NCBI GenBank assembly: GCA_965178125.1
Contig: OZ237763.1
Coordinates: forward strand, 806,001-870,000
Direction: 5' to 3'
DNA: 64,000 bases
Origin: Bilabrum cf. latius
Lineage: Eukaryota
Shown: positions 1-64,000 of the stretch, piece by piece
How the letters are laid out: each line of letters begins with the position of its first letter
How positions within the stretch are numbered: the stretch's first letter is position 1
The notes under the pieces: generated by a model
Database searches by the model: none
Told to the model about the DNA's origin: nothing
Seen by the model: the letters and a program-made list of their open reading frames with translations, nothing else
Position numbers and translations under genes: made by a program

Positions 1-1545
1 CTGGTTCGCCGCAGCGATGCAATAGGTGCCAGCATGAGCAGCTCAAGCCAGGGCAGCGGGCAAGCCGAGAAGACAACGTTGAACTCGATATGGGTAGGGT
101 ACCGCCGCGGATTCGGAGTAGTGCGTGAAACGAGTCAGCGAAAATCACCTGGCGACGCCCTGCTCCAGGAGCCAGCGCCAGTCCTCGTCCAGCTGCGCAA
201 CTTCGTCTCCCTGGCGAGTCCCCACCTTGGGGTCCACGGGGCCGTGCCGGGGTGCCTGGGACGATTAGCGCACGCGGGCTACGGGGGACCCACCGTGCAG
301 CAGCTGCTAGTTGTGGACGACGCCGGAGAGAAGGAGAGGCAGCTGCAGGGGGAGTACACAGCTGCGAGGCCCAATGTGCTAGGCAAGGACAAGGACAAGG
401 GCAAGGGGAAGGGAAAGAGAATGAGCGAAGCATAGGGTGAACTGAGTAGGCTGCGATCTAGCGGTCGATTACTGGCGCAGATGGCGGTGCCAGGGGGCGT
501 GTTTGGCCGTGGATGGGGCTCCTTCAGGCGGCGGGTGCTGGTGGGGCACGAGGTGTGCGACTCGAGAGTGCCGCTGTGGTCCTCGACTGTCGCTGGGAGG
601 CCGCTGCAGCGGGGTATTGGTGGCAATCGCCATGGTAATGCGGTGGAGGGCGATGAGCCCAGCGAGGTGCATGGAATTACCTCTGCTGCTGGTGGCAGCG
701 GGGCTGTTGCGCCATCGTGGCAGCTGCAGCTGGTCAGAGCCCATGCGCTAGGAGTGCAAGCCGCTTTTTCAGCGCCGAGTGGGGGGCCGAGCAGCAGCCA
801 GTCCAGTGAGGCTCGCAGGGTTGGAACGAGGAAGCACAGGAACTCTGGCAGCAGCACCACTGCAGTCGAGCCGGCGGAGCTCCCGCCACGGTCTACATCC
901 CCAGGCCGTGCGGAATCCGCTGCGCTGCATGGGCCGATTGCAGCGGGGGAGCATGTCACAGGCACGTTCTGGGTCAGGCACGGGTCAGGTGCAGAGGCAG
1001 GCAGAGACGCCAAGGATACGGGGTCTGCTGCAGAGGGAGCACCCGACACGGAGTGGGGCATGGGTCAGGTAGCTGAGGCCCTGCTGTCTGGTTTGAAGCA
1101 CACTTTTGGGTACATCGCGAGCATTCGAGCGGACAGAGGCGCCGGCACGGGCGGACACAGTGGTGGTCGCAGCGGCAGCCCATCCGCCGGCGCCGCCCTG
1201 TCGCACGATCTCAAGGAGGCAGAGCGACTCGCACCTCCACCGGACAGGGCAGACGATGAGGGCCAGTCCATGGCCCTCGAGACGGCGGCTGCCTCTGGCC
1301 TGTGGGCCGCAGCCTAGGCTCACAGCGGGCCGCAGGGAGACACTGCCGTGGTGCTGCTGCGGGCCGATGGGGAGCCGTGCCTGGCGGGGACTCACGCGAG
1401 GACAGCCATGAAGTGCGAGCTGCTGGTTGGATTGGAGGCAGCCCGGCCGTGGCTGCCGCTCGAGTGCTGCCGCCGGGCAGTGAGATGCGATGGAGGGCTG
1501 CACATGCAGGACCTGCAAGGAGTAGCTGCACTGATGTTGCGATGA
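1..1545 (+). CDS. 3' part of a hypothetical protein (5'-truncated by the window; TAG read through)
   Basis: The frame is open from base 1. ORFs 34-435, 481-1317 and 1348-1545 share this frame and are separated only by TAG (433, 1315); it ends at TGA 1543-1545. No family recognised. Confidence 0.6.
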
Positions 1546-1704
1546 CGGGGCATCCCAGATGCGATGGAGGGCTGCACATGCAGGACCTGCAAGGAGTAGC
1601 TGCACTGATGTTGCGATGACGGGGCATCCCAGATGCGATGGAGGGCTGCACATGCAGGACCTGCGAGGAGTAGCTGCACTGATGTTGCGATGACGGGGCA
1701 TCCC
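1483..1704. repeat. 74-bp tandem repeat x3 spanning the stop codon of the first gene
   Basis: Near-identical units AGATGCGATGGAGGGCTGCAC...GGGGCATCCC start at 1483, 1557 and 1631. Confidence 0.95.
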
Positions 1705-1755
1705 AGCTCCAAGTTTGTCATTCGATGTCGGTTCGATTCATTTCAAGCAAGGGGT

Positions 1756-4700
1756 TTACTTCTTTTTCCCCTTCCCCTTCCCTTTCCCTTTCCCGCCAGC
1801 CCCACCCGCTGCACTCGTATCCGCCTGCAGCCCAGCATCCGCCCCTGGAGGCGCCTCCCCTGCCTGCAGATAGAAGATCCAGGGGGGCAGCCCCGCCCCC
1901 TCTCGCCCAGTAGCCCGAACCAACAGCTTACTGCTGGCCTCAGCCCGCCCCGCCCGCTGTGCCTCCTCGGCTCTCTCCGAGCAGCTCACCTCGATCCCCG
2001 AGGACTCCCTGGGCCCCAGCGAGAGGATGGCATCGTCCACGGCGAACAGGGGCGAGTCCAGCTCCAGAGAGAAGGACGCGTCCACAGAAAAGGGGGAGCG
2101 GAAAGGCACAGACACGGACCCCCCAGGCACCACGAAGAGCGGCCCCACCGGGCGGGGCGGCTCGCCGGTTCCCACCAGAGGCACCCGCACAGTCTCCCGG
2201 GGTACCTGTCCGCCGGACACCCGCAGCACCAGGGTCGCATGGGCCGGGCCGAGCCGAAAGGGGTAGAAAGACACGGGCACAGCGGCGGAGGCATCGCCCA
2301 GTGCGCCGACTGCCGCCCTGCCCTCTGGCACCGGCCTGGCCCCGAACTCGAGGGGCAGCTCCAGCGAGTCTCCGCCCTCGTCCCCGGCCCCCTCACCCAG
2401 CAAGAAGGCGTCTGCGTCGAGTCCTTCCACGCTGGCGAGCAACTTGAGCGAGCCAGAGGTGCCCGGGCCCACGTCTGGCCCCGCGGACCCCCGTATGTCC
2501 GCGGGGTGCAGGGCCCTGGCCCTGGCCCCCAGCGAGGCCTTGAGCTGGAGGGGTTTCTCCGAGGCAGGCACGGAGGCGAGCAGCTTGAGCACGTACCTGA
2601 AGCGCCCTAGCTGAGGGGATACAAGCACCATCTCAGTGTCCTGGGACTGCTCCCCGCCAGAGCCCGAGCTGGCCCCGTCCACGGCCGCGCCCTCAGCCCC
2701 GGCCCCGGCGGCAGCAGAGGCGCCCGCAGAGTCCGGCCGCAGGTGCAGTGGCGTGAACGTGACTCGGAATGGAATCTCGGCCTCGGAAGACGCAGCCCCA
2801 CCCGCTGCACCAGAGCCGGATACTCCCGCCCCCGCCCCCGCGCCGGCCAGCTGCTCGATCCTCACGAAGGGGTTCTCGCAGGTGACCTCGCTGAACTGCA
2901 CCTCCTCCTGGCCCTGGGCCTGCCCCATGCCCGCCAAAGGGTTGGGCACGGAGACGACCCTGGAGGCAGACTGCCGCAGCGCGGCACGCAGCCGCACCAC
3001 GCCCTGTGCCCCCGCCGGGCCGGTCCTGAGCAGCACCGGCTGTTCCACTACCTCGCCGCAGTCGTCGCCCGCCGTCTCGCAGACGAACCGCACCGAGAAG
3101 CCCAGCTCGCCCTCAAGGTGGTTCATCGCAGTCACCCGTACCTTGCGCACAGCCCCTGCCGACACTTCCACCGTGCGCGGGCAGTTGACAGTGGCAGTGG
3201 CAGGCAGGTCCTGCGGGCCCACCTGCACGCGGAACCTTCTCTGTCCCCTTGCCCAGTTGCTCAGAGGCACCATCACGGAGCACTGCGCCTTGGCCTGCGC
3301 CTCTGCCTCCAGTGCCGGCAGGGGCGCGGGCGGCCCGGCGGTGCCTCTCAGCGCCCTGGTCATGCCCCCCCCGTCCGGCAGCGCCACGAACAGCTCACCC
3401 TCGTGGAATGGAGGCCGGTGGGACGTGAGCGATCCCTCCACGGGGGGGAACAGGGAGGAGGAGGAGGAAGAGGCAGAGCCCTGGGCAGCAGCGGCGTCCT
3501 CCTTGCCCCTCCCCTTGCCCTTGGCTTTGCCTTTGCCTTTGTCTTTGCCCTTGCCGCCCTTGCCCTGGTCCTCCTGCTGCTCCTCCCCCTCTCCACCGGC
3601 AGGCACCGCCGTCTGGCTCAGGGGAGCGTACTCCACCTCAAGCTCGGGGACCTCCCCTGGCCGGGCCCTCACTTCGGCAGGTACCCTCCAGTGTGACGAG
3701 CTCACGGAGGGCCGGTACACCTGCGGCTCATCCGTCTCGTTCGCTGGCAGCGGAACCGTGAACTTGAACGGTTCGCCGCGCACGGATGCATTGCACTGCA
3801 GCACGTTCGCGTCGCTGGCGCCACCCTCCGCCTCGCCCGCTCCTCCCGCGGCTGCTCCACCAGCACCTCCCGCGGCAGGCCTGGGCACCGCGGTGGCCTG
3901 CAGCCGGATCCCCAACGGGTCGCAAGGAGTGCCGTCGGCCTCCTCAATCTGCACGTAACTCCCCGACTGCAGCTCCTCCTCGCCATCGGGGCCCAGCCCG
4001 CCCTCCCCCACAGGGGCTGCGCAGGTGAAGGCCAGCGGCTGCTCCTGACCCGGCCGCAGCGCCCCCTCCGGCGGAGAGCACGCAAACACACCGCCGAGAC
4101 CCTCCACGTCAACTCGGAATCGAATGGCCACGTCACCCCTGTTCCGCAGAGCCACCACCCGCCTCGCGGCAGACCCCCGCACCACCCGCCCGAAGCGCAC
4201 GTCCTCGTCAGTCACGTCCACCTCCACGCCCTCAGCACGGGCAGCCACCGTCAGGAGCGGCCTGCAGTCGCCCGAGGGCTCGCCCGCCTCAGCGCCGATG
4301 CCGCCGATAGACGACTGTGCCCCTGGCGAGGACGGCTGGCTGAAGCCTACTCCCATGCCTCTCCCTCCTTCGTCCTGGTCCTCGTCCTCGTCTCCGTCGT
4401 GGCCCAACACCCGGGCGAACAGGGGGGCAGAGAACGCACCCGCGCGCTGCTCGGGCCGGAAGTCGATCTGCACGTCCGCTGCCTGGCCCCTCCGCAGGGT
4501 GAGAAGCTCGGGCTCCCAGGCGACCCCCTGGGACCGCAAGCGGGGCGCCCCCCCGAGCGTGCCGTCCACCAGCCGGACCGACACTGTGGCCCGCCCGTGG
4601 TTGATCACCTGCACGCGGCGGCTGGCGCTGCCCCCGGCGCGCACTCCCGAGAACCGCACCCTCCGCTGGGAAGGATCCGCGAACTCGAGGCGCAGGGGCT

Positions 4701-7700
4701 CTGCAGAGGCCTCCAGCGGGATGGCGGGTCCTGCCGCGCGCCCGCCCACAGAGAGCAGGAGCCTGGCGCTGGCCGCCCCTGCCTCCCTGGGCACGTAAGA
4801 CACGGGCACCTCCACGATCTCCCCGGGACCCACCTCCACAGAGGAGAGGGGCAGCCGGAAGGGCAGGCCACCTCCTGGCAATCCTTCTGGCCCGCCCTCC
4901 GGCCCGGCGATGGCGAGGTCCACGGCCAGCGTGCGGTCCTCCTCCTCGCTGCCCAGCCGCAGCACCTGCGTGTGGCGCCTGGGGGCGGCGGACACCGACC
5001 GAGGCAGCACGCAGGTGCCCCAGTGCAGCGCCCGCGCGTGGGGCACCAGCCTGGGCACGCTTGTTCCCCCGGATAGAGGCACCATGTACGTGCTGCCCCC
5101 AGCCACCTCCAGCCGCAGCTGCAGGTCGGCAGCGTCCAGATCCACGGCCCCGGCCTCGGGCCCTTGGCCTCCGTGCACCGCCGGTGGGGGTGCAAACCTG
5201 ACCTTCACTCTAGCCGTCTCGCCCGCACCCACGGCGCCCCTGTCAGGCTCCACAGACACCGCCCCCAGGGCGAGGGACAGGATGCGCCCGATCGCCGCCC
5301 CGCTGAGACCCGATAGGCGGCCTCCTCCTCCCGACTGGCGGCCCCCACCTCCTCGCCCCCTCCGCTGAATGGTATCCAGCAGCTCCCGCGCGCCCCCCGG
5401 CGCCGCATCGAAGAGCACGACCTCCCCCCCGGGCCCCACCGTGGCCAGCCTGGCCTCGAAATGCAGAGACTGGGCCCCCTCGTTCCTCAGCTCCAGCTCC
5501 CTTGTTCCCTCGTCCCCGCCCTCCACCGCCCCCAGGCGCACATCCTCCGCCACCACGCCCCCCGTCGCGCTCTCGCCCAGGCGCCGGGCTGCCTCATGCC
5601 CCGCAGAAACGCCCAGGGCCGCCTGAGCAGCGCCCACGTCCACCGGCAGCAGCTCCGCATCGGGGTCTCCCTGCCCCGTGCCGCGCAGCACCACCCGCTC
5701 CTTGATCGCGAATGCGTCTCCCTTCACGTTAAGGTGCAGCGGGGTCACCCGCCGGCCCACCACGCACCGCAGCGTGGCGTTTGCCAGGCCGGCAGCCCTC
5801 GGCTGGAACCCCACGTCCACCTGCACGGACCCCCTCGCAGGGATGCTGCCCCGCCACGGGGACACGCTGATGCAACCGAACGGACCCACCCGCAGCACGG
5901 CCCCGCCCTGCTGCCCCTGTCCATGCCCCCCCTATCCTGCGGTAGCGGCAAGGCTCCTCGCTGCCCTTAGGCCCCCTCCCCCCGAGCCTCCCCCCGCCCC
6001 CTCCCCGCCCCCGGACTGACCCGGGGCCTCTATCCTGAAGGGCAGCGGCACGTCCTCGCCGTTGCGGATCTCCACGGTGCGTGACGAGTGCGCCCCTGCG
6101 AGCAGCCTGCCAAACCTGACGGAGGGCGGGAGAACAGCCACTGCTGGTTCCCTGGCGCGGCCCACCACCAGCACGGTGATCTCCAGCCGCTTCGAGGGCA
6201 CGGAAAACCGGAAGAACTACTCGCAGGCCTCCCCAATGGCATCGGGCTTAAAGGCGAACTGCAGCTCGATCTTCTGCCCCCCCGCCAGCTGGCCCCGCTG
6301 CGGGCCAGCCGACAGCGCCCCGGACCTCTGCCCCACCGGCTCAAGGGCGAACTGCCACCCCTCCGCGGATGGATTCAGCAGCTGGCAGACATGCCGCACT
6401 CCCGCCGCCCTGCCTATGCCCACGCTGTCCAAGACAAGCACCCGCGTGGACGCATCGATCGGAGTCCCGGGCAGCCCGTCCGCTCCCGGCAGCCCAGGAG
6501 GTCTCGAGGCCAGGTACGCGCTCGCCTGCGTGCTGTCCTGCGAGGGCAGCTCCAGGTGTGCCACTGGGCGCTGCCCCCTGCCCGCTGCCCGCACCACGCA
6601 TCCCGACGGCACGGCCGGGGCCACGGAGGGCAGCGATCCTGCGGGTGCGGGCAGCGAGGCAGCCCCGGGAGGCAGCCTGCCTGCCCCCAGAGCCAGCTGC
6701 AGATCAGCGGCCTCGTGGGCAGGGTACAGCGTCTGCACGCGGGGAGGGGCGCGGCTCCCGCCCTATTCATCTCCCTCTCCTTCGGACACTGTGCTCTTGG
6801 ACTCCTGCTCCCTTTTGCTCTCCTCCAGGCGGGAGGTCCCAGCCCCCGTGGACGGGGCCGCATCGGACGAGGCCAACGAGTCCCCTGCCCCAGCCCATGC
6901 CCCCGATCCTGACCCTAGTCCGGCATCAGCCCCGCCCACCTCCAGCCGCTGCAGGTCAATCTCGGCCACCACGTCGAACTCATAGTCGTCTGCCTCCAAG
7001 GGGGTGAAGCAAAGGGAGCCAGCAGAAGGCACCTCGGGGCCGGCCTTCGACTGCCCTCCTGCGCCTGCATCGTCCTCGTCCTCCCCCGACTTGCTCTCGG
7101 CTTTGCCTTTTCCCTTCCCTTTCCCCTTGTCCTTGCCCTTGTCCTTGCCTTTTGACTTGCCCTTATCGCCTGCCCCCGATGCATCCTCCTCGCCCTGCCG
7201 CTTGGGCTGCACCGCGGGCAGCAGCACGCCCACAGCGGGCCGGATCGCGAACGGGGACTGCGTCACGTCTGTCAGCTGCCGCGGCAGGGCGCCCGTCCGC
7301 CGCACCGTCTCCGCCGCTGTCCTCGCTCGCTGCCTTGACACGCCGGTGGGGATGTATCGGAATCGCACCGGCAGCGCCAGCCTGCCCCCCGAGGTCCCCT
7401 GCAGCGGTGCCACCCTAGTCTGGTACATGGGCGTGGGCCGGAAGACCGCGCGGGCCGGCCCCAGGCTCGGCTGAATGCGGTCCGCCTGCGCGCTGACGAG
7501 AAGCATGCGGGCCTGAGGCGCACTGGCTGCCTCCAACAGGGACCCCTCCTCCTCGGGCTACCCATCGCCCGCGCTCTCTCCCGCGGTACCGTTGGCCAGC
7601 ACCTCCCGCGGGTCGAAGGGTGCAGCCAACTGCACCGCGCCCTTCCCATCCCCGTCCTGCTGGGCCGCCAGCCACCTAGGCGCCCACAGCGGCTCGGGGC

Positions 7701-9328
7701 GCCCCTCCACCACCCGCAGCACCCCGCCCGATGAAGCGCCACTGCTCCTCGCCCTCCCCTCCTCCCACACACGCACCCTAGGCGGCACGCGGCAGCCGGT
7801 GCCTTCCTGTTCCTCAGCGGCAGCGGCGGCGCTCTTGGTCGCTGCATCCCTGGCCTGCTACTCCTCAGCGGCGGGGGCACCTCCCTCGGCGGCTGCCAGG
7901 GGCACCGCCCTCACGTTGGAGACGTCCGCGCTGCTCCACTGCACGCTGGGCTCATGCCAGGGGCCTGCCGGAGCCTCCGGACTGGCTGCTGCATCGCCGG
8001 CGCCTCCACTCGCAGACTTGACCTTGCCACCCTTGTCCTTGCCCTTCCCTTTCCCCTTATCCTTGCCCTTGCCGCCTTTGTCTTTCCCCTTGCCCCCTTT
8101 TTCCTTCCCCTTCCCCTTCCCCTTGTCCTTGCCCTTGCCTCCTGCGCCCTCCGCGCCCCCCTCACCGCCCCCCTCCTCATCCCCCCAACCAGATTGCGGC
8201 CCGTCGTCTCCCTCGGGCAGCACGCCCCCCGCGGGCTGACCCAGCCCGCCCACCGCCGCCCGCAGTGCCGCCTCCGCCGTCTCCTCCGAGGCCCCCTCGG
8301 CCGACCCCTCCTCACCAACGAAGGCCCGCACCAGGGCAGGGTGGTACGAGACGGGCACCCACACGAGTGGAAGCGGCCGACGCACCAGTCGCAAAGGATC
8401 CGCCACGCGAAGAACAAGCCGGACACGCCTGGAGGCACCCGCTGGCAGGTGGAACATGGCCGGGGTGGCGCGCACTGCACGGTGGGCGGGCCAAGCGCAC
8501 CGCATGGGGTAGCTGGCGGCATTGCGGACCACTACATCCGCCCGGGCTTCCACGCACGGCGGGCTGTTCCCCTCCGCGGCCAGCGATGCATCTGACAGCT
8601 CCGTCTCCCATTCCGCCCAGGTGCGTCGCCCCCCGTTGGGACCGCCCTCCTCGTCCTGCTCCGTCCCGCCGGCCGCAGTGGCAGCCGCAACCGATCTCCC
8701 ATCCGCGTCCCGGAGACCGTCGGGAGCGGCCTGCTGGCCCGCCCCCTGCGGTCCTGGGCCCAGCAGGACTGTGCCAAAGTCCAGCACGCCCTGGCTCGAG
8801 TCCTAGTCCTGGGCCTCGCTCCCTGCCTCGGTCCCAGTGTTAGCCCGAGCCCCCGCTGCACCTGCAGCAGCGGCGCACGCAGGCCGCGGCAAATCTTCCA
8901 GCCGCAGAGGTGGGGCCACTGCCCGCCCGCGCAGCACCACCCGATCGGACGCAAAGGGGTTGTGCGCCACGACGACTCGGAATCGCAAAGCTGTTCCCTG
9001 GAACGGCCCGACGCTGGTAGTGTCCTCGCCGCCGCCCTTGCCACCCTTGTCCTTGCCCTTGGCTTTCCCCTTGTCCTTGCCCTTTGCTTTCCCCTTGTCC
9101 TTGCCCTTTGCCCCGGACGCCCCGTCACCGCCTGCCTCCGCGTCGGCCCTGCTCCTGGCCCTCTGCAACCGCCCCTGCTCGGCCCAGAAGGCAGCCTCCT
9201 CCTCCGAGGGCGAGTAGGAGCACTGCACGCGGCGGCTCTCGCCCGGCTGCAGCGTCAGCGACTGCCCCGCGAGGGGAAACGCGAGCTGTGACGAGTGGAC
9301 CTGCGTCGATGGCCCGTACAGGGGAGGC

Positions 9329-9365
<37 letters not shown>

Positions 9366-10209
9366 TAGCCCCGCCCCCCTCACCCTCACTGCCCTCAGCC
9401 CCCTCATCGCCCTGCCTGTCGCCGCCACCCGGCGCACCAGCGCCTGCGCGGACACGCTCCAGGACGAAAGAAGCGGTGGCCGGGACATCTCCGTCGTTCC
9501 TGAGCTCCAGCTCGCGCGCCGCAGTGCGCTGCACCTCAAGACCCCCGAAGTCCACCAGCACCGCGCCCTCGGGATCCCTGCCGCCCAACCCACTCCGAGG
9601 GGCCAGCACGGACACCGTGGGCAGCGTGCCGTCTCCCTGGCACCTGAACTGCAGGGCCGCAGTCCCCGGGCTCGGGCCACCGCCCTGCACCAGCGCGCGC
9701 ACCCGGCAGCCGTAGGAGCGGACCGCGCGCGGGTGGAACGACACGGTGAAGTACCGGCTCTCGAACGGAGGCACTCGCAGCTCCTCACAGTCCAGTGTGA
9801 ACGCTTCCGCTGGCGTGGGAACTCCGTCCGCCGCGGCCTCACTGCCCGCCCCAGCGTCTCCGCCCGCGCCGTCGGGCGTCAGCTCCAGCCTGACGGAAGC
9901 CGGCACTTTGCCCGTGTTCGTGATCCTGACGCGCTCCTCCACGCCGCTGCTACTAACTGACGTGTAAATCACCTTTCCAAACGACAGCGTTCGCTCCCTT
10001 ACTCCAAACACGGCCCGCTGCTGCGCATCAGATCCCCCCCCACCGCTGGCCTGTCGAGCAGACTCAGAATCTGCAATCGATGGGACCACTGCTTGCTCCT
10101 CAAAAATTTGCTCCCAGTATGAGATGACCTTGGCCATACGGGCTGGCGTCGTCGGCAACTTCGACCCACCGCTCTTGTCTTGCCTCGGAGTGCCCGTCGT
10201 CGACGACAT
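1756..10209 (-). CDS. HYDIN: Hydin-like central-pair protein, C-terminal portion (~2,800 aa, repeated ASH/Ig-like domains)
   Basis: One frame from ATG 10209 to TAA 1756, broken only by TAG at 8803, 7858, 7558, 6763, 6217 and 5932. Hydin-like motifs include IFEEQAVV, LSFGKV..ITNTGKVPA, VPPFESRYFTVSFHP, QGDGTLPTV, FGRVVRGS..LRNRGDV and a terminal PWIFYLQ. Confidence 0.8.
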
Positions 10210-10385
10210 CCTCACCCAGCTCTCACAGAAATACTAAAGGGAATACCGGGAATTAGACGAAACCACCAGGTAATCAAATAGATCTTCAATCGAAAACCAA
10301 CAGAACGAGGCCACGCAACGCTGCAGATAGGGTAGATTTGCTATTGTTTCAGCTAGCCGTTTGCACACCGGGTTGCACTCGTCAC

Positions 10386-11223
10386 ATGACCCACTCCCTT
10401 CAAGAAGTTCCGCGGCGCCGGCGGCGCCCGCCGGTGACGGGGCTAGGCCGGGGCTTGCATTCTAGTCGTCTGACTTTTACTACGCAGAGTGCCGGTGGTT
10501 TCCCACCTCCACCCATCATCCCATGTATTGTGTTTAGTTGGCCCGCTGATTGGCCCGCCCCGGTCTGCGTGGCGTCGTGCCGGCGCTGGGCTCTAGCCGG
10601 GGCTTTTGCCGGGCAGGGGCCCCTGGTCGGAGGGTGCTCCCAGAACTACTAGAAGAGTGATGGGGGCTGGGAGATGGTGGGTGGAACAGATTATCTTGGA
10701 GAGGTCGTCTGTTTCAATACTACTTGCCTCTATTATTAGGTAAGAGTGGAACGAGTGGTCCGGCGCGCCCGTTGGGAGCAAGGTTTACGGCGCCCGTCTG
10801 TCACCTTCTATCGTCGCCGAAATCTCGCGGAAGTGGGCAAGTGTCCCATCCGCGTGCTCGCTCAGTTCCGGGAGAAAAACGACAGGGACGCGTTCAGCGA
10901 CCCGGAGTCGGCCAAGGCCCTGGGCGAGAAATTGCAGGCGGCCTGGTGAAAGCACGGGAGTGGACCACGGGTTCGTCAACGACCTGCTCCAGGAGGGCAT
11001 CGACATCAACCAGATGTCCGGTAGACCCACGGACCACGAGGCGGCCGAAGCGGCCATGGGCCGTGCACTGCTGGAGTGCTCCATCCCCGTGCTGATGCTT
11101 TTGAACCTGCAGCATGTGCCCCCACGGCGTGCCCACGGATCCCGCCGGCAAAATCGGGGCCATCACCTGCAACAAATAGGTAACGCTGTTGAATACAAAA
11201 CACGGTCCTATCTCTTGCCCTAA
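10386..11223 (+). pseudogene. Possible degenerate coding fragment of unknown family
   Basis: A protein-like frame (DGGWEMVGG...FREKNDRDAFSDPESAKALGEKLQAA, TAGs at 10650 and 10737) stops at TGA 10947. Protein-like text resumes in another frame (VDHGFVNDLLQEGIDINQM), and no clean intron joins them. Confidence 0.25.
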
Positions 11224-11434
11224 CAAACAAGGTCGGCACATCTGGGGCCCACGGCTTAGAAAGTGCAAAAAAGGTACTCCCACCGGGGCTCGATCCCGGG
11301 CTGGATCATTAGGAATGACCAGTGCTTCCACTACACTATAGGAGCTTGTTGTCGGCAGGAGGCGAATTTGACAATACAAATATCTTCCTGTTTTAGGGAT
11401 AGTTTCAAGACCTTTTTTCGAATGACACTTGCCA

Positions 11435-13396
11435 ATGGCTAGACATGGTCGAATACGCCGCAACTTCCCTACGCGTTTATCAAACGATGTATATATTAAA
11501 TTTTTTATTGTGAGTGTAGCAGCTTTATCGATAGGGTGGTTGCTGCTGCACGCGACCAGCACAATGGACAGCAATGCCTCCGGAGCTTAGAGCATGCTCC
11601 AAGGCGACCTTGCTTCCGACCGAGCACAGCTCATAAGGCAATCGTGCGATGGTGTTGCCGTGTGGGCTCATGCCTTGCAGCCCGATACTGTGCGGCACCT
11701 CGACTGCGCTCCGAAGGCCATGGTTGAATACGCCGTCTTGCACCGATCCCTCCGGCACGAATCCAGCGCACGGACAATAACCTATTTCTGCCAAGAGTGG
11801 TGCGGTGGTCTCGGAGATCGCTTGAAGGGGATCGTGACTGCCTACCTGCTTGGATTACTGAGCGGAAGAGTCGTGCTTCTGGACCAAAGACTGCCAACGT
11901 ACGCGGAGGACATTTTCTTGCCAGGCAGTGCTGCGTGGGCGCACGGTGTCGACTGGAGGCTGACAAAACGCGAACGAGTTAGTCGGGCTGGCCATGGGCT
12001 CACCATCGTGGATGAGCTGCCGATGGGGAGCGATGCGACGCTGGAGCGGCAGTGCTCCGCGGTGTGGGCCTGGTGGAGCACCATCGCTAGCACTTCACCG
12101 GAGCACCAGCACGTTGTCATCCGCGTGAATCAGCACTGGGATGCCGTGCTCGCGCGCTGCCTGTCGCGGGACCAGCTGCCTGTGGGCAACGCGAGCCTCC
12201 GGCCGCTCGCCTGGATGGCCCGGGCCCAAGCTACCCTCAGCAGCAGCGGCACACCTCCCGCAGGCGGCACAGACGTCCTGGATCCGCCGCCAGGAGGCCA
12301 CCACCAGTCCAATCAGCAGCAGTAGCAGCTGAGCATGGACAGCCGGCTGCATCTGCTCTCGTTGCTGAAGCAGGGCTGTCGGCGGCCGGGCGCGGCCAAC
12401 AGCACAAACGTGGACTCGGAGTCGTCCGCCCCTGCCACGGACAGCAACCCCGACGTGTGGGCCGCGGCCGTGCACGCCATGCTGGTTCCTCGCCCCGAGG
12501 TTGCCGCCCTGCTGTGGGGCGGGCAGCTGCAGCGATTGGCGGACTCTGCAGAGGGGCGGGGTCAGGAAGGTGCTAGTGGGGGCGAGACTGCCTCGTCAAG
12601 GGCCGTGGTGGGAAGGCGGGAAGGTATTTCGCAGGGGGCGTATTCGCTCGCTGGCTGTGGGGCCCCCCCGCGCCCGTGGCTGGGAGTCCACATCCGGCTG
12701 GGTTCCCAGATTGACCCGCTGGTCGGGGAGAGGCAAGGGCAGGACGTGCTCCGGTCCATGCCTCACGCGGTGAGGGCGGCAGCGGCAGCGGCGGGGTGGC
12801 ATGTGCCGCGGCTCGGGAGCTGGGCCAAAGGGAAGAGGGAGGGCGATGGGGGTGAGGGTGAGGGTGAGGGATCTGCACCGTCACACCTACCAGCCAAGGA
12901 GAGCCAGTCTGTGTCGGTCTACGTGGCGGCCGACACGTTCTCGAGGGCAGCGGCGTCCACTCGTCACATCTAGGAGCTCACGGGGGCGAGGACGTGCAGC
13001 CTCAATGTGACGGGCCGGCAGCAGGGCATGTACCATGTGGACCGCACGAAGGTGCTGCGGGGCCAGGAGGGGGGCACCGGTGGAGGCCCGGGAGCTGGAC
13101 AAGGACAAGGACAAGGACAAGGATAGGGACAGGGGGCGGACGCGCTTAGCAAGGAGATGCACATCCGGGAGCAGCGCACGATGCTGGCCGAGTGGATCGC
13201 GCTGTCCAGCTGCGATGCCCTGTTGGTCACGGGGTCTGGGTTCGCCAGGACTGCCGCAGCCGCTGGTTTCATCCGCAGGTCGTGGGAGGCACTGCACGAT
13301 GGTGCTCTGCGCGAGTCCGGGTGCCCCGCCACTGTGCGGCCCCAGGCGAGGCCAGAGGGGGCCCCGGCCGGGTACCGGCTGCCGCCTTACAGATGA
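11435..13396 (+). CDS. Type II membrane fucosyltransferase-like glycosyltransferase (alpha-1,2/1,6-FucT motif family)
   Basis: ATG 11435, basic N-tail, then a TM segment (FFIVSVAALSIGWLLL). Motifs GGLGDRLKGIVTAYLLGLLSGR, LGVHIRLG, VYVAADT and AEWIALSSCDALLVTGSGFARTAA. In-frame TAG at 11588, 12323, 12971 and 13124; ends TGA. Confidence 0.8.
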
Positions 13397-13543
13397 CTTG
13401 GTGAGTACGGGTCTGCAGCGCCGCGCGTTGCATTGCCAGCAGGCATGTCGTGGACGTTGGTGCACCCGTTTTCCGGAACGGTCTCCCAGAGGGTTGCATG
13501 GACTATATGAATGTAAAATCCCATAACAGACTGCCTTGTCGTC

Positions 13544-16500
13544 TCAAAAGTACTCTACTTCACCGTCCTCCGCTCCGCCCCACTCGGCCGGATCCGCGGT
13601 GCCAGCAGTGGCATGTGCCTCGGCCTGCACCTCTGCCATCGAGTCACCGAGCCCTGCCCCCCACGCCCCGGGGTGTCCCCCCGCCCAGGTGGCCCGCCCG
13701 CCGCCGCGATCCGGATGCCGCCCATCGCCGCCTCGTGGCACTGCCCCGCTCCTGCCCCTGCTCCTGCTGCTGCTCCTTCCTCCGCTGCCCCGCTTCCCCC
13801 TGCTTCTCCTGCTGGACGGAGGCCTGCGGCCCGTGCCCGTGCCCGTGCCCGCCCTTGCCCTCGGGCCGCTGACCGGCACGCCCGCCGCCCGTGCAGTCTT
13901 GGCCGCCTCATCCAGCCCATTGGGCGCCCGCCCCAGCCCCATGCCCACGGCCCCCGGCCCCGTCCGCACCTCGATGGGCTCCAGCACGCCCGCCTCCCAC
14001 CTGGCCTCGGCCTCCTCATGCTCCCACTCGGACCGCTGCCGGGCCGCCTCCTGCGCCTCCCGCACCGCCCGGGCCTCCCCACGGATGGCGGCGGCAAGGC
14101 CCACCGCCGCGGCGAACCGGGACTCGGCATTCCGCCGCGCCTCCTCCTCCTCCAGCTCCAGCGAGGTCACCGCCGCGTGCCGCTGCCGCTCCAGCGCCTG
14201 CTGCTCCGCCCGCGCCGCGGCCCCCGCCCTCGCCGCCCTGGCCCGCAGGGCATCCAGCGCGGCGGCCCGCTCCTCCCTTGCCACCGCCCGCACCAGCGCG
14301 GCTGCCACCGCGTCCCGTTTCGAGGCCCGCGCGAGCTGCGCCCCCACGCTCCTGCGGGCCAGGTCCTCCACGAACCGCCGGGCGCGCACAGCTTCGGCCC
14401 TCCGCTGCTGCCTCGCCGCCATGGCCCGCGCCCGGGCCTGCTTGCGCTGGGTCGCCTCCAGGGCGCGCACGGTGGCCCGGTGCCGCCGCACCGCCGACTC
14501 CCTCGCCGCCCGGAGCGCCCTCAGACCCTGGCTGGTCCTGCCTGCCTCCAGCCGAGCGCGGGTCGCGGCCAGATCCCCGTGGGTGACACCTGGCACGGTG
14601 GCCGCTGCAGCAGCCTGGATCTCCCTGCGAACCGCCTCGGCGCTGCCCGTGAGGGGCGCCTGGCCCCCCGCACCGTGCTCCCGCCAGTCGCCGCGCAGCT
14701 GGCCAGACTGCTGGAACCGGCCGGGCCCCGCCTTCCTACGGCGAGCAGAGGGCCGGGGGATGGAACCCCGGGGGACTCGCGCCACTGGGCCCCTGCCCCG
14801 CCCCTGTTGCTGATGTTGCTGCCGACTCCGCCGCCTGGGTCGGGAGGAGCTGCGCGTGTTTTCGTACCTGCTCGCTGCGGCATGCCCATGCCCCTTTCGG
14901 CTGCTGCTGGTGCCGGTGCTCGCTCCCATTCCCATTCCCATTCCCGCCCGTGTCTACGTCCCCGTTGCCCACGAGGCCGAGGGCAGGGGCCCGGGCGCAG
15001 GGGCCCTCCTGGACCGAGGCACGGCCGTCCCAGGTCTCCCCGCCGAGGGCCCGCCCCAGCCCTGGCCCTGGCCCCCACTGCCACCGGTTCCCGCCCATTC
15101 CTCGTCCTCACTCCCCTCCTCCTCCCCCTCTACTTCTCTCTGCCCGTCATCATCCTCATCTTCGTCCTCGTCTGCTTTTCGCTCGTCCATCCGCGAGCTG
15201 CCAGCACGCGCCGCCACCGAGGGCTGCCTCGCGGGCCACGGCTCCTCGCCCTCGTCACCCTCATCCTGCCCATACTGGCGCTCGTCTCGCTGAGCCGCCC
15301 CTCGCCGCTCAGCCTCCTTGCCGTCCTGCTCCCCCGCCCACCCGGGCACCTGCTCCAGTTCCTGCCCGGTCCCGAGCCGGGCGCCGTGCAAGCGCCCGCG
15401 AAGCACCGCAGCCAGCCCCGCCCGAGGAGCGCCCTGCGCCGAAGCCGCCCAGTCCTCATCCTCATCCTCATCCTCACCCTCGTCTTCGTCCTCACCGCTG
15501 AACCCATCGTCATCGTCATCCTCTGGACCCTCCGCCGGGCTGCCTCCATCTTCGTTCTCCTCCTCTTCATCGTCCTCGGCCGCGAGCATAGCCAGGTGCG
15601 CCGCTGCATCCACACCCCGAGGCCCAGCGGACGGTCGACCCGCCCTCACCGCTCTCGCCGGGAGTCGGGGAGGCACTATGCCCCGCTGGCCAGCACCAGC
15701 ACCGCGACTCGGCTGCCTGCTCCTGCTCTTGCGGGCGCTTCTGCTGCGCACCGGCCTGTACTAGCTTGCTGCCGCCCGCGCGGATTGGGAGAAGGGCGAG
15801 GGTGAGGCTTGCTTCGCACCCGCGGCATGCCGCTTGCCGCTGGCGCTGCCCACCTTGCCGCGGGCTCGAGCGCGGGAGGATCCGCGGATCCTCCCGCGCA
15901 GGTGCGCCGGAACCGGGGGTGCTCCTGCCTGTGGGGCAGGGGCCCGCGCCCGGCCGCCAGCCCCCCTGCTCCTGACGCCTGCGCCCGTGCCCTTCCTCGT
16001 CCTGCTCGTCCGCTGGCGAGCGGCCGACTGGGGGCGGACTCTGGGCGCTGTCCTGTGCGTCCTTGCTCTCGGCCTCGTGCCGCTTCGCTTGGGTCTCGCC
16101 CTGCCGATGCTCTTGCTCTTGGACCCTGGGGACGACTGCTTCTGCTTGGGCCTGCGCGGTTGTCTGGCATGCTTCGCTGGGTGCTTGTGCTGGTGCATGG
16201 CTGGTGTGGCGCGCGGCGCTTCGATCCTGGCCTGGCCCTCCCCTGGGGTTGCTCCTCTGGGTCGGTGCAGCGCCCCGCTGACCGCCACAGGGGGATGTGG
16301 CGAGCCCGCGTCTGGCCTTGACTGGGACCTCGACTGCCTGCTGCTGCTTGCCACGGACGAGGACCCGGACCTCGCCTCCACCAGCACGCGGTGGATCTCA
16401 AGGAACAGACTCAGCATGAACTTGATCGCAGACACGCTGCCCCCCGCCAGCGAGTCCGCAGTGACCAGCTCGGGAGGGACCGCCACGTAGGCGGGCAGCA

Positions 16501-17179
16501 TCTCATGGAGACTCGTCAGCAGCACGCCCGCGTCGTGCACAGCCTCTGAGTCCGTCGCGCTCGCTGCCCGCGCCCCGGGCGCCTTGAGTCCCCGGAGGCG
16601 CACGTTGAAGAGCCGCTCGAAGGCCGCCGAGAATATGGCCGTGGCCCCATCCTGCAGGTGGGACACAGTCTCCAGGGGGACGGGCGGGTCGATGCCCACG
16701 GCCCGCACCAGCCGCTGGGCGGTGTCCACCAGGTGCTGCGGCTCGTCAAAGTCTAGAAAGGGGCTGGAGCCCACAGAATCCTCCGCCAGCCCCCGCCCCA
16801 GCTCGGCAGCATCGTCCGCCTCCTCCTCGTCGGCCCGTGCCATCGCCTGCAGCGCATCGTGGGCATCGGGGCCAGAGGCGGGCTTGGAGACGGCTCCTGC
16901 AGCGACACCGCCGCCGCTCACCTCGTGGGACCTGCTTGCACCGAGCGCCCGCAGTTCCTCCCTGGTCCCAGAGCCCGCGGGGCCCGGGCTGCGCACGCCA
17001 CCAGGTGGCACACCCGACTGTGCTGCAGGCAGGCCGAGCTGGGCGCGCATTCCGGCAGCAGGAGGGGCTGTCGCTGCTTGTGATTTGCGCACAGGCGCTG
17101 CGACCCCGTCGCTATCATCTTCCCCATCGGTCCAGCCGGGTGGCAGATCATCCCTACCTCCGAGTCTATTTGTTGCCAT
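13544..17179 (-). CDS. CEP95-like protein (N-terminal CH-like/DUF5745-type domain, low-complexity linker, coiled coil)
   Basis: ORFs 15761-17254, 14954-15751 and 13544-14941 share a frame, joined by TAG at 15761 and 14954. IFSAAFERLFNVRL...AGVLLTSL...SLAGGSVSAIKFMLSLFLEI resembles the CEP95 N-terminal domain. Ends TGA. Confidence 0.55.
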
Positions 17180-17884
17180 AGTGCAGGTGCTGTGCAGCGA
17201 TAAACTGCGCAATGAACAATACGCTGGGAGGCAATTTATTGTAAATAAATCCACATGGATCGCCCCGTGTACAACACAGAGCTGCGAGACAAATACCGCA
17301 GGGCAGCATCAGTTTATGCAACCCGCAGGCGAGTGGCAAGGCAAAACTCGCTTGCTCGAACTCAGTGCGCCCCCTTGCCGCACTACGGGGTCAATATGCG
17401 CAATAATATTAAAGACTTACACTCTGCTCGAGAAGTTGCAGTATACTCGGCAATGCTGGAGGACTCCCTTGGACTTGCCGTTTGGCTCCAGATTTATAAA
17501 GGTAACGTGTTAATTCAACGAATACAATTCTGGTTTTGAGCCAGAACCGCCGCCTCGAAGGCCACGTTGTACCATCTCTTCCGAGCACGTAAGTCGTTTT
17601 GAAGGAGAACCTTTTGACAGCCGACTTTTGTCTTTAATTGTTAACTTATTTCTGTCGTAAAGTATCCGTGTATCGACCATAGGCCGAGACAGGCGGTGTC
17701 TAGTCCTGCTCACTGGGCGATGTGAATTAAAGCTGTGCGAGCTTGCTGTGAATCGAGGCGAAGGGTTTGACATACGTAATCTATACAATTGTGTCTAATG
17801 CATACCCTGTACCGATTGTCGCGGCCCGAATCGTCAATCATATCCCCTTGCACCATAGCTGTATCTTTTCTGATGCCGCAGACC

Positions 17885-18745
17885 ATGGCCGTGCTTTCCA
17901 GGGCGCGATTCATCGCCACTTCCGTCGCTTTTTTCGCCGGTGTAGCGTTACTTGCTAGCCGCACTACGCTCGCACAGGAGGAGGACGGCGAAGACGCCTA
18001 CGACGAGTATAACGAGGAAGAGGATATGGGAGCTGCCGAGCCCGAGGGCTCGCAGTCCCGCTACTCCCAGCAGGCACAGCCCACCGAGGAACAGATGAGG
18101 CAGCAGCAGCAGATGCAGCAGCAGATGATCGCCTACATACGCTCTAAGGCCACTGACGAGTGCAGAGCCGAGCTGGATGCCAGGGTGGAGGCCTCGCAGC
18201 CGGGCGAGGACGGGCAGCCCCCCAAGCCCGAGGACCTCCCGGAGATCAGCGACGATTGCAATGAGAAGTTTACGAAGCTGGCAGAGGAGTTCCGCACCAT
18301 CTTGCAGGCACAGGCCGAGGGCGGGGATCCGTCCGCGGGCGCAGCCGGCGAGGGGGAGGGGCAGGAGGGCCCAGCCAAGGCGGGTGGAGGGTGGGGTGCT
18401 GTCTTGACTGTGGTCGGTCTGGCTGCCGTTCTGATCGTGGGTCCTGCCTTGTACAGCATGGCCCAGTATTCCGCCAAGAAGGCTTGGGAGAAGGCGCACC
18501 CGAACGAGGTGAAGAAGGCCCGGGAGGCCCAGGAGAAGAAGGCAGAGGAGCTCCGCAAGGCCGGCAAGAACGAGGAGGAGGCCTATGAGGAGACTGCAGG
18601 AGGGGAGGGAGGCGACTCGAAGAAGGAAGAGGCCGAAGGGGCGCTGGTGGACGAGGCCGTACGCGCGAGGCGCAAGGCCAAGGCCGCCAAGGCGTCCTCG
18701 GGCAAGTCCTCGGGGCGCAGGAGGGGCAAGGGCGGCCGCGTCTGA
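17885..18745 (+). CDS. Hypothetical type I membrane protein (signal peptide, acidic/Q-rich lumenal part, TM helix, basic tail)
   Basis: MAVLSRARFIATSVAFFAGVALLA signal, WGAVLTVVGLAAVLIVGPALY TM segment, coding-like codon usage; ends TGA. Confidence 0.75.
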   Translation: MAVLSRARFIATSVAFFAGVALLASRTTLAQEEDGEDAYDEYNEEEDMGAAEPEGSQSRYSQQAQPTEEQMRQQQQMQQQMIAYIRSKATDECRAELDARVEASQPGEDGQPPKPEDLPEISDDCNEKFTKLAEEFRTILQAQAEGGDPSAGAAGEGEGQEGPAKAGGGWGAVLTVVGLAAVLIVGPALYSMAQYSAKKAWEKAHPNEVKKAREAQEKKAEELRKAGKNEEEAYEETAGGEGGDSKKEEAEGALVDEAVRARRKAKAAKASSGKSSGRRRGKGGRV

Positions 18746-19050
18746 GCCGGCTGCCTGTCTCGGTCAGTCAGTCACCGGGGCTATGCTTCCGACGCATAGC
18801 GTAACAGGGTGCGTCGAGTCGGCGAGATGTAGTGTGCCTATCAGCCCTCCAAGGGTGGCTGCTGCATTCTAGGTATTGATGGGTGGATTGCTGGAACCGT
18901 TGCACTCTCGCAACGAATGGAAGATACGAACTGCGCGCCATTATTGTATCCGCGCCACGAAACTCAATGATTACTGCATTTACACCAGGTACGGGTCGCC
19001 ATCCAACTAAGCCCATGCTGGTAGTAAGTACCTACTGGGCCAGTAGGCTG

Positions 19051-19822
19051 TCAGCTCTCGCCCTGTGCAGCAGCAGCGCGCGCCTTGGCCTCGGCGGCTT
19101 CCTGCTCGGCCGTCTTAGCCTGCTTCGCAGCGCGTGCAGCTTTGCCGCGAGTCCTAAACTTGCCCTTGACTTGTGCCATTTCTTCCTGCTCCTCTGTTCG
19201 GACGGGCTTGAATCGCTCCAGTGCCCGCCCGTGCTTGGCCACTTCGAGCTCCCGGGCTCTGGCGGTCGACACGAACCTATGGTCGGCAGCAAGGGCCTGA
19301 GAGGAACCACCTTTAGCAGCACTGGCAGACGAGCCAAATGCAGGAGCTGTTGAACTCCCATCCTCCCCGTACTAGGCAGCCAGTGCCTGCTCCTTTGCCA
19401 CAAGTTCAGCAAGCCTGGCCTTCCGTCTGCGATGTTCAAAGCACGGGGAGAATATCGGATCGAATGCCTCGTGCACAAAGAGTTCTACTAGTAACATGAT
19501 AAACTCGTGCATTCATCAGCCGTGACTAACTCTGCCAGCTCCTTCTTTCGCTGTTCAATCTAGCCATCAAGCGTAGGCGCCTGCGAACATTCACAATACG
19601 GGTAAAATGCATCAATGCAGCCTATAAGTGTGACAATGCTGGAGATTCTGCTCCAAGTATCCGGATATTCCTCACTAGTCGGCTGCCCTCATCCGCAAGC
19701 GAGCCCCACTCCTTCGCATATCGCACTTGAGAGTTTACTTCTGACCGGATTCTATCTCTCCATGTTTCAACTAGAGCAAGCTCTGAAAGTTCTTGCTTTC
19801 CTTGCACCCCAGCACCTGCCAT
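19051..19822 (-). CDS. Small 3-exon protein with a motif resembling the C20orf85/CIMIP1 (LLC1) ciliary family
   Basis: Exons 19822-19676, 19580-19531 and 19426-19051; GT-AG introns keep the frame. TWRDRIRSEVNSQVRYAKEWGSL resembles the W-x-R...E...WG-x-L motif. Two TAGs read through; ends TGA. Confidence 0.5.
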
Positions 19823-20050
19823 AGCGGCAAATATGCGACCCGAAGGTCGTCAACGGTACTGTAAGCGTGTGATGATGGCGCTGTCCAGCCGCGAACAGTG
19901 CAGACTGTGCAGTGCATGGTGTACGCACCGTTGCACAGCGAAAAGGCAAATGTGTTAAATCTGTGCTGACGCCAAAATATAAGTAGCTGTGCAGGCATGC
20001 ATGATCGAACCCCCCTGCCACTGCCAATCGCCGAACCCCAACCTGTCCCG

Positions 20051-21322
20051 TCAGGTCGCGCCTCCCGCTGCGGCTCCCTCGTCTGCACCCCCACTGGCGC
20101 TGGACCCACTGGACCTGAGCTCGGCCGAGATCTCGTGCACAGCCTTGACGAAAGCCTGGAACTGCTCGGGCACATGCGTGGGCTGCATGCCCCACCCCAG
20201 GTTGGCGATCATGGGCTTGTCCCCGAACCCCTCTAGCATCTTCCTCACCTCACTACGGATCACAGCCTCGCCCCCGTAGAAGGCCCCCGGGTCCAGGTTC
20301 CCCTGCACCGCCGCCCGCCTGACCCGCCGCGCCCCCTCCGCCGGGTCGATGGTCCAGTCGAGGCTCACCACGTCGAACCGAGCGTCCTCCTCCTCCTCCC
20401 CATCGATCCACTCCAGGGCATAGTGCGCCCCCCTCGCGAAGAGAATCATGGGGGGTCCGCCCTCGGAAGGGGGTGGCACCCTAGCCCGCACCCCCTTCAC
20501 GATCCTCCTCAGGTGAGGCAGCACCGCCTCCTTGAAGAGACCGGGGGGCAGCTCGCCAGCGTTGCTCTCGAAGACTTGCAGGGCAGATGCGCCCGCCAGC
20601 CACTGGCCCACCAGCAGGTCGATGCACGTCTCAGCGATGGCACCCATCATGCGGCGGGCCGCATCGGGATGCCCGTATAGCCAGGTCTTGGCCACCGAGT
20701 GCGACTTGGAGCCGCCCCCTTCCGCCATGTAGGACAGAAGGGTCCACGGGCCACCGCAGAATCCCAGCACCGGGAGCTTGTTCTCTGTGATGCGAATCGT
20801 CTCCTTGATGGCGGCGTACAAAGGGGCAAACGTCTCTGATGCATCGGGCCGCATGCACAGCGGAGGCTCGCGCTTTGCGAGGTCGGCTGGCAGCCCAAGG
20901 GGGATCGGGAACACCGGGCCCTTGCCGGGAACCATCTTGCACTCCATGCCCATGGCCTGGGGCACGATGAGAATATCACTAAATATCACAAGGGCGTCAA
21001 TTGGGGCTCTGCGCATAGGCTGGGCCGTGATCTCTGCCGCGACGGACGGAGTACCGCACATGGCGAAGAAATCGTGCTCCTTGCGCACCTCCCGGAACTC
21101 CGGCAGGTACCGCCCCGCCTGGCGCATGCACCACACGGGACAGACATCAGTTTTCTTTCCGAGAGCGGCGTCCAGCAGACGCGTGTTGCTGGGCTTGTCC
21201 TGCTTCAAGCGAAGCTCGATGAGCTTATCCTCTCCAGCTGGAGGAGCGTACTCAGTACCAAGTTTCGAAGCCACGCTGCCGCCAGGGGCAACTGACTCAT
21301 CGATTGGTTCGCCTGATGCCAT
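20051..21322 (-). CDS. UROD: Uroporphyrinogen III decarboxylase
   Basis: PVWCMRQAGRYLPE, IFSDILIVPQAMG, GFCGGPWTLLSYMAEG, VQGNLDP and IANLGWG motifs; no internal TAG; ends TGA. Confidence 0.97.
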   Translation of the reverse strand: MASGEPIDESVAPGGSVASKLGTEYAPPAGEDKLIELRLKQDKPSNTRLLDAALGKKTDVCPVWCMRQAGRYLPEFREVRKEHDFFAMCGTPSVAAEITAQPMRRAPIDALVIFSDILIVPQAMGMECKMVPGKGPVFPIPLGLPADLAKREPPLCMRPDASETFAPLYAAIKETIRITENKLPVLGFCGGPWTLLSYMAEGGGSKSHSVAKTWLYGHPDAARRMMGAIAETCIDLLVGQWLAGASALQVFESNAGELPPGLFKEAVLPHLRRIVKGVRARVPPPSEGGPPMILFARGAHYALEWIDGEEEEDARFDVVSLDWTIDPAEGARRVRRAAVQGNLDPGAFYGGEAVIRSEVRKMLEGFGDKPMIANLGWGMQPTHVPEQFQAFVKAVHEISAELRSSGSSASGGADEGAAAGGAT

Positions 21323-21487
21323 GCTGTACGTTTTGCACTTGGTGGCGTGGCACAGCAGCGCATGGTTTCTCCAGCGGAGGTCCACTCGTCATCGTGCAAA
21401 GATACCCGGCAGTAGAATCATGCACAGACGTTCCGAGATGTAGCTTTGGCGATGAAAATGCCCGCGAATTGACTTAACCAAACGAAC

Positions 21488-24400
21488 ATGGACGGGGACT
21501 TTGCCGGTAGTGGCCTCCAAGACCGCCACGGATCCCAGTACGCTGGCATGCAACAGCAAGGTGAAGACCAGGCTTGGGAGCGACACTACGACAAAGCATA
21601 GCGTCACTATTATTGGATTAATACTGTGACTGGTGACTCATAGTGGGAAGCTGCTCCGATGGAAGCGATGGTTGTGGTGGATCCACCAGCGAGCGAGGCT
21701 GCCGTGGTTTCACCAGCAGTCTCGTAGGTTGATAGTGGTACCGCCACCGACCATTCACGTCTAGTATAGGAAAGTACTGCAGAGAAGGCGATGGGTATGG
21801 TGGATCCACCAGCAAGCGAGGCTGCTGCGGCTTCATCGGTAGTCTCGTGCGTTGGCACTAGCGGAACGAGCTCATTGCGCTGGCAAGCAGTGTGGTCCAA
21901 GTCGAAGCAAAAAGTGTATTATTTTAATCGCGAGACTTAGAAAACGTCTTGGGAGCCTCCAGATGAACCGTTCGAGCCGCTGCCCGACAATACGGCTGCA
22001 CCTGGAGCCACCAGGTCAGCTGCCCTTCCTGCTGCAGTGGGCACGACTCCCAGCCGAGCGACTGCCACTGCCAGCGGCACCAAGAAGCTATATACTCCTC
22101 CGACAGGACAAGTCGCTGCAGGGGTGCACTCTGGCCCGACCGGAGCGGGGAGCCGCGAAACTCCCGGCCAAGGAGGTGCCGTTGCAGACTCACCTCACGC
22201 TGGATCTGCGGCAGGCACCCGCAGGGGCAGTGGTCCAGCGCCATCGCCGATAGACCCCCACCGCATGGCTGAACAGCTAGCAGACCGACTGCAGCAGCAG
22301 CGGGAGGAGCTGCAGCGTGCCTTCAGCGAGGAGAGGAGGAGAGCGGAGGAGGCAGCCCAGGCTGGGCTGGCCGAAATCAGGGAGGAGCTGGCGGCCGCGA
22401 GACAGGCGGCCGCAGAGGCAGCGGGGCAGGCGGCAGAGGCAGCACAGAGGGAGCGGGCGAGAGCCGACGCGGAGATCGAGCGGGCGGCGAGGGCGGGGGA
22501 GCAGGCGGCTGCGGCCAGGGAGCAGGCGGCTGCAGCGGCGGCTCGGTTGGAGGCGCAGGACTAGGCGCATGAGCGGGTGCAGAGGGAGAGACAGGATGGG
22601 GCTGCCGCGCTGCGTGAGGTGCAGCAGCTGGCTGACTAGAGGTAGACTGCCCTGGAGGGGGCTCGGAGGCACGTGGAGAGGGCAGCGTGGGGGGCATCGG
22701 CCGCGACGGGCGAGCTGAGGGCGGCGGTTCGTGCCGCCCGCAGCGTGCCTGCCGCTGGCAGTGGCACAGGGAGTGGGGAGCAGGACGGCAGGGCCGGTGA
22801 GGAGAAGGCCACTGGGCACGGGGAGGGAGAGGGGAAGCAGGACGAGGGCGTAGACAAAGACAAAGACGAGGCAGGGGGCGGTGAAGGGGCTGGGCTCGCA
22901 TCGGCAGCCCAGCTTCTGGAGCGCCGTGTGGAGTCTCTGGGGAAGCAGGCTGTGGAAGTGCAGGAAGCAGCAGCGGCTGCTGCAGCGAGGGCCCGACATG
23001 CCATTGACGCGGCCCGATAGGCAGAATCCAGTGCAAAGGAGGCCTCGGCCAGACTGGTGCAGGAGGAGGAGGCGAGGGCGGCGGCGGAGGGGCGAGCCGA
23101 GCAGGCAGCCAGGGAGGCACGGGAGGTTCGATAGGCGCTGCAGGCCGCCGAAGAGGCCCACAGAGCTGCTGCAGATAAGTTGAAGGCTAAATCTGAGGCA
23201 GATGCAGCGGCGAAGGTATAGGTAGCGCAAGGCTCCCACGACAGTCGCCCCCTTCCCCCTGGCCCACCCATTGGAAGCGACGAACTTCGCCGCGCGCGGG
23301 AGGAGGGCAGGAGGGAGGGTGCGGCCGAGGTGGAGGCCAGGCTGAGTGCCAGGGTGGAGGAGGCGCGGCGGGAGGCCACGGAGGAGGCGGCATCACTCAA
23401 GGCCTAGACATAGGCCAAGGCCTAGGCATCTGCGGATGCAGCCAGGCAGGGTCTTTAGGAGGAGGTGCGATCGCTGCGGGCCAGGCTGGACGAGGCAGAG
23501 GCAGAGGCCACCAGGGCGCAGGAGACCAGCGAGCGGCAGCAGCGCCGCGCAGAGGCCGCAGAGCAGAGGGCAGACTCGGCGCGGGAGGAGGCCGAGAAGG
23601 CACGAGAGGCTAAGACCAGCGCGTTGCAGGCCGCCGAGGCCGCCTACAGAGCGGAGCTGAAGCGTGCGCTGGATGAGGCCGCGGCTCGATTTCAAGAGCA
23701 GAAGCAGGCGGCAGTGGGCGCAGCAGAAGCCGCGGAGAGGCAGCGACTACAGGCGCGCGTGGCAGAGGTAGAGCAGGCCGCCGCTGCCCGCTGCCAGGCC
23801 GCGGCAGAGGAAGCCGCTGCCGCCGAGCGCAAGAAGGGTGAGGCACAGGCAGCGGCACTGCGCGCCGATGCAGAGAGCGCCCGGCAGCAGGCCCGGCGGG
23901 AGGCTACACTGCGGCGCGCGGCTCACAACAAGGTGCTGGAACTGCAGGGGAACATCCGGGTGTTCGCGCGCATTCGGCCCGTGCTGGAGGTGGATCGAAG
24001 GGCAGGCGAGGCTCAGGCACGAGATGTGACGAGCGTGCAGGACGACGGGAAGGTGGAGCTTCGGTTCAGCAAGCTGGAGGCGCTGGGGGATGGGGGGGCG
24101 GGAGCGGGGCTCGGTGTGTCTTCGGGAGCCGCCAGTGCCAGCGAAGAGAGGCATGCCTTCGCCTTTGACCGCGCCTTCGGAGCTGACAGCAGACAGGAGG
24201 AAGTCTGGGCGGAAGTGGCACCCATGGTGCAGTCGGTGGCGGACGGGTACAACGGCTGTATCTTCGCCTATGGGCAGACGGGCTCCGGGAAGACGCACAC
24301 GATGGAGGGAGATCTCGAGGACCCGGGAGTCAACCGAAGGGCGCTGCAGATGCTCGTGGATGTGGTGGTCAAAGAGGATCTGGGGGAGGTCGAGTAGGTG

Positions 24401-25273
24401 GACAAGGTTGCAGCGGACACCCCGAGGAGCGACAAGAGCGGGGGCAGCGCTGGTGCTTCGACGCCCACTTCTTTGCCCATCGTCAGGCCTCAGCTGCTGC
24501 TGAGCGTGCTGGAGATCCACAATGAGAAGGTGCGAGACCTACTGGCGCCAAGGGGCCGCAAGGGGGCGGATTCGCTGGACTTGCGGGCCTCAAGAGATGG
24601 GGGCGTGAGGGCAGAGGGACTGACTCACGTGCGGGTCAGGAGCCAGAAGGAGGCCCAGGCGCTGCTGCTTCAGGCGGGCAGGCACAGGAGCGTGGGTGGG
24701 CACGACATGAACGCGCACTCGAGCCGGTCCCACCTAGTGGTGACCGCCACGCTGACGGTGCCTCGGCCCGGCGGCAAGGTGACGAGCTCCCGGCTGCACC
24801 TGGTCGACCTCGCGGGGTCGGAGAGGGTGCGCAAGACGGGGGCTGGCGGGGCTCGGCTCAAGGAGGCTCAGCACATCAACAAGAGCCTAAGCGCGCTGGG
24901 GAATGTGGTGGAGGCGCTGGCCTCGAGGCAGAGAGCGGCGGGGAGCGGCGGGTCTGCCTCGGGCGGGGGCGGGCACGTGCCGTTCCGGAACAGCAAGCTG
25001 ACGCACCTTCTGCAAGGGGCCCTCTCGGGGAACAGCAAGGTGCTCATGTTCGTGAACGCGTCGCCCAGCCTGTACAACGCGTCCGAGACGCTCTCGTCCC
25101 TCAAATTCGCGCTGCGGTGCAGGGCAGTCAGGCTTGGGGTGGCCCGGCGAGGTGTGCAGGACAAGTGGCAGGCAGAGGCCGAGATGCTGAGGAGGAGGGT
25201 GCGGGAGCTGGAGAGGCAGCTGGCGGCGGCTGGGGATGGGGCTGGGGCTGGGGCTAGGACGGGCGGGACTTGA
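21488..25273 (+). CDS. Kinesin-14 (C-terminal motor) with two N-terminal WW domains and a long coiled coil, ~1,260 aa
   Basis: Neck HNKVLELQGNIRVFARIRP, P-loop AYGQTGSGKT, NAHSSRSH, LVDLAGSER, HVPFRNSKLT. WW1 is WERHYDKA*RHYYWINTVTGDS*WE and WW2 is WQAVWSKSKQKVYYFNRET*KTSWEPP. One frame with 16 TAGs; ends TGA. Confidence 0.9.
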
Positions 25274-25400
25274 GCAAACAGCAGTGCATGCCCCACTTGA
25301 TACCCTGGATCCAGTGCATGATGATTCAAGCACGATCGGACTGGATACTGTCACATTTTATTACTCGAGATTTAAATCTAGAATCTTGATCCAGCTCAAG

Positions 25401-28400
25401 TCACGACCTCGCCCCTGACGAAGGCGCTTCCCCCCTGCCCCGTCTCTCCTGCTACACCGCGCGCAGGTGCCTGCCCAGCCCCGCCGCAGCATCCACGACC
25501 GGCCCATCCCTGGCCAATGAGCCGCCCATGGACTCGCCGGGCCTGCCCTATGGCGGCGGCCTGCCCTCCTCCCCAAGCACCCTCCGCTGGAGCTCTGCCA
25601 CGAAGAGAGCTCTGTCCTGCGGCTCCACGAAGGGAAGCATGGCCGCAGCAAGGGCGGGGCGGGGGGACAGAGCAGCTGCCGCGGTCTGCCAGAGGGCCTG
25701 CTGGGCTCCGTCCACAGCCTGGGGCCCCGCCCCCTCTGCGATCAACTGGTTCAGCCGGCGGGCAGCTGCTTCGACCCCCCTTGCCTGCGGGCTGGCCTCA
25801 CCAAAGGTCTGGCGTAGAGCACGCCAGAAGGTCACGGCATCCGTTGGAGTCAGCTGGGTCTGCTCGGCCGACTCTTGCTGCAAGCGAGCCATGCGGGCCT
25901 CTGCACGGGTGGGCCTGCGCGGGTGCGGCGGGTGGTGATGATGGTGGTGGCTCTACCCCTTCGCATCTGCCTGCTTGCCCTGCTGCCCCGCCGCCCCGCT
26001 CGCCCTGCCCAGCGGCCCCATCACCGGTGCGGGCTCCTCAGCAGTGGGAGCCAGCGCCAGTGCTTGAGCCACCACGGCTTCTGCTTGCCGGTCCGCTGCT
26101 TTGAGCACCGCAGCGCGATACCTCTCGGGGTCCTCGCCCTCAGGTGGCACGGCAGGGCCCAGTCTATCCCTGCCCCCGCTGCTGCTGGCCTTGCCACTGG
26201 ACGCACCGGCCCCAGTCCTGCCCGAGGCCCCGCTCCGCGCACGGGGATACGTGTGCTGGGCTGAGCCCGCCCCGGATGAGGCTCGAGAGGATGCCTGTTT
26301 CTGCACCGATCCAGCCGACTTGCCCCCTGCCAGCGCCACAGTGAACGGATCTGCAGCGGGTCCCTCGGCCCCCTTCACCGGCCGGCTGAACGCGATCACC
26401 CCCGCATCCGTCTCAGTCACCTTCCTGAGCTCCTCCAGCGCGCCCCACTAGCCCACGATGCCCCGCAGCAGCGCGGCCCTCTCTTGGACCCCTTTGCTGC
26501 CCGTGCTCCTTGCGGCCTTCTCCAGGGTATCCACGGGATCAACCGCCACTCGCACGGCGGGAGGCATGGCCGGGTAGGTCCCTGCCTTGGTGCCCATGGC
26601 CTGCCTGGCCACGCGCCGCCAGAACTCCTGCTCCCGCGCAGAGTTGCGCCCGTCCCCAACCCTTGGAGGCGGTGCTGCCAGCCCGGGCCCGTCGTGCGTC
26701 GCTGCATCCGTTCCATTGGCAGCAGGCAGCCCCGCTGGTATGGGCCAGGGCTCTCCTCCCGCACGAGCAGGCAGCAGCAGCCCAGTGCCACTCCCCGGCG
26801 GGGCACAGCCTTCCTCCACGAAGACCCCAGTGGAGGCCAGCCCGCGCCTGAGCTGCTCCTTGGCCTGCTCTGGAGACAGCCCATTCAGCTCCAGTTCAAG
26901 GTCTTGCTGAGGCTCCTCCTCCTCCTGCTCCTGACCCCCGCTACCCTCGCCCCCTTCCTCCTCCTCCGCATCGGCCACAGGGTCCGCTGCTCCCTCAGGT
27001 GGGGCAGGCACCACGGAGGCCAGCGCTGCCATGAGAGCAGAGGACCCGCGGGACTGACCCTCCTGCCCATCCTCCTCCATGAGCTCCTGACCCGCCCGCA
27101 GCACCTTGCGGCTGCCTGCCTTGCCTCCGCCCCTGCCCCTGCTCCTGCTCTTGCCCCCATCGCGGCCCGCCAAGACGCCCCGCCTTCGAAGCGCCCGACC
27201 GGCCTCCGCGTGAAATCGGAAGGATTCGGAGCCGTTGTGCGCCCCGCCCTGCATCTGTAGCGGGGGCGGGCAGCAGTCGAGGCACGTCCAGAACGGCTGC
27301 ATCCTAGCCAGCTCGAAGCGCACGTAGGACCTGCGAGTGCGGTACGTCTCCACATCCACGCGGAAGCAGCGCCCGCACACAGACCTCCTGCACGCGCTGA
27401 CAGAGCACCAGAGCAGCGCCCCTGTCTCGAACACGTCCAGGCACAGCGAGCACAGCGCCTGTCCCCGGCCCACGAACCAGGCCCCTGGCACCTTGCTGCT
27501 CAGCGACTGCATCGCAACTGCAGCGGCACCCTGCGCGCGAGCGGCGCGGGTGGCGGCACGTGCGCTGCGCCTGCGGCCCGGGCCTACGTGCATCTCCCCC
27601 GCGGCTGCCTCTGCATCCGCCTCGATGCGGGCCGTCTCGGCCTCTGCTCGCGCTCTCGCCGCTAGCTCCGTGGCCTCTCTGGCGGCCTGGTCCACTGGGC
27701 CCAGCCGCTGCTGCCTCCACCTCTTGCGCGCGTAGAAGAGGTGCACCACGTCCGTAGTGGGGCGGCCCAGCAGCGCAGCGACACGGTGAAACTCCTTGCC
27801 GTACTGTGTGACGAGCACTGCGAAGAGGTCGAGCTCGCCTTGCGACCATGGCCTGGGGGCGGGGCCCTCCCCCTCGTCCTCCTAGGGGTCCAGGGGGACA
27901 CCCCCGCGCTCGGGGTGGGGGCGGCGGTCAGCGCCCGGGGACCGCAGGGAGGCGGGCACGGCCGGGTCAGGCAGCCACGTGGCCTGGTACTCCCGCCCCA
28001 CCCTCGTGCGGCGGTACTTGTCCTCGTCCTCGCCAGCCGCTCGCATGCGCAGCTGCTGGGACGTGTCCGCGGCCGAGCCGGCTGGTGCTGCGGCTGGGGC
28101 TGGAGCTGCGGCTGGGGCTGGAGCTGGGGCTGGTGCTGGTGATGGTGCTGGTGCTTGGGTGGTTGCAGCTGTGCCAGGGTCTGCTGCATCCGGTCCGGCC
28201 TGATCGTCGCTAGCCATGGGGGCAGAGGAGGCAGAGGCAGCAGACTCTGCGTGACCTGGCGCGGGGTCGCCCTCTCCGTCCTCCATGGCAGCCTGTGCAG
28301 ATGGCATCTCACCCTCCCCCTCCTTGCCCTCGTTCGCTGGACCATCTGAACCATCCTCCTTGCCCCCGTTCGCTGGACCATCTGAACCATCCTCCTTGCC

Positions 28401-29639
28401 CTCGCCCCCACTATCCTCACCGCTTGAGTCCTCCAGCAAATCCCGGAGCATGGGCTCCACGTGATCCCGGAGCCCAGGCACCCTCAGCAGCCCCTCTGCC
28501 TGACTCGCCCACCCCGTCACGTTGTCAGTGACAGGGGGCAGCGGGACCGCCAGCACGTCCGACTGGCGCCCCGCCACAGCCTGGGTGAGGGCAGCAGCGG
28601 CTCGCAGGTGCGTGTGGTCCGCCGAAGCCATGATGCGGGCTGCGTCCTCCTCGGGGATGGGCCGCACGCTGAGCAGCCTGGGCTCGATGGTCCCAGCGCA
28701 GCCCACCGACGGCAGCTCGGGTAGGCTCGGGGGCACCACCGGGGGCTCGCTCTCATCTGGTGGGGGATCCTCAGAGCGAAATTCTTGCGGGACGTCTTCA
28801 GCTAGCAACGCCTGTAGGGGCACAAGAGCCCGGCGGTGGCGCCGTGGCAGCACCACGGTGCCCTGAGGCCCGGTAAAGAATCCGACAGCGGCAGCGCCAG
28901 CCAAGTGCGGCATCTTGCTTTCGCTGTCATCGCTACCGCTGGCCGTGGCTTTGCTCCCATGTGTGTTGGGTTTGGCTGCAGGCGTGACCACGGCAAGCTT
29001 CACAGGTCCGACAACTGTCGATAGCGGGATGCAATCTCGTTCGTACGACAGAACGACGCTAGTTCGCGCTCGCTGCTTCTTAGCAGATCCATTCTTGCCA
29101 GCTCCTGATTTCTGATCTTTGGCAGGGAGCGCTAGAATTTCTGTCGCCTCGTCGGTTGCTTTACCCTCTAGGTCAACGAGCGTCTGCTCCGCCTCGAGCA
29201 CCGCCCGGACAAAATCTGCTGCCTCCCCGGACACCTTATTTCCCAGCGATGCGGAATACGCGGATGCCGACTCTTGCTGCGATTTTGGCTACAATAGACC
29301 TCCGCGAACAGCTGAATGTGCCTGTACTGCAAGAATCCCGAGCGCTTCCTCAGTAGTAGGAAGCCATCGGACCTTGGCTGCCATGACTTCCCCGCGTTGC
29401 ACAAGGGATTCAATGAGCGCAAATGAGGTCGGTCGTTTGCTTCCTTCGCTTGATTGGGTTCGAACGCTCGCTGCAACGGCTCCATCGGGGCCAGGCACGC
29501 CGCCCTTGCTATCGATCCTGCGGACCTCGATGGCATCCCCGACCGCTATCAACGTAGACCCAGCTTGAGCTGCCCAATACTCGATCTCACTGCGGCGGCC
29601 TCTTGCTAGTCGAACCTCCCCTGCCCATTCAAACGCCAT
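25401..29639 (-). CDS. Chromatin protein with BAH-like, ELM2-like, SANT/Myb and PHD/ADD-like zinc finger regions
   Basis: IAVGDAIEV..FALIESL..AKVRWL (BAH-like), TRVGREYQA (ELM2-like), WSQGELDLFAVLVTQYGKEFHRVA (SANT), CSLC..LLWC..C..VCGRC..WTCLDC. TAGs at 29289, 27882, 26448, 25953, 25548 and 25452; TGA 25401. The start is uncertain because the frame is also open to ATG 29849. Confidence 0.7.
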
Positions 29640-29958
29640 CCTGGTGTCCCACTACTCGCTTTGCACGAGCCCACACCCGCCTGGTGCTAGTGTGTAGTTG
29701 TGCGGCTGACCGATTGAGTCGGGCTCTAGTTGCCTAGCGTTACCTCTGCAAAAGCGCTACAAGTAGTTCAAGCAGCAACGGCTCGACAGACACCCCTGGG
29801 AAACCCCCGTCCCTCCCAAGCTTTCAAGGTGCTGTGCACCTTTCCTCATCCAGTCACCTCGTTCCCTCGGTTGTAACCATTATTCGAAGATGAAGATTAA
29901 TCATGTCCTTCATCACCCCAAAGTGAGCCCCTATCCCAAACGAATCTGGACAGATCTG

Positions 29959-31884
29959 ATGGACGCATTGGCTTTTGCAGGGCTGAGTGGGGCTGCGGCG
30001 TTCTTCCTCCAAAAATTGCACGCATACAGACTCCGTCGGTCTGCTCGACGAAATGGATCGATCGGAGCAGTTTCAAGCAACGAAGTCTTAGTGCATGCGG
30101 TTGAAGAAGGAAGGCTGCCGCACACCGTGCTTTTGTCGTGCAAGCTACTTGTGACGATGCCGTCACATCGCTATGCGATTGCGGCATGTAGCGGCTCCAC
30201 GGATGGACCAGAACCCTTGTCTACAACCACGGGAGCCGCCGCCAACCGATTTGGCGACACGCATATCGACGATTTGGAGCTTTGGAAAAAATTGAAGGTC
30301 CACCGTGTCCCATTTGTTGAACTGGATTGGCGTAGTGCTGCTGAGCTGACGAGAAGGGGTGAATTGGATTGGGCTGGAGTGCGCCAGGCCATGGTTCGAA
30401 GCACTTGGGACTACTCAGAATCGCCGGAGGTTTCGCAACAGTTTACAGCTTTCTTGCGCGAGTTGGAAACAGGACATGCTGTTACTGTTGCTAATTCTTC
30501 CGCTCTTGTGGACTGGAATTGCGACAAATCCAAGTACATTCCAGCACTAGCAGCAGCCGGGGTTCGAACGGTGCCAGTGCTGCCGCTTCGACCCACGTCA
30601 GCGGCTACGAAAAGTATAGAGGCAGGGTTCTCCCCTGCTGAGCGGCGAGTGAGCAGTCTGATCCAGTCCAATGAGAGGCTTACCAAGCGCGGTGTCGTGG
30701 TGAAGCCAGCGATTGGGGGGGGCTCCAGGGGGGTGGTGTTGGTGCGCCGCGAGGATGGAGGTACCGTGACACTGGCAGAAAAGAGCAGCCTGGGGCCCGA
30801 GGGCTCCGGCAGTCTGGATGGGGATGCGCTGAGCCATGCCGATGCCCTTGCCGCGCTCTCTGGAGGTGCCACCCCCTTGCCCGAGGAAGAGGCCCGCTGG
30901 CCAGAGGAGGCGAGGGCGTGCCCTCGGCTGGATCGGAGGGAGGCCTGTGGGGAGGCAGCGGGGGATGAGGAAGAGCCCGAGGCAGGGGTAGCAGTGCCCC
31001 CCTCGGTGTGGGTCTGGCTTGCTGGCAGCAGTGGGGACGAGGCTACGATAGGTGCTGGTGCTGGTGCTGGTGCTGGTGCTGGTGCTGGTGCTGGTGCTGG
31101 TGCTGGTGCTGGTGCTGGTGCTGGTGCTGGTGCTGGTGCTGGTGCTGGTGCTGGTGCTGGTGCTGGTGCTGGTGCTGGTGCTGGTGCTGGTGCTGGTGCT
31201 GGTGCTGGTGCTGGTGCTGGTGCTGGTGCTGGTGCTGGTGCTGGTGTAGGCGGAGGGTACGTCGTCCCGAGACTGTCCTCGCAGGTGGTGCGCATATCGA
31301 TCGGCGATTGGAGCGGGCAGTGGTCAGGTCGCACTGAGACTCTACTCGTCAGTCCGCTCTGGCCGACAGTGGCCACTCACGGCGAGCGCACGGTTATCTT
31401 GGTCATGGACGATGTGCTCTGGCTCGCCCAACCCATCGGCGATCCGGCGTACCGGGTAACCCACAGTTTTGCCAAGCTGCCTGGCTCTCGAGAGGACGTG
31501 CGGGTGCAGGCGGAATTTGGGGGCTTCGAGCGGCCCTACCCAGTGGACCCCGAGGAGGAGCGGCTGGCTAGGCTGGCTGTCTCGGTGGCGGCCAGAGCTG
31601 CGGCTGCAGGTCGAGGCAGGCCCAGGCCGGAATGGCCCTGGTTCGCCCGCGTGGACATGCTTGTGGACCCTGACAGCGAGGAGGGGCTGCCGGCTATCCT
31701 GGAGCTGGAGCTCATCGAGCCATCTCTCTTCTTTGGGCTGCAGGGAACTCGGGCGGTTGAGGAGTGCAGTGGCAATGTGACCGGAGCGGCGGAGGGGCGG
31801 CGGGATGGCGCCACTGGGGGGAAGCAAACAGTCGAGGCTCTATCGAATCTATTGTGTAGGCTCGCCGTGCCGTGTCCGGTGTGA
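29959..31884 (+). CDS. ATP-grasp ligase of the RimK/GshB-like, DcsG-related type, with an internal (Gly-Ala)32 insert
   Basis: RSTWDY, WNCDKSKY, VVKPAIGGGS, DVRVQAEFGG, FARVD and ELELIEPSLF motifs; ends TGA. Alternative upstream ATG at 29890. Confidence 0.8.
   Translation: MDALAFAGLSGAAAFFLQKLHAYRLRRSARRNGSIGAVSSNEVLVHAVEEGRLPHTVLLSCKLLVTMPSHRYAIAACSGSTDGPEPLSTTTGAAANRFGDTHIDDLELWKKLKVHRVPFVELDWRSAAELTRRGELDWAGVRQAMVRSTWDYSESPEVSQQFTAFLRELETGHAVTVANSSALVDWNCDKSKYIPALAAAGVRTVPVLPLRPTSAATKSIEAGFSPAERRVSSLIQSNERLTKRGVVVKPAIGGGSRGVVLVRREDGGTVTLAEKSSLGPEGSGSLDGDALSHADALAALSGGATPLPEEEARWPEEARACPRLDRREACGEAAGDEEEPEAGVAVPPSVWVWLAGSSGDEATIGAGAGAGAGAGAGAGAGAGAGAGAGAGAGAGAGAGAGAGAGAGAGAGAGAGAGAGAGAGAGAGAGVGGGYVVPRLSSQVVRISIGDWSGQWSGRTETLLVSPLWPTVATHGERTVILVMDDVLWLAQPIGDPAYRVTHSFAKLPGSREDVRVQAEFGGFERPYPVDPEEERLARLAVSVAARAAAAGRGRPRPEWPWFARVDMLVDPDSEEGLPAILELELIEPSLFFGLQGTRAVEECSGNVTGAAEGRRDGATGGKQTVEALSNLLCRLAVPCPV
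31051..31242 (+). repeat. Perfect (GGTGCT)32 coding microsatellite
   Basis: 192 bp of uninterrupted GGTGCT in the ATP-grasp reading frame. Confidence 0.98.
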
Positions 31885-31940
31885 ACAAAAGCAACAAATG
31901 CAGGTGTGCATCATGATCCTATCAATTTGCAGCATTGTAC

Positions 31941-34900
31941 TTACGTGCGGGCTCTCTTCTTGGCTCGCCCAGCGGCCTTGGCGCCCTTCTTCGACCTGGA
32001 GGCAGCCCGGGGCCGCTTGCTGCCGGGCTCAGCAGCCTCACCTTCTTCCTCCTCTTCCCCCTCCTCGTCCTGCTCCTCCTCCTCGTCATCCTCCTGATCC
32101 CCAGCCGCCTCAGAGGTGGCCTTGCCCTTCTTCCGTCCTCCACTCTTGCCAGCGGCCGCCTTGCCCTTGCCCTTCGCCTTGCCCTTCTCCTTGTTCTACG
32201 ATCCCTTGGGCCTCCCCTTGCGCTGCTTGGTGGGTTTGTACTCCTCCCCCCGCAACTCGCAGTTCTCCTTCTCTACCAACGCGATCAGCTGGTCACACCT
32301 CCGCCTAAGCTCCTGCGTGGTGCGGCTCTTGATGAACCAGTCGAACCGAAACATGGGCGCCCGGCGCACTTCCTGCTGCATGCGGTCCCACCGACCGTAC
32401 CCGAGGGCGTTCAGCATGCACAGCAAGAAGCGGTCTTCCTCCTCGTTGAAGCCCTTCGTGGGCTTGCCCGAGCCCCCGTATGGCACCTGCAGCTGCAGAA
32501 AGGGGTTCCCGTATCTGTGTACCTTCCAGGCCACCTCCCTCTCCACGTCGTCCCTCCTCTGGATCTTGCCCTCGCCCTTGGCGATCTTCACCTCAAGCTT
32601 CTTCCAGTCCTCCAGCTCCACGCAGCGACCCCCCATAAAGTCTCGCTTGGCCGGATCCCACTCGCCCCAGAACGCCGTGAAGTACCGCGCCACCTCACTG
32701 GGCTCCTTGCCGGTGGCCGTTGAAACCTCGGCGATGATGGCCCGACGCGCCCGCCTCCCGTGCCTCTCGCACGCGGACATGAAGGCACGGAAGTCGCGCC
32801 TGGTCCACGACCTGAAGCCCTCGGCCAGCAGCTTCTCCTTCTCTTCCTCCTCATCCTTCGGCAGCACCAGCTTCTCCAGCGCAGCGCGCAGACGGGCCGC
32901 TCCGACGCCCTTGGCCGCCCTCTCTGCCTTCCTGCCCTCTAAGTCAGCCTCGACCGAGTCGTTGATGTCCTCGTCGATGCGCTGCCGGCCCCTCCTCTTC
33001 TTGAGCAGCTTGGCCTCGAGGGTCTTGAGGTCGGACTCATCGCCCTCGCCCTCGTCCTCATCCTCATCACCGTCTGCGTCACCGTCCTCGTCACCGTCCT
33101 CCTCGTCCTCGTCTTCGTCTGCCGCAGCCTTCATCGGCTCGCTAGCACCGGCACCAGATGCAGCCGGCGCAGGTGCAGCAACACTGCTGCTCGAGGCAGC
33201 CGCGCCTGACGATGCTGCAGAGCTGGCGGTTGCCACATCGCTGTCAGCAGCGGCGCTCGAGGCCGACGCATCTCCCTGGCCCCCAGGCCCCTGCCTCTCC
33301 AGCTCTTCCGGGTCCATGGTCATGACCTCGAGGTCACCGTCTTGCAGCGCAGCGGTGTTTGCCGCCCGACCCATGATTACGATCTGGCCTGAAGAGGGTT
33401 CGATGCCCTGCGCCACCATCTTGGCGCGCACCTCGGCGAGCTTGGCCGCCCTCCGCTCGTTCATCTGGCGGTCCTTGCGCCTTCGAGCCCAACGGCGGTC
33501 CATCTTGTTCTCCTCCTGCTCCACCTCCTTGAGCTCTGCCTTGATCTCGCGGCGGGCCAGCAGCAGGTCGTTCTGCTTCTCCACGATCTCCATGATGCGC
33601 TTCCGGTTGAAGAACTGGAAATCCATCATCTGCGGGGGCTTGTACAGTCGAGGTTTCCCGCGGGGGGCAGTAGGCTTGCCGTCCGCTCCTGCTCCGCTTC
33701 CCCCGTGCATCACGTCAGAGTAGTACTGGTCAATATCGTAGTTGCGCTTCCGCTCGCGCTGGGGCAGGTTGATCAGCATGCCCACGTCCATGCCCGCTGC
33801 GGCCAGCCCGCGCTTGCCTCTGCCCCTGCCCGGCTTTGGCTTCTGGTCCGCAAAGTCCTACCCGCCCCAGATGTAGATGCTCATGTCGCCCTTGCTGTCA
33901 TCCATGGAGTAATTCTGCAGCGTGTGCTGCATGTCCCTCTAGATCTTTGCCTTGTCCTCCGAGGTGCGCTCCTCCCCCTTGCGCAGGATCGCGTCGATGT
34001 CCTCGTCCGTGATGCCGTCAGAGCCACCCGACCGGAAGATCTCGTCCGCGCCGAATCGCACCATGTTGGCCAGCTCCCCGCGGGACAGACCCTTCTCCTT
34101 CTGCGCGAGGCGGCCCTGCTGGATGACCAGTGCGTCCAGGTACAGCTTGCGCTCGGCTCGCTCCACAATCTTCTCCTCCACCGTCTGCTCCGTCACCAGC
34201 CGGAACACCCTCACCACGTTCTTCTGCCCGATTCTGTGCGCCCTGTCCATGGCTTGCAGGTCCATCTGAGGGTTCCAGTCGCTGTCGTAGATGATGACGG
34301 TGTCGGCCGAGGCGAGGTTGATCCCTAGTCCGCCGGCCCTCGTGGACAGCAGGAAGATGAACTTGTCGCTGTCTGGAGCGTTGAACCCCTCAATCATTTT
34401 GTCGCGGTCAAGGCCGTGGGTGTTGCCGTCGATCCGGCAGTAGTTGTAGCCCACGTGCCTGCAGTAGTCCTCGAAAATGTCCAGCATCCTGGTCATCTGC
34501 GAGAAGAGCAGCACCCTGTGCTTGCCAGCCTTGAGCTTGACCAGGAGGCGGTGCAGAAGGTTCATCTTGCCGCTGTTCTCCCACAGGTGGGGGCCTTCCT
34601 CGAAGGGAGGCCCCGGCTCGGCGCCGTCGAAGAGGTACGGGTGGTTGCAGCACTTCCTCAGCTGCATGAGGATGTTGAGCAGCCGCACCTTGTCGGCACC
34701 GCCCACCTGGTTCAGCGAGGCAGCGTCCTTGGACAGCAGCTTGCGGTACCACTCGTTCTGCATCTTGGTGAGGCCCACGAACAGCTTGGTTTCGATCTTG
34801 GGCGGCAGCTCTTTGGCCACGTCCTTCTTGACCCTCCTGAGCATGAAAGGCTTGAGAATCGCGTGCAGCTTGCCCACGGCGTTCTTCTCGACGGCCTGCT

Positions 34901-36179
34901 TGCTGCCGTCCCCGCCCGCAAACCAGTGGTCGAAGTCCTCCGCGCTGGAGAACACGTCAGGCAGCAGGAAGTTTAGCAGGGCCCAGAGCTCGTGCAAGTT
35001 GTTCTGCAAGGGTGTGCCCGTGAGCAGCAGCCGGTGCCCGCTATCTAGCTGCCTGACCTCCCTGGACAGGGCCGAGTTCTCGTTCTTGATGCGGTGAGCC
35101 TCGTCGATCACAATGTACTGCCAGGAAAACTTCCGCAGGGCCGCCCTCTCGATGATGACCACCTCATATGACGTCACCACCACGTCATACTGCAACGACA
35201 TGAGCTCTTCCTTGACCAGTCGCTACCGCTCCTCCTTGGGCCCCTGCAGGCGCAGCACCTTGAAGGAGGGGCACCAGCGGTTGAACTCCTTGACCCAGTT
35301 GCCCAACGTGGACTTCGGTACGATCACCAGATGAGGGCCCGAAATGGCCCGAGCCTCCTTTAGGTAGGCCAGCAGGCTGATGCTCTGCATGGTCTTGCCC
35401 AGCCCCATCTCGTCTGCCAAGATCCCGCTGATGTTGCAGTCGTGCAGGTTGACCAGCCAGTTGAGCCCCTCAAGCTGGTAGTCGCGCATGGACCCGCCCA
35501 CAAGGTTGTTCGGCTGCTTCTCAATGCGAACCGACTACCTCCCTCCCCCTAGACTCTCCGCCAGCAGCTCCTCGTCCTCCTCCGCTTCCGTCATGCGGTG
35601 CTTCCGGCCCCCAGAAGCGGCCCCTCCCGCGGCTGCATGCGCCTCCGCCTGCGCCGCCAGCTTTGCCTTCCCGCTCATGCCTTTGGGCTTGCGGCCCCGC
35701 TTCTTCTTGCCTGTTCCAGCCTGTGCCCCCGCGCCCCCCGCGCCCCCGAGCCCTGAGCTCCCGGTGACGAAATGCGAGAAGACCTCCACCTGCTGCGTGA
35801 GGAAGTCCAGCCGGGCCGCGTTCTTGGCCTCACGGTCCTCATCTATGGCGGCCTACTGCTGCTCTTTCACAGCCACCAGCCGCTGCTTCTGAGCCTCGCG
35901 AAGCTGCTTCTGGCGTTCCATCTCTTCCTTCACCAGCCGCCTCCGCTCCTCTGCCCGGGCGCGGCGCGGGGACGTAGCCCCGGCCTACCCCGACGATGCA
36001 GACGAGGAGGAAGAAGATGACGACGCGGCCTCACCGTCGTTGTCGTCATCAGCAACGTCAAGCTTGACACCAAACTTTGGAGCATCTGCCAATTCGTCAG
36101 CAGCACTCGAATCGTCTCCTGCTGCGGCCTCGGCAATCAATGCCATCTCGTCATCGTCTGCGGTGGCGAAGCGAGGCAT
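31941..36179 (-). CDS. ISWI: ISWI/SNF2-family chromatin remodelling ATPase (helicase, HAND-SANT-SLIDE), ~1,410 aa
   Basis: [59 protein letters not shown] and [26 protein letters not shown]. TAGs at 35985, 35853, 35535, 35223, 33939, 33858 and 32196; ends TAA 31941. Confidence 0.95.
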
Positions 36180-36711
36180 GGCGTGCTGATTCGGTCTTAC
36201 ATCCACGAAGTGCTCTACATTTGAGAATGACTCGTTAAACGCAAAGAAAACTCACCAATGACAGGGCTGGAGCGTGGCGCCGAACTGGACGACTCGTCCT
36301 GGGCTCCACCAGACGCTTCAGCAGGCGCTGACATACGTAGACTGCGTGATAGTGATCATGGCACTACTATACGGCGGAAAAAATGGCGATAGTCCGTAGG
36401 CTTGCTGCAAAGTGACTGCACGCCGTGCAGTTGCCGATATTCGAAATCATTACGCGGAATTATCTCGTACACAGAGCCCCTTTGGGAGGCTGGAATTCTA
36501 CAAATGAATTGATGGGATACAAATGTATGCGCTCATTCGACTGCAACCTCGTGGTGCTCACCCTGCTTTTAGCTGTGCTTTCAAAGGTAAACAACCCGTC
36601 CGTCCAAAATCAGATTTTGTGCGGAAGTGTAAGGTGTACTTACATTAAAAAAATTCGAGCGTGGTATAAACAGTGCTTCATTGGACTGAATCTAGGGTGC
36701 CTTGCCTCGAC

Positions 36712-39700
36712 ATGGATCCGAATCAGTTTGGGGCTCAGACACTGGTTATCATGGAGAGTACGAGCCCAGATCGTCCCTCTACCCGCAGATCCACAAGGCG
36801 TCGCTCAAAGGGCGATTCAAAAGAGGAGGTTGATTTGGGGTTGAGCGCTTCAGACACGGCAGAATCCGCACACGTTGGTGCAAATCATGTGTATATACCA
36901 GGTGTCAGGCCTGTCCGGTACCGTCCCCCCAGAAAAAGGCCACGGAATCGGTGGCTCATTCTGAGCGATGCTCGTTCCTATTTTGCCGATGAGCTTGCAC
37001 GCCACGGAAGCCTGGTTCAAGCAAGCGGTTTCAGTTCTACCACTCGATTACTTGATGATGACATTCGGAGGTTAAAGCTCCGATTTCCACGTGAGCATTG
37101 CCATTCTTGGGGGAATTTTAACCCGAGCAGTTGCTGCAGGTGCTTCAGTCCACCAAAGAGTCGCGTTTCTTTGTATCGCTGCCCTTGTCCGCAGATAAGA
37201 CGAGTTACTAGTTAGAGCGTGCACTTCTCGCGAGCATGCCGCAAGATGCTCACTCTGAGGCAGCACCAGATCTTGAGAGTGCCGCAGCGTTGCTGGCTGC
37301 GAAGGATTCGGATCGAAAGTCAAACTTGAGGGCTCGCAAGCTGGGGGGCGTCAAATCTAATACTGCATTGCTTGAGCCACGGCCAGAAACGAGAGCTGGT
37401 GGCTCCAGAGCTGGCTCTCGGCAGTCCTTGGCTGCGCCGAGGCTGCGCACTCCTCGCATGGACTATAAGCTGGCAGGCAGCAGTCATAGTGCTGCTTCCG
37501 AAGGGGAAAGCATACAAAAGCACCCGAGCGGTGTGCCGGCCATAGAAGGCCTCCGGGTTCTCCTGCAGCCGGAGATTGTCTCGTCTGGTAGCACAGCTGC
37601 CACTTCGGACCCGACTGCCACCGCCACCGCCACCGCTGCCAGGGCACGGACTGCCTCGCTGTCCGCAGGCAGCACAGCGGGCGAGTCTACTGCGAGAACG
37701 CACTCGCGCGCTGAATCATCTGTGCATGCCCGTGGGGGGCAGCGAGGCAGGGGGGCCAGCAGCAGCATCCAGTCACCGTCCCCTGCTCTGTCATTCGTGT
37801 CCCTGGGTGGCGCGGCGGGCAGCGTGCTGGCTGCGGAGTCCGGGCAAGCTACTAGCGGAGGCAGGTCGTCCGTGTGGAACGGACGCAGGCTGCGGTCCAA
37901 GGCACGGCTGGTGCCGGCTCCCATGGAGCTGCCGCCTGCCACCTCCTCCCCGTCTTCCTCTTCCTCGTCTTCCTCCCCGTCTTCCTCTTCCTCTTCCTCC
38001 TCGTCTTCCTCCTCGTCTTCCTCAGGACCTCGCGACAGTCGCACCATTGAGGAGCTTGCCCTCGGCGGGAGGAGGCCGAGAGCATTTAGGAGAGTCTAGA
38101 GAGGTCAGGCCACAAAGGCATCAAGCAAGCTTTCGCAGTCGATTCAGCCCAACGCGCCCTCGGCAGCGGAAGGTGCTTCAGATTAGGCGTGGGTGCCGCT
38201 GGCACAGGCAGTCGGCTAGACGCTACGGCTGCGACCGCGCGGACCTTGTGTGCCGTCAGGCATTCAAAAGAGGGCCAGGAAGAAGCGAAGAACGAATTGA
38301 TGGGGTTGTATGTTTGTATGGTTGTCTACTGCGCGGGTCATTCATTTCCTGGGCCCTGCTTGCCGAGTGCTTGTGCTTGCACCTAAGCACTCGCAACATT
38401 TAGAAAATACATTCTTCCGTTGGCGCCAATCCATCGCTTCACTGCCCCCTGTAAAGTAGTCATGGCGTCCAAAATGGACGAAAGAGGCTTAACTCTATCA
38501 TAGGTAGCCGAGTTCGAAGAGGGTATCGTGCAGAGAGTGTCAAAGTCAAGGCAGAGCGGTATCAAGGGGATAGCGTTCACGGATCCAACGTTCCCTGCAG
38601 ACTCGTCTGCATTGCCTCCATCCGTGAGATATGGATCGAAATGTATGTGTATATCCGTACTTCTCCAATCCGATTCGCTTGGGCTGTCTAGCTCGTTTGT
38701 ATCCTTCGCAGGCAAACGCAGAGCTCCTCCGAGGGTATGAGGTCAACTGGGCCCGCCCGTAGGAAAACTTCCCGTCCACAGAGTCAATACTTGTGCATGG
38801 AGATGCCGCTTTGTCTGAGTTTGTGCAGGGTGACTCTCCTGATGGTGGATTTCTCTCTGCAGCAGCTGCGCTGGCGACCCAAATGCCCGGAGCACCACTG
38901 CTGAATGGGGTCCCGAATGCAGCTGAGGCCCTCATCATGACGCCCGATGAGGATGTTTTGGATACAGGGGTGCTATCTGCGAGGTTTTGGCGGGATGGCC
39001 GCTGGTAGGGGTCGGTCGTGGACACGCGGATCCCTTTGGCTGACCTGAAAGCCGTTCGCGAGGCGGCCCCAGCGGATCCCATGCCTGACGCCAACCCGGA
39101 ACACGGAGAGCTCGCGACACCCGCATGCGACGCTGTTTCATTGGGAGGGGCCCGTGGCACCCCATATGCGCCTGCTCTTCTCCGCAGCCGAGACGCCGGC
39201 GAGCCCTGGGTCCCTCTGCTGCACAAGGCCTACGCCGCTCTGTGGGCAGCCCCCCAGCCGCCTATGGCCCCTTCGACCAGCGCGTAGCAGGAGTTTCCTC
39301 CCACAGAGGGTGGCGCTGGCTCTCGCGGCACCTCTAGAGACAGGGCTGCCTCCCGCCGCAGGGCACGCGTGCGCGCCGGCCAGCAGATCACGCAGCAGCT
39401 GAGGGCGCTGGTGCATGCGGGGTACAGGGCGCTGCACTGCAGTGCACCCGGAGCCCCCGCGCTGGGCCCTCCTTGGCCGCCCTTGTCTTGGAGTTCTCCT
39501 AGTGCCAGCGACGTGCTGGCTGATCTGACCGGCTGCGTGGCCGAGACTTGGCTGCTGCGTGGCCCGCACCCGCTGCGCCTGCTCCGGCTTGAGCTGGACG
39601 CGCAGAAGGCCGCAGAGAAGGCAGAGAGCGCGGCTGCAAGCGGCGGGGCGGGCGGGGATGGAGGTCTCGTGGACACGGGTGCAGAGAGCGGCGCGGGCGT

Positions 39701-42700
39701 GGGGGCCATGAGGGTCACTGGGACACCCGTGTGGGCCGCGTGGTCGGCCCAGCGAGCCACCTCTCTTTGGGGCCTGCTACAGGCGGGGCTGGCTGCAGGT
39801 GACCGCATCATGGCTGTCCCAGGGGGTCCCACTGGGGCACCAGACGGAGCATGGGGCGTGGACGAGGGTGGGCTCGGGGCCGTGGAGCAGCCCGGGGTGG
39901 CGGGGGCACTCCCACAGTCCCCGAGCGCCGCCTCCTTGGCTCTCTCCCAGGGCCCAGTATCCCCCGCAAGGGGGTTCTCAGGGTAGCAAGGGGGGGATGG
40001 TGCCGGGCCCAGGCGGGTCCCGTCCAGCCCGGCGATGCGGCTGGCGCTGGGAGGCGCGGGAGGGTTGGACGGTGGTGGCCAGGCAACCGGCACTCCTGCG
40101 TCTGTTAGTGGGTCGGGGGGAGACGGAGCGAGCCACTCGGGCTCGAGGTCGCAGGCACGCTCCGGCACGTCGGGTGCTGGCCGGTCGGAGGCGAAGCAGC
40201 TGCCCCCGTCGGGCGCAGGGCCGCTGGGCATGGAGCTGGAGGGCGGGCTGAGGGTGGACGCAGAGAGTGGGCTGCTGCGGCGGCACGGGTACCCTATCGT
40301 GTATGCTCGGGAGGTGCGTCGTGGAGTGCGGCTCGTGAAGGTGAGGGACCCTTGGCCCCTGCAGAGCGAGGTGGCGGGTGCCGGTTGGGGCGGGGACTGG
40401 AGCGACGAGAGCGAGACATGGGCAGAGCAGCCCGAGGTGGAGTCGGCGCTGCGCAAGGACCCGGACGCTGAGTTTGAGAGGGGCCAGCGCGGCTTTTTCT
40501 GGATGGCCTGGGAAGATGCCTGCAGGGTGTTTGCCCGGCTGGAGCTGGTGAGGAACCCGAGGAGGGGGCCGTCGTCCGGCGGGAGGGGCAAGGGCGGGGC
40601 AGGATCCGCGGCAGGAGAGGGCAAGGAGGCCGGGGGAAGCTCCTCGAGCAAGTCGGCTCGGGGCCCAGTCGAGCTGACGGGGCAGTTCTCGCGACAGGCT
40701 GGGGCGGGCAGGGCCCATCGGTCCGTCCCCGGCAGCGAAGCAGACGCCTCTCTCTTCCGTTCCCCTGGAGGGTCGCTGGGCGGGGTGGTGTGGCGTGGGG
40801 CAGCAGCAGCAGGTGCGAGGCCGGACAAGATTGCTGAGAAGCCAGCGACAGCGCTAAACAAGAGTAGGACAGCGGGCAAAAAGAAGTCGAAGAACGGAGC
40901 CATGGGCAAGGCCTCCTCACTGGATCGGCCACCGAAGCGGGGCAAGCAGAAGCCGGTGCTGGAAGTTGCGGGAATCAGCACTGGAGCAAGCCCAGTCCCG
41001 GAGCAGTGGATGCACCTGGATGGAGACAGTCGCTTCTTCCTGCATCCCCAGTACAGGCTCGTGTCTCCCCCTCCGCCCCCGCCGGGTGTAGCGCCTCCGC
41101 CAAGTCGAGCGGTGACTCTGACGCTGTCACAGGAGGACGTACGGGCGAGAGCTGCGCGGGTCTCGGCTGCTGTCAGGGCCATTGACTCGCAGCAGGCATT
41201 CCCCGGCACCCAGCCAGGATCCTCGCAGGATGTGGTGAACGCCTGGAAGGACGAGCGCTGGCGCCGGTACCTGCACGCTGGCATCACGGTGGTGCGCAGG
41301 CCCAGAGGGGCCCGGTCGCTTGCCTTCGAGTGCGGGGATCAAGAAGTGATTTGCTGCAGCGAGGACGCCCCGTTTGCCCTCGGACGAATGGCGGATGGCT
41401 CTGAGAACCCGCAGGCGATGCAGGAGCTGGGCCTCGGTGCCCCCAGGAGCGTGGTGCTGCCGCACCTCCACGTAGACTCCAAGTCCTCGTACATTCTGGT
41501 CGTCCGACCAAACGAGACGCTCCCGCAGGTGCCTCAGCCACGGCTGGCCAGCGCCGCATCAGATGCGAAAGAGCCCGACGAGGCCCTCTGGTGGTGTCCA
41601 CCGGAGACGCCCGGGTTCTCGTTGCGCGCGGACGAGGAGCTAGACCCCACGGTGCAGCACGTCGGGTCCAGCTCTGCAGCCGCCAACGCGACCATGAACG
41701 GCCCGGATGCAATCAATGCGCTAGCCCAGACGCTTGCGAAACAGAAAGGTGCTGGACGGGGCGACCCTGCGGCAGACGGCAGCAGGATGCCGTTGAGGAT
41801 CGCGCGGCTGCCAGACCCGCGGGAGACTCAGGTCAGGGGAAGGTGGCAGGTGTCCACCCAGACTGCTTCGGGGGCTCCAGTGCTGCCCAATGGCCGTGCC
41901 AATCCCAATTGGTGGATGGGCCCGCAGTGGGTTGTCCACTTTGAGTCGCAGCTACCGCAAATTGCGACCGCGACGGGTGGCAAGGCAGTCGAGAGCAAGA
42001 CTCAAGAGGACCTAGGGGGCACCTTTGGGCTGGCTCAGGCCACCCCTAGGGGCGGCCGAGACACGATGAAGACCGGGAATGCGATGACCATGACCGGCGG
42101 GCTAGGGGGAGACCCCGCCCTGCGAACCCCCGAAGCTCTGGCGGCCCGGCCGGGCTCCCGCACCACCCTCAAGCTGGTGCTGCGCCGTACAGACAGGGGC
42201 GTTGGCAAGGACGATCTCCCGGACGGGACTCAAAACCGAATTGGTATCGTGCTCACCCGCGCTGAGGCCGTGAGCGCCGAGACAGACGCGCTCAAGCTGA
42301 GGCAGGCCAGGCGCACCATGCAGAGGGGCGGGGGCGGACTGCCCCTTGCTGACACCGCGGCGGCAGAGGTGCTGGTACGGCGGGCGGCGGGAGGGGGCGC
42401 TGCCGAAGAGGTAGGCGGCACTGTTGTGGAGTCGAGTAGCCCTTGCGTGTACACCCGGCGGTGGGGATTGCCCTCGGATGCGTGGGTGTGGTCGACCTCA
42501 TTCCATAGCGCCTCGGAGGCGGTTGCCACGGTGAAGGTCCCGAGCGCTTGGCTCGACCCAGGCAAGGGCGGGGGAGTCTGTGTGCACCCGCTCATGCGAC
42601 TGGCCGGTACAGAGGGGAGTTACAGTCTCAAGATCTACACGGCGCATGATGCGCCTGGCATGTCAGTTGTGCCCGTGCAGGAAGCGGCTGAGCCCAGCAG

Positions 42701-43286
42701 GAAGCAGAGGCACGTGTCGGCGTGGATGGGCGGCATGGAGCCGACTGCGGGTGGCAGCCATCTGCACGGTACCTGGACGCACAACCCGGGCTTCCGACTG
42801 GTTCCAGGCCCGCGTGTGCAGGCAGAGCTGGATCGCATTGCGAAGGAGGGCCAGAACGGCACGGGTGCAGCGCTCGGCGGCATGGACGAGGAGTAGCACC
42901 CGATTGTGCGATACAGCCTAGTGATGAGGCGGCCACGCGAAGCCTGGCGACGAGCTGTGACCAAGGATGAAGCGGCCTGCATGCACGGGGCGTACGTGGT
43001 TACGGTCGACTCGGGCCGGGACTCGAGGGAGTGCGACGGCACGGATGGACTGCTGCACAAGGCCAGCTTCATGCCCGCACAGGAAAGCGAAGCCACCGTG
43101 GCAGTGCCCTGGGGCTCCGTGGCCAGGGCCGAGAAGGACCTCTGCGTGCTGTGCGCCACCTTTGATCCGGGGCAGGTGGGGCCCTTCTCCATCGAGGTGG
43201 TCAGCGACGAAGACCCAGAAGCCAGGCTCGAGCCGTATCCCTCGGCAGTGTTGCCTTCCAAGGACGACGAAGAGGCTGGGTCATGA
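36712..43286 (+). CDS. Large calpain-like pseudo-protease (degenerate CysPc domain plus domain-III/C2-like repeats)
   Basis: FTDPTFPADSSAL, WARP*E, QGDSPDGGFLSAAAALA, PWVPLLHKAYAAL, LADLTG, RHGYPIV..LVKVRDPW, WGGDWSDES and GFFWMAWED. Predicted introns 37091-37194, 38308-38403 and 38624-38711; apparent 1-nt frameshift near 38063; eight TAGs; ends TGA. The 5' part is less certain. Confidence 0.7.
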
Positions 43287-43406
43287 TTTCAGTGTCTTGT
43301 GTTTTGACTGTAAAGAATGCGCATGCTATTGATGGTCGGTTTAGAAAATCCAGGTACAAGGTTGCTGTTCAGGCGCCATTGCGTTGGACAAGGTGATCAG
43401 ATCAGG

Positions 43407-45700
43407 TCAGGTCTCGCCGTCCATCGGCGTGGAGCCGCCTGCTTCTGAGTCTTCGGCAGCACTGGCACCACCCATCGCTGCTCCGCTGCCACTGCCCGCT
43501 CCCGTAGCCGGGGCGACAGTCGGGGCCCTCGCTGTAGTGGGCCGCATGGTTCCAGACCGCAGCCTTCCAAGCGCGGCGGCCATCTCAAACCGTCTCGGCC
43601 GTGCCATGCGCCCATGGAACTTGCCTGGCGCAAGAACGTCAAGCCCTTCGTTGTCAATCCGGCGGTCAAGCTCCTCCAGCGCGGTGCGGAGCATCGCCCA
43701 CCCCTTCGTGTCGCCCCCAACACCCCTGGCCAGCTCTCTGGCCGCCTCCATGATGGCCTGCGTCTGAGACATGTCCTTCAGCTGCTCTACGCCAGACAGG
43801 TCCAGTTCCTCCTCGCCGCCCCGCAAGTGCACGGTGCTCTTCGTGCGCACCTGCACGCGCCCATCCGTGGCGCGACCCAGCGATGACAGCTGCACCTACC
43901 GCAGCAGCGGGGGCGCAAAAGGAGCCGGTGCCACCACTGGGCCGCGTCCCTTGCTCCCCGCGCCCGCTCCGTCTGCTGTGGACGCCACAATCTCTTTGGC
44001 CCGCTTAGTGACGTCTTTGCAGTGGTATGCGTCCATCATCACCACTGTATCTGCGCACTCGAAGAAGTCCCCCGCACCACCGACCACTGCGATCGTGGAT
44101 ACGCCGTGCCTCTCCCACAGCTCGCGCACCCTGGCGATGAAAGGGGTGATGGGCTCTTTGTCAGGGGCTACCAGCATCTGCATGCGCGCATCCCGTATCA
44201 TGAAGTTTGTGGCCGACGTGTCCTCGTCCACCAGCAGGCACTCGCAGCCCATCTCGAGGGCCTCTGCGATGGTTGCGGCCTGGCTCGTGCTGCCTGAGGC
44301 ATCCGCGGTGCTGAAGGAGGACGTGTCTCGACCGGTGGGCAAGTTGCTGATGAAGCTGGAGATGTCTGTCCCCAGCACCTACCGCCCATCCTCCGCGCGC
44401 ACCTTTACAGCGGTGGGATCCACCACGCAACCGTCCCGGCCGTCCCCAGGGATGTGCTCGTAGATGCCCAGCTCCAGGGCCTGCAGCAGCGTGGATTTGC
44501 CGTGGTATCCCCCTCCCACAATAAGCGTGACTCCCCGCGGGATTCCCATTCCCTTGACCTTGCCGTGGCCAGACACCTCAATCTCCACCTCTAGCTCGGG
44601 CGGACTCGCGAACCGCACCGCTTTGCTCTTATCCATAGGCGCGTCTGAGGCACCCGAGGCGCGGGGCAGGATACTGCCGTTCCTAACAAACCCTGCCAGT
44701 CCCTGGCCCTTCAGCTCATCCCTGAGCAAGTGCTGGAAATCCACGTTCAGCACGTGCTTTCGCAGTGCAGCCTGGTCATGCACAGCCCAGGGGATCGAGG
44801 CGGACAGTGCAGCCGGTAATCCGCTGCAAAGCATCTCCGCGGCGTAGTCCCCGCAGATAGAGCGTCCCCTGGCTGGCAGTCCCAGCGTGAACCGCACTTC
44901 TACGTCACCGCTGGGCCGCAACAGAACCGCGGTACGCTCCAGAACCTGCTGGCCGGGAGCATCGATCTTCAGATCGCCACCCTTCGCGCCGTGCCAGCCG
45001 CCCCCGCCGCTGTCCATGACACGGTCCAAGCCGTTACGACCCGCAAAGCGGGCGACGCAGCGCGCCAAATAATCACACAGGGCGCGGCGGCGAGCTGGGT
45101 TGGCTGAGACTGGTGCTGGAAACCCAGCAGCCTTGGCGGGGATCACCGCATGCAGCCTGGAAGGAGCGGCAAACGCATCTCCTTGGACATGATCTATCAC
45201 CAAAGAAAAAGAAACACCAGCTGCACCTCGGCCTGCAGCCCCAGGTGGCGCGGAGGCGCTTCCTTCGGTGCCGTCGAAGCTCCAAGTGCCGTACATGTCC
45301 TTGTAGGCAGGGTAGGGCTTACCTTCGAGCCGAGTAAGCAGCGATTCTAGTTCTCTCGATGTTCCTGTTCGGCTGCTGCCGCTACTGTGACCCCCGAAGT
45401 CTCCTCCACCGCCGCCACGGTGATCCCCTCGGCCGCCACGGCGTCCACCACCCCGTCCTCGGCCACCACCACCTCCACGACCGCCACCGCGACCACCTCC
45501 ACGACCGCCACCGCGGCCACGTCCTCCATATTTCTCCCGGTAGTATGCCCCGCCTGTACATGCGTCGGAAAAATAGCAGTTATAATCTACTGATCTCAAA
45601 TGGCAAGAGGATACAGCCTAACAACGTGTCAACCAAACAAGTAGCGTCACGGTACAGTTAAATATGCATATATCTCACGTCCACCTCCTCTCCCAGGCAT
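43407..45700 (-). CDS. ABC-class ATPase (PF09818 / MRB1590-like) with an N-terminal RGG box
   Basis: HVQGDAFAAPSR, GLPARGRSI, ILPRASG, IVGGGYHGKSTLL, VRAEDGR, TADASGSTSQA, LLVDEDTSATNFMIRDARMQ, EPITPF and RPRRFEMAAALGRLR. Exon 1 45700-45679, intron 45678-45554; TAGs at 44379 and 43896; ends TGA. Confidence 0.9.
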
Positions 45701-46027
45701 TTAATGTTGCGAATCAGATGATATTGTGCTTCGGGTGTTCCGGAGCCATAGTGTGACGATTGATGAGCTGCAGCACGGGTGCGAGTGTTGCAGAGTGCAG
45801 AGTAGAGCGCAGGGGTGCGAAATACGTGCGTGCTGCTATGCATACGGTGTGACACGCTGGTGCGCCACCAGTGGTGTCTGCAAATGGGGTGCGCCCTACA
45901 CGATGCTCCGGCTAGGCCTCGACCCCCCGAGCTGCCACGAGTAGCCTCTCCATGTACCAGTACAATCACACAACACTGCCACCGGGCTGACTGAACCAAA
46001 AAAGCAGCCATCATTAGGCCTCAGTCA

Positions 46028-48709
46028 TCACGTGAACATGCTAGGTCGGAGCAAGGCAGTGCCTCTGCTTCCGCTCTACGCAGACGCATCCACCCTTGCA
46101 GTGCCGCCGCCGTGACTATCCCTCAGGCTGCTCCTCGCAATCCAACTCCGAGGTTCGAGTCCCTTGCCACTGCCCACTCTGACTCCCACTGGAAGTCCCT
46201 CGACTTGCTCCCGGTCCAGCTGAGTGCCACCCAGACCACTCTCCTCCAGGTCTTGCCTCGCACCCATGTCTTGCCTCGCACGGCCCTGCGTGCCCCTGGC
46301 AGGCGAGTCGATGTGCAGCCTGCGGGGCACGTCCACATCCCATCGCCTAGAGCGGCCGCTGCTGGACCCCTGGGAGTGTACCAGGGTCCCATGCTCATCT
46401 GCTACCCCGTCCCACCTGTGATCATCCCCATCCGATCGAGAGGCGCTGGACTCCCGAGAAGCTGGTCGACTGCCACCGCGCCTGTCCCTCCTCCTGGATG
46501 CCCAGCTCCAGCTCATGCCACTATGTTTCCTGGTCTGCCTACCCCCCTGCCTGCCATTCCCGCTATCTACAAGCTCCCAGCCAGCCCCACTACCCCTCCT
46601 GGAATGCCTCAGCTGTGCCATCTCCCGTAGTCGACGCTGCACCCGCGCCCTGGCCTGCGCCCTCATGTCGTTGGGGCCGAAATCTGTTCGATCGTTGAAC
46701 TCAAGCGCCCCCTCTGGGCTTCTTCTCCTCCCTGTGGCGCTAGGTGATCTGTGCAGCGTGATCTCACGCGATGCAGACTCGAGCATGGCACGTCTACCCA
46801 GCTAGCCTCGTTGGCTGGGACCCAAGTCATCAAACTGCAAGGGCCGGCGGACAGTTTGGCTATGCTGTCGGGGTGACTCGAGCGGGGACAAAGCATGAGG
46901 GCGACCAGAAGTCTCTCGCTCTGGTGATCCGTAACGAGATCTTGCTGCCTCTTTACCGCGGCCAATCTTATCCCCATCTTCTAAACCGTCCGCCAACTAA
47001 AGCGGAGGGTGCGAGTCAGGACCATATGCCTCTCCACGTGCCACAGCAGTCACGGCAGGGGGTATATGGCGGCGCTGCATCGCCTGCTCGCTCAACGTGA
47101 GGGGCTAGCGGATGTGCGATGAGCGCAGCACCAACCACTCACCCTCGGTTGCCGTGCTAGTTGCTCGTCCAGCAGCTTGTAATCCTGTGCGCAACCGGTG
47201 GGAAATTAACAAGGGCGGTACTCCGCTGTGATACAGGGCTGCGTCTGTGCTTGCACCCATGGTGCTTTCAGGTCCTGCGCCAATGGGTTCTGTTGACCTT
47301 AGCCCCTCTTCAGCTGCTGCCATTCGCGCACGCAGCCTAGGGCCCGATTTAGCAATGGAGTCAGTTAGCTCTGCAACAGAGGACAGCAGGGCGCTGAAGG
47401 CACTTGGAGCCTCGCTTGGCTGAGTTGGAATTCCAGGCTGGGGCATGGAATCACGAGGTCTTTCCAGCTTGGGATCATCGGCATGCCATGTAGCTGACTG
47501 CGAGGCGATCGGGAGCGGTGCTGGCTGCAGCTCAGGTGCATCAGCAGCTGCGCCTGCATCGTCTTGCACCTATGCTCCATCGCCTGGACGCACGGGTGGC
47601 GCATCAGCCGCTGGCACCTATGCTCCGTCGCCTGGACGCACGGGTGGCGCATCAGCCGCTGCCTGCACCTATGCTCCATCGCCTGGACGCGAAGGTGGGG
47701 CATCAGCCGCTGCCTGCACCTATGATCCATCGCCTGGACGCGAAGGTGGCGCATCAGCCGCTGCCTGCACCTATGCTCCATCGCCTGGACGCGAAGGTGG
47801 CGCATCAGCCGCTGCCTGCACCTATGCTCCATCGCCTGGACGCGAAGGTGGCGCATCAGCCGCTGCCTGCACTTCGCTTTCATGCAGCAGGGCCTGTTCA
47901 CGCTGTATCCTGGCATCTAGCATCTACTGGTCCTGGTGCTGCTCCTCGTGGATCAATGCGTCCAGCTCGGCCCGCTGCTTGGCCTGCTCGGCGCGCAGTC
48001 TCTCGATGGCTTCGTGCCGCTGCACGTTCTCGGCCTGAGAGGTGCGGAGCCGCTCGAGGGTGCGTACAATAGACGACTTTGGTGACAGTAGCTAATGGTC
48101 AGCAAAGTTGGACTGCGCTGGCATCTCCTGCTGGCTGTCGCCTGAACCTGTCCCACTACTAGTAGCAGCGCGATTTTGTGTTGATGAGGGCAAGCAGCCG
48201 TCTTCTGAGGCATTTAAACTGTCTGGACTGCACACAAGGCTGGCCGGTTGACTAATCCGCCCCTTTTCGCGGTGATCAATGCTAATTATTTGCTGGTGAC
48301 CGCTGGTAAGCGGCTGCTGTTGGCGACTTGCATGAACTGGCAGCGGTCTGACTGGGGTCTTATCAGTCGCAGGTGATGACTCCAGACTGTCGCGAGCGAT
48401 AGAAGTTGTTCTGCTGTAAGTATTTCGTGCCTAACTCGTAATATCGCGCCTATCTGAGGCCACATCTCGATTTGCACCCCGAACGATCTACAGGAAGTCC
48501 TTTGCAGATAGTGAGCCAGAGCCCAGTGCCCTAGTGCGTGAATACTGGTCAGCCACAAGGATGGGCTGGTTGAAACTTGACTGTGATAATCTCTCCATTG
48601 CTAGCTCTTCCTCAACGGCACTACGTACCCCAATCCAGGATGAAGCAGTGTGCGAACCACCAGAGTCTCGCGACTCCCTGACTTGTTTCAAGAAATCTAC
48701 CATATCCAT
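46028..48709 (-). CDS. Hypothetical low-complexity/coiled-coil protein (~890 aa) with an internal 17-aa repeat
   Basis: ORFs 48488-48736, 47105-47569, 46802-46996 and 46076-46786 share a frame. Where I traced it, the frame is broken only by TAG and ends at TGA 46028. No family recognised. Confidence 0.6.
47566..47871. repeat. 51-bp coding tandem repeat x6 (one unit 48 bp)
   Basis: The minus-strand unit encodes VQAAADAPPSRPGDGA*, with TAG at 47822, 47771, 47720, 47669, 47618 and 47570. Confidence 0.92.
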
Positions 48710-48972
48710 CAGCACAGCTCTTGGCCAGTGCAACAACCAATCAATTCATTACAACATGACGAAACTACTTTGCTGCTTTGCTACGTTCCTGGCGCTGCCT
48801 GCACGAAGTATTGCTTTTTGATGCAAAGCACACTGTACAAATGCTTCATTGCCGTTTGGATGTTCAAGCGCACTTCAGATCTCTCGCACATCCACCGGCG
48901 AGCTTAACCACAATTGCTAAGGAAGGAAGCAATTGATCCTTTTATTTACCATTGCAGTGCCTAGTACGGATC

Positions 48973-51900
48973 ATGGCAAGCGCAGGATCGTCTGAGTCTC
49001 CGAAGCCGCGTGCTCGGTTGATGATCAGCCAGCTCGTTTTGGAAAACTTCAAGTCATACGGCGGCAAGAAAGTTATCGGGCCTTTTCACAAACGTTTTTC
49101 GTCAATTGTAGGCCCAAATGGCAGCGGAAAGTCGAACGTGATTGACGCTATGCTGTTCGTCTTCGGCAAGCGTGCCAAGAAGCTTCGCCTGAAGAAAGTC
49201 AGCGAGCTCATCCACCGATCAGCCAAATACCCTGACCTCGACTTTGCTAGAGTATCTGTACACTTTCAGGACATCATTGACACTGGCGATGGGGACGAGG
49301 ACTACCAAGTCGTGGAGGGTTCGGAGATCATTGTCTCCCGCACAGCTCTGCGCAACAACACCAGCAAGTACAGGGTGGATGGCAAGGAAATGAAGTTCAA
49401 GGAAGTAGGAGCGCTCCTACGCCACAGGGGCATCGACTTGGACCACAACCGTTTTCTGATTCTGCAGGGAGAGGTCGAGCAGATTTCGATGATGCGGCCC
49501 AAGGCTCCGGCTGCCAAGCGCGAGACGGGGCCTGCAAGTGGAGCCGGCGGCGAGGACGGCGAGGAGGGTGGCACCAAGAAGGCCAAAGAGCGCCAGTCGA
49601 ATTCTGAAGACGGCCTGCTCGAGTTCCTGGAGGACATCATCGGCTCGAACCAGTTCGTGGAGCCCATCGAGGAGGCCCAGGGGGCCCTCGAGGAGGCGCA
49701 GCAGGCCAGGGCCGCCACCATCAACCGGGTGAAGACAGCCCAAAACGAGGCCGAGTCCCTGAAAGATGCCAAGGAAGAGGCTGAGGCGCTGCTGCTGAAG
49801 CAGAAGGAGACCCTGCGCGGCAAGGCGCACATGTACCAGGTCATGCTGGCAGAGCACTCGGTGCAGCGAGAGGCCCTCGACGAGCGGTCCGCGGCCTTCG
49901 AGACGCGCGCCAAGGAGGAGGCAGAGCGCATGGAGCGGGCCCAGGGCCAGAACAAGGAGCTTGCCAAGGAGGAGAAGGCCGCCGCCAAGGCCCTGGCTGC
50001 AGTGGATGCCCGACTGCAAGCGTCTCGCGGGCAGTTCGGGGCCTTCGAAAAGAAGGACATCCAGCTGCGGGAGGACCTCAAGGCGGCCAAGTCAGCTGCC
50101 AAGAAGACCCAGAGCGCCATCAAGCGCGAGGCTAAGAAGGCGGAGGAGTCTGAGAAGCGGGTGGTCGAGCTGGAGGCCAGCATCCCTGGCCTGGAGGAGC
50201 AGGTGCATGCCTCGGAGGAGAGCAAGGCCGAGGCAGATGCAGCGCTGGAGGAGCTGCACGAGAAATTGCAGGGCCGAACGGCCGGACTGAGGGAGGAGCT
50301 GAGTGCGGCAGAAGAGGCGCTGGCTCCCCTGGCAGGACGCAAGGCAGAGGCAGCTGCAGCGCTGGAAACAGCTCGCGCCGAGCTGCAGGTGGCCCGGCAG
50401 GAGAGCGAGAGTGCACGGGAGGCGCTGCGAAAGCTCCAGACCCAGGCCGCCCAGGCGGAGCAGGCTGCTTCCAATGCTGCCCGAGGCATAGAGGGCGCTC
50501 GTAGCACGATCGCACGGTGCGAGGGTCGGCTGCCTGCGGCGCAACGGGAGCTGGAGGGGCTCCGCGAGGAGGAGAAGGAGGCCATGGGACAGGTGCGGGA
50601 GCTGCGGGCCCAGGTGGAAGAGGGGCGCCATGCCCTCTCCCAGGGCTCGCGGTCCTCCGAGCTGGTACAGAGGCTCATGCAAGCCACTCGCAAGGGCGGC
50701 GAACTTGCCGGGGCAGGGCTGCACGGTCGGCTCGGCGACCTCGGTGACGTGCCTGCTGACGTCGACGTCGCCGTGTCTACCGCTGCCCCTGCGCTCAACT
50801 ACCTGGTCGTGGATAGCACGGAGGGTGGGCAGCGCTGCATCGAGTTTCTGCGGAAGCACAACCTGGGGAGGGCGCGATTCGTGGTGCTTGACCGCATCAG
50901 ATGGGCCGAGAAGCAGATGGCAGCGCAGGTGCAGGTGCCAGACGGGACCAGCCGCCTATTTGACCTGGTGCGGCCCGCAAAGCCGCAGTTTGCACCAGCC
51001 TTCTTCTTTGCCATGCGAAACACGCTGGTTGCATCCGACATGGACAGTGCAATCAAGGTGGCATACCAGGGAGGCAAGCCGGTGTGGCGGGTGGTGACCC
51101 AGCAGGGACAGCTCATTGAGTCTTCGGGAGCCATGTCTGGCGGCGGTAAGGCTGTGCGCAAGGGGGGCATGCGATTGCGCAGTGCGGCGGCCGGGCAGGC
51201 AGCCGCTTCTCGTGCGAGTAGTGCCGCCGAGAGTGGCGAGATGGTCACGGCAGAGGACGTGGCTCGCCTCGGGAGGTCCCTCGCAGCGGCGGAGGCTCGT
51301 GTGGGCTCTTGCCGGCACCGCATCTCGACGCTGGAGGCGGAGGTGAAGGGGCTTGAGGAAGCCCTGAGCCAGGCACAGCTGGACCTGCAAAAGCACGAGA
51401 GCGCAGCAGAGAGCCTTACGGCACAGCTGGGTGATGTCAGGGCGCGACTGGCCACTGCAGAGAAAGCAGCCGAGCAGGAGGCCAAGTCTGCATCCAAGGG
51501 AAAGGCAGCCGATGCAATCCGAGCGCTTGAGAGCGCTGCTGATGCTGCCAAGCGCGATCTTGACGAAGCGACACAGGCTGCATCTGCAGCAGAGTCCCGA
51601 GTGGCTGCCCTGCGTGAGCAAGTAATCTCGGCCGGCGGCGCGGCCCTGAAGGAGGCGTAGAAGGCGTCCAAAGAAGCGAAGCAGGCCCTCGCTCAGGCTG
51701 CAAAGGCACTAACCAAGGCCAAGACGGACATCAAGACCTAGACGCGGGCTTGCACGAAGGCCAAGACTGCGGCGCAGTAGGCCGAGGCTGAGGTGGAGGC
51801 CCAGAAGCAGAAGCAGGTATCGCTAGAGCAGGAGCTGCGGGACATGGAGGAAAAGGCAGCGGATGTCATGGAATCCGTGAGCAGCGCAGAAAGTGACCGC

Positions 51901-53133
51901 AAGGAGGCAGTATCAGCCCTTGAGAAGTGCAGGGCCGAGCGGGAGGCTGTTGAGAAGGAGCTGGGTAGCGTCAAATCCGTGGTGGTAGAGGTGGAGAGTG
52001 GCCTGAAGGAGATCCGCCAGGCCCTCAAGGTTGCCGTGCAGAAGTCGGAGCAGTGGACTGCTCTGCTAGAGAGGTCCAGGTCGGAGTACTCGGAGACTGT
52101 GGACACTTTGATGCAGTTCGCCGACGAAGAAGACACCGCGGAAGACGGGTCCGCCGGGCCTACTGTGCCTGCCTCGGGAGCCGGTGCGTCCGAGAGCAAG
52201 GAGATGGAGGACGGGGATGGCGACGGTTCTGCCGCAGGTGCGTCGGTAGGCCCGTCCACTGCCGCATCTGATCGCGCGGCTGTCGATCGAGAGCTGCCGG
52301 CTCTGTCCCAGGACGAGATGGCGCGCATGCGGGAGGAGGGCCGCACGGCGGAGCGGCTTCAGATGGAGGTGACCGCCTTAGAGGAGGAGATGCAGCGCAT
52401 GAAGGATGGCGTGAACATGAAGGCGATCGAGGAATACTACAGCAAGAGGAGGGACTACCTCGCTAAGGTGGCCGAGATGGATGCTGCCTCGGCTGTGGAG
52501 GCCGAGAAGCGGACTGCCTTCGAGGGCCTCCGCAAGGAGAGGCTCGACATGTTCATGGCGGGCTTCGCTACCATCAGCCTCAAACTCAAGGAGATGTACC
52601 GCATGATCACTCTCGGTGGGGATGCAGAGCTGGAGCTCGTGGATTCGCTTGATCCGTTCAACGAAGGCATCGTGTTCAGCGTGCGACCCCCGAAGAAGAG
52701 CTGGAAGCAGATCGCGAATCTGAGCGGAGGCGAGAAGACCCTCTCCTCGTTGGCTCTGATCTTCGCCCTCCACCACTACAAGCCCACCCCCCTCTACGTC
52801 ATGGACGAAATTGACGCTGCGCTGGACTTCCGGAACGTGAGTATCGTTGCCAACTACATCAAGGAGCGCACGTAGGACGCCCAGTTCATCGTGATCAGCC
52901 TGAGAAACAACATGTTCGAGCTGGCTGACCGGCTGGTCGGCATCTACAAGACGTTCGACGTGACGAAGAGCGTGACGATCGCCCCCAAGGAATTCGCAGG
53001 CCCAGCAGGGAAGGCAGTCGACGCTGCTTCGTCAAGCTCGGGTGCGGCAGCGACCGGTGGTCCGGAAAAGGGTCGCGGCGTGGCAGCTGCCGGGTAGGTC
53101 GCGTTGGGCGATCGAACAAATGAGGGAGTGTGA
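48973..53133 (+). CDS. SMC4: Condensin subunit SMC4, ~1,390 aa
   Basis: ENFKSYGG..GPFHKRFSSIVGPNGSGKSNVIDAMLFVFG, NRFLILQGEVEQI, hinge GLHGRLGDLG, LSGGEKTLSSLAL, YVMDEIDAALDFRNVSIVANYIKERT*DAQFIVISLRNNMFELA. TAGs at 51658, 51739, 51778, 52873 and 53095; TGA 53131. Confidence 0.97.
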
Positions 53134-53230
53134 GACTATGCCTGTGCTTCAATATGAAATAACTTTCAGATGAAATACTCCCGAAACCAAGTCAATTCGA
53201 TGACACCGCACCGAATATCCAGATTCCTGG

Positions 53231-56200
53231 TCAGCTGGACATAGCTGCTTCGGATGCCCACACAACGCCCTCTGACTCTGCTGCAATGACATCCTTTCCG
53301 GCCACTTCAGCGTGCAACTACTGCGCCTTCAGCAAAGAGGCTGCTGAATCGGCCGACCTGGACTCGTCCAGGTCCTGGGGCAGCCTGACGGTGGCCCGCA
53401 TGTGGGGAGGCAGCGGCGGCAACACGCACTACTATGGTAGTCGGTCAGCGAGCGCTGCGGCTGCGTCACCGAGCGGCGGGTTGAGTACTCCAGTGCACGC
53501 CCGGATTAAGTGAGTCAGCGCAAGCCTCTCTTCGTGGCTGCACAGAGTACTTACAAGCTCGCTTACCTGCCTAACGGCTTTGGGCACCTTGTCCTAAGGG
53601 AATCTCGCAAGGATGCTGGCGGCCGGCCTGCCTACCTAACATTCTAAATCTGAGGTTGTGCCCGCGGTTTTACCACCAGCAGCTTCACTGCTCCCAATAA
53701 CACCGGAAGCTCCAGCCCTGGCATGCATTACGACATGCCTTGGCAGGGAAATGCCAGACCCGCGAGCAAGAGCAACCACAAGGGCAACTGCAAGCGCATC
53801 ACTGGCTAGGCTGACGGCCGCTGCCGACTGCTGGTCCTCCGATACATCACTGGCCTAGGCCAGCGCAAGTGCCGCCCGAAGCAGCTAGCGCCTCATTCGC
53901 CTCATAGTTTGCAAGTGCCTTGGTGCTGATGCTAGCCGGCGTCTGCGGCGCTCTCGCGCTTTGCTTGGGTCACCGTGGGGCTGCTGCGGAGCCGTGGGGG
54001 CGTCAAATGGCGGTGCTGCTTGCAGGCAGGTCAAATAGTCATCGCCAGGCTCATCGAGGGATTCTTCGTTGGATGCCAGTCGAGAGACAGACACGCGCTT
54101 CAGGGCATCGAGGACTTCTGCTGGGGGAACTGAGGCACCTCGAACATCCTCAGCATTCACACTTGCGCCTAGTCTTGGGTCTAGGCGCCAAATGAGGTGA
54201 CCAGCTCGACCACCCCCTGTCATATCAACTTTGCAGCCACTGGGAGGACCACCCGGCCCGAAGAACAGATGCGGGGCCCACAGCGACACCTCCACTATAG
54301 GAAGTTGACAGATCTTGTCAATGAATCGTGCAGCCTGCGCACAGACTGGAAGGGCCCACGACACAGTGGACTTGTCTTTGGAGCCCTTCTTGCTTGCGCC
54401 GCTCGGGAGTTCGGCTGGAGGCTCAATCCTATGCAGCATTCGCCAAGGCAGAGTCCTCCAGTTGGTTATTGGCTCTGACTTAGAGGCACCAGCTGCCGGG
54501 CCGGCGTTCGCCGCGGGTCTTGTGCAAGGACCTCCGCGGAAACATGGAGGGCACAGCAGCAGCTCTGTGTACCAACAGTAGCACGCTGAGGTGGTAGCGG
54601 TCCCAAACATTCCCGTGGTTATGCCAACCCCGCAACTGGCGCACCGGCGCCCTTGCCACTTGTTCAGCGCTGGCAAATTCGGAGGCATCGCCGGCCTCCG
54701 CTCAAGCACGCTCTTCAGGGACAATGTCGCTTCTCGAATGCAGCCCTGCAACTGCCCGGGCGATTCGCTATCCTCAAGTCTCCGCGGGAAGTGACGCAAA
54801 GGGTGTAACGTTAAGGCTGCCAAGTCTCGGGGGTGGCTTCCTGATGTGCCTCCCCAGTCACCGTGCTTTTGGGCAGTGTTCTCTATCACTTCCAGCTCAT
54901 TGCATGACTGCACAGCCACAGCCAGCTGACAAGCCTCGGAAGAGACAACAGAAGAACCATCATGCCCATGTGTTTTCCTCTACGATGGTGCAGACAATCC
55001 CAGGAACTAAAGCACGAGACTAGACATGTCTTCAGCCGAAGATGATCTGTCTGACATGCTACCTGCGACACCGGAGCGCTGCGACTTATCCGCAGCATGT
55101 GCCGCTCTCGCTACTATTTCAGCAGCATGCGCTGCGTCAATCACACCGCGTGAACCAGCCCGAAGCTGCTATGGAGACATCTCGAGGTACAAAATGGCGC
55201 GCGCACGAGCCTCTAGCGTGCTTTCAGCCTGGTACTTCTCCTTCTACCAGGCGGCACTAACCCAGGCACTGCCGTCAGCACTGCTCGAGTGATCACCACC
55301 TAATCGACACAGTGCCCTTGCTCGCGCCAGTCCGTACGCCTTCGCCGCCTCGAAGCACAGCTTCTCTGCTCGGGCGGCAAACTGCGGCACAGCTACAGCA
55401 AGTTTCTCCGTCAGCGCGACGCCATCACGGCCAGGTGCCGGCGGCGGCACTCGTTCCAAAATTAGTGTTGCCAGCCTCTCTTTCATTCGAGACCGTAAGC
55501 TAGAATCTTCGGGTTCTGCCCATGGTTCCAGTAGAGAGCGTACTTTAGCTGGTGGTGGCGGTGGCTCTGGCGAAGGCGGGAGATCTGAGCCGGCACCAGA
55601 GCCACTAGAAGGCTGACCCACAACCACACGCGACGGAGCTTTGAAAGGTTCATCAGAATCCCTGCCGTCTCTCTTGCTCTCATCGCGAAGGCCTGTGGTA
55701 TGCAGGCTAGCGGGACTCTGGCCGATGCCACCCTCTGCTGCAGCGGCGCTACTGTCTGTCTACACCTGACCCAAACTTCCTTCGAGACGGTTTGCGCCTG
55801 CTTGAGATGGCACGGCTTCACCACTACGAATAGTCTGCGATGCGGATAGTGCTGGTGCGGGAACATCCCGCCCGGGCAGTGTCGCTGTTGCAACTGGTGG
55901 CTTATCAGTTTTGCTAGCCGGTGTGGTGCTTGGCACTTTAGAGCGTTTAGCGGCGCTTGCTCCTTTACGCCGTCTGGCAGCAGACCCACCACCTTTCTTC
56001 AGTGATGCAACAGCCGCTTTTCTTTTCTCTTCGTCCAACTGGGCCTCTGCAGCGGCTGCAGCCTCCGCATCCTTGGCTGCTTTCGAGAGTGCCTCGGTTC
56101 TGGCATCTTGCGCCGCTTTTGCAGCCCGCTCCAGCTCTACCATCCTTCGCTTCATCCTCTCATTCTCCTCCTTTGCCCGCATCAGCTCCTGCTATGCTTG

Positions 56201-57835
56201 TGACGCCTTCACTTGCAGCGAGCTCGCTTGCTGGGCCACTGTGGAAGCCTCCATATCTCGCTGCGCGAGCCTTGACTCTAGCTCCTGAATTCGCTTCTCT
56301 GCCTCTCTTGCAGCTGCCGACTTACCCCCCGAAAGCCTTCCAGGAAGCCTTTTCTGCTTAACCTTTGATTTTTCCTTGGGTTTCTTGGTCGCTGTTGGAC
56401 TTGCCCCCTCCCCGCTGCCGGGGGTGCTCTTCGCGGCGGAGTCAGCTTCGGGCGCAGCCGGCGCGGTCGTGATGCCGCCTGCAGATCGATGGACTGCACG
56501 ACCGTTGCTTGCTTGTGCTTCGCTGCCACCATCAAACTGGAGTGTACTGCCAGGTTTCGAAGCTGTTTCGCGTAAATCGGTACGGCTGGCGGCTGAACCC
56601 TGCTGCGCCACGACTGGCGATGCCTGGCTCTATCCAAGCGAGGCAGGCCAGTCACTTGTCAATTTCACACCTCTCTCTGCACTCTTCACGGGACTGATAC
56701 CAACACCTGTAGCGAGTGCCCCGGCCTGGCCCGTGGTTGCCGAGCCCGAGGGTTGGTGCTCCAAAGAAGACTGATCCTGTTTCGATTCCAACGGATCTAC
56801 GGATGAGCCGCCGGTAGAAGGCTCGAGACGTTCGGGGGCTGCTGCAGGGCTTGAAACGACCGGCTTGCCACTGAATGCGATGTCGCCAGTCCCTACCTGT
56901 TTTGCGTCATCAGACTTCGAGTCTCCTGCTTGCGCACGACCTGGCTGTGCCACTCTGGACTCAACCTCACCATTGTCTCCATTGCGAGCGAGGACAAGAA
57001 CTTCGGTTTCACGCTAGTCGTGCCCCCTGGCGGGTCCATCGCCGCTATCCTCCCGCCTTTCGCCGCCGTCGAGCTCTGCTGCAGCGTCCTCGTCCTCGTC
57101 CTCGTCCATTGGAACCAGAGGCCTCTCGCTTGCCCGGCGTAACCAAGCCATCCACTCCTTGCCCATCTCTTCTGTCGGCGCCCTAAACTAAAGTGATCGC
57201 GGCTTGCTTATAACTGGGTCACTTGTGAGCTCGGGATCCCCGCGGAGCTGGCAGCTGACTGTGAACACAGCGTTGAACGGCACGCCTCGAGCCCCGGCAC
57301 CGGAGGCTGCCCCCTTTGCTTCCCCTGACTCGCCAGCAGTCACCTCCAGCTCTGATATCTTGCATCCAAGCAGGTCAACTTCACCAAGTGGTGGATCACT
57401 CTTCGATTTGCACCAGTACAGGCGACATCCACGCACTCGGCAGAAGCGGCGCTTCCAGCTGCCGCTGCCTGGAGAGGCACGTTTGTCCAGCCACCCGTCT
57501 CCGCTGACACCGGATCGGCTTGCTCCCCGCAACAAGGTCAGCCAAGACTGTAGATGCTACTCTGATGGCGCCTGAAACGCAAGTCGTCTGCCGAATGCAT
57601 CGGCACAAGCAAGCATGTGATCACGATTGTGCACTGCCTTGCTCACCGCATCCACTATTCCACCGCACACATTGACGTAACCTTTGATTGCCCCGAGCTT
57701 GCTGGGTGATTTGGGATCTTTTTCCGCGTAGTGTAGCACGCCATGTCGAAACAAGCATTGCCGCTGCTTCCACGATCGAATCCAGCTACCTTCTTTCTCG
57801 ATCTCGCCCCGAAACTCGAAAGGACACGATATCAT
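53231..57835 (-). CDS. Tandem-PH protein with a Rubicon-homology (zf-RING_9/DUF4206-like) domain; PLEKHM/DEF8-like
   Basis: PH1 GEIEKEGSWIRSWKQRQC, PH2 GWLDKR..SWKRRFC, a coiled coil, then QGRRCASC..CYCWYTELLLCPPC..LPWRMLH..PVCAQAARFI. One frame with more than ten TAGs, including a tandem TAGTAG at 53429-53434; TGA 53231. Confidence 0.7.
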
Positions 57836-57999
57836 TGTATAAGTTAAGTCAAGAGCTCGCTCAACTGGTCATCAACCACGCTCTGGCTCTTCAATTGAGG
57901 GAGTTGCGGGCCGTCATATCTCGTCTAAGTGCTCGCAACTATCAGAGGCAGCCGTTTCGAACGATCCTGACGCTCAGAGAGTGCCCAGCTGGGGTCATC

Positions 58000-60900
58000 A
58001 TGGAGGTTCACATGTCATCTAGAGATTTGTTTCGCGTTGGACCTGTAGGCTACCGGGGTACGCTGCAGGTCCTTCCGAAAGGTAAAAAATCGAAAGTGAG
58101 TTATTTGCCTGCAAATGTATAGTCCTTCAGAGAGCTGTGTTCAACATTTTTGCAGATTCAAATTAAGTCCATATATCTTGCAGCCAAAAGTGGTCATTGG
58201 TGATGATTCAGGGTCAGTTCATTGCATAGAAGTCGACAAAGGAGTTGCAAAAGTGAGCGAGAGCAGAACCATTCGCACTGAACCACGCTTTTAGTAAGTA
58301 TTTCGTTGCGGTGGTTGACTTACCATTTTACGGCATGTTTTGTCCTCTCGTTCACAGAGAGCCTTCAAGACTGATGCAAGCTCAAAGCCGGTCTCCTCGG
58401 TGACACTCGGTGGGGCCCCGACAAAGAAAGACAGAGTCTTCTACTCCACCTCTCAAACCATCACTGGGGTATCGAAGAAAGGAAAAGAGTTTTTCCGTTT
58501 CGATACGACACTCTCGGAGACAATAACTTCATCGTTCTCTGAAGAGACGAGGCTGTGGCTAGCGGCATCCACGGACTACGGTCTGTTCGACAACGGAACA
58601 GAAATGGAGTCTTACGCCGCACCAGATGCTATCCAAGACCTTGCAGTCGCAAATGTGACAAGAGACACGGAACCTGACGCAGTCCTTGCTTGCAAAGACG
58701 GGGCCGTAAGAGTGATCGCGGCGGGGTCGTCCGTCCTCGAGTACCGCCAGGGCAGCGGAACCGTGAGCGCGGGCTCCTCGGCAGCTGGTGCCGCAGCAGC
58801 CGCGGCATCTATCGGTGGTGGCGGCAGTGCAAGCGCTGCTGCTGCTGGGGCTCGGTCGGCCGGCGGTGTATCGGGCGCCCGAAGCGTTCACTACTACCAC
58901 CCTACTCTGCTGCGCGGAGAGTCTGCCTCGCTGCCCGCCTCTTCCGCTGCAGCCAAGGAGATGGCCAGCTCTTTGCCTGCCGGAAGCACCATCCCTGCCC
59001 CTCGAGCCGGACGCGGTCACCTGCCTCCGCCCCTGAGTCCGAGTCGCGCGAGGCATTTCCTGGTGGGCTCCGGGGCGGGGAGCGTGGCTCTGCTGCTTGC
59101 AGCCAGCGATGCAGTGCAGCCGCGGTGGACGCTGATGCCTTCTCGCGGGAGGGCGGGAGGTGGCACCGTGAACGCGATCACCTCGCTGGATGTGACTGGG
59201 GACGGCAGTCTGGACGTGGTGGTGGGCAGGGACGACGGGAGCGTGGATGTGCTGGGCGCGGAGGCAGGCCCACACGACCCCGCGGTGGTGTTCTCGCACC
59301 AGGTCGGGGACGCAGTGCAGAGCCTGCAAGCAGCTGCGGTACCCTCACCCGGTGACGGCGAGGTGCTGGCCGTGTCATTCTCGGGCAAGCTGGTGTCGCT
59401 GACCACTGAGTCGCTGTCAGCTGCGGCGGAGGGGGACAGCTACGGGCGCAGCAAGGAGGTGGTGGAGCGGGAGGCCAGAGTAGTGGCGCTCCGGTCCGAG
59501 ATGAGTGCCTTGGAGAAGCAGGTGGAGAAGCAGCGATAGAGCATGTTGGATGCTTGGAAGAGCAGCGGGTTCTCCACGCCGGCCCTGGAGGCCATCGAGC
59601 AGGCGGCGGGGGCGGCGGGGGGTACGGGTGCGGGTGCGGGTGGGGGTGTCGCGAATGCAGGTGTGGTGGGCCAGGCCGCGGGACTAATGGCGCTTGCAGA
59701 GCCAGTCACTGCCGAGTGCCGATTGGAGGTGGATGAGGCAACTGCCAGCTACAGGATCGCGGTTGAATCTGCCTCGCTGGTAGAGAGCGTATCGTTGCTC
59801 AGCCCGGTGCCTCTGGAGATTCTCAAGACGGATCACAGCGCCAATGCCATCGTGTCCAAGACACAGCAGGAGGCGGCAAGGGGGGCCCAGGCAGCCCCGG
59901 CTAGCGGTCCGGAGGAGGCCAAGCCGGACCCACATGAGGATGCGTACGGCCCGGCGGGTTGCGACAAGTGGTCCTCTGTTCACACATTCCGATGCCAGGA
60001 ACTCTCGCACAGGCTAGAACTGAGGGCGAGGGCCAGGGAGGGTCAGACAGGCGACGTTGAGGTGGTGGTCATCGCAGAACCTGGGGCGGCCGGGCGGCAG
60101 GCAGCTGCGGTCGAGACTGTCCGCATCCGTCCGCTGTCACTCCACTGCAGGTGCAGCGACAGCGCATTCGATGACGCAGTGCAAGCAGGCGCGAGCGCAC
60201 CTGCAGGAGACGACCCCTCGCAGTCATGGCTCGCGGAAGCGGGGGCCAAGGCGCAAGCAGCCGCTGCCTCGCATGACTCGCAGGGGGCTCTGGTCGTTCG
60301 CGGGGAGTTCTCGCTTGGAAGGGCTCACGACTGGATCGAGCAGCTGCTTCCAGGTGTGCCCACACGCGCCGATACTGAGTCCGCCGCAGCTCGCTACGCG
60401 GAGCACGCGGCCACAGAGCGAGGCGTGCATGCCGGAGCCTCTGCGTCGGAAGTTGGTAAGCTGATGCCGCTGTCCGCGACGACTGGTGGCGCCGCAGATT
60501 CAGATGGAGCCTCAAGCGTTGAGGCTTCTGCAGCAAGTGGCCGGGGAGGAGGGCCGTCCTCTCGAGCAGTTCTCGTGTTCAGGAACTCGTTGGTGGGAAC
60601 GCTGCTGCGCGCTGACTACTGCCGCGGTGAGATGGTGCTGCGGTCGTGCAACGCATCGTCCTTGGCGATCGCGAGGGATTGGCTGCTCCAGCGCGCAGCA
60701 GCAGACAAGCTGAGCCTACAGGTGGACTGGCACATGCCTACTGCGTCTCTCAGGGCGGCTTGGGGCATGCTACACCCTCGGCTTCGATACGCCGCGTCGC
60801 TTTCAAAGCGAGCTGACCTGGCTGATGCTGTCAAGGAAGTAGCATTGTAGGAGGACGGCGACAGACCATGGTTGTCGCAGGAGCTTAAAGACGTACTGCA

Positions 60901-61174
60901 GCACGGTAGCAGGTACAGGCGTGAGCTAGAGTCGCAACCCAACAAGCTTGAGGCACTGCAGTGTGTGCTGGAGGACCTCTTCATGCATCACCACAAGGCT
61001 CTCGGCGGTGACGTGTCAGCCCACGTTGAGGAACTGATGGCAGCCGCCAAAGAGGCCTACGAGTTCAAGTCGGAGGATGCTGCGGTCCAAGTTGGGTTCT
61101 CGGCTAGAGCCGACATGGGCAAAGTGGCACATGACTAGATGCTTGCTCTGCTAGAGCAATCTGGGGGTGACTGA
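58000..61174 (+). CDS. BBS7: Bardet-Biedl syndrome 7 protein (BBSome subunit)
   Basis: Exons 58000-58095, 58184-58252 and 58358-61174. KVVIGDDSG, ITGVSKKGKEFFRFDTTLSETI, DVVVGRDDGSVDV, TFRCQE..RLELR..EGQTGD, IRPLSLHCR and GEFSL..AHDWI. TAGs at 59537, 60848 and 61136; TGA 61172. Confidence 0.9.
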
Positions 61175-61226
61175 TTCAGGATCTGAAACCTGTCTCGGGA
61201 TTTCTTTTCATATAAAGGATGTACGT

Positions 61227-61512
61227 TCCGGGGCTCACTCAGCCCACCTCCCATGCAGCCCAACCTCCATCCGGGGCGCACCCAGCCCACTTCCCATGCA
61301 GCCCAACCTCCATCCGGGGCGCACCCAGCCCACTTCCCATACAGCCCAACCTCCATCCGGGGCGGACCCGGCCCACATCCCACGCAGCCCAACCTCCATC
61401 CGGGGCGCACCCAGCCCACCTCCCATGCAGCCCAACCTCCATCCGGGGCGCACCCAGCCCACTTCCCATGCAGCCCAACCTCCATCTGGGGCGCACCCAG
61501 CCCACCTCCCAT
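61227..61512. repeat. 43-bp C-rich subtelomeric tandem repeat, ~6.5 copies
   Basis: CAGCCCAC(C/T)TCCCATGCAGCCCAACCTCCATCCGGGGCGCACC units at 61240, 61283, 61326, 61369, 61412, 61455 and 61498. Confidence 0.93.
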
Positions 61513-61551
61513 CCGTGACCCCACAGATCTTGTCGTGTAGTTGACTCGGAA

Positions 61552-61586
61552 TAGGGTTAGGGTTAGGGTTAGGGTTAGGGTTAGGG
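61552..61586 (+). repeat. Short internal telomeric tract TAGGG(TTAGGG)5
   Basis: Read directly from the sequence. Confidence 0.95.
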
Positions 61587-61723
61587 TATCAGGGGGTCAA
61601 CTTATACTTAGGGTCGGCCATTTTCGGCTTTTACGCTAGCGCGGTTCAGGGAACAAGACCCATATATTCTGATTGGGCATGCTTTAAAACCTAGGTTACA
61701 ACTCCGAGTCGGGTCATAACTCT

Positions 61724-63079
61724 CCGCGGCGCCGCGGTTCCGCAGGGTTAGTGAAATCCGTCAGGGCCGTGTGCCGCCATGGGGTGGATCCGGAGTCGAT
61801 ATGTATAGACACCATTGTGTGCCCCGCGATGTGTACATACGATTCGACACTTGAAACGCAGCGATTGCATGTGTTCCGGCCGAGATATGGAGGACATCCG
61901 ACTTTTTTGCGCAGGTCGGATCTCCAAAATCAGTCGGAGATCCGACCTATGCGTTCGGGCGTGTCCAGGTCTACAGATGAGCGTTTGATGTTTGGTTTTC
62001 GATACAGAAGATGTATCGGGGTCCATGCCACCCGAGGAACACACACCAGGTGGTGTCAGGTACCGCGGCGCCGCGGTTCCGCAGGGTCAGTGAAATCCGT
62101 CAGGGCCGTGTGCCGCCATGGGGTGGATCCGGAGTCGATATGTATAGACACCATTGTGTGCCCCGCGATGTGTACATACGATTCGACACTTGAAACGCAG
62201 CGATTGCATGTGTTCCGGCCGAGATATGGAGGACATCCGACTTTTTTGCGCAGGTCGGATCTCCAAAATCAGTCGGAGATCCGACCTATGCGTTCGGGCG
62301 TGTCCAGGTCTACAGATGAGCGTTTGATGTTTGGTTTTCGATGCAGAAGATGTATCGGGGTCCATGCCACCCGAGGAACACACACCAGGTGGTGTCAGGT
62401 ACCGCGGCGCCGCGGTTCCGCAGGGTCAGTGAAATCCGTCAGGGCCGTGTGCCTCCATGGGGTGGATCCGGAGTCGATATGTATAGACACCATTGTGTGC
62501 CCCGCGATGTGTACATACGATTCGACACTTGAAACGCAGCGATTGCATGTGTTCCGGCCGAGATATGGAGGACATCCGACTTTTTTGCGCAGGTCGGATC
62601 TCCAAAATCAGTCGGAGATCCGACCTATGCGTTCGGGCGTGTCAAGGTCTACAGATGAGCGTTTGATGTTTGGTTTTCGATGCAGAAGATGTATCGGGGT
62701 CCATGCCACCCGAGGAACACACACCAGGTGGTGTCAGGTACCGCGGCGCCGCGGTTCCGCAGGGTCAGTGAAATCCGTCAGGGCCGTGTGCCTCCATGGG
62801 GTGGATCCGGAGTCGATATGTATAGACACCATTGTGTGCCCCGCGATGTGTACATACGATTCGACACTTGAAACGCAGCGATTGCATGTGTTCCGGCCGA
62901 GATATGGAGGACATCCGACTTTTTTGCGCAGGTCGGATCTCCAAAATCAGTCGGAGATCCGACCTATGCGTTCGGGCGTGTCCAGGTCTACAGATGAGCG
63001 TTTGATGTTTTGTTTTCGATGCAGAAGATGTATCGGGGTCCATGCCACCCGGGGAACACACACCAGGTGGTGTTAGGTA
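61724..63079. repeat. 339-bp subtelomeric satellite, exactly 4 near-identical copies
   Basis: Units begin CCGCGGCGCCGCGGTTCC at 61724, 62063, 62402 and 62741. Confidence 0.96.
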
Positions 63080-63082
63080 CCT

Positions 63083-63363
63083 TTAGGGTTAGGGTTGGGT
63101 TAGGGTTAGGGTTAGGGTTAGGGTTAGGGTTAGGGTTAGGGTTAGGGTTAGGGTTAGGGTTAGGGTTAGGGTTAGGGTTAGGGTTAGGGTTAGGGTTAGG
63201 GTTAGGGTTAGGGTTAGGGTTAGGGTTAGGGTTAGGGTTAGGGTTAGGGTTAGGGTTAGGGTTAGGGTTAGGGTTAGGGTTAGGGTTAGGGTTAGGGTTA
63301 GGGTTAGGGTTAGGGTTAGGGTTAGGGTTAGGGTTAGGGTTAGGGTTAGGGTTAGGGTTAGGG
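63083..63363 (+). repeat. Telomeric tract of about 46 TTAGGG units plus one TTGGG variant, with sequence continuing beyond it
   Basis: Read directly; the G-rich strand is on +, oriented toward the right end of the window. Confidence 0.98.
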
Positions 63364-63425
63364 TATCTAATATAAAGTCAGGGACAGGGTCGGGGAAAAA
63401 ATATTTTCATCTTCATTTTTTTGTC

Positions 63426-64000
63426 GAAAATGTGCCCTCTGCGATCTCAGCAACTAGAATAGGTATGAAGATGATTCAAACTGTTTTGGGATGGCCTAGG
63501 GCCATATCATGGGGCAAATGTTCCCCAGGTTCCGTTTTGACCGCGCGGCGACGATACTGGCTGATGAAGATTTACATGCCGAAAATGTGCCCTCTGCGAT
63601 CTCAGCAACTAGAATAGGTATGAAGATGATTCAAACTGTTTTGGGATGGCCTAGGGCCATATCATGGGGCAAATGTTCCCCAGGTTCCGTTTTGACCGTG
63701 CGGCGACGATACTGGCTGATGAAGATTTACATGCCGAAAATGTGCCCTCTGCGATCTCAGCAACTAGAATAGGTATGAAGATGATTCAAACTGTTTTGGG
63801 ACGGCCTAGGGCCATATCATGGGGCAAATGTTCCCCAGGTTCCGTTTTGACCGCGCGGCGACGATACTGGCTGATGAAGATTTACATGCCGTAAATGTGC
63901 CCTCTGCGATCTCAGCAACTAGAATAGGTATGAAGATGATTCAAACTGTTTTGGGACGGCCTAGGGCCATATCATGGGGCAAATGTTCCCCAGGTTCCGT
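63426..64000. repeat. 155-bp tandem satellite, at least 3.7 copies, running off the window
   Basis: Units G(A/T)AAATGTGCCCTCTGCG start at 63426, 63581, 63736 and 63891. Confidence 0.96.

Follow-up and report, generated by a model that had tools for sequence, protein, structure and literature searches.

UAG as a probable glutamine codon in a GC-rich, intron-poor flagellated stramenopile

Genes and features of the window

The window, which is the whole stretch of DNA analyzed here, comprises 64,000 nucleotides (positions 806,001 to 870,000 of contig OZ237763.1, Bilabrum cf. latius) and represents a nuclear chromosome end. Its G+C fraction is 0.57-0.72. The sequence was read from stop to stop with TAG treated as a sense codon, and 16 long frames were kept. 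TAG codons were counted after the first ATG; these counts correspond to approximate gene models, since in the ISWI frame the first ATG falls within a 98-nt intron.

Among the plus-strand genes with a recognizable product, the first encodes a kinesin-14-like protein that combines a WW domain with a C-terminal motor (21473..25273, 16 TAG, ending in TGA), in which the Pfam Kinesin match (2.1e-91) covers residues 833-1218 and a TAG at ORF residue 975 lies inside the motor. It is followed on that strand by a calpain-domain protein (38628..43286; Pfam Peptidase_C2, 6.2e-23; 5 TAG), the condensin subunit SMC4 (48937..53133; Pfam SMC_N, 4.3e-75, and SMC_hinge; 5 TAG) and the BBSome subunit BBS7 (58319..61174; Pfam Beta-prop_BBS7, 2e-49; 3 TAG), all three ending in TGA. 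The SMC4 motif IKERT-TAG-DAQFIVISLR is located within the SMC_N match (residues 29-1339).

The minus strand carries a CFAP65/hydin-like flagellar frame of Ig repeats (1756..10476; 2,906 codons) with matches to Pfam Ig_CFAP65_4th (1.7e-27) and ASH (7.4e-19) and eight TAG, six of them after the first ATG. A tRNA-Arg(CCT) (11273..11345) was found on this strand by ARAGORN and by Rfam RF00005 (50.6 bits). Uroporphyrinogen decarboxylase (20051..21388; Pfam URO-D, 7.9e-107) has no TAG and ends in TGA. The chromatin remodeller ISWI (31941..36251) matches Pfam SNF2-rel_dom (7.4e-99), SLIDE and HAND and has seven TAG, one of which, at ORF residue 343, lies within the SNF2 domain (258-540). The ISWI and CFAP65-like genes are both terminated by TAA. 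An ABC-class ATPase resembling MRB1590 (43407..45700; Pfam ABC_ATPase, 3e-118; ending in TGA) starts with the ATG at 45700, is interrupted by an intron at 45554-45678 and has two coding TAG (44379-44381 and 43896-43898); its RAEDGR-TAG motif is located within the P-loop domain (301-568). A PH-domain protein (53231..57868; Pfam PH, 1.2e-18; 17 TAG) also ends in TGA.

The remaining frames are of unknown product. On the plus strand these are a frame open at the 5' end of the window (1..1545, 2 TAG), a frame with a weak fucosyltransferase-like match (11426..13396, 4 TAG) and a Ser-rich frame whose coding status is uncertain (37122..38300, 4 TAG, 3 of them after the first ATG). On the minus strand they are a low-complexity frame (13544..17308, 2 TAG), a frame with 8 TAG (25401..29879) and a protein with 14 TAG (46028..48745), the translation of which contains six tandem 17-residue repeats with one TAG per repeat. 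All six end in TGA.

In-frame TAG and comparison with relatives

After the first ATG the 16 frames hold 94 TAG, 0 TAA and 0 TGA in 17,629 codons. The zeros for TAA and TGA are built in by the cutting of frames from stop to stop and are not informative alone; the informative contrast is that TGA is absent throughout frames 750 to 2,900 codons long, whereas the other two phases of the same DNA contain 242 and 326 TGA (29 and 44 TAA). TAG is present in 14 of the 16 frames, the exceptions being URO-D and the frame at 29710-31884. The frames end in TGA in 13 cases, in TAA in three and in TAG in none, in agreement with the preliminary description, which had also reported TAG in 14 of 17 genes at about 80 positions. 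The in-frame TAG is thus real and the earlier figures were close to the recount, although part of the TAG near the 5' ends is noncoding, as was seen in some of the stop-to-stop frames. The four genes singled out at that stage as being cut within conserved folds (SMC4, ISWI, kinesin and the ABC-class ATPase) all have TAG inside Pfam domains, and the domain matches run across it. A code in which both UAA and UAG specify Gln (table 6 type) was rejected for the window: UAA was not seen as a sense codon (0 in-frame TAA in 17,629 codons), and 3/16 genes end in it.

Among the Gln codons of the window frames, TAG would account for about 12% (TAG 94, CAG 616, CAA 106). The base 3' of the in-frame TAG is G in 41 cases, A in 22, C in 19 and T in 12, much as after any codon, and no context signal was seen there.

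A syntenic metagenome relative (L002) provides the closest comparison; a further contig (L001) is identical to it where both overlap. Its SMC4 is 76% identical to that of the window, its BBS7 is 72% identical, and the order SMC4, PH protein, BBS7 is kept, the PH protein being a syntenic orthologue. The relative has lower GC and heavier TAG use than the window, with 15, 16 and 10 in-frame TAG in SMC4, the PH protein and BBS7, respectively, and all three genes end in TGA. TAG is shared at four positions, and many more occur at differing positions. At 55 sites TAG in one of the two sequences is paired with a sense codon, for Gln in 19 cases, Glu in 5 and Ala in 5. With a flank identity of at least 0.5 the partner is Gln in 18/34, and with at least 0.75 in 14/20; Gln makes up 3.4% of the aligned residues. 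The SMC4 head TAG (IKERT-TAG-DAQF) corresponds to CAA in the relative. The log-likelihood for the meaning of TAG is -134.0 for Gln, -179.2 for Lys and -183.6 for His.

Sixteen TAG columns were usable in a comparison with 120 SMC4 homologues of about 40% identity. Gln shows the strongest enrichment there (3.6-fold), and at single columns it is found in 104/120 and 67/120. Two public proteins (P0001 and P0369), both 97% identical to the ATPase of the window, have Q at both TAG sites of that gene. This Q would be uninformative had the genes been called with a TAG=Gln table, which is unlikely because the cluster mates of both proteins, P0366-P0368, break off within the domain at precisely the position occupied by Gln in the window. 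In a comparison of ISWI with 114 homologues, Q is not the most frequent residue at any TAG column (nearest, 14/114 and 31/114). Many TAG lie at variable positions where distant homologues have S, R, A, K or E (at the ATPase site, S or R), so the assignment to Gln draws mainly on one relative lineage and on enrichment statistics.

Meaning of UAG and alternative readings

These comparisons indicate that UAG is very probably an ordinary Gln codon in a GC-rich, intron-poor flagellated stramenopile in which UGA and UAA are still stops. The meaning proposed in the preliminary description is supported by the codon comparison with the metagenome relative, by the SMC4 enrichment and by the Q of the 97%-identical ATPase proteins. 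A different sense meaning (e.g. Lys, Glu, Leu, Ser or Tyr), of which other reassignments of UAG alone give examples, is very improbable. The residues K, E, S and A that distant homologues often have at TAG columns (K in 80/120 at the SMC4 head column) and the 36/55 partners that differ from Gln would agree with such a meaning. However, Gln is the top partner at every flank threshold, it is ahead of Lys by about 45 log-likelihood units, and its 35% share fits the behavior of genuine Gln codons, which in the same alignments are paired with Gln in 108/253 cases. The exchange of TAG with CAG and CAA, at one transition from TAG, also argues for Gln.

A context-dependent dual role, in which UAG is Gln internally but terminates some genes (similar to Condylostoma, or to UAA in Blastocrithidia), is improbable, if a little less so. 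The sample consists of 16 genes in the window and three in the relative, and because the gene ends were set by the first TGA or TAA, a terminal TAG is read through by construction; within this small sample and with ends so defined, a TAG terminator is required by 0/16 and 0/3 genes. The sites nearest to the ends nevertheless speak against a dual role, for in SMC4, BBS7 and the PH protein the TAG codons situated 11 to 29 codons from the end are followed by residues conserved in the relative, and the terminal TGA of SMC4 has the same aligned position in both. The ordinary base composition after TAG and the short 3' UTRs past TGA implied by the ends of contigs from an independent run (X5; e.g. 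56 nt for the ATPase gene) point in the same direction.

That TAG is artefactual or removed, by assembly or sequencing error, by C-to-U or U-to-C RNA editing, by tiny introns or through pseudogene copies, is barely conceivable and has no positive support. Contigs from sequencing runs of two other studies (X5 and X7) were compared with the window. Pieces with 0 differences cover 22 of the 35 coding TAG sites between 33134 and 53133 in X5 and 7 of the 35 in X7, including all five SMC4 TAG in a single X5 contig, so that TAG rather than the CAG named earlier as a possible refutation is found in independent data. The window organism's sequence recurs in several studies' runs, under differing organism labels. 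The frames are free of TGA and TAA across thousands of codons, and the four shared TAG positions in a relative 76% identical, together with its many others, also stand against error or decay.

Editing and splicing, which had likewise been named as refuting, are addressed by two introns. The ISWI 5' intron (36158-36255; 98 nt, GTGAGT..CAG) is missing from the X5 and X7 contigs, which have the joint 36157>36256, and an X5 contig skips the 125-nt ATPase intron: it agrees with the window with 0 differences across 43351-45552 and is joined from there to 45678. Both skipped stretches have GT..AG ends on the strand of the gene and are confined to the 5'-most 150 nt of their genes. Neither removes a TAG included in the coding counts; the TAG of residue 19 in the ATPase ORF is intronic and was hence left out. 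The DNA runs X8 and X10, from relatives 5-7% diverged, retain the ISWI stretch with a 1-base deletion at 36220. Since they lack two GT..AG introns, of which the DNA-run relatives keep that of ISWI, the TAG-bearing X5 and X7 contigs look like spliced mRNA (cDNA). The RNA status of both runs is an automatic guess, X5 being labelled 'RNA? (probably DNA)', and the cDNA reading derives from the two intron-less joints and the gene-sized pieces. UAG is retained in these putative cDNA contigs, neither edited nor spliced out.

For UAG as a Gln codon, decoding would be by a tRNA-Gln with a CUA anticodon (one base from CUG) or by a near-cognate tRNA-Gln, and eRF1 would have lost recognition of UAG. The tRNA-Arg(CCT) is the sole tRNA across the window, L001 and L002, so that none with a CUA anticodon was found there, and the window does not contain eRF1. 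As the reassignment appears common to the window and the metagenome relative, it would predate their split.

Placement of the lineage and significance

Two quick trees, each from one gene, underlie the placement; the window contains no rRNA gene. In the ABC ATPase tree (LG+C20) the window falls with Cafeteria in a clade of five rows that has an SH-aLRT of 99 and stands inside a stramenopile clade with 86. In the SMC4 tree (LG+G4) the window groups with a Cafeteria cluster (98), and this clade is in turn united with Thecamonas (97), under composition warnings. Cafeteria (Bicosoecida) is the nearest named relative in both trees, at about 42% identity in SMC4 and 52% in the ATPase. Cafeteria roenbergensis and C. 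burkhardae are likewise GC-rich, intron-poor flagellates and feed on bacteria; the lineage of the window is distant from them in sequence. Full-length Cafeteria proteins in public records under the standard code suggest that TAG is not reassigned there.

The codon table predicted for the window is NCBI table 15, the nuclear code of Blepharisma, with UAG as Gln and UAA and UGA as stops; the table is the same, whereas Blepharisma is a ciliate and the window belongs to a heterotrophic stramenopile. Codes in which both UAA and UAG specify Gln are found in many ciliates, Ulvophyceae, Hexamita, Streblomastix and Amoeboaphelidium. These likewise captured a stop for Gln, presumably by mutation of a tRNA-Gln anticodon, but UAA is a sense codon there and a stop in the window. 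UAG alone is reported to specify Gln in the fornicate Iotanema spirale and, among ciliates, in Protocruzia tuzeti and two phyllopharyngean lineages (PMC11687900; PMC5304391). Changes of UAG separate from UAA are described as confined to a handful of lineages, and the uncoupling of UAA from UAG as unusual (PMC11687900). These cases resemble the window in that UAA is still a stop; the window would differ from them as an independent origin, in Stramenopiles, in GC-rich DNA and common to a lower-GC metagenome relative. The preliminary description knew of no such code in the lineage, in agreement with the literature searched, in which no report of UAG reassignment in stramenopiles was found; UAG as Gln is thus seemingly unreported for the group.

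The balance tips slightly towards a reading in which UAG, and only UAG, has become Gln throughout a clade of heterotrophic stramenopiles related to Cafeteria. Such a clade would take in the window organism, strains 5-7% diverged and a metagenome lineage about 24% diverged in SMC4 protein. Among Stramenopiles it would represent the first altered nuclear genetic code to be reported, in DNA of 54-72% GC, which would exclude loss of the stop codon by AT pressure as the driver. Gene callers would split the proteins of the clade at each TAG, so that it would go unrecognized in protein databases. Gene calling under the standard code shortens such proteins: ATPase fragments of the clade in public collections break off inside the domain, and a search among proteins 761-2,424 residues long yielded no full-length SMC4 from it. 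Given these truncations, the genome and related metagenome bins need a TAG=Gln table for annotation.

Reassignment of a nuclear stop codon is a rare event, and every independent case lets the change of a supposedly 'frozen' code be studied as a natural experiment. A free-living, apparently culturable flagellate with graded relatives about 6% and about 24% diverged would offer a tractable GC-rich system, in which tRNA-Gln and eRF1 could be compared before and after the change and codon-capture weighed against ambiguous-intermediate models.

Coding content and in-frame TAG codons

The G+C content of the window ranges from 0.57 to 0.72 (4-kb windows), and both strands are densely filled with long reading frames that are visible only when TAG is read as a sense codon. 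The window proteins matched in Pfam are eukaryotic: a CFAP65/hydin-like flagellar protein, uroporphyrinogen decarboxylase, a kinesin-14-like motor, ISWI, a calpain-domain protein, an ABC-class (MRB1590-like) ATPase, SMC4, a PH-domain protein and BBS7. Between the Ig domains of the CFAP65-like protein (1756-10476, minus strand) lie several low-complexity inserts of the KGKGKDKGK type, and the frame at 29710-31884 (plus strand) contains a long (GA)n-type stretch that reads as poly-(Gly-Ala). Two adjacent minus-strand frames (17710-18771 and 18768-19688), with four TAG each, odd Ser/Cys-rich translations and no match in Pfam, may not be genes and were excluded from the TAG counts.

Sixteen frames, cut from stop to stop and counted from the first ATG, contain 94 TAG, 0 TAA and 0 TGA in 17,629 codons, the absence of TAA and TGA being a consequence of the cutting. 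The frames extend over 750 to 2,900 codons without TGA or TAA; the other two phases of the identical DNA hold 242 and 326 TGA and 29 and 44 TAA. TAG was present in 14 of the 16 frames. Domain matches cross these codons in the kinesin motor (match 833-1218, TAG at residue 975), the SNF2 domain of ISWI (258-540, TAG at 343), the ABC_ATPase P-loop domain (301-568, TAG at 432) and SMC_N (29-1339, TAG at 908, 935, 948 and 1313). The in-frame TAG codons observed in the preliminary description are confirmed: its count (14 of 17 genes, about 80 TAG) was essentially right, its four domain examples (SMC4, ISWI, kinesin and ABC ATPase) hold, and its statement that no gene ends in TAG agrees with the frame ends found here (13 TGA, 3 TAA, 0 TAG). 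Six tandem 17-residue repeats (VQAAADAPPSRPGDGA-TAG) with one TAG apiece lie at 47570-47824 (minus strand, frame 46028-48745), where TAG was duplicated along with the repeat unit.

The 3' part of the window consists of subtelomeric tandem repeats: a 43-bp repeat present 6.7 times (61227-61512), (TAGGGT)6 (61552-61587), a 339-bp repeat present four times (61724-63081), a telomere-type array (TTAGGG)47 (63083-63364) and a 155-bp repeat present 3.7 times, up to the window end (63425-64000). Since the 155-bp repeat lies beyond it, the telomere-type array stops short of the window end; it may be interstitial, or the record may continue past the chromosome end. A frame at 61688-63370 with 45 'TAG' was rejected as a gene, as it is made of the 339-bp tandem repeat followed by (TTAGGG)47, and it was excluded from every TAG count.

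Amino acid meaning of TAG

Scanning metagenomes with SMC4 gave two loci, L002 (15.5 kb) and L001, which is identical to L002 across their overlap. L002 has the window's gene order of SMC4, PH protein and BBS7, with protein identities of 76%, 48% and 72%, and a G+C content of 0.54, below that of the window. These genes contain 15, 16 and 10 in-frame TAG, respectively, and all three end in TGA. When the window and L002 are aligned codon by codon, TAG faces a sense codon at 55 sites; the partner is Gln at 19 of these, followed by Glu and Ala (5 each). At a flank identity of at least 0.5 the partner was Gln at 18 of 34 sites, and at a flank identity of at least 0.75 at 14 of 20; Gln makes up 3.4% of the aligned residues. 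TAG thus partners Gln at 35%, near the 43% seen for genuine Gln codons in these alignments. The log-likelihood of TAG identity, computed with substitution frequencies from these same alignments, was highest for Gln (-134.0), ahead of Lys (-179.2) and His (-183.6). TAG exchanges with both CAG and CAA between the window and L002, the TAG in the SMC4 head (IKERT-TAG-DAQFIVISLR) being CAA in L002, and four TAG positions are common to the two.

In the SMC4 alignment with 120 homologues of about 40% identity, no residue is enriched as strongly as Gln (3.6-fold) at the 16 usable TAG columns, with single columns holding Gln in 104 and 67 of the 120. Two public proteins 97% identical to the window ATPase (P0001 and P0369) have Q at both ATPase TAG sites. 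The SMC4 enrichment and these ATPase proteins are evidence for Gln that is independent of L002. Three shorter members of the same cluster (P0366, P0367 and P0368) are ATPase fragments of 123-132 residues on 1.4-kb contigs that end inside the P-loop domain exactly at a Gln of the window, which suggests that the records of this cluster were called with the standard code. Distant homologues have S, R or A at the ATPase TAG columns, A, K, Q, E or L at those of ISWI, and K in 80 of 120 sequences at the SMC4 head TAG column. Such single-site evidence is weak and sometimes points to other residues, because TAG lies mostly at variable positions; among the distant-homologue comparisons (ATPase, ISWI and SMC4) only the pooled SMC4 enrichment is informative. 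UAG is very probably a glutamine codon in this nucleus, and the earlier reading of UAG as an amino acid codon for Gln gains support from the codon pairing with L002, the SMC4 enrichment and the Q at the ATPase sites.

Artefact, editing, splicing and termination

The stretch at 43400-53133 is present in sequencing runs of several studies, and four runs were compared with the window over 33134-53133. Two of them, X5 and X7, each belong to a further study with an organism label that differs from the source, and their contigs, about the size of single genes, show no difference from the window; these zero-difference pieces retain TAG, and not CAG, at 22 (X5) and 7 (X7) of the 35 coding TAG sites in the compared stretch, the remaining sites lying outside the listed pieces. 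Joints in X5 and X7 skip 36158-36255 (98 nt), and a joint in X5 skips 45554-45678 (125 nt). Both segments start with GTGAG and finish with CAG on the minus strand, and lie within the first 150 nt of the gene. Each is a canonical intron close to the 5' end of its gene, ISWI and the ATPase gene, respectively, and the two genes are otherwise free of introns in the compared contigs. Removal of the 45554-45678 intron brings an ATG at 45700 into phase with the long ATPase frame, leaving a first exon of only 22 nt. The diverged (5-7%), DNA-like runs X8 and X10 retain the region of the ISWI intron, in which they lack one base at 36220; among the best-supported differences listed between them and the window, out of more than 1,378, there is no TAG site.

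Because of the intron-skipping joints, and of the ISWI intron region retained in X8 and X10, X5 and X7 are read as cDNA assemblies, the X5 run being labelled 'RNA? (probably DNA)' and the RNA status of X5 to X7 being guessed; none of the runs with this stretch is on file as RNA. On that reading, mature mRNAs contain UAG. Splicing does not account for the codons, since the contigs lacking the introns keep the coding TAG and neither intron takes out any TAG counted as coding; the ATPase intron holds a TAG at frame residue 19. TAG is accordingly not an artefact, not edited and not spliced out, the mRNA part of this statement assuming that X5 and X7 are cDNA.

Only TGA and TAA were seen as terminators in the genes of the window and L002. 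In SMC4, BBS7 and the PH protein, the TAG that stand 11 to 29 codons short of the end are followed by residues conserved in L002, the SMC4 TGA being at the identical position in both. The base after TAG is distributed like the base after any codon. No sign of dual use of TAG as stop and sense codon was found in the 19 genes, too few to exclude it.

Lineage, decoding and relation to known codes

The best named protein matches are stramenopiles throughout. The ISWI matches, most of them without a name, are 67-69% identical, and all top SMC4 matches are about 43% identical. In the ATPase phylogeny, built under a mixture model, a group with Cafeteria roenbergensis is the sister of the window plus its 97% relative (SH-aLRT 99), within a stramenopile clade (support 86). 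In the tree of SMC4, the Cafeteria roenbergensis/burkhardae cluster joins the window and L002 with a support of 98; this clade then falls next to Thecamonas, under composition warnings that make its deeper position unreliable. The distance to Cafeteria is large (42-52% identity). Going by these trees and matches, the organism is a Cafeteria-related stramenopile, which may or may not lie within Bicosoecida. Near-identical sequence occurs in runs that carry at least three organism labels, as well as in metagenomes of protists or algae (X1-X15). A small bacterivore travelling as a companion in other cultures would fit, though this is only a lead, the runs with shares under 0.2 having been only partly compared.

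TAG represents 94 of 816 Gln codons in the window. In the three common genes (48937-61174 of the window, 1423-14025 of L002) it supplies 25 of the 177 Gln codons of the window and 41 of the 170 of L002; as CAA also rises, from 29 to 58, in the lower-GC L002, TAG usage tracks base composition. This pattern is consistent with a settled reassignment that base composition has shaped. A single tRNA, Arg(CCT), is present across the window, L001 and L002. From what is established for other codes with UAG or UAR as Gln (PMC11687900, PMC5304391), the decoder would likely be a tRNA-Gln with a CUA anticodon, one substitution away from tRNA-Gln(CUG), and eRF1 would likely have lost recognition of UAG.

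None of the public proteins between 761 and 2,424 residues long is a full-length SMC4 from this clade. Public gene calls for the clade look broken at TAG, given the ATPase fragments and the missing SMC4. The code inferred here is that of NCBI table 15. Reassignment of UAG only to Gln has been described for Iotanema spirale, Protocruzia tuzeti and two phyllopharyngean ciliate lineages, and no stramenopile is named in the available part of that discussion (PMC11687900); the code found here is equal to theirs, whereas its bearer is a stramenopile. Searches of the full-text literature, with subscription journals and supplements outside their scope, gave no report of nuclear UAG reassignment in stramenopiles or bicosoecids; the sole match for Bicosoecida and UAG was a paper on Cafileria morphology and its mitochondrial genome, and a giant-virus catalogue paper mentions alternative codes, with nothing relevant to this lineage. 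With no stramenopile report found and the code equal to table 15, the finding is filed as a known code in a new major lineage, common to a clade with environmental relatives.

What the first reader, a model, noticed from the sequence alone, without database searches (positions are those of the whole stretch)
1738..31943. UAA apparently still a stop: UAG and UAA uncoupled
I found no internal in-frame TAA in any gene, even in AT-richer 5' regions where CAA is used. Hydin (KGKGKKK-TAA, 1756) and ISWI (KKRART-TAA, 31941) end naturally at TAA, followed by AT-richer UTR-like sequence. Established: most nuclear reassignments change UAA and UAG together; UAG-only cases are rare (e.g. Iotanema spirale UAG=Gln, a rhizarian with UAG=Leu, some ciliates). 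Caveat: in-frame TGAs lie 6 and 10 codons downstream (1738, 31911) and high GC makes TAA rare, so two cases do not prove this.
Basis: partly seen in the sequence, partly recalled or inferred. Interest (0 to 1): 0.85.

Follow-up and report, generated by a model that had tools for sequence, protein, structure and literature searches.

The report
UAG reads glutamine, UAA still stops
This GC-rich protist DNA reads the stop codon UAG as glutamine but keeps UAA (and UGA) as true stops, a rare split of the two codons that is known from only a handful of other eukaryotic lineages.

Summary
In 14 coding sequences (16,423 codons) TAA is in frame 0 times but out of frame 69 times. TAG is in frame 89 times, with no depletion, and TGA 0 times. 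Of 16 gene ends, 14 are TGA and 2 are TAA, at exactly the coordinates given.

High GC does not explain the missing TAA. From CAA:CAG, about 14.5 in-frame TAA would be expected in the window, and 10.4 in a less GC-biased metagenome relative, L001. None is seen (pooled Fisher p = 1.1e-8). The 5 and 9 codons between each TAA and the next TGA look non-coding, in the lowest 0.59% and 0.02% of coding windows.

UAG means glutamine. At 20 well-aligned TAG sites between the window and L001, the partner codon is CAG or CAA at 12 and TAG at 2.

So this is the NCBI table-15 type of code: UAG = Gln, UAA and UGA = stop. It is already described in Iotanema and some ciliates. Here it sits in an unplaced flagellate whose best matches are stramenopiles, and UGA, not UAA, is the main terminator.

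The tRNA and eRF1 parts could not be tested, because no genome is held. I found no paper that describes this case.

The parts
1756..1758 (-). TAA that ends the CFAP65/hydin-family gene
   Evidence: Read directly. It is the first TAA or TGA after a 2,818-codon frame. The 5 codons after it score LLR -5.15, in the lowest 0.59% of coding windows.
1738..1740 (-). Next in-frame TGA, 6 codons after the TAA
   Evidence: This is where the frame would end if TAA were read through.
1756..10209 (-). CFAP65/hydin-family coding sequence, with 6 in-frame TAG after the first ATG and no TAA
   Evidence: Pfam PF24507 (E = 1.7e-27), PF22544 and PF15780.
31941..31943 (-). TAA that ends the ISWI gene
   Evidence: Read directly. 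The 9 codons after it score LLR -11.96, in the lowest 0.02% of coding windows and typical of non-coding DNA.
31911..31913 (-). Next in-frame TGA, 10 codons after the TAA
31941..36157 (-). ISWI main exon. It has 7 in-frame TAG (low coordinates 35985, 35853, 35535, 35223, 33939, 33858, 32196) and no TAA.
   Evidence: Pfam SNF2-rel_dom (E = 7.4e-99), SLIDE and HAND. PDB ISWI chains match at E = 6.6e-279. In L001, 4 of the 7 TAG sites carry CAG or CAA, 2 carry TAG and 1 carries TCT.
36158..36255 (-). Short intron at the 5' end of ISWI
   Evidence: Contigs of three runs (X5, X7, X8) join 36157 to 36256, with ends CT..AC on the + strand.
21488..25273 (+). Kinesin-14-like gene with 16 in-frame TAG; ends in TGA
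   Evidence: Pfam Kinesin (E = 2.1e-91) and WW.
48973..53133 (+). SMC4 gene with 5 in-frame TAG; ends in TGA
   Evidence: Pfam SMC_N and SMC_hinge. PDB SMC4 matches at E = 1.7e-229. At TAG column 896, 67 of 120 homologues have Q.
43407..45296 (-). ABC-class ATPase gene with 2 in-frame TAG; ends in TGA
   Evidence: Pfam PF09818 (E = 3e-118). A 96%-identical database protein, P0241, has Q at both TAG sites.
58319..61174 (+). BBS7 gene (large exon) with 3 in-frame TAG; ends in TGA
   Evidence: Pfam BBS7 domains. At TAG site 844 the relative P0361 has Q, and 53 of 119 homologues have Q.
38712..43286 (+). Calpain-like gene (exon after the 38624-38711 intron) with 5 in-frame TAG; ends in TGA
   Evidence: Pfam Peptidase_C2.
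53231..57835 (-). PH-domain gene with 17 in-frame TAG; ends in TGA
   Evidence: Pfam PH; counts.
25401..29849 (-). Unknown gene with 8 in-frame TAG; ends in TGA
   Evidence: No Pfam match.
46028..48709 (-). Unknown gene with 14 in-frame TAG, six of them in a 51-base tandem repeat; ends in TGA
20051..21322 (-). Uroporphyrinogen decarboxylase gene with no TAG; ends in TGA
   Evidence: Pfam URO-D (E = 7.9e-107).

Best explanation
The window is nuclear DNA of a GC-rich, gene-dense flagellated eukaryote. It uses the code that NCBI lists as table 15: UAG is translated as glutamine, while UAA and UGA still end translation.

What is shown:
- UAG is a frequent sense codon, and in a relative it swaps with CAG or CAA.
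- UAA never occurs inside coding sequence, although composition predicts many.
- UAA stands at the end of two long genes and is followed by sequence with non-coding composition.
- UGA ends the other 14 genes.

What is inferred from the known cases and from wobble rules, not shown:
- A tRNA-Gln with anticodon CUA reads UAG only. A UUA anticodon would read both UAA and UAG.
- eRF1 has lost or weakened UAG recognition but keeps UAA and UGA.
For: 1. TAG is a sense codon.
- There are 89 in-frame TAG in 16,423 codons, with no frame bias (89/91/85), against 0 for TAA and TGA.
- TAG lies inside conserved domains of ISWI, SMC4, ABC-ATPase and BBS7.
- Run X5 has contigs that skip GT..AG introns. One such contig carries the TAG at 37209-37211 unchanged. 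Contigs of X5, X7 and X8 match ISWI with 0 other letters across 4-5 of its 7 TAG.

2. TAG means Gln.
- I compared the window with L001 (ISWI 81% and calpain 67% amino-acid identity) at 20 TAG sites with local identity of at least 0.5. The partner codon is CAG at 10, CAA at 2, TAG at 2 and something else at 6. Five poorly aligned sites were dropped.
- Summed column odds over 13 sites in four families rank Q (7.5) above K (4.7) and A (2.8). All other residues are negative.
- Database relatives have Q at 3 of 3 TAG sites that they span.

3. TAA is not a sense codon.
- About 14.5 in-frame TAA are expected in the window (CAA:CAG 95:584) and 10.4 in L001 (29:70, 25 TAG, 3,006 codons). None is observed.
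- Fisher's test gives p = 3.6e-6 for the window, 5.3e-4 for L001 and 1.1e-8 pooled.

4. TAA terminates.
- The two TAA in the gene frames lie 6 and 10 codons before the next TGA, in frames of 2,818 and 1,413 codons. The positional chance of this is 1.5e-5.
- The codons after each TAA score LLR -5.15 and -11.96, in the lowest 0.59% and 0.02% of coding windows, while 80% and 89% of non-coding windows score at least as high.
- As a control, the same measure after the 12 TGA stops falls below the 8th percentile in 9 of 12.
- The ISWI tail up to about 13 residues before the TAA is conserved in L001.
Against: - There are only two TAA gene ends. Neither has a fixed, alignable C-terminus, and both lie in K-rich tails.
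- The L001 contig stops before its ISWI stop codon, so no orthologous stop could be compared.
- The composition test fails to flag 3 of 12 true TGA ends, so it is not sharp.
- ORFs were delimited by TAA and TGA. For the genes with no homologues, the absence of internal TAA is therefore partly circular.
- Column statistics alone do not separate Gln from Lys (7.5 against 4.7), and one strongly conserved SMC4 column is K 82, R 30, Q 2 of 120.
- The gene caller behind P0241 may itself have read TAG as Q.
- No tRNA(CUA), tRNA(UUA) or eRF1 sequence could be examined.
- There is no protein-level or ribosome-level evidence.
Confidence: 0.85

Rival explanations
1. UAA is reassigned to glutamine together with UAG (the common ciliate/hexamitid/dasycladalean type, table 6). 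It is simply very rare because the genome is GC-rich. The two genes would then really end at the TGA 6 and 10 codons further on.
For: GC3 is 0.56-0.84 in the genes, so A-ending codons are disfavoured. Both TAA are followed closely by an in-frame TGA.
Against: A-ending two-fold codons are not that rare: the ratios are CAA/CAG 0.163, AAA/AAG 0.233 and GAA/GAG 0.191. About 25 in-frame TAA are expected in the window plus L001, and none is seen (p = 1.1e-8). Even counting the two terminal TAA as sense gives p = 2.6e-4. Both TAA sit at the extreme ends of their frames (chance 1.5e-5). The codons after them look non-coding.
Confidence: 0.02
2. UAA is an unassigned or nearly unused codon, neither decoded nor efficiently recognised by eRF1. 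The two TAA ends would then be tolerated oddities with leaky or slow termination, and UGA would be the only efficient stop.
For: Only 2 of 16 gene ends use TAA. Both have a backup TGA within 10 codons.
Against: A 2:14 split is what a genome of about 64% GC would give for a working but disfavoured stop. An in-frame TGA within 10 codons is not unusual in non-coding DNA here: 5 of the 12 TGA-ended genes also have a second TGA or TAA within 9 codons. An unassigned codon at the end of a chromatin remodeller and a flagellar protein would stall ribosomes.
Confidence: 0.05
3. UAG has two meanings: glutamine inside genes and stop near some gene ends, depending on context as in Condylostoma-type codes. 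UAA and UGA are stops as well.
For: Four of 13 genes have a TAG within 17 codons of the end of the frame (SMC4 12, BBS7 12, unk46028 16, unk25401 17), where about 1.2 would be expected. The codons after the last TAG are compositionally ambiguous in SMC4 and unk46028.
Against: After the last TAG the sequence looks coding in unk25401 and the PH gene and leans towards coding in BBS7. The ISWI tail after its last TAG is conserved in L001. No gene in the window has to end at TAG. The excess is small (my estimate of the Poisson chance is about 3%).
Confidence: 0.08
4. The in-frame TAG are not translated as such. The genes would be pseudogenes, or the TAG would be assembly errors or sites edited to CAG in the RNA, and the organism would use the standard code.
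For: None beyond the general rarity of variant codes.
Against: Fourteen long frames stay open for TAA and TGA but carry 89 TAG. A relative with about 70-77% DNA identity also carries TAG in the same genes, partly at other positions, and these swap with CAG. Independent runs give the same letters. A contig that skips an intron keeps the TAG at 37209-37211.
Confidence: 0.01

Closest known systems
Iotanema spirale (Fornicata) nuclear code: UAG = Gln, UAA and UGA = stop (Panek et al. 2017, PMC5304391; abstract read)
   Same: Same codon table. UAG is decoded as glutamine while UAA is kept as a terminator, so the two codons are uncoupled.
   Different: [quoted passage not shown] Here UGA ends 14 of 16 genes and UAA only 2. 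This organism is aerobic-looking (it has a haem-synthesis gene, UROD), GC-rich, and has stramenopiles rather than metamonads as its best matches.
Phyllopharyngean ciliates Hartmannula sinica and Trochilia petrani, and Protocruzia tuzeti: UAG = Gln with UAA kept as stop (McGowan et al. 2024, PMC11687900; abstract and passages read)
   Same: Same table-15 type of code. UAG is widely used as a sense codon.
   Different: In those ciliates 86.9-98.3% of genes end in UAA, and the authors argue that this heavy use fixes UAA as a stop. Here UAA is the minor stop, so that argument does not explain why it stays unassigned to an amino acid. Nothing in this window suggests a ciliate: the top ISWI and SMC4 matches are stramenopiles.
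Other uncoupled codes: rhizarian exLh (UAG = Leu), Scotinosphaera (UAG = Ser), ciliate PL0344 (UAA = Lys, UAG = Glu). Named in PMC11687900 passages and the PMC5304391 abstract; PMC10553269 was seen as a search listing only.
   Same: UAG and UAA have different meanings.
   Different: The amino acid differs. Leu, Ser and Glu score -38.0, -10.2 and -19.0 against Gln +7.5 in the column test, and the orthologue swaps are with CAG/CAA.
Table 6 type codes (UAA and UAG both = Gln), found in many ciliates, hexamitid diplomonads and some ulvophytes (PMC5304391 abstract; the ulvophyte cases are recalled)
   Same: UAG = Gln.
   Different: UAA is not a sense codon here. This was tested and not met.

Membership tests
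Table-15 type nuclear code (UAG = Gln; UAA, UGA = stop) | UAG occurs in frame inside conserved genes | tested here: met
   89 in-frame TAG in 16,423 codons with no frame depletion. TAG lies inside ISWI, SMC4, ABC-ATPase, BBS7 and kinesin domains.
Table-15 type nuclear code (UAG = Gln; UAA, UGA = stop) | UAG corresponds to glutamine | tested here: met
   At 20 well-aligned TAG sites the orthologue's codon is CAG at 10, CAA at 2, TAG at 2 and another codon at 6. Column odds rank Q first, but K is close. Relatives' proteins have Q at 3 of 3 sites that they span.
Table-15 type nuclear code (UAG = Gln; UAA, UGA = stop) | UAA is not used as a sense codon | tested here: met
   0 in-frame TAA in 16,423 + 3,006 codons, against about 25 expected (pooled p = 1.1e-8).
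Table-15 type nuclear code (UAG = Gln; UAA, UGA = stop) | UAA terminates genes | tested here: met
   Indirect evidence only. Two gene frames end at TAA, followed by codons with non-coding composition. There are no peptide or ribosome data, and no orthologous stop to compare.
Table-15 type nuclear code (UAG = Gln; UAA, UGA = stop) | UGA terminates genes and is not a sense codon | tested here: met
   0 in-frame TGA against 226 and 308 out of frame. 14 of 16 gene ends are TGA.
Table-15 type nuclear code (UAG = Gln; UAA, UGA = stop) | A tRNA-Gln with anticodon CUA, and no tRNA with anticodon UUA | not testable with these tools
   No genome is held. The window holds only a tRNA-Arg(CCT), and L001 holds no tRNA.
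Table-15 type nuclear code (UAG = Gln; UAA, UGA = stop) | eRF1 with altered stop-codon recognition (N-domain motifs) | not testable with these tools
   eRF1 is not in the window, and there is no genome to search.
Table-6 type code (UAA and UAG = Gln) | UAA in frame at Gln positions | tested here: not met
   No in-frame TAA. No CAA/CAG-to-TAA pair in the orthologue comparison.
Ambiguous stop/sense codes (Condylostoma or Blastocrithidia type) | The same codon is both sense and the terminator of many genes | tested here: inconclusive
   No gene has to end at TAG. There is a small excess of TAG near frame ends: 4 of 13 genes within 17 codons.

The most novel reading that the evidence does not exclude
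An undescribed, GC-rich, gene-dense flagellate lineage has evolved the UAG = Gln, UAA/UGA = stop code on its own. Its best matches are stramenopiles, but one gene tree did not place it. The lineage includes at least one relative with only about 70-77% DNA identity, so the code is older than that split. It would be the first such case outside ciliates and metamonads. It would also be the first in which UGA, not UAA, is the main terminator. UAA would then stay a stop although few genes depend on it. That tests the idea that heavy use as a stop is what protects UAA from following UAG.
Probability: 0.45. Interest if true: 0.7.

Novelty: new member of a known kind. Interest (0 to 1): 0.6.

Why it matters
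Nuclear codes in which UAG and UAA have different meanings are known from fewer than a dozen lineages (PMC5304391 abstract; PMC11687900 passages). They show that the translation machinery can tell the two codons apart.

A further, probably independent case in a GC-rich non-ciliate adds a contrast. In the ciliate cases UAA is the dominant stop, and this is offered as the reason it cannot be reassigned. Here UGA dominates and UAA is rare, yet UAA is still kept out of coding sequence. That points to the decoding side as the cause of the uncoupling: a CUA-anticodon tRNA that cannot read UAA, and the specificity of eRF1.

There is also a practical consequence. Annotating this organism with the standard code cuts nearly every long gene into pieces. 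A database protein, P0418, identical to the window's BBS7 over residues 860-939, ends just before the TAG at position 940. Table 6 would be the wrong choice too, because it would run the two TAA-ended genes on past their stops.

Tried and rejected
- **Whole genome:** none is held, so tRNA, eRF1 and genome-wide stop tallies could not be done.
- **Sequencing runs:** no RNA holder listed.
- **Read laying:** I then laid the part beside it, 31250-46000.
- **Contig ends as 3' ends:** contigs end 38 bases after the ISWI TAA, and 40 and 56 bases after the calpain and ABC-ATPase TGA. The tool states that contigs cannot show RNA ends, so I give this no weight.
- **Orthologous stop:** the metagenome relative L001 ends a few codons before its ISWI stop. 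Its gene between ISWI and calpain ends in TGA, like the window's. No TAA/TGA swap could therefore be tested.
- **More relatives:** scans of genome contigs (CFAP65-family C-terminus) and viral contigs (ISWI C-terminus) found none.
- **Suppressor tRNA:** the window holds only a tRNA-Arg(CCT) and L001 holds none.
- **Amino acid from columns alone:** 13 columns of distant homologues could not separate Gln from Lys. The orthologue comparison settled it.
- **Phylogeny:** an SMC4 tree of 24 rows (quick method; the careful search did not finish) put the window on a long branch next to another long branch. The placement is unresolved.
- **Accession prefix:** two literature searches for an accession prefix seen in the source-given name of a database hit found nothing.
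- **Prior description:** four searches for a paper on this case found none. Their terms combined UAG, UAA, glutamine, genetic code, reassignment, stramenopile, labyrinthulomycete, Bigyra and flagellate. The library lacks most subscription journals, and supplements were not opened.
- **Frame 61688-63370 with 45 'TAG':** this is a (TTAGGG)n tract plus a 339-base tandem repeat, not a gene. It was excluded from all counts.

Full report
**What the window is.** The 64 kb are about 64% G+C and densely packed with long frames on both strands. With only TAA and TGA taken as stops, frames of 900-2,900 codons appear, and Pfam identifies them:
- a CFAP65/hydin-family flagellar protein (1756-10476, minus strand)
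- a kinesin-14-like motor (21473-25273)
- ISWI (31941-36251, minus strand)
- a calpain (38628-43286)
- an ABC-class ATPase (43407-45674, minus strand)
- SMC4 (48937-53133)
- a PH-domain protein (53231-57868, minus strand)
- BBS7 (58319-61174)
- uroporphyrinogen decarboxylase (20051-21388, minus strand)

There are also several genes with no family match. Contigs of public runs join across four short gaps bounded by GT..AG: 36158-36255, 37091-37194, 38624-38711 and 45553-45677. BBS7's conserved N-terminus lies upstream of a stretch that holds TAG, TAA and TGA in frame. So genes have a few small introns near their 5' ends and are otherwise single long exons. The best database matches of ISWI and SMC4 are stramenopiles (oomycetes, diatoms and other ochrophytes) at 57-65% and 39-43% identity. 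An SMC4 tree left the placement unresolved because of a long branch.

**The observation.** Both gene ends are exactly as described. The TAA codons are at 1758-1756 and 31943-31941 on the minus strand, with in-frame TGA 6 and 10 codons further on. In 14 coding sequences (16,423 codons) the counts by frame 0/1/2 are TAA 0/28/41, TAG 89/91/85 and TGA 0/226/308. TAG shows no in-frame avoidance at all. TAA and TGA are absent in frame but common out of frame. Of 16 gene ends, 14 are TGA and 2 are TAA.

I delimited the frames by TAA and TGA, so the zeros are partly built in. The frames that have homologues are full length, so no gene is being split at a hidden TAA.

**Is UAG really translated, and as what?** A metagenome contig, L001, carries the same gene order. 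Its DNA is 67-77% identical over the stretches that align, and its ISWI is 81% identical in protein. Its ISWI has 10 in-frame TAG, mostly at positions different from the window's.

I looked at 20 TAG sites in ISWI and calpain where the surrounding alignment is at least 50% identical. The partner codon in the other species is CAG at 10, CAA at 2, TAG at 2 and another codon at 6 (GTG at 2, and TCC, CTA, GCG and CAC at 1 each). Five sites in poorly aligned stretches were dropped.

Other evidence points the same way:
- Columns of distant homologues at 13 TAG sites rank Q first (7.5 bits). K (4.7) and A (2.8) follow, and every other residue is negative. One well-conserved SMC4 column prefers K/R, so this test alone would not exclude lysine.
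- Two database proteins from relatives have Q at the three TAG sites that they span. For the 96%-identical one, the gene caller's own code is unknown.
- A contig that skips the 37091-37194 intron keeps the TAG at 37209-37211. Three runs match ISWI without a single difference across 4-5 of its TAG codons. Editing and assembly error are therefore unlikely.

Glutamine is the well-supported reading.

**Is the lack of TAA just GC bias?** No. In the same genes the A:G ratio of two-fold codons is 0.163 for CAA/CAG, 0.233 for AAA/AAG and 0.191 for GAA/GAG. If TAA were synonymous with TAG, 89 TAG would predict about 14.5 TAA.

The relative L001 is less biased (CAA:CAG 29:70) and has 25 TAG in 3,006 codons, which predicts 10.4 more. 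It has none. Fisher's exact test gives p = 3.6e-6 for the window, 5.3e-4 for L001 and 1.1e-8 pooled. Counting the two terminal TAA as sense still gives p = 2.6e-4.

**Does TAA terminate?** The evidence is indirect but consistent.
- The only two TAA in the gene frames lie 6 and 10 codons from the next TGA, in frames of 2,818 and 1,413 codons. For randomly placed sense codons the chance is about 1.5e-5.
- I scored codons by a coding versus non-coding log-odds trained on the window. The 5 codons after the first TAA score -5.15, and only 0.59% of coding windows score as low. The 9 codons after the ISWI TAA score -11.96, matched by only 0.02% of coding windows. Both values are ordinary for non-coding DNA. 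The codons just before each TAA score as normal coding sequence.
- As a control, the 9 codons after the 12 TGA stops fall below the 8th percentile in 9 cases and do not in 3. The measure is useful but not sharp.
- The ISWI tail is conserved in L001 to within about 13 residues of the TAA, including the stretch after the last TAG.
- L001 ends before its own stop codon, so the orthologous stop could not be compared.

**Mechanism.** What is shown is the codon table: UAG = Gln, UAA and UGA = stop. What is inferred is how it is read. A glutamine tRNA with anticodon CUA pairs with UAG only, whereas a UUA anticodon would read both codons by wobble (argument given in PMC11687900). A release factor would have to have lost UAG recognition while keeping UAA and UGA. 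Neither component is in the window. The only tRNA is Arg(CCT), and no genome is held.

**Comparison with what is known.** This is the code that NCBI lists as table 15. It is described in the fornicate Iotanema spirale (PMC5304391, abstract). It is also described in the ciliates Hartmannula sinica, Trochilia petrani and Protocruzia tuzeti (PMC11687900, abstract and passages). Other uncoupled codes assign UAG to Leu, Ser or Glu (same passages), and all three fit poorly here.

The main difference concerns which stop dominates. In the ciliate cases 86.9-98.3% of genes end in UAA, and the authors argue that this locks UAA as a stop. Here UGA ends 14 of 16 genes and UAA only 2, yet UAA is still excluded from coding sequence.

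Four full-text searches found no paper describing such a code in a stramenopile or a comparable flagellate. The library is incomplete, and I did not open supplements.

**Verdict.** It is a new member of a known kind: a table-15 type code in a lineage where it has apparently not been reported, shared with at least one diverged relative.

What remains open:
- the direct proof that translation ends at TAA
- the tRNA and eRF1 basis
- whether some TAG close to gene ends also act as stops (4 of 13 genes have one within 17 codons of the end)
- where the organism sits in the eukaryotic tree

Noticed in passing
window 63083-63364 and 63425-64000: There is a perfect telomere-type tract, (TTAGGG) x 47, followed by at least 3.7 copies of a 155-base tandem repeat that runs to the window's end. 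Just before it lie four copies of a 339-base repeat (61724-63081) and a 43-base repeat (61227-61512). The tract is either an interstitial telomeric array in a subtelomere or an assembly join at a chromosome end.
   Followed up: no
window 53095-53097, 61136-61138, 46076-46078, 25452-25454: Four of 13 genes have an in-frame TAG only 12-17 codons before the end of the frame, where about 1.2 would be expected. The codons after the last TAG are compositionally ambiguous in SMC4 and unk46028, and look coding or lean towards coding in unk25401 and BBS7. This is a weak hint that TAG might still end some genes.
   Followed up: partly
window 31885-31940; 25274-25400; 43287-43406; 13397-13543: Convergent gene pairs are separated by only 56, 127, 120 and 147 bases between their stop codons. 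The 3' untranslated regions must therefore be very short or overlap.
   Followed up: no
window 47565-47872: Six tandem copies of a 51-base unit inside the unknown gene 46028-48745 each carry one in-frame TAG. A Gln-containing 17-residue repeat has therefore been amplified with TAG as its Gln codon.
   Followed up: no
window 36158-36255, 37091-37194, 38624-38711, 45553-45677, and about 58250-58318: The genes have short (88-125 base) GT..AG introns, all near their 5' ends. Four are seen as contig joints, and one in BBS7 is inferred from the stop-filled gap after its conserved N-terminal exon. The first in-frame ATGs of ISWI and calpain lie inside such introns, so their true starts are elsewhere.
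   Followed up: partly
window 1756-10476 and 31941-32200: Lys/Gly-rich low-complexity runs (KGKGKGK, KDKGKGKGK) recur as inserts in the CFAP65-family protein and in the ISWI tail. A similar run appears in the frame at 1-1545.
   Followed up: no
window 1483-1706: Three copies of a 74-base tandem repeat lie directly downstream of the CFAP65-family gene's stop.
   Followed up: no
window 11273-11345: A single tRNA-Arg(CCT) gene on the minus strand is the only RNA gene detected in the window.
   Followed up: yes
window 30000-39999 (runs X1-X8): The same DNA is held, partly without any difference, by runs filed under at least four different coded organism labels in several studies. Small shares also appear in runs labelled protist and algae metagenome. 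The organism may often travel with other cultures or samples. I did not pursue this.
   Followed up: no
L001 6665-10837: The relative's ISWI has 10 in-frame TAG, but only 2 are at the same positions as the window's 7. TAG and CAG codons therefore turn over freely, as synonymous codons would.
   Followed up: yes

Follow-up and report, generated by a model that had tools for sequence, protein, structure and literature searches.

UAG as a very probable glutamine codon in a nuclear genome segment of a GC-rich flagellate

The nuclear genome sampled here very probably reads UAG as glutamine throughout its genes and uses UAA and UGA as terminators, i.e., a code of the type of NCBI translation table 15. 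The sequence analysed, hereafter the window, is a single stretch of 64,000 nucleotides with a G+C content of 64%. Comparison of its genes with their orthologs shows UAG to behave as a sense codon equivalent to CAG and CAA here and in at least two relatives, and this comparison of aligned sequences confirmed the assignment of TAG to glutamine independently of the glutamine runs in which some of the codons lie.

Reading frames, TAG codons and terminators of the window

Under the standard code the open reading frames (ORFs) of at least 300 aa in the window totalled 18,057 aa and the longest measured 1392 aa. Once TAG was read as sense the total rose twofold, reaching 36,577 aa, with a longest ORF of 2907 aa. 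There was almost no change with TAA as sense (total 19,462 aa, longest 1398 aa), and with TGA as sense many extra frames opened, as expected in GC-rich DNA, the longest ORF remaining at 1392 aa. Fifteen ORFs taken from their first ATG comprised 17,087 codons, among them 89 TAG, 612 CAG and 99 CAA, so that TAG contributes 89 of the 800 Gln codons (11%), a minor share. At least one in-frame TAG was present in 13 of the 15 ORFs, and neither TAA nor TGA occurred in frame in the 17,087 codons, which holds partly by construction. ORFs delimited in this manner span full-length homologs, and the domains identified with Pfam models span in-frame TAGs: SNF2 (E 7e-99), SLIDE and HAND in the ISWI-type protein, SMC (4e-75), kinesin (2e-91), ABC_ATPase (3e-118), BBS7, CFAP65 and calpain. 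A URO-D gene in the window carries no TAG. The ORFs considered below are the following:

1756..10209, minus strand: CFAP65/hydin-like ciliary protein, 6 in-frame TAGs after the first ATG, TAA end
11435..13396 (open from 11426), plus strand: 653 codons, TAGs at 11588, 12323, 12971 and 13124, TGA end
21488..25273, plus strand: kinesin-14-like protein with WW domains, 16 in-frame TAGs
25401..29849, minus strand: protein of no known family, 8 in-frame TAGs
31941..36179, minus strand: ISWI-type chromatin remodeller, 7 in-frame TAGs, TAA end
38631..43286, plus strand: calpain-domain protein, 5 in-frame TAGs, TGA end
43407..45296, minus strand: ABC_ATPase/MRB1590-type protein, 2 in-frame TAGs after the first ATG, TGA end
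46028..48709, minus strand: protein of no known family, 14 in-frame TAGs
48973..53133, plus strand: SMC4, 5 in-frame TAGs including 51778-51780
53231..57835, minus strand: PH-domain protein, 17 in-frame TAGs
58319..61174, plus strand: BBS7, 3 in-frame TAGs

A preliminary description of this DNA had identified glutamine as the meaning of TAG from codons that sit inside glutamine repeats of ORF 11435..13396, and the letters, frame and positions that it gave are all exact. TAG 12323-12325 lies in frame within AAT CAG CAG CAG TAG CAG (12311-12328, plus strand; peptide NQQQ*Q, TAG being written as *), and TAG 13124-13126 lies in frame within (GGA CAA)4 GGA TAG GGA CAG (13097-13132, plus strand; peptide GQGQGQGQG*GQ). 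The similar contexts described for the ISWI-type gene (KEQQ*A, TAG 35853-35855, minus strand) and for SMC4 (AAQ*A, TAG 51778-51780) were found exactly as given. In the gene of no known family at 46028..48709 six TAGs share one place in a 17-residue tandem repeat. The name fucosyltransferase, used in the same description for ORF 11435..13396, could not be established: the match to the Pfam model XG_FTase (E 2.5e-4, 20.2 bits) falls under the curated cut-off of 23.4 bits, and a search of solved structures with the ORF product returned low-complexity matches only. Judged by this match the product is possibly a fucosyltransferase-like glycosyltransferase. TAGs 12323 and 13124 have no ortholog column, and the glutamine reading of both would follow from the genome-wide code.

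Taken alone the argument from glutamine runs is weak and only suggestive. Gln was found at position -1 or +1 of 11 of the 89 in-frame TAGs (12.4%), compared with 100 of 711 CAG/CAA codons (14.1%) and 1263 of 16287 of all other residues (7.8%). In the ORFs of the window the neighbours of TAG are thus indistinguishable from those of Gln codons (p = 0.75), and in this respect TAG behaves like a Gln codon, but the enrichment over non-Gln residues was by itself non-significant (one-sided Fisher p = 0.084). A likelihood test using the six residues that flank each TAG (87 different contexts) ranked Leu first (-3.6), Gln second (-5.1) and Lys tenth (-15.4). Calibration of this test on equally sized samples put Lys, Glu, Ala and Gly first in 90-94% of the trials, but recovered Gln as the first choice in just 42%. 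The flanks of TAG were unlike the flanks of Lys, Glu, Ala or Gly in this test, with the caveat for Lys that KGKGK repeats dominate its contexts and TAG may miss such repeats for other reasons.

Among the 15 ORFs, 13 end with TGA and two with TAA. For the calpain-domain and ABC_ATPase genes the TGA terminator of the window has its counterpart at the homologous position of a related metagenome contig (L001, see below), and the ISWI and calpain genes of that contig likewise contain no in-frame TAA. UAA and UGA are not sense codons, and both end genes. No gene of the window needs TAG as a stop.

Glutamine at TAG positions in relatives and distant homologs

A protein search using the first 1200 residues of the calpain-domain protein retrieved short fragments with 70-97% identity, which are evidently standard-code gene calls cut at TAGs. 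One fragment of 116 aa (P0244, 96% identical) reads RDGRWQGSVVD, with Gln at window TAG 39006-39008, and ends just before window TAG 39285; another (P0274, 97% identical) ends exactly at window CAG 41727. Calpain TAG 39006-39008 corresponds to Gln in two relatives. The UROD protein had no exact match in the protein collection. With the N-terminal 830 residues of the kinesin-14-like protein no match at E <= 0.001 was obtained among 8000 shorter candidates, the search being swamped by low-complexity words. No relative was identified among 501 pattern matches of the PH-domain protein in metagenome contigs, nor among 24 pattern matches of the ABC_ATPase protein in prokaryote genome contigs.

More distant calpain fragments are located on metagenome contigs, and alignment of the fragments retrieved two of these, L001 and L002. 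Contig L001 (12,736 bp, 56% G+C) is colinear with window positions 32215-43951 at about 67-77% DNA identity, and its long ORFs need TAG as a sense codon, namely a calpain ORF of 1587 codons that ends with TGA and an ISWI ORF of 1391 codons that runs off the contig edge. TAG is more numerous in L001 than in the window both in ISWI (10 vs. 7) and in calpain (12 vs. 5); a higher number in the less GC-rich contig fits TAG as an AT-richer synonym of CAG.

For the codon comparison the proteins of the window and of L001 were aligned (identity 81% for ISWI, 68% for calpain and 71% for the C-terminus of the ABC_ATPase protein), which resulted in 37 aligned columns where one or both sequences have TAG, two of them TAG/TAG. 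Columns were kept if 8 or more of the 12 residues flanking them were identical and no gap was present, and 19 columns pairing TAG with a sense codon passed. The 16 dropped columns had Pro, Ser, Asp, Val, Val, Glu, Ala, Gly, Gln and His as partners, plus six gaps. In the 19 kept columns the partner of TAG was Gln in 13 (CAG 11, CAA 2), Glu in two, and Ser, Val, Leu and His in one each; thus six of 19 pair TAG with a non-Gln residue, and Lys is represented by none. The pattern was seen in both directions, as window TAGs faced Gln in L001 in four of six columns (ISWI 133, 343 and 798; calpain 127) and L001 TAGs faced a Gln codon of the window in nine of 13. At the window ISWI TAGs 35853-35855, 35223-35225 and 33858-33860 the codons of L001 are CAA, CAG and CAG, respectively, the L001 sequence at the first of these being ALKEQQQAAIEED.

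Candidate amino acids were scored with substitution frequencies from the same kind of well-aligned column. Over the 19 columns Gln had a log10 likelihood of -14.2, and the rivals stood at -34.2 (Ser), -35.2 (His), -42.8 (Lys), -43.4 (Glu), -60.8 (Tyr), -64.7 (Trp) and -66.0 (Leu), i.e., on these ortholog columns Gln is 10^20 times likelier than the next candidate, Ser. An ordinary Gln codon faces Gln in 81% of columns of this kind, a share with which the 13 of 19 seen for TAG agrees (p = 0.13). Both the orthologs and the Gln of P0244 at TAG 39006 agree with the earlier suggestion that TAG is synonymous with CAA and CAG, and the amino acids named there as alternatives (Glu, Leu, Lys and Tyr) are rejected by these likelihoods.

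More distant homologs were examined in alignments of 116 ISWI and 120 SMC4 sequences, in which eight TAG columns had enough occupancy. Scored with substitution profiles learned from the same ISWI and SMC4 alignments, Gln was best at 2.34, ahead of Lys (1.72), Ala (0.92), Arg (0.18) and Glu (-0.41), and scores under -7 were obtained for Met, Pro, Val, Cys, Trp, Leu, Ile, Tyr and Phe. These columns reject Leu, Tyr and Trp, but Gln and Lys are inseparable in them. The TAGs of the window fall mainly in columns that are variable among distant homologs. At L001 TAGs in ISWI 662, 712 and 879 Gln is present in 115, 115 and 114 of the 116 distant homologs. Residues of solved-structure homologs at TAG columns (Glu at BBS7 407, His at BBS7 844, Cys or Ser at ABC_ATPase 432, and Glu at 1420 of the hydin-like protein) are single residues too few to count.

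A relative with about 91% identity to the window was obtained in run X8 (e.g., 242 differing letters and 23 gaps over 19981-22705). Within 11471-11737 this relative differs by 20 non-synonymous and 14 synonymous codon changes, keeps TAG 11588 and contains no stop. Polymorphism between CAG and TAG, which had been put forward earlier as a check of the glutamine assignment, was readable in this relative at TAG 11588 alone, where TAG is kept; the comparison covered 40 listed differences out of 1373, with 11588 as the one readable TAG and the GQ repeat at 13124 skipped.

Decoding of UAG and rival readings

CAG and TAG are separated by a single C/T transition, through which TAG would arise from CAG and revert to it, and this would account for TAG appearing inside CAG runs and GQ repeats. 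By analogy with other UAG-to-Gln lineages, UAG would be decoded by a tRNA-Gln with anticodon CUA that reads UAG and not UAA, and this tRNA would be charged by the normal glutaminyl-tRNA synthetase. Likewise, eRF1 may be restricted to UAA and UGA and blind to UAG, as the 2024 survey of altered codes describes for other lineages (PMC11687900). A tRNA scan identified tRNA-Arg(CCT) as the only tRNA of the window and none in L001 (12.7 kb), with no CUA tRNA in either, and the eRF1 gene is absent from the 64-kb window and from L001.

Context-dependent codes in which a codon acts as both stop and sense occur in some ciliates. A dual meaning of this kind, with UAG read as Gln inside genes and still terminating near the 3' end of some mRNAs, is considered unlikely here. 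It would be suggested by TAGs located 11-16 codons before the presumed TGA terminator in four of the 15 genes (SMC4 and BBS7, 11 codons; ORF 46028-48709, 15 codons; ORF 25401-29849, 16 codons), compared with about 1.2 genes expected to have a TAG within the last 16 codons (binomial p = 0.027), and by the column of SMC4 TAG 1387, at which 71 of 120 homologs have already ended. Because of these late TAGs UAG might still terminate in some contexts. The sample is small, however, weakly constrained C-terminal tails may gather more TAGs, and the conserved TGA ends of the calpain-domain and ABC_ATPase genes, together with the dispensability of TAG as a stop for every gene of the window, argue against it.

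Read-through without a dedicated tRNA, i.e., near-cognate pairing of tRNA-Gln(CUG) at UAG combined with an eRF1 that is weak on UAG, would also insert Gln and is therefore compatible with all of the ortholog evidence. We regard it as quite improbable. The lack of a suppressor tRNA in the window and in L001 is in its favour, but the scan covered just 64 kb plus 12.7 kb, and each of up to 17 TAGs per gene would need close to 100% reading for a full-length protein to be made. In addition, the 2024 survey reports suppressor tRNA genes in two UAG-to-Leu ciliate genomes (PMC11687900).

Removal or alteration of the TAGs ahead of translation, through U-to-C RNA editing or splicing, is very improbable, and so is an origin in pseudogenes or assembly errors. 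Since TAGs are located within conserved domains and are aligned with Gln codons one for one, they are not intronic. Two independent metagenome contigs, L001 and L002, show no difference over 8,403 bp, TAGs included. Contigs from runs X5 and X6 bear on editing. They contain two joints that remove GT...AG intervals of 95 and 104 bases (19581-19675 and 19427-19530, minus strand) and end near gene ends, and on both grounds they look like transcripts; little weight was given to this reading, as the kind of both runs is a guess and X5 was marked as probably DNA. The X5 contig record 9 covers 11442-12833 with 0 differing letters, leaving TAG 12323 unchanged, and records 13 and 14 cover 21434-24064, again with 0 differing letters and TAGs included. 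If transcripts, these contigs would speak against editing.

There is next to no chance that the Gln contexts of UAG are coincidental and that the codon stands for Lys, Glu, Ser, Leu, Tyr or Trp instead: Lys in 82 (with Arg in 30 and Gln in two) of 120 homologs at SMC4 1313 and Glu in 68 of 116 at ISWI 798, both TAGs in the window, as well as the meanings Leu, Ser or Glu that the survey gives for UAG in other eukaryotes (PMC11687900), could be cited for it, but ISWI 798 itself is CAG in L001 and the best rival in the 19 columns is Ser, far below Gln as given above.

Known codes, lineage and significance

Glutamine as the meaning of UAG alone, with UAA as a stop (table 15), is known from the fornicate Iotanema spirale (PMC11687900, PMC5304391), and among ciliates the 2024 survey names Hartmannula sinica, Trochilia petrani and Protocruzia tuzeti for UAG-only reassignment to Gln (PMC11687900). 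As in the table 15 lineages covered by these sources, UAG in the window is a sense codon matching Gln in orthologs, UAA is unreassigned and most genes hold UAG. The UAG share of Gln codons is 11% here, compared with 18.5% in H. sinica and 31.8% in T. petrani according to the survey (PMC11687900). Whereas UAA is the preferred stop reported for the table 15 ciliates, TGA ends 13 of the 15 ORFs of the window and TAA two. Unlike the table 15 ciliates and metamonads, moreover, the genome is GC-rich (64%), intron-poor, derived from a flagellated organism and equipped with TTAGGG repeats.

Other codes are alike in part. UAR is read as Gln (table 6) in many ciliates, Ulvophyceae, Hexamita, Streblomastix strix and Amoeboaphelidium protococcarum according to the survey (PMC11687900), and the reading of a stop of the UAR pair as Gln is shared with the window. 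Table 6, in which UAA would be Gln as well, was rejected on the basis of 0 TAA in 17,087 codons, two genes ending with TAA and the lack of ORF lengthening with TAA as sense. The survey further lists UAG as Leu in an uncultured rhizarian and in TARA phyllopharyngean ciliate genomes and as Ser in Scotinosphaera (PMC11687900), and one uncultured ciliate is described with UAG as Glu and UAA as Lys (PMC10553269; PMC11687900). These codes resemble the present one in that the meanings of UAG and UAA are uncoupled, but their amino acids are rejected here by at least 20 orders of magnitude; a code with UAG as Leu, Ser, Glu or Lys was dismissed with one, one, two and zero partners of 19, respectively. 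In bacteriophages with code 15 (e.g., PMC9523058) TAG is described as Gln too. Unlike such phages, which have their own or no suppressor tRNA, the window is part of a eukaryotic chromosome with ISWI, SMC4, kinesin and BBS7 genes and telomere-type repeats.

The best named matches of the ISWI-type protein were stramenopiles with 55-65% identity, not ciliates or metamonads, and matches of SMC4 were about 43% identical. A phylogenetic tree of SMC4 (19 rows) placed the window beside the long-branched Thecamonas and animals beside oomycetes. Since this tree is unreliable, the taxon was treated as a flagellated protist, probably a stramenopile. A literature search that was thin on subscription journals retrieved no nuclear UAG reassignment in any stramenopile or similar GC-rich flagellate. 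The window thus appears to document a table 15-type nuclear code in a lineage for which none had been reported earlier. As relatives with about 96%, 91% and 70-77% identity share the code, the change would be old and clade-wide. Tentatively, and with somewhat more doubt than confidence, we propose that a nuclear code with UAG as Gln is documented here for the first time beyond ciliates and metamonads, in a GC-rich, intron-poor flagellate whose closest named protein matches are stramenopiles, that the change is old and clade-wide, and that UAG may still terminate near some gene ends.

Eukaryotes rarely alter their nuclear genetic code. Differing meanings of UAG and UAA are attributed to a handful of lineages in the 2024 survey (PMC11687900), and a further independent UAG-to-Gln lineage would be a data point on the capture of UAG without UAA. 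The value of this lineage lies in its GC-rich genome, in TGA as the main terminator and in the availability of relatives at several distances. In protein collections these relatives are contained as fragments only (P0242-P0244 and P0274). Because standard gene callers cut at every TAG, annotation, orthology assignment and metagenome binning of the clade would be wrong unless table 15 is used.

In-frame TAG codons close to gene ends

An in-frame TAG was located 11-16 codons ahead of the terminal TGA in four of the 15 genes, where about 1.2 such genes were expected (p = 0.027).

Late in-frame TAG codons (position and strand of the first base on the gene's own strand)
53095, plus strand, SMC4
61136, plus strand, BBS7
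46078, minus strand, ORF 46028-48709
25454, minus strand, ORF 25401-29849

This excess may mean that termination at UAG persists in certain contexts, or simply that the protein tails are unconstrained. The only tRNA gene in the 64-kb window was tRNA-Arg(CCT) (11273-11345, minus strand), which is located just upstream of the possibly fucosyltransferase-like ORF with four in-frame TAGs.

Comparison with the contig of a relative

ISWI, spacer, calpain and ABC_ATPase follow one another in the same order in the window and in L001 (positions 1-12736), a metagenome contig from a relative that uses the same code. The G+C content was 56% in L001 versus 64% in the window, with GC3 values of 0.52-0.61 and 0.74-0.84, respectively, and TAG codons were more common in L001.

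Repeats within proteins and at the right end of the window

Repeats were observed within proteins. A 17-residue unit (VQAAADAPPSRPGDGA plus TAG) was present in six copies at 47572-47826 (minus strand), with the TAG at the same place in every copy; a long run encoding (Gly-Ala)n was located at 31051-31246 within ORF 29710-31884; and several lysine-glycine repeats (KGKGKDKGKGK...) separated the Ig-like domains of the CFAP65/hydin-like protein (1756-10209, minus strand). At the right end, 47 perfect copies of the telomere-type repeat TTAGGG were flanked by two distinct tandem repeats, the second of which had the lower G+C content.

Repeats at the right end of the window
61552-61587, short (TAGGGT)6 run
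61724-63081, four tandem copies of a 339-bp unit, before the TTAGGG tract
63083-63364, TTAGGG tract
63425-64000, 155-bp satellite, after the TTAGGG tract

The TTAGGG repeats are either an interstitial telomere tract or a chromosome end to which the assembly attached other sequence. A mechanically called ORF at 61688-63370 contains 45 'TAG codons', which stem from the TTAGGG repeat rather than a gene.

Gene starts and introns

The match to bovine BBS7 begins at residue 15 of the BBS7 ORF (58319-58604 region), which corresponds to bovine residue 57, and the ORF contains no ATG upstream of residue 96. An upstream exon probably encodes the first ~56 residues, or translation begins at a non-ATG codon. 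Two short GT...AG intervals were skipped in contigs of the sequencing runs X5 and X6, which look like transcripts (the kind of run is a guess, X5 being marked as probably DNA).

GT...AG intervals skipped in the X5 and X6 contigs
19427-19530, minus strand, 104 bases
19581-19675, minus strand, 95 bases

Both are located within a single unnamed minus-strand gene (~18.8-19.9 kb), and their being skipped therefore points to an organism with at least a few spliceosomal introns.

Follow-up and report, generated by a model that had tools for sequence, protein, structure and literature searches.

In-frame UAG codons, probably read as glutamine, in a gene for a kinesin with two WW domains

Nuclear lineages in which UAG alone is read as glutamine (Gln) and UAA is still a stop include Iotanema spirale, Protocruzia tuzeti and two phyllopharyngean ciliate lineages, according to PMC11687900; I. 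spirale is also the subject of PMC5304391. Both UAR codons are read as Gln (NCBI table 6) in many ciliates, Hexamita, Streblomastix, ulvophyte algae and Amoeboaphelidium, as also listed in PMC11687900. In stramenopiles, no report of a code with UAG as Gln and both other stop codons kept was found in the literature. Here we describe a 64-kb stretch of DNA (the window, meaning the whole stretch that was analysed) in which UAG is very probably Gln, UGA the main stop and UAA also a stop, and in which a single gene very probably encodes a kinesin with two WW domains. An ISWI tree placed the organism among stramenopiles.

Seventeen long ORFs of the window (18,325 codons) contained 97 in-frame TAG codons and no in-frame TAA or TGA. 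TAG was carried by 14 of the 17, and the ORFs ended in TGA (15) or TAA (2). When 16 of these ORFs were compared with their DNA read in the remaining two frames, TAG, TAA and TGA were counted 95, 0 and 0 times in frame and 199, 82 and 575 times in the other frames. In-frame TAG was thus at the per-frame level of the off-frame DNA while TGA and TAA were missing, a pattern beyond chance. Pfam matches span TAGs in ISWI, SMC4, BBS7, CFAP65, calpain, an ABC_ATPase protein, a PH-PH protein and the kinesin, and the read-through ORFs are genuine genes. Together these observations mark TAG as a sense codon, apparently in frame and translated, across the window. TAA and TGA were not read through; in the two TAA-ended ORFs there is a TGA 6 and 10 codons downstream, so that TAA could be read through at those two ends. 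GC content was about 52-75% per 2-kb interval, and about 63% for the organism.

As shown in Table 1, the WW-kinesin gene carries 16 of these TAGs. Its ORF emerges only when TAG is read through, and the standard code splits it into 17 fragments. Translation with table 11 gave no ORF of at least 200 aa over 21488-22276, in agreement with a preliminary description of this DNA, which had reported that the region was missed by its ORF track. Pfam matched the 1261-codon ORF to Kinesin (E 2.1e-91), Microtub_bd (9.7e-32) and WW (3.9e-10). The sole TAG of the motor domain, at codon 970, is located within a loop insertion, and residues 270-800 are rich in Ala, Glu and Arg. Kinesin-14 is defined by a motor at the C-terminus, after the coiled coil. 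The position of the Pfam motor and the composition of the preceding region give the same arrangement here, and both Kinesin and Microtub_bd match, so the protein has the kinesin-14 layout by this definition, as in Ncd, Kar3 and KIFC1. Read in this way, 21488-25273 would be one gene, whose protein starts with two WW domains spaced by about 100 residues, continues with a long coiled coil and ends with the motor. Through its WW pair a minus-end-directed motor may recruit a proline-rich partner. No described kinesin-14 is known to us to have a WW pair at its N-terminus. A homologue search with residues 1-800 returned no match at E <= 1e-5, its 8000 candidates probably being filled by low-complexity words.

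Table 1. Features of the WW-kinesin gene and TAG codons discussed in the text (positions in the window; column counts are residues among aligned homologues).
Feature	Position	Strand	Details
WW-WW-coiled-coil-kinesin gene	21488..25273	+	1261 codons ending in TGA; 16 TAGs in frame
WW domain 1 (WW1)	21572..21649	+	aa 29-54; TAG codons 38 and 52 inside
TAG codon 38	21599..21601	+	loop 1 of WW1; column S 71, H 26, T 25, G 13 ... Q 2 of 163
TAG codon 52	21641..21643	+	directly before second Trp of WW1; column S 61, T 42, Q 30 of 164
WW domain 2 (WW2)	21881..21961	+	aa 132-158; TAG codon 151 inside; W132, YY, N147, T150, W155, P158 canonical
TAG codon 151	21938..21940	+	WW2 strand 2-3 turn; column G 183, K 47, N 45, E 29, R 23, Q 21 of 382
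Microtub_bd match (Pfam)			aa 803-963 of the WW-kinesin protein
Kinesin motor, C-terminal	23969..25126	+	aa 828-1213 of 1261; Pfam PF00225 positions 1-326 of 327
ISWI TAG, codon 783	33858..33860	-	IWGG-TAG-DF; column E 69, K 26, A 7, Q 5 of 120
SMC4 TAG, codon 1308	52873..52875	+	conserved C-terminal head; Gln (CAA) in L001, 12/12 flanking residues identical
BBS7 TAG, codon 837	60848..60850	+	KEVAL-TAG-ED; Gln (CAA) in L001, flank identity 0.83; His in bovine BBS7

The WW signature comprises two Trp at a distance of about 20-23 residues, together with an aromatic pair in the centre and an Asn. Both segments carry it, W30 and W53 with YYWIN in WW1 and W132 and W155 with YYFN in WW2. Translated from ATG 21488, the first segment reads WERHYDKA-TAG-RHYYWINTVTGDS-TAG-WE and the second, further on, WQAVWSKSKQKVYYFNRET-TAG-KTSWEPP; the linker between them holds two further TAGs, at 21725 and 21767. 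If UAG is Gln, three of the 16 such codons of the gene would lie inside WW domains. Against Pfam PF00397 (gathering score 26.9 bits), WW2 with its TAG as X scored 39.5 bits (E 5.7e-10), whereas WW1 scored 22.9 bits with X and 29.7 bits with Gln or Ser. WW2 passes Pfam outright, WW1 only once its TAGs are read as Gln (or Ser). The preliminary description had given the sequence of these segments, placed their three TAGs in the kinesin frame and claimed two WW domains hidden by them. Sequence and frame were as it said, and both domains were recovered, although scoring with X recovered WW2 and left WW1 under the gathering score. With TAG read as Gln, an ordinary gene finder would miss both domains.

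A further 126 homologues were found at E <= 1e-3, many of them covering both WW segments. The columns of WW1 were drawn from 164 aligned WW domains of 77 homologous proteins. W30, N45, T48 and W53 fell in columns with W in 154/160, N in 151/163, T in 145/163 and W in 162/165, and the two Trp columns of WW2 had W in 359/370 and 378/382. At +3 from the second Trp WW2 has Pro (P158; P in 371/382 of the column). In WW1 the usual Pro comes one residue later (W53, A56, P57), in a column with P in 81/113 and A in 9/113.

In an AlphaFold2 model, WW1 had strands at model residues 11-16, 21-26 and 31-32 (pLDDT of the block 88-89) and WW2 at 113-118, 123-128 and 133-135 (86-92). Both segments thus combine the family match with a three-stranded antiparallel sheet that is predicted with confidence. 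The Foldseek rows listed were WW domains or WW-containing proteins by title, none at E <= 0.001 and the best at 0.027; the WW domains of Pin1 and Ess1 gave an rmsd of 0.6-0.7 over 28 columns. A PDB sequence search with WW1 produced weak matches only (E 0.015 to 1). The top Foldseek rows and the weak matches from PDB sequences were tandem WW proteins (FBP21, PRPF40A/Prp40, KIBRA, SAV1 and the Nedd4 family), which likewise have two WW modules and a flexible linker. Unlike in these proteins, the WW pair described here is followed in the same chain by a coiled coil and a kinesin motor at the C-terminus, WW1 lacks Pro at +3 from its second Trp, and the linker, predicted to be disordered in the model, has about 78 residues.

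A metagenome contig (L001; GC 54%) shows synteny with the window for BBS7, PH-PH and SMC4, with amino acid identities of 72%, 48% and 77%, respectively. Its three genes (3954 codons) contain 39 in-frame TAGs, no TAA and no TGA, and judging from these codons its organism is evidently a relative with the same TAG habit. A related-locus search with the PH-PH protein of the window gave 501 pattern matches, with no relative among them. About 32 TAA codons would be expected in L001 if TAA:TAG tracked CAA:CAG, and none was observed, indicating that TAA is not reassigned. A code in which UAG is Gln and translation ends at UAA or UGA corresponds to NCBI table 15. Four TAG positions are common to the window and L001; by our estimate about two are expected at conserved Gln sites from independent codon choice, so the four taken alone are no evidence of inheritance.

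TAG might be ambiguous, read as Gln within genes and still as a stop near some 3' ends. Such context-dependent termination could be suspected from the five of 12 TAG-bearing genes with a TAG in the last 30 codons, and from SMC4, where a TAG stands 11 codons before the TGA at the same place in the window and in L001. However, about 2.7 such tail TAGs are expected by chance (an estimate), so that five are no clear excess. Similarity also persists past the late TAGs (LHAEVAG versus LHIEVAG in PH-PH; ML in BBS7), and the TGA or TAA of each ORF lies close to the end of homology. We regard ambiguity of this kind as unlikely, and TAG as a sense codon up to the ends of genes as the better reading.

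TAG could be a sense codon and stand for a residue other than Gln, namely Lys, Glu, Ser or Leu, for which there are UAG or UAA precedents elsewhere, or Ala, which is suggested by ISWI columns. Pfam profiles gave these residues some room. The summed scores of WW1 and WW2, with eight residues tried, were 72.3 bits for Gln, 69.2 for Ser and 68.5 for Lys. For WW2, Lys (43.5 bits) was slightly ahead of Gln (42.6), and for WW1 Ser equalled Gln. With all 20 residues placed at the TAG, scores spread over 1-3 bits (SNF2, ABC_ATPase) or about 6 bits (PH), and the PH profile was best with Glu (79.8 vs 78.7 for Gln). The columns that hold TAGs are variable, and broad profiles therefore barely discriminate between residues. 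Among 120 ISWI homologues, Ala was commonest in three of the four alignable TAG columns. The ISWI columns were dropped as a means of decision: Gln is compatible with them, yet Ala, Lys or Glu is favoured. At the site of SMC4 codon 1308, solved SMC4 chains have Arg or Lys.

The preliminary description had argued for Gln as the sole residue fitting three columns, in WW1 (21641), ISWI (33858) and BBS7 (60848), and this argument failed. Gln does occur at the WW position that it called the Q position, but Ser and Thr are commoner there (Table 1). The ISWI TAG lies where it was placed, in a column said to be commonly Gln or Glu; Glu is indeed the main residue, whereas Gln accounts for just 5 of 120. 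The BBS7 TAG was also correctly placed, and it faces CAA in L001, but bovine BBS7 has His, and Gln is not singled out.

The decisive evidence came from L001, and as far as aligned codons can tell it identifies the residue as Gln. Three orthologue pairs gave 53 TAG-versus-residue pairs, from 20 TAGs of the window and 33 of L001. Gln was opposite TAG in 18/53 of all pairs, in 17/33 at flank identity >=0.5 and in 14/20 at >=0.67. In the same three alignments Gln itself was conserved in 42%, other residues faced Gln in 0-4.5%, and the rival residues named above did so in 1.4-4.5%. The window TAGs facing CAA in L001 were those of BBS7 and SMC4 in Table 1 and three in PH-PH. The other 15 of the 20 faced non-Gln residues (A 4, E 3, K 3, and F, G, M, L and S 1 each); in the PH-PH pair these included E, E, K, A, L and S, which a different meaning of TAG would also allow. 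Log-likelihoods were calculated with a substitution model drawn from the same three alignments and on the assumption of one TAG meaning in both organisms. On these terms all alternatives trailed Gln over the 53 pairs (Lys -59.9, Ser -77.1, Glu -81.0, Ala -95.4 and Leu -153.1 bits), and they also did so with the window's 20 TAGs alone (Lys -15.8, Glu -22.6, Ala -23.6) and with the 33 of L001 (Lys, the next best, -44.2). A residue other than Gln is very improbable against this. The claim that TAG is Gln was thus upheld by the L001 pairs (18/53, about 60 bits) and not by the columns first put forward for it.

Gln could also be reached under the standard code, if the U of genomic TAG were edited to C at the first base to give CAG in the mRNA, and this would yield the same pattern of TAG versus CAA or CAG between relatives. 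Gene-sized contigs from two runs (X5 and X7) keep the TAGs: they cover 21434-22815 and 21464-22692 and show 0 differences there, and none of the joints listed takes out a TAG; the two runs are only guessed to be RNA, and X5 was flagged 'probably DNA'. A weak hint of RNA is that the X5 and X7 contigs end at 21337, before the 96-bp gap between divergent genes, which is crossed by a contig from X8 (guessed to be DNA, from a relative about 91% identical). We know of no precedent for complete U-to-C editing of about five codons per 1000 in nuclear messages. Editing is as poor a prospect as a different residue, and decoding of UAG as Gln is preferred to it. Dead genes whose TAGs arose by nonsense mutation or assembly error, for which only the break of standard translation at TAGs could speak, have a negligible probability in view of 97 TAGs without any TAA or TGA, the same genes intact and conserved in L001, and the same DNA in four further runs, X5 and X7 showing 0 differences.

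Runs X8 and X10 contain the relative about 91% identical in DNA, with 1549 differences. Among the differences listed, at TAG 11588 the relative has three extra letters and reads CAT CAG; the alignment is ambiguous there and the case is an anecdote.

The organism would be a GC-rich, intron-poor flagellate decoding UAG as glutamine. A tRNA-Gln(CUA) and an eRF1 blind to UAG may carry the change, as in other UAG-to-Gln lineages. tRNA and Rfam scans for tRNA-Gln(CUA) found none in the 64-kb window, which has one tRNA (Arg-CCT) and no eRF1 gene, nor in L001, which has no tRNA. Since the code is shared by the window organism (about 63% GC) and the L001 organism (54% GC, 77% SMC4 identity), it would be old and not the oddity of one species. 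We put forward tentatively, with the balance tipping slightly against it, that among stramenopiles no nuclear reassignment of a stop codon was known before this one, an old change of UAG to Gln with UAA as a stop, in at least two well-separated lineages and in a GC-rich genome with UGA stops. A GC-rich genome with UGA as its near-universal stop would contrast with the AT-rich hosts of most stop-to-Gln codes.

Under standard-code annotation of this genome or its relatives, most long genes would be cut up and domains like the WW pair lost. Contigs of the clade, such as L001, are translated wrongly in public protein collections, and three fragments found are pieces of one gene. Separate meanings of UAG and UAA are known in few cases, which bear on models of the co-evolution of release factors and suppressor tRNAs. 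Another independent case, in a flagellate that is compact, GC-rich and cultivable-looking and with a second lineage to compare it with, would be a useful system.

Lineages with table 6 have likewise had a stop codon captured by Gln. They change UAA and UAG together, whereas in-frame TAA was 0/18,325 here and 0/3954 in L001, and TAA ends two of the 17 ORFs. Iotanema, Protocruzia and the phyllopharyngean lineages show the same split as the window, with UAG as Gln and UAA as a stop. Unlike Iotanema, which belongs to the fornicates, and the ciliates, the present lineage goes with stramenopiles in the ISWI tree, is GC-rich and uses UGA as its main stop (15/17).

When TAG is read through, the WW-kinesin gene is a single 1261-codon ORF from ATG 21488 to a TGA at its end, with 16 TAGs inside. 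The two peptide strings in which the preliminary description had seen hidden WW domains match this frame exactly, and translation places TAGs at 21599, 21641 and 21938, as it had stated; two additional in-frame TAGs (21725, 21767) lie between these sites. It was also right that the ORF track misses the region, because table 11 gives no ORF of at least 200 aa over 21488-22276. A putative coiled coil followed by a C-terminal motor is the arrangement of kinesin-14, which makes the protein a candidate member of that class. Dimerisation would occur through the coiled coil, and the WW pair, on a flexible N-terminal tail, would recognise a cargo or regulator by its proline-rich or phospho-Ser/Thr-Pro motifs.

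Features of the window and of the WW-kinesin ORF (window positions unless aa is given)
Feature	Position	Strand	Basis
CFAP65-like ORF	1756-10368	-	Pfam
tRNA-Arg, anticodon CCT	11273-11345	-	ARAGORN + Rfam
URO-D ORF			Pfam
WW-kinesin ORF	21488-25273	+	Pfam
WW domain	WW-kinesin ORF		Pfam on whole ORF
Microtub_bd	aa 803-963 of WW-kinesin ORF		Pfam
Kinesin motor	aa 828-1213 of WW-kinesin ORF		Pfam, E 2.1e-91
ORF with Gly-Ala array	29890-31884		no Pfam match
(GGTGCT)x32.7	31051-31246		
ISWI ORF			Pfam
Calpain ORF			Pfam
ABC_ATPase/MRB1590-type ORF			Pfam
ORF with 51-bp repeat	46028-48736	-	no Pfam match
51-bp tandem repeat x6	47565-47872		
SMC4-like ORF			Pfam
PH-PH ORF	53231-57835	-	Pfam
BBS7 ORF			Pfam
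(TAGGGT)x6	61552-61587		
339-bp unit x4	61724-63081		
(TTAGGG)x47	63083-63364		
155-bp unit x3.7	after 63364, up to window end		

Both N-terminal segments are WW domains; the identity of WW2 is secure and WW1 is a somewhat divergent copy. With the residue at TAG left undefined, as the preliminary description had proposed, WW2 (aa 132-158) alone scored 39.5 bits (E 5.7e-10), over the Pfam WW gathering score of 26.9 bits, but WW1 (aa 29-54, two TAGs) scored 22.9 bits and passed only with Gln or Ser (29.7 bits). Searched exhaustively with HMMER, aa 1-360 gave 126 proteins at E ≤ 1e-3, 12 of them at ≤ 1e-10, and many were aligned at about residues 25-165, over both segments. The signature residues of WW1 (W 154/160, N 151/163, T 145/163, W 162/165) and WW2 (W 359/370, Y 337/382, W 378/382, P 371/382) stand in near-invariant homologue columns. 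The single deviation in WW1 is the Pro behind the second Trp, displaced by one residue (A56, P57). AlphaFold2, run on aa 20-170 with Gln at the TAGs and an alignment of 44 homologues, predicted two three-stranded sheets (block pLDDT 86-92) with a linker that is disordered (overall mean pLDDT 66.6, pTM 0.31). Foldseek against the PDB returned zero rows at E ≤ 0.001 for this model. The rows listed were all, judged by title, WW domains or WW-containing proteins; the best were tandem WW domains of FBP21, PRPF40A and Prp40 (E 0.027-0.041), and the WW domains of Pin1 and Ess1 superposed at rmsd 0.6-0.7 over 28 columns.

The same behaviour of TAG was found across the window, which is GC-rich (about 52-75% per 2-kb block). 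Reading TAG through gave 17 long ORFs, distributed over both strands and separated by short spacers, and Pfam identities were clear for most of them. Their 18,325 codons contain 97 in-frame TAGs and no TAA or TGA, and they terminate with TGA (15) or TAA (2). As a composition control, stop triplets were counted in the two other frames of 16 of these ORFs, where TAG occurred 199 times, TGA 575 and TAA 82, against 95, 0 and 0 in frame. Thus in-frame TAG is about at its off-frame level and is not avoided, while the other two stops are fully avoided.

Several of these ORFs carry repeats. Each 51-bp unit (…PPSRPGDGA-TAG-VQAAADA…) has an in-frame TAG, so that 6 of the 14 TAGs of its ORF are copies of one. 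The perfect GGTGCT array encodes about 65 Gly-Ala pairs in an ORF with no TAG. Gly/Lys/Asp-rich inserts (GKGKDKGKGK…), which are CCCTTG-type tandem repeats at the DNA level, repeatedly interrupt the CFAP65-like protein and also occur elsewhere. Telomere-type repeats lie away from the sequence end, at 61552-64000, possibly marking a subtelomere or else an interstitial telomeric array. A 'GXGXGX' ORF with 45 TAGs was rejected as a gene, being the TTAGGG array read through.

Homologue columns did not identify the residue. The preliminary description had put TAG 21641 at the Q of the S-Q-W motif; Q is present before the second Trp (30/164) but S (61) and T (42) are commoner. The WW1 loop column (TAG 21599) has S 71, H 26, T 25 and Q 2 among 163, and the WW2 turn column (TAG 21938) G 183, K 47, N 45, E 29, R 23 and Q 21 among 382. 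In ISWI, the IWGG-X-DF column holds E 69, K 26, A 7 and Q 5 in 120 homologues, and Ala is commonest in the remaining alignable TAG columns. Bovine BBS7 has His at the BBS7 TAG column, and at the position of TAG 52873 the residue in solved SMC4 chains is Arg or Lys. Pfam scores by substituted residue discriminated candidates weakly: summed over the two WW domains, the eight residues tried included Gln (72.3 bits), Ser (69.2), Lys (68.5), Leu (61.7), Glu (61.3), Tyr (58.2) and Trp (43.9), and in SNF2, ABC_ATPase and PH all 20 residues scored within a few bits. Neither the WW, ISWI and BBS7 columns nor these scores show Gln to be the sole residue that would fit.

Comparison with a relative settles the assignment of TAG to Gln at the sequence level. 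A short-fragment search with the PH-PH protein returned three pieces, 97%, 64% and 59% identical, the latter two from metagenome contigs. L001 (16.4 kb, GC 54%), the contig that carries the 59% piece, shows synteny with window 49-61 kb; the order and orientation of BBS7, PH-PH and SMC4 are conserved between L001 1-16439 and window 49015-61017, at 72%, 48% and 77% aa identity, respectively. Its three genes are open only with TAG read through (39 TAG, 0 TAA, 0 TGA in 3954 codons) and all terminate with TGA. The three orthologue pairs were aligned and the counterpart of each TAG was tabulated; without 3 TAGs facing gaps and 4 facing another TAG, 53 pairs remained (20 window and 33 L001 TAGs). Gln stood opposite TAG in 18/53 pairs, in 17/33 with a flank identity (12 residues) of at least one half, and in 14/20 with at least two-thirds. 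Of the 12 L001 TAGs in SMC4 that paired with a window residue, 10 faced Gln (CAG or CAA). Five window TAGs faced CAA in L001: three in the PH-PH gene, SMC4 TAG 52873 (12/12 flanking residues identical) and BBS7 TAG 60848, which the preliminary description had read as Gln. The other 15 of the 20 paired window TAGs faced non-Gln residues, as expected because Gln-Gln conservation in the same alignments is only 42%; Glu, Lys, Ala, Leu, Ser, Arg and Tyr faced Gln at 0-4.5%. Under a substitution model counted from these three alignments, which assumes that TAG means the same in both organisms, Gln had the best likelihood and Lys came next, at -59.9 bits (all pairs), -44.2 (L001 TAGs) and -15.8 (window TAGs).

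The share of Gln codons written TAG is larger in the lower-GC relative (39/168 in the three L001 genes, 97/847 in the window). In the PH-PH protein, Pfam names two PH domains and nothing else; it has a Cys-rich stretch, …CASCGVGITTG…CYCWYTELLLCPPCF…, and its C-terminal region is conserved in three fragments (P0123-P0125).

UAA is not reassigned. L001 uses CAA 58 and CAG 71 times, so that, if TAA also meant Gln, its 39 TAGs should be accompanied by about 32 in-frame TAAs; none was observed, and the window ORFs have none. The two window ORFs ending in TAA stop at the end of homology, with TGA 6 and 10 codons downstream, so those two alone would be compatible with TAA read-through. The code therefore reads UAG as Gln, with UAA and UGA as stops. 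The tRNA gene scan gave only the tRNA-Arg in the window, the sole RNA gene detected there, and none in L001; by analogy with other UAG-to-Gln lineages, a tRNA-Gln(CUA) and a change in eRF1 would be expected. The original observation is confirmed and its interpretation supported, on stronger evidence than had been offered for it.

A dual role, with TAG also serving as a stop near 3' ends, seems improbable, though TAG occurs within the final 30 codons of five genes, where about 2.7 TAGs are expected. U-to-C editing of TAG in the mRNA would give the same comparative pattern, but it is very improbable. Contigs from runs X5 and X7 keep the TAGs, with 0 differences over 21434-22815 and 21464-22692, which argues weakly against editing as these runs are only guessed to be RNA. 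The contigs are of gene size and those of both runs end at 21337, short of the 96 bp that separate the divergent URO-D and kinesin genes, whereas a contig from X8 (guessed to be DNA and containing a relative about 91% identical) crosses this spacer, a weak hint that X5 and X7 are RNA. Dead genes and assembly errors are excluded, since no other stops occur, the genes are conserved in L001 and further runs contain the same DNA (all sampled words in X1-X4, 84-92% in X5-X7).

This closer relative, of about 91% DNA identity, is present over window 11041-31040 in X8 and X10, runs from other studies; one contig spans 19982-22635 with 228 differences and 33 gaps.

Reassignment of UAG to Gln would lie in a provisionally stramenopile organism, a placement drawn from one gene by a quick method. 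The best ISWI matches are 55-64% identical, and stramenopiles (oomycetes, labyrinthulomycetes, ochrophytes, Incisomonas) make up most of those with names. A FastTree was built from the query and 36 of 120 matches (84 omitted), comprising rows with usable source names and, irrespective of naming, the majority of the highest-identity rows, with three metazoan rows serving as outgroup. The query fell within a 30-row stramenopile group (local support 99), in a subclade of 10 rows that are environmental sequences without names, apart from one EukProt transcriptome entry. A full-text literature search, with most subscription journals outside its coverage, returned no report of nuclear UAG reassignment in stramenopiles; a published description of the code in this organism, whose own runs date from 2025, may exist. 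In the available text of PMC11687900, UAG alone is reassigned in nuclear codes to Gln in Iotanema spirale, Protocruzia tuzeti and two phyllopharyngean ciliate lineages, to Leu in an uncultured rhizarian and phyllopharyngean ciliates, and to Ser in Scotinosphaera. No stramenopile is among the UAG-only lineages listed in that text, whereas the present organism groups with stramenopiles in the ISWI tree. This kind of code is already known and is apparently new for this lineage.
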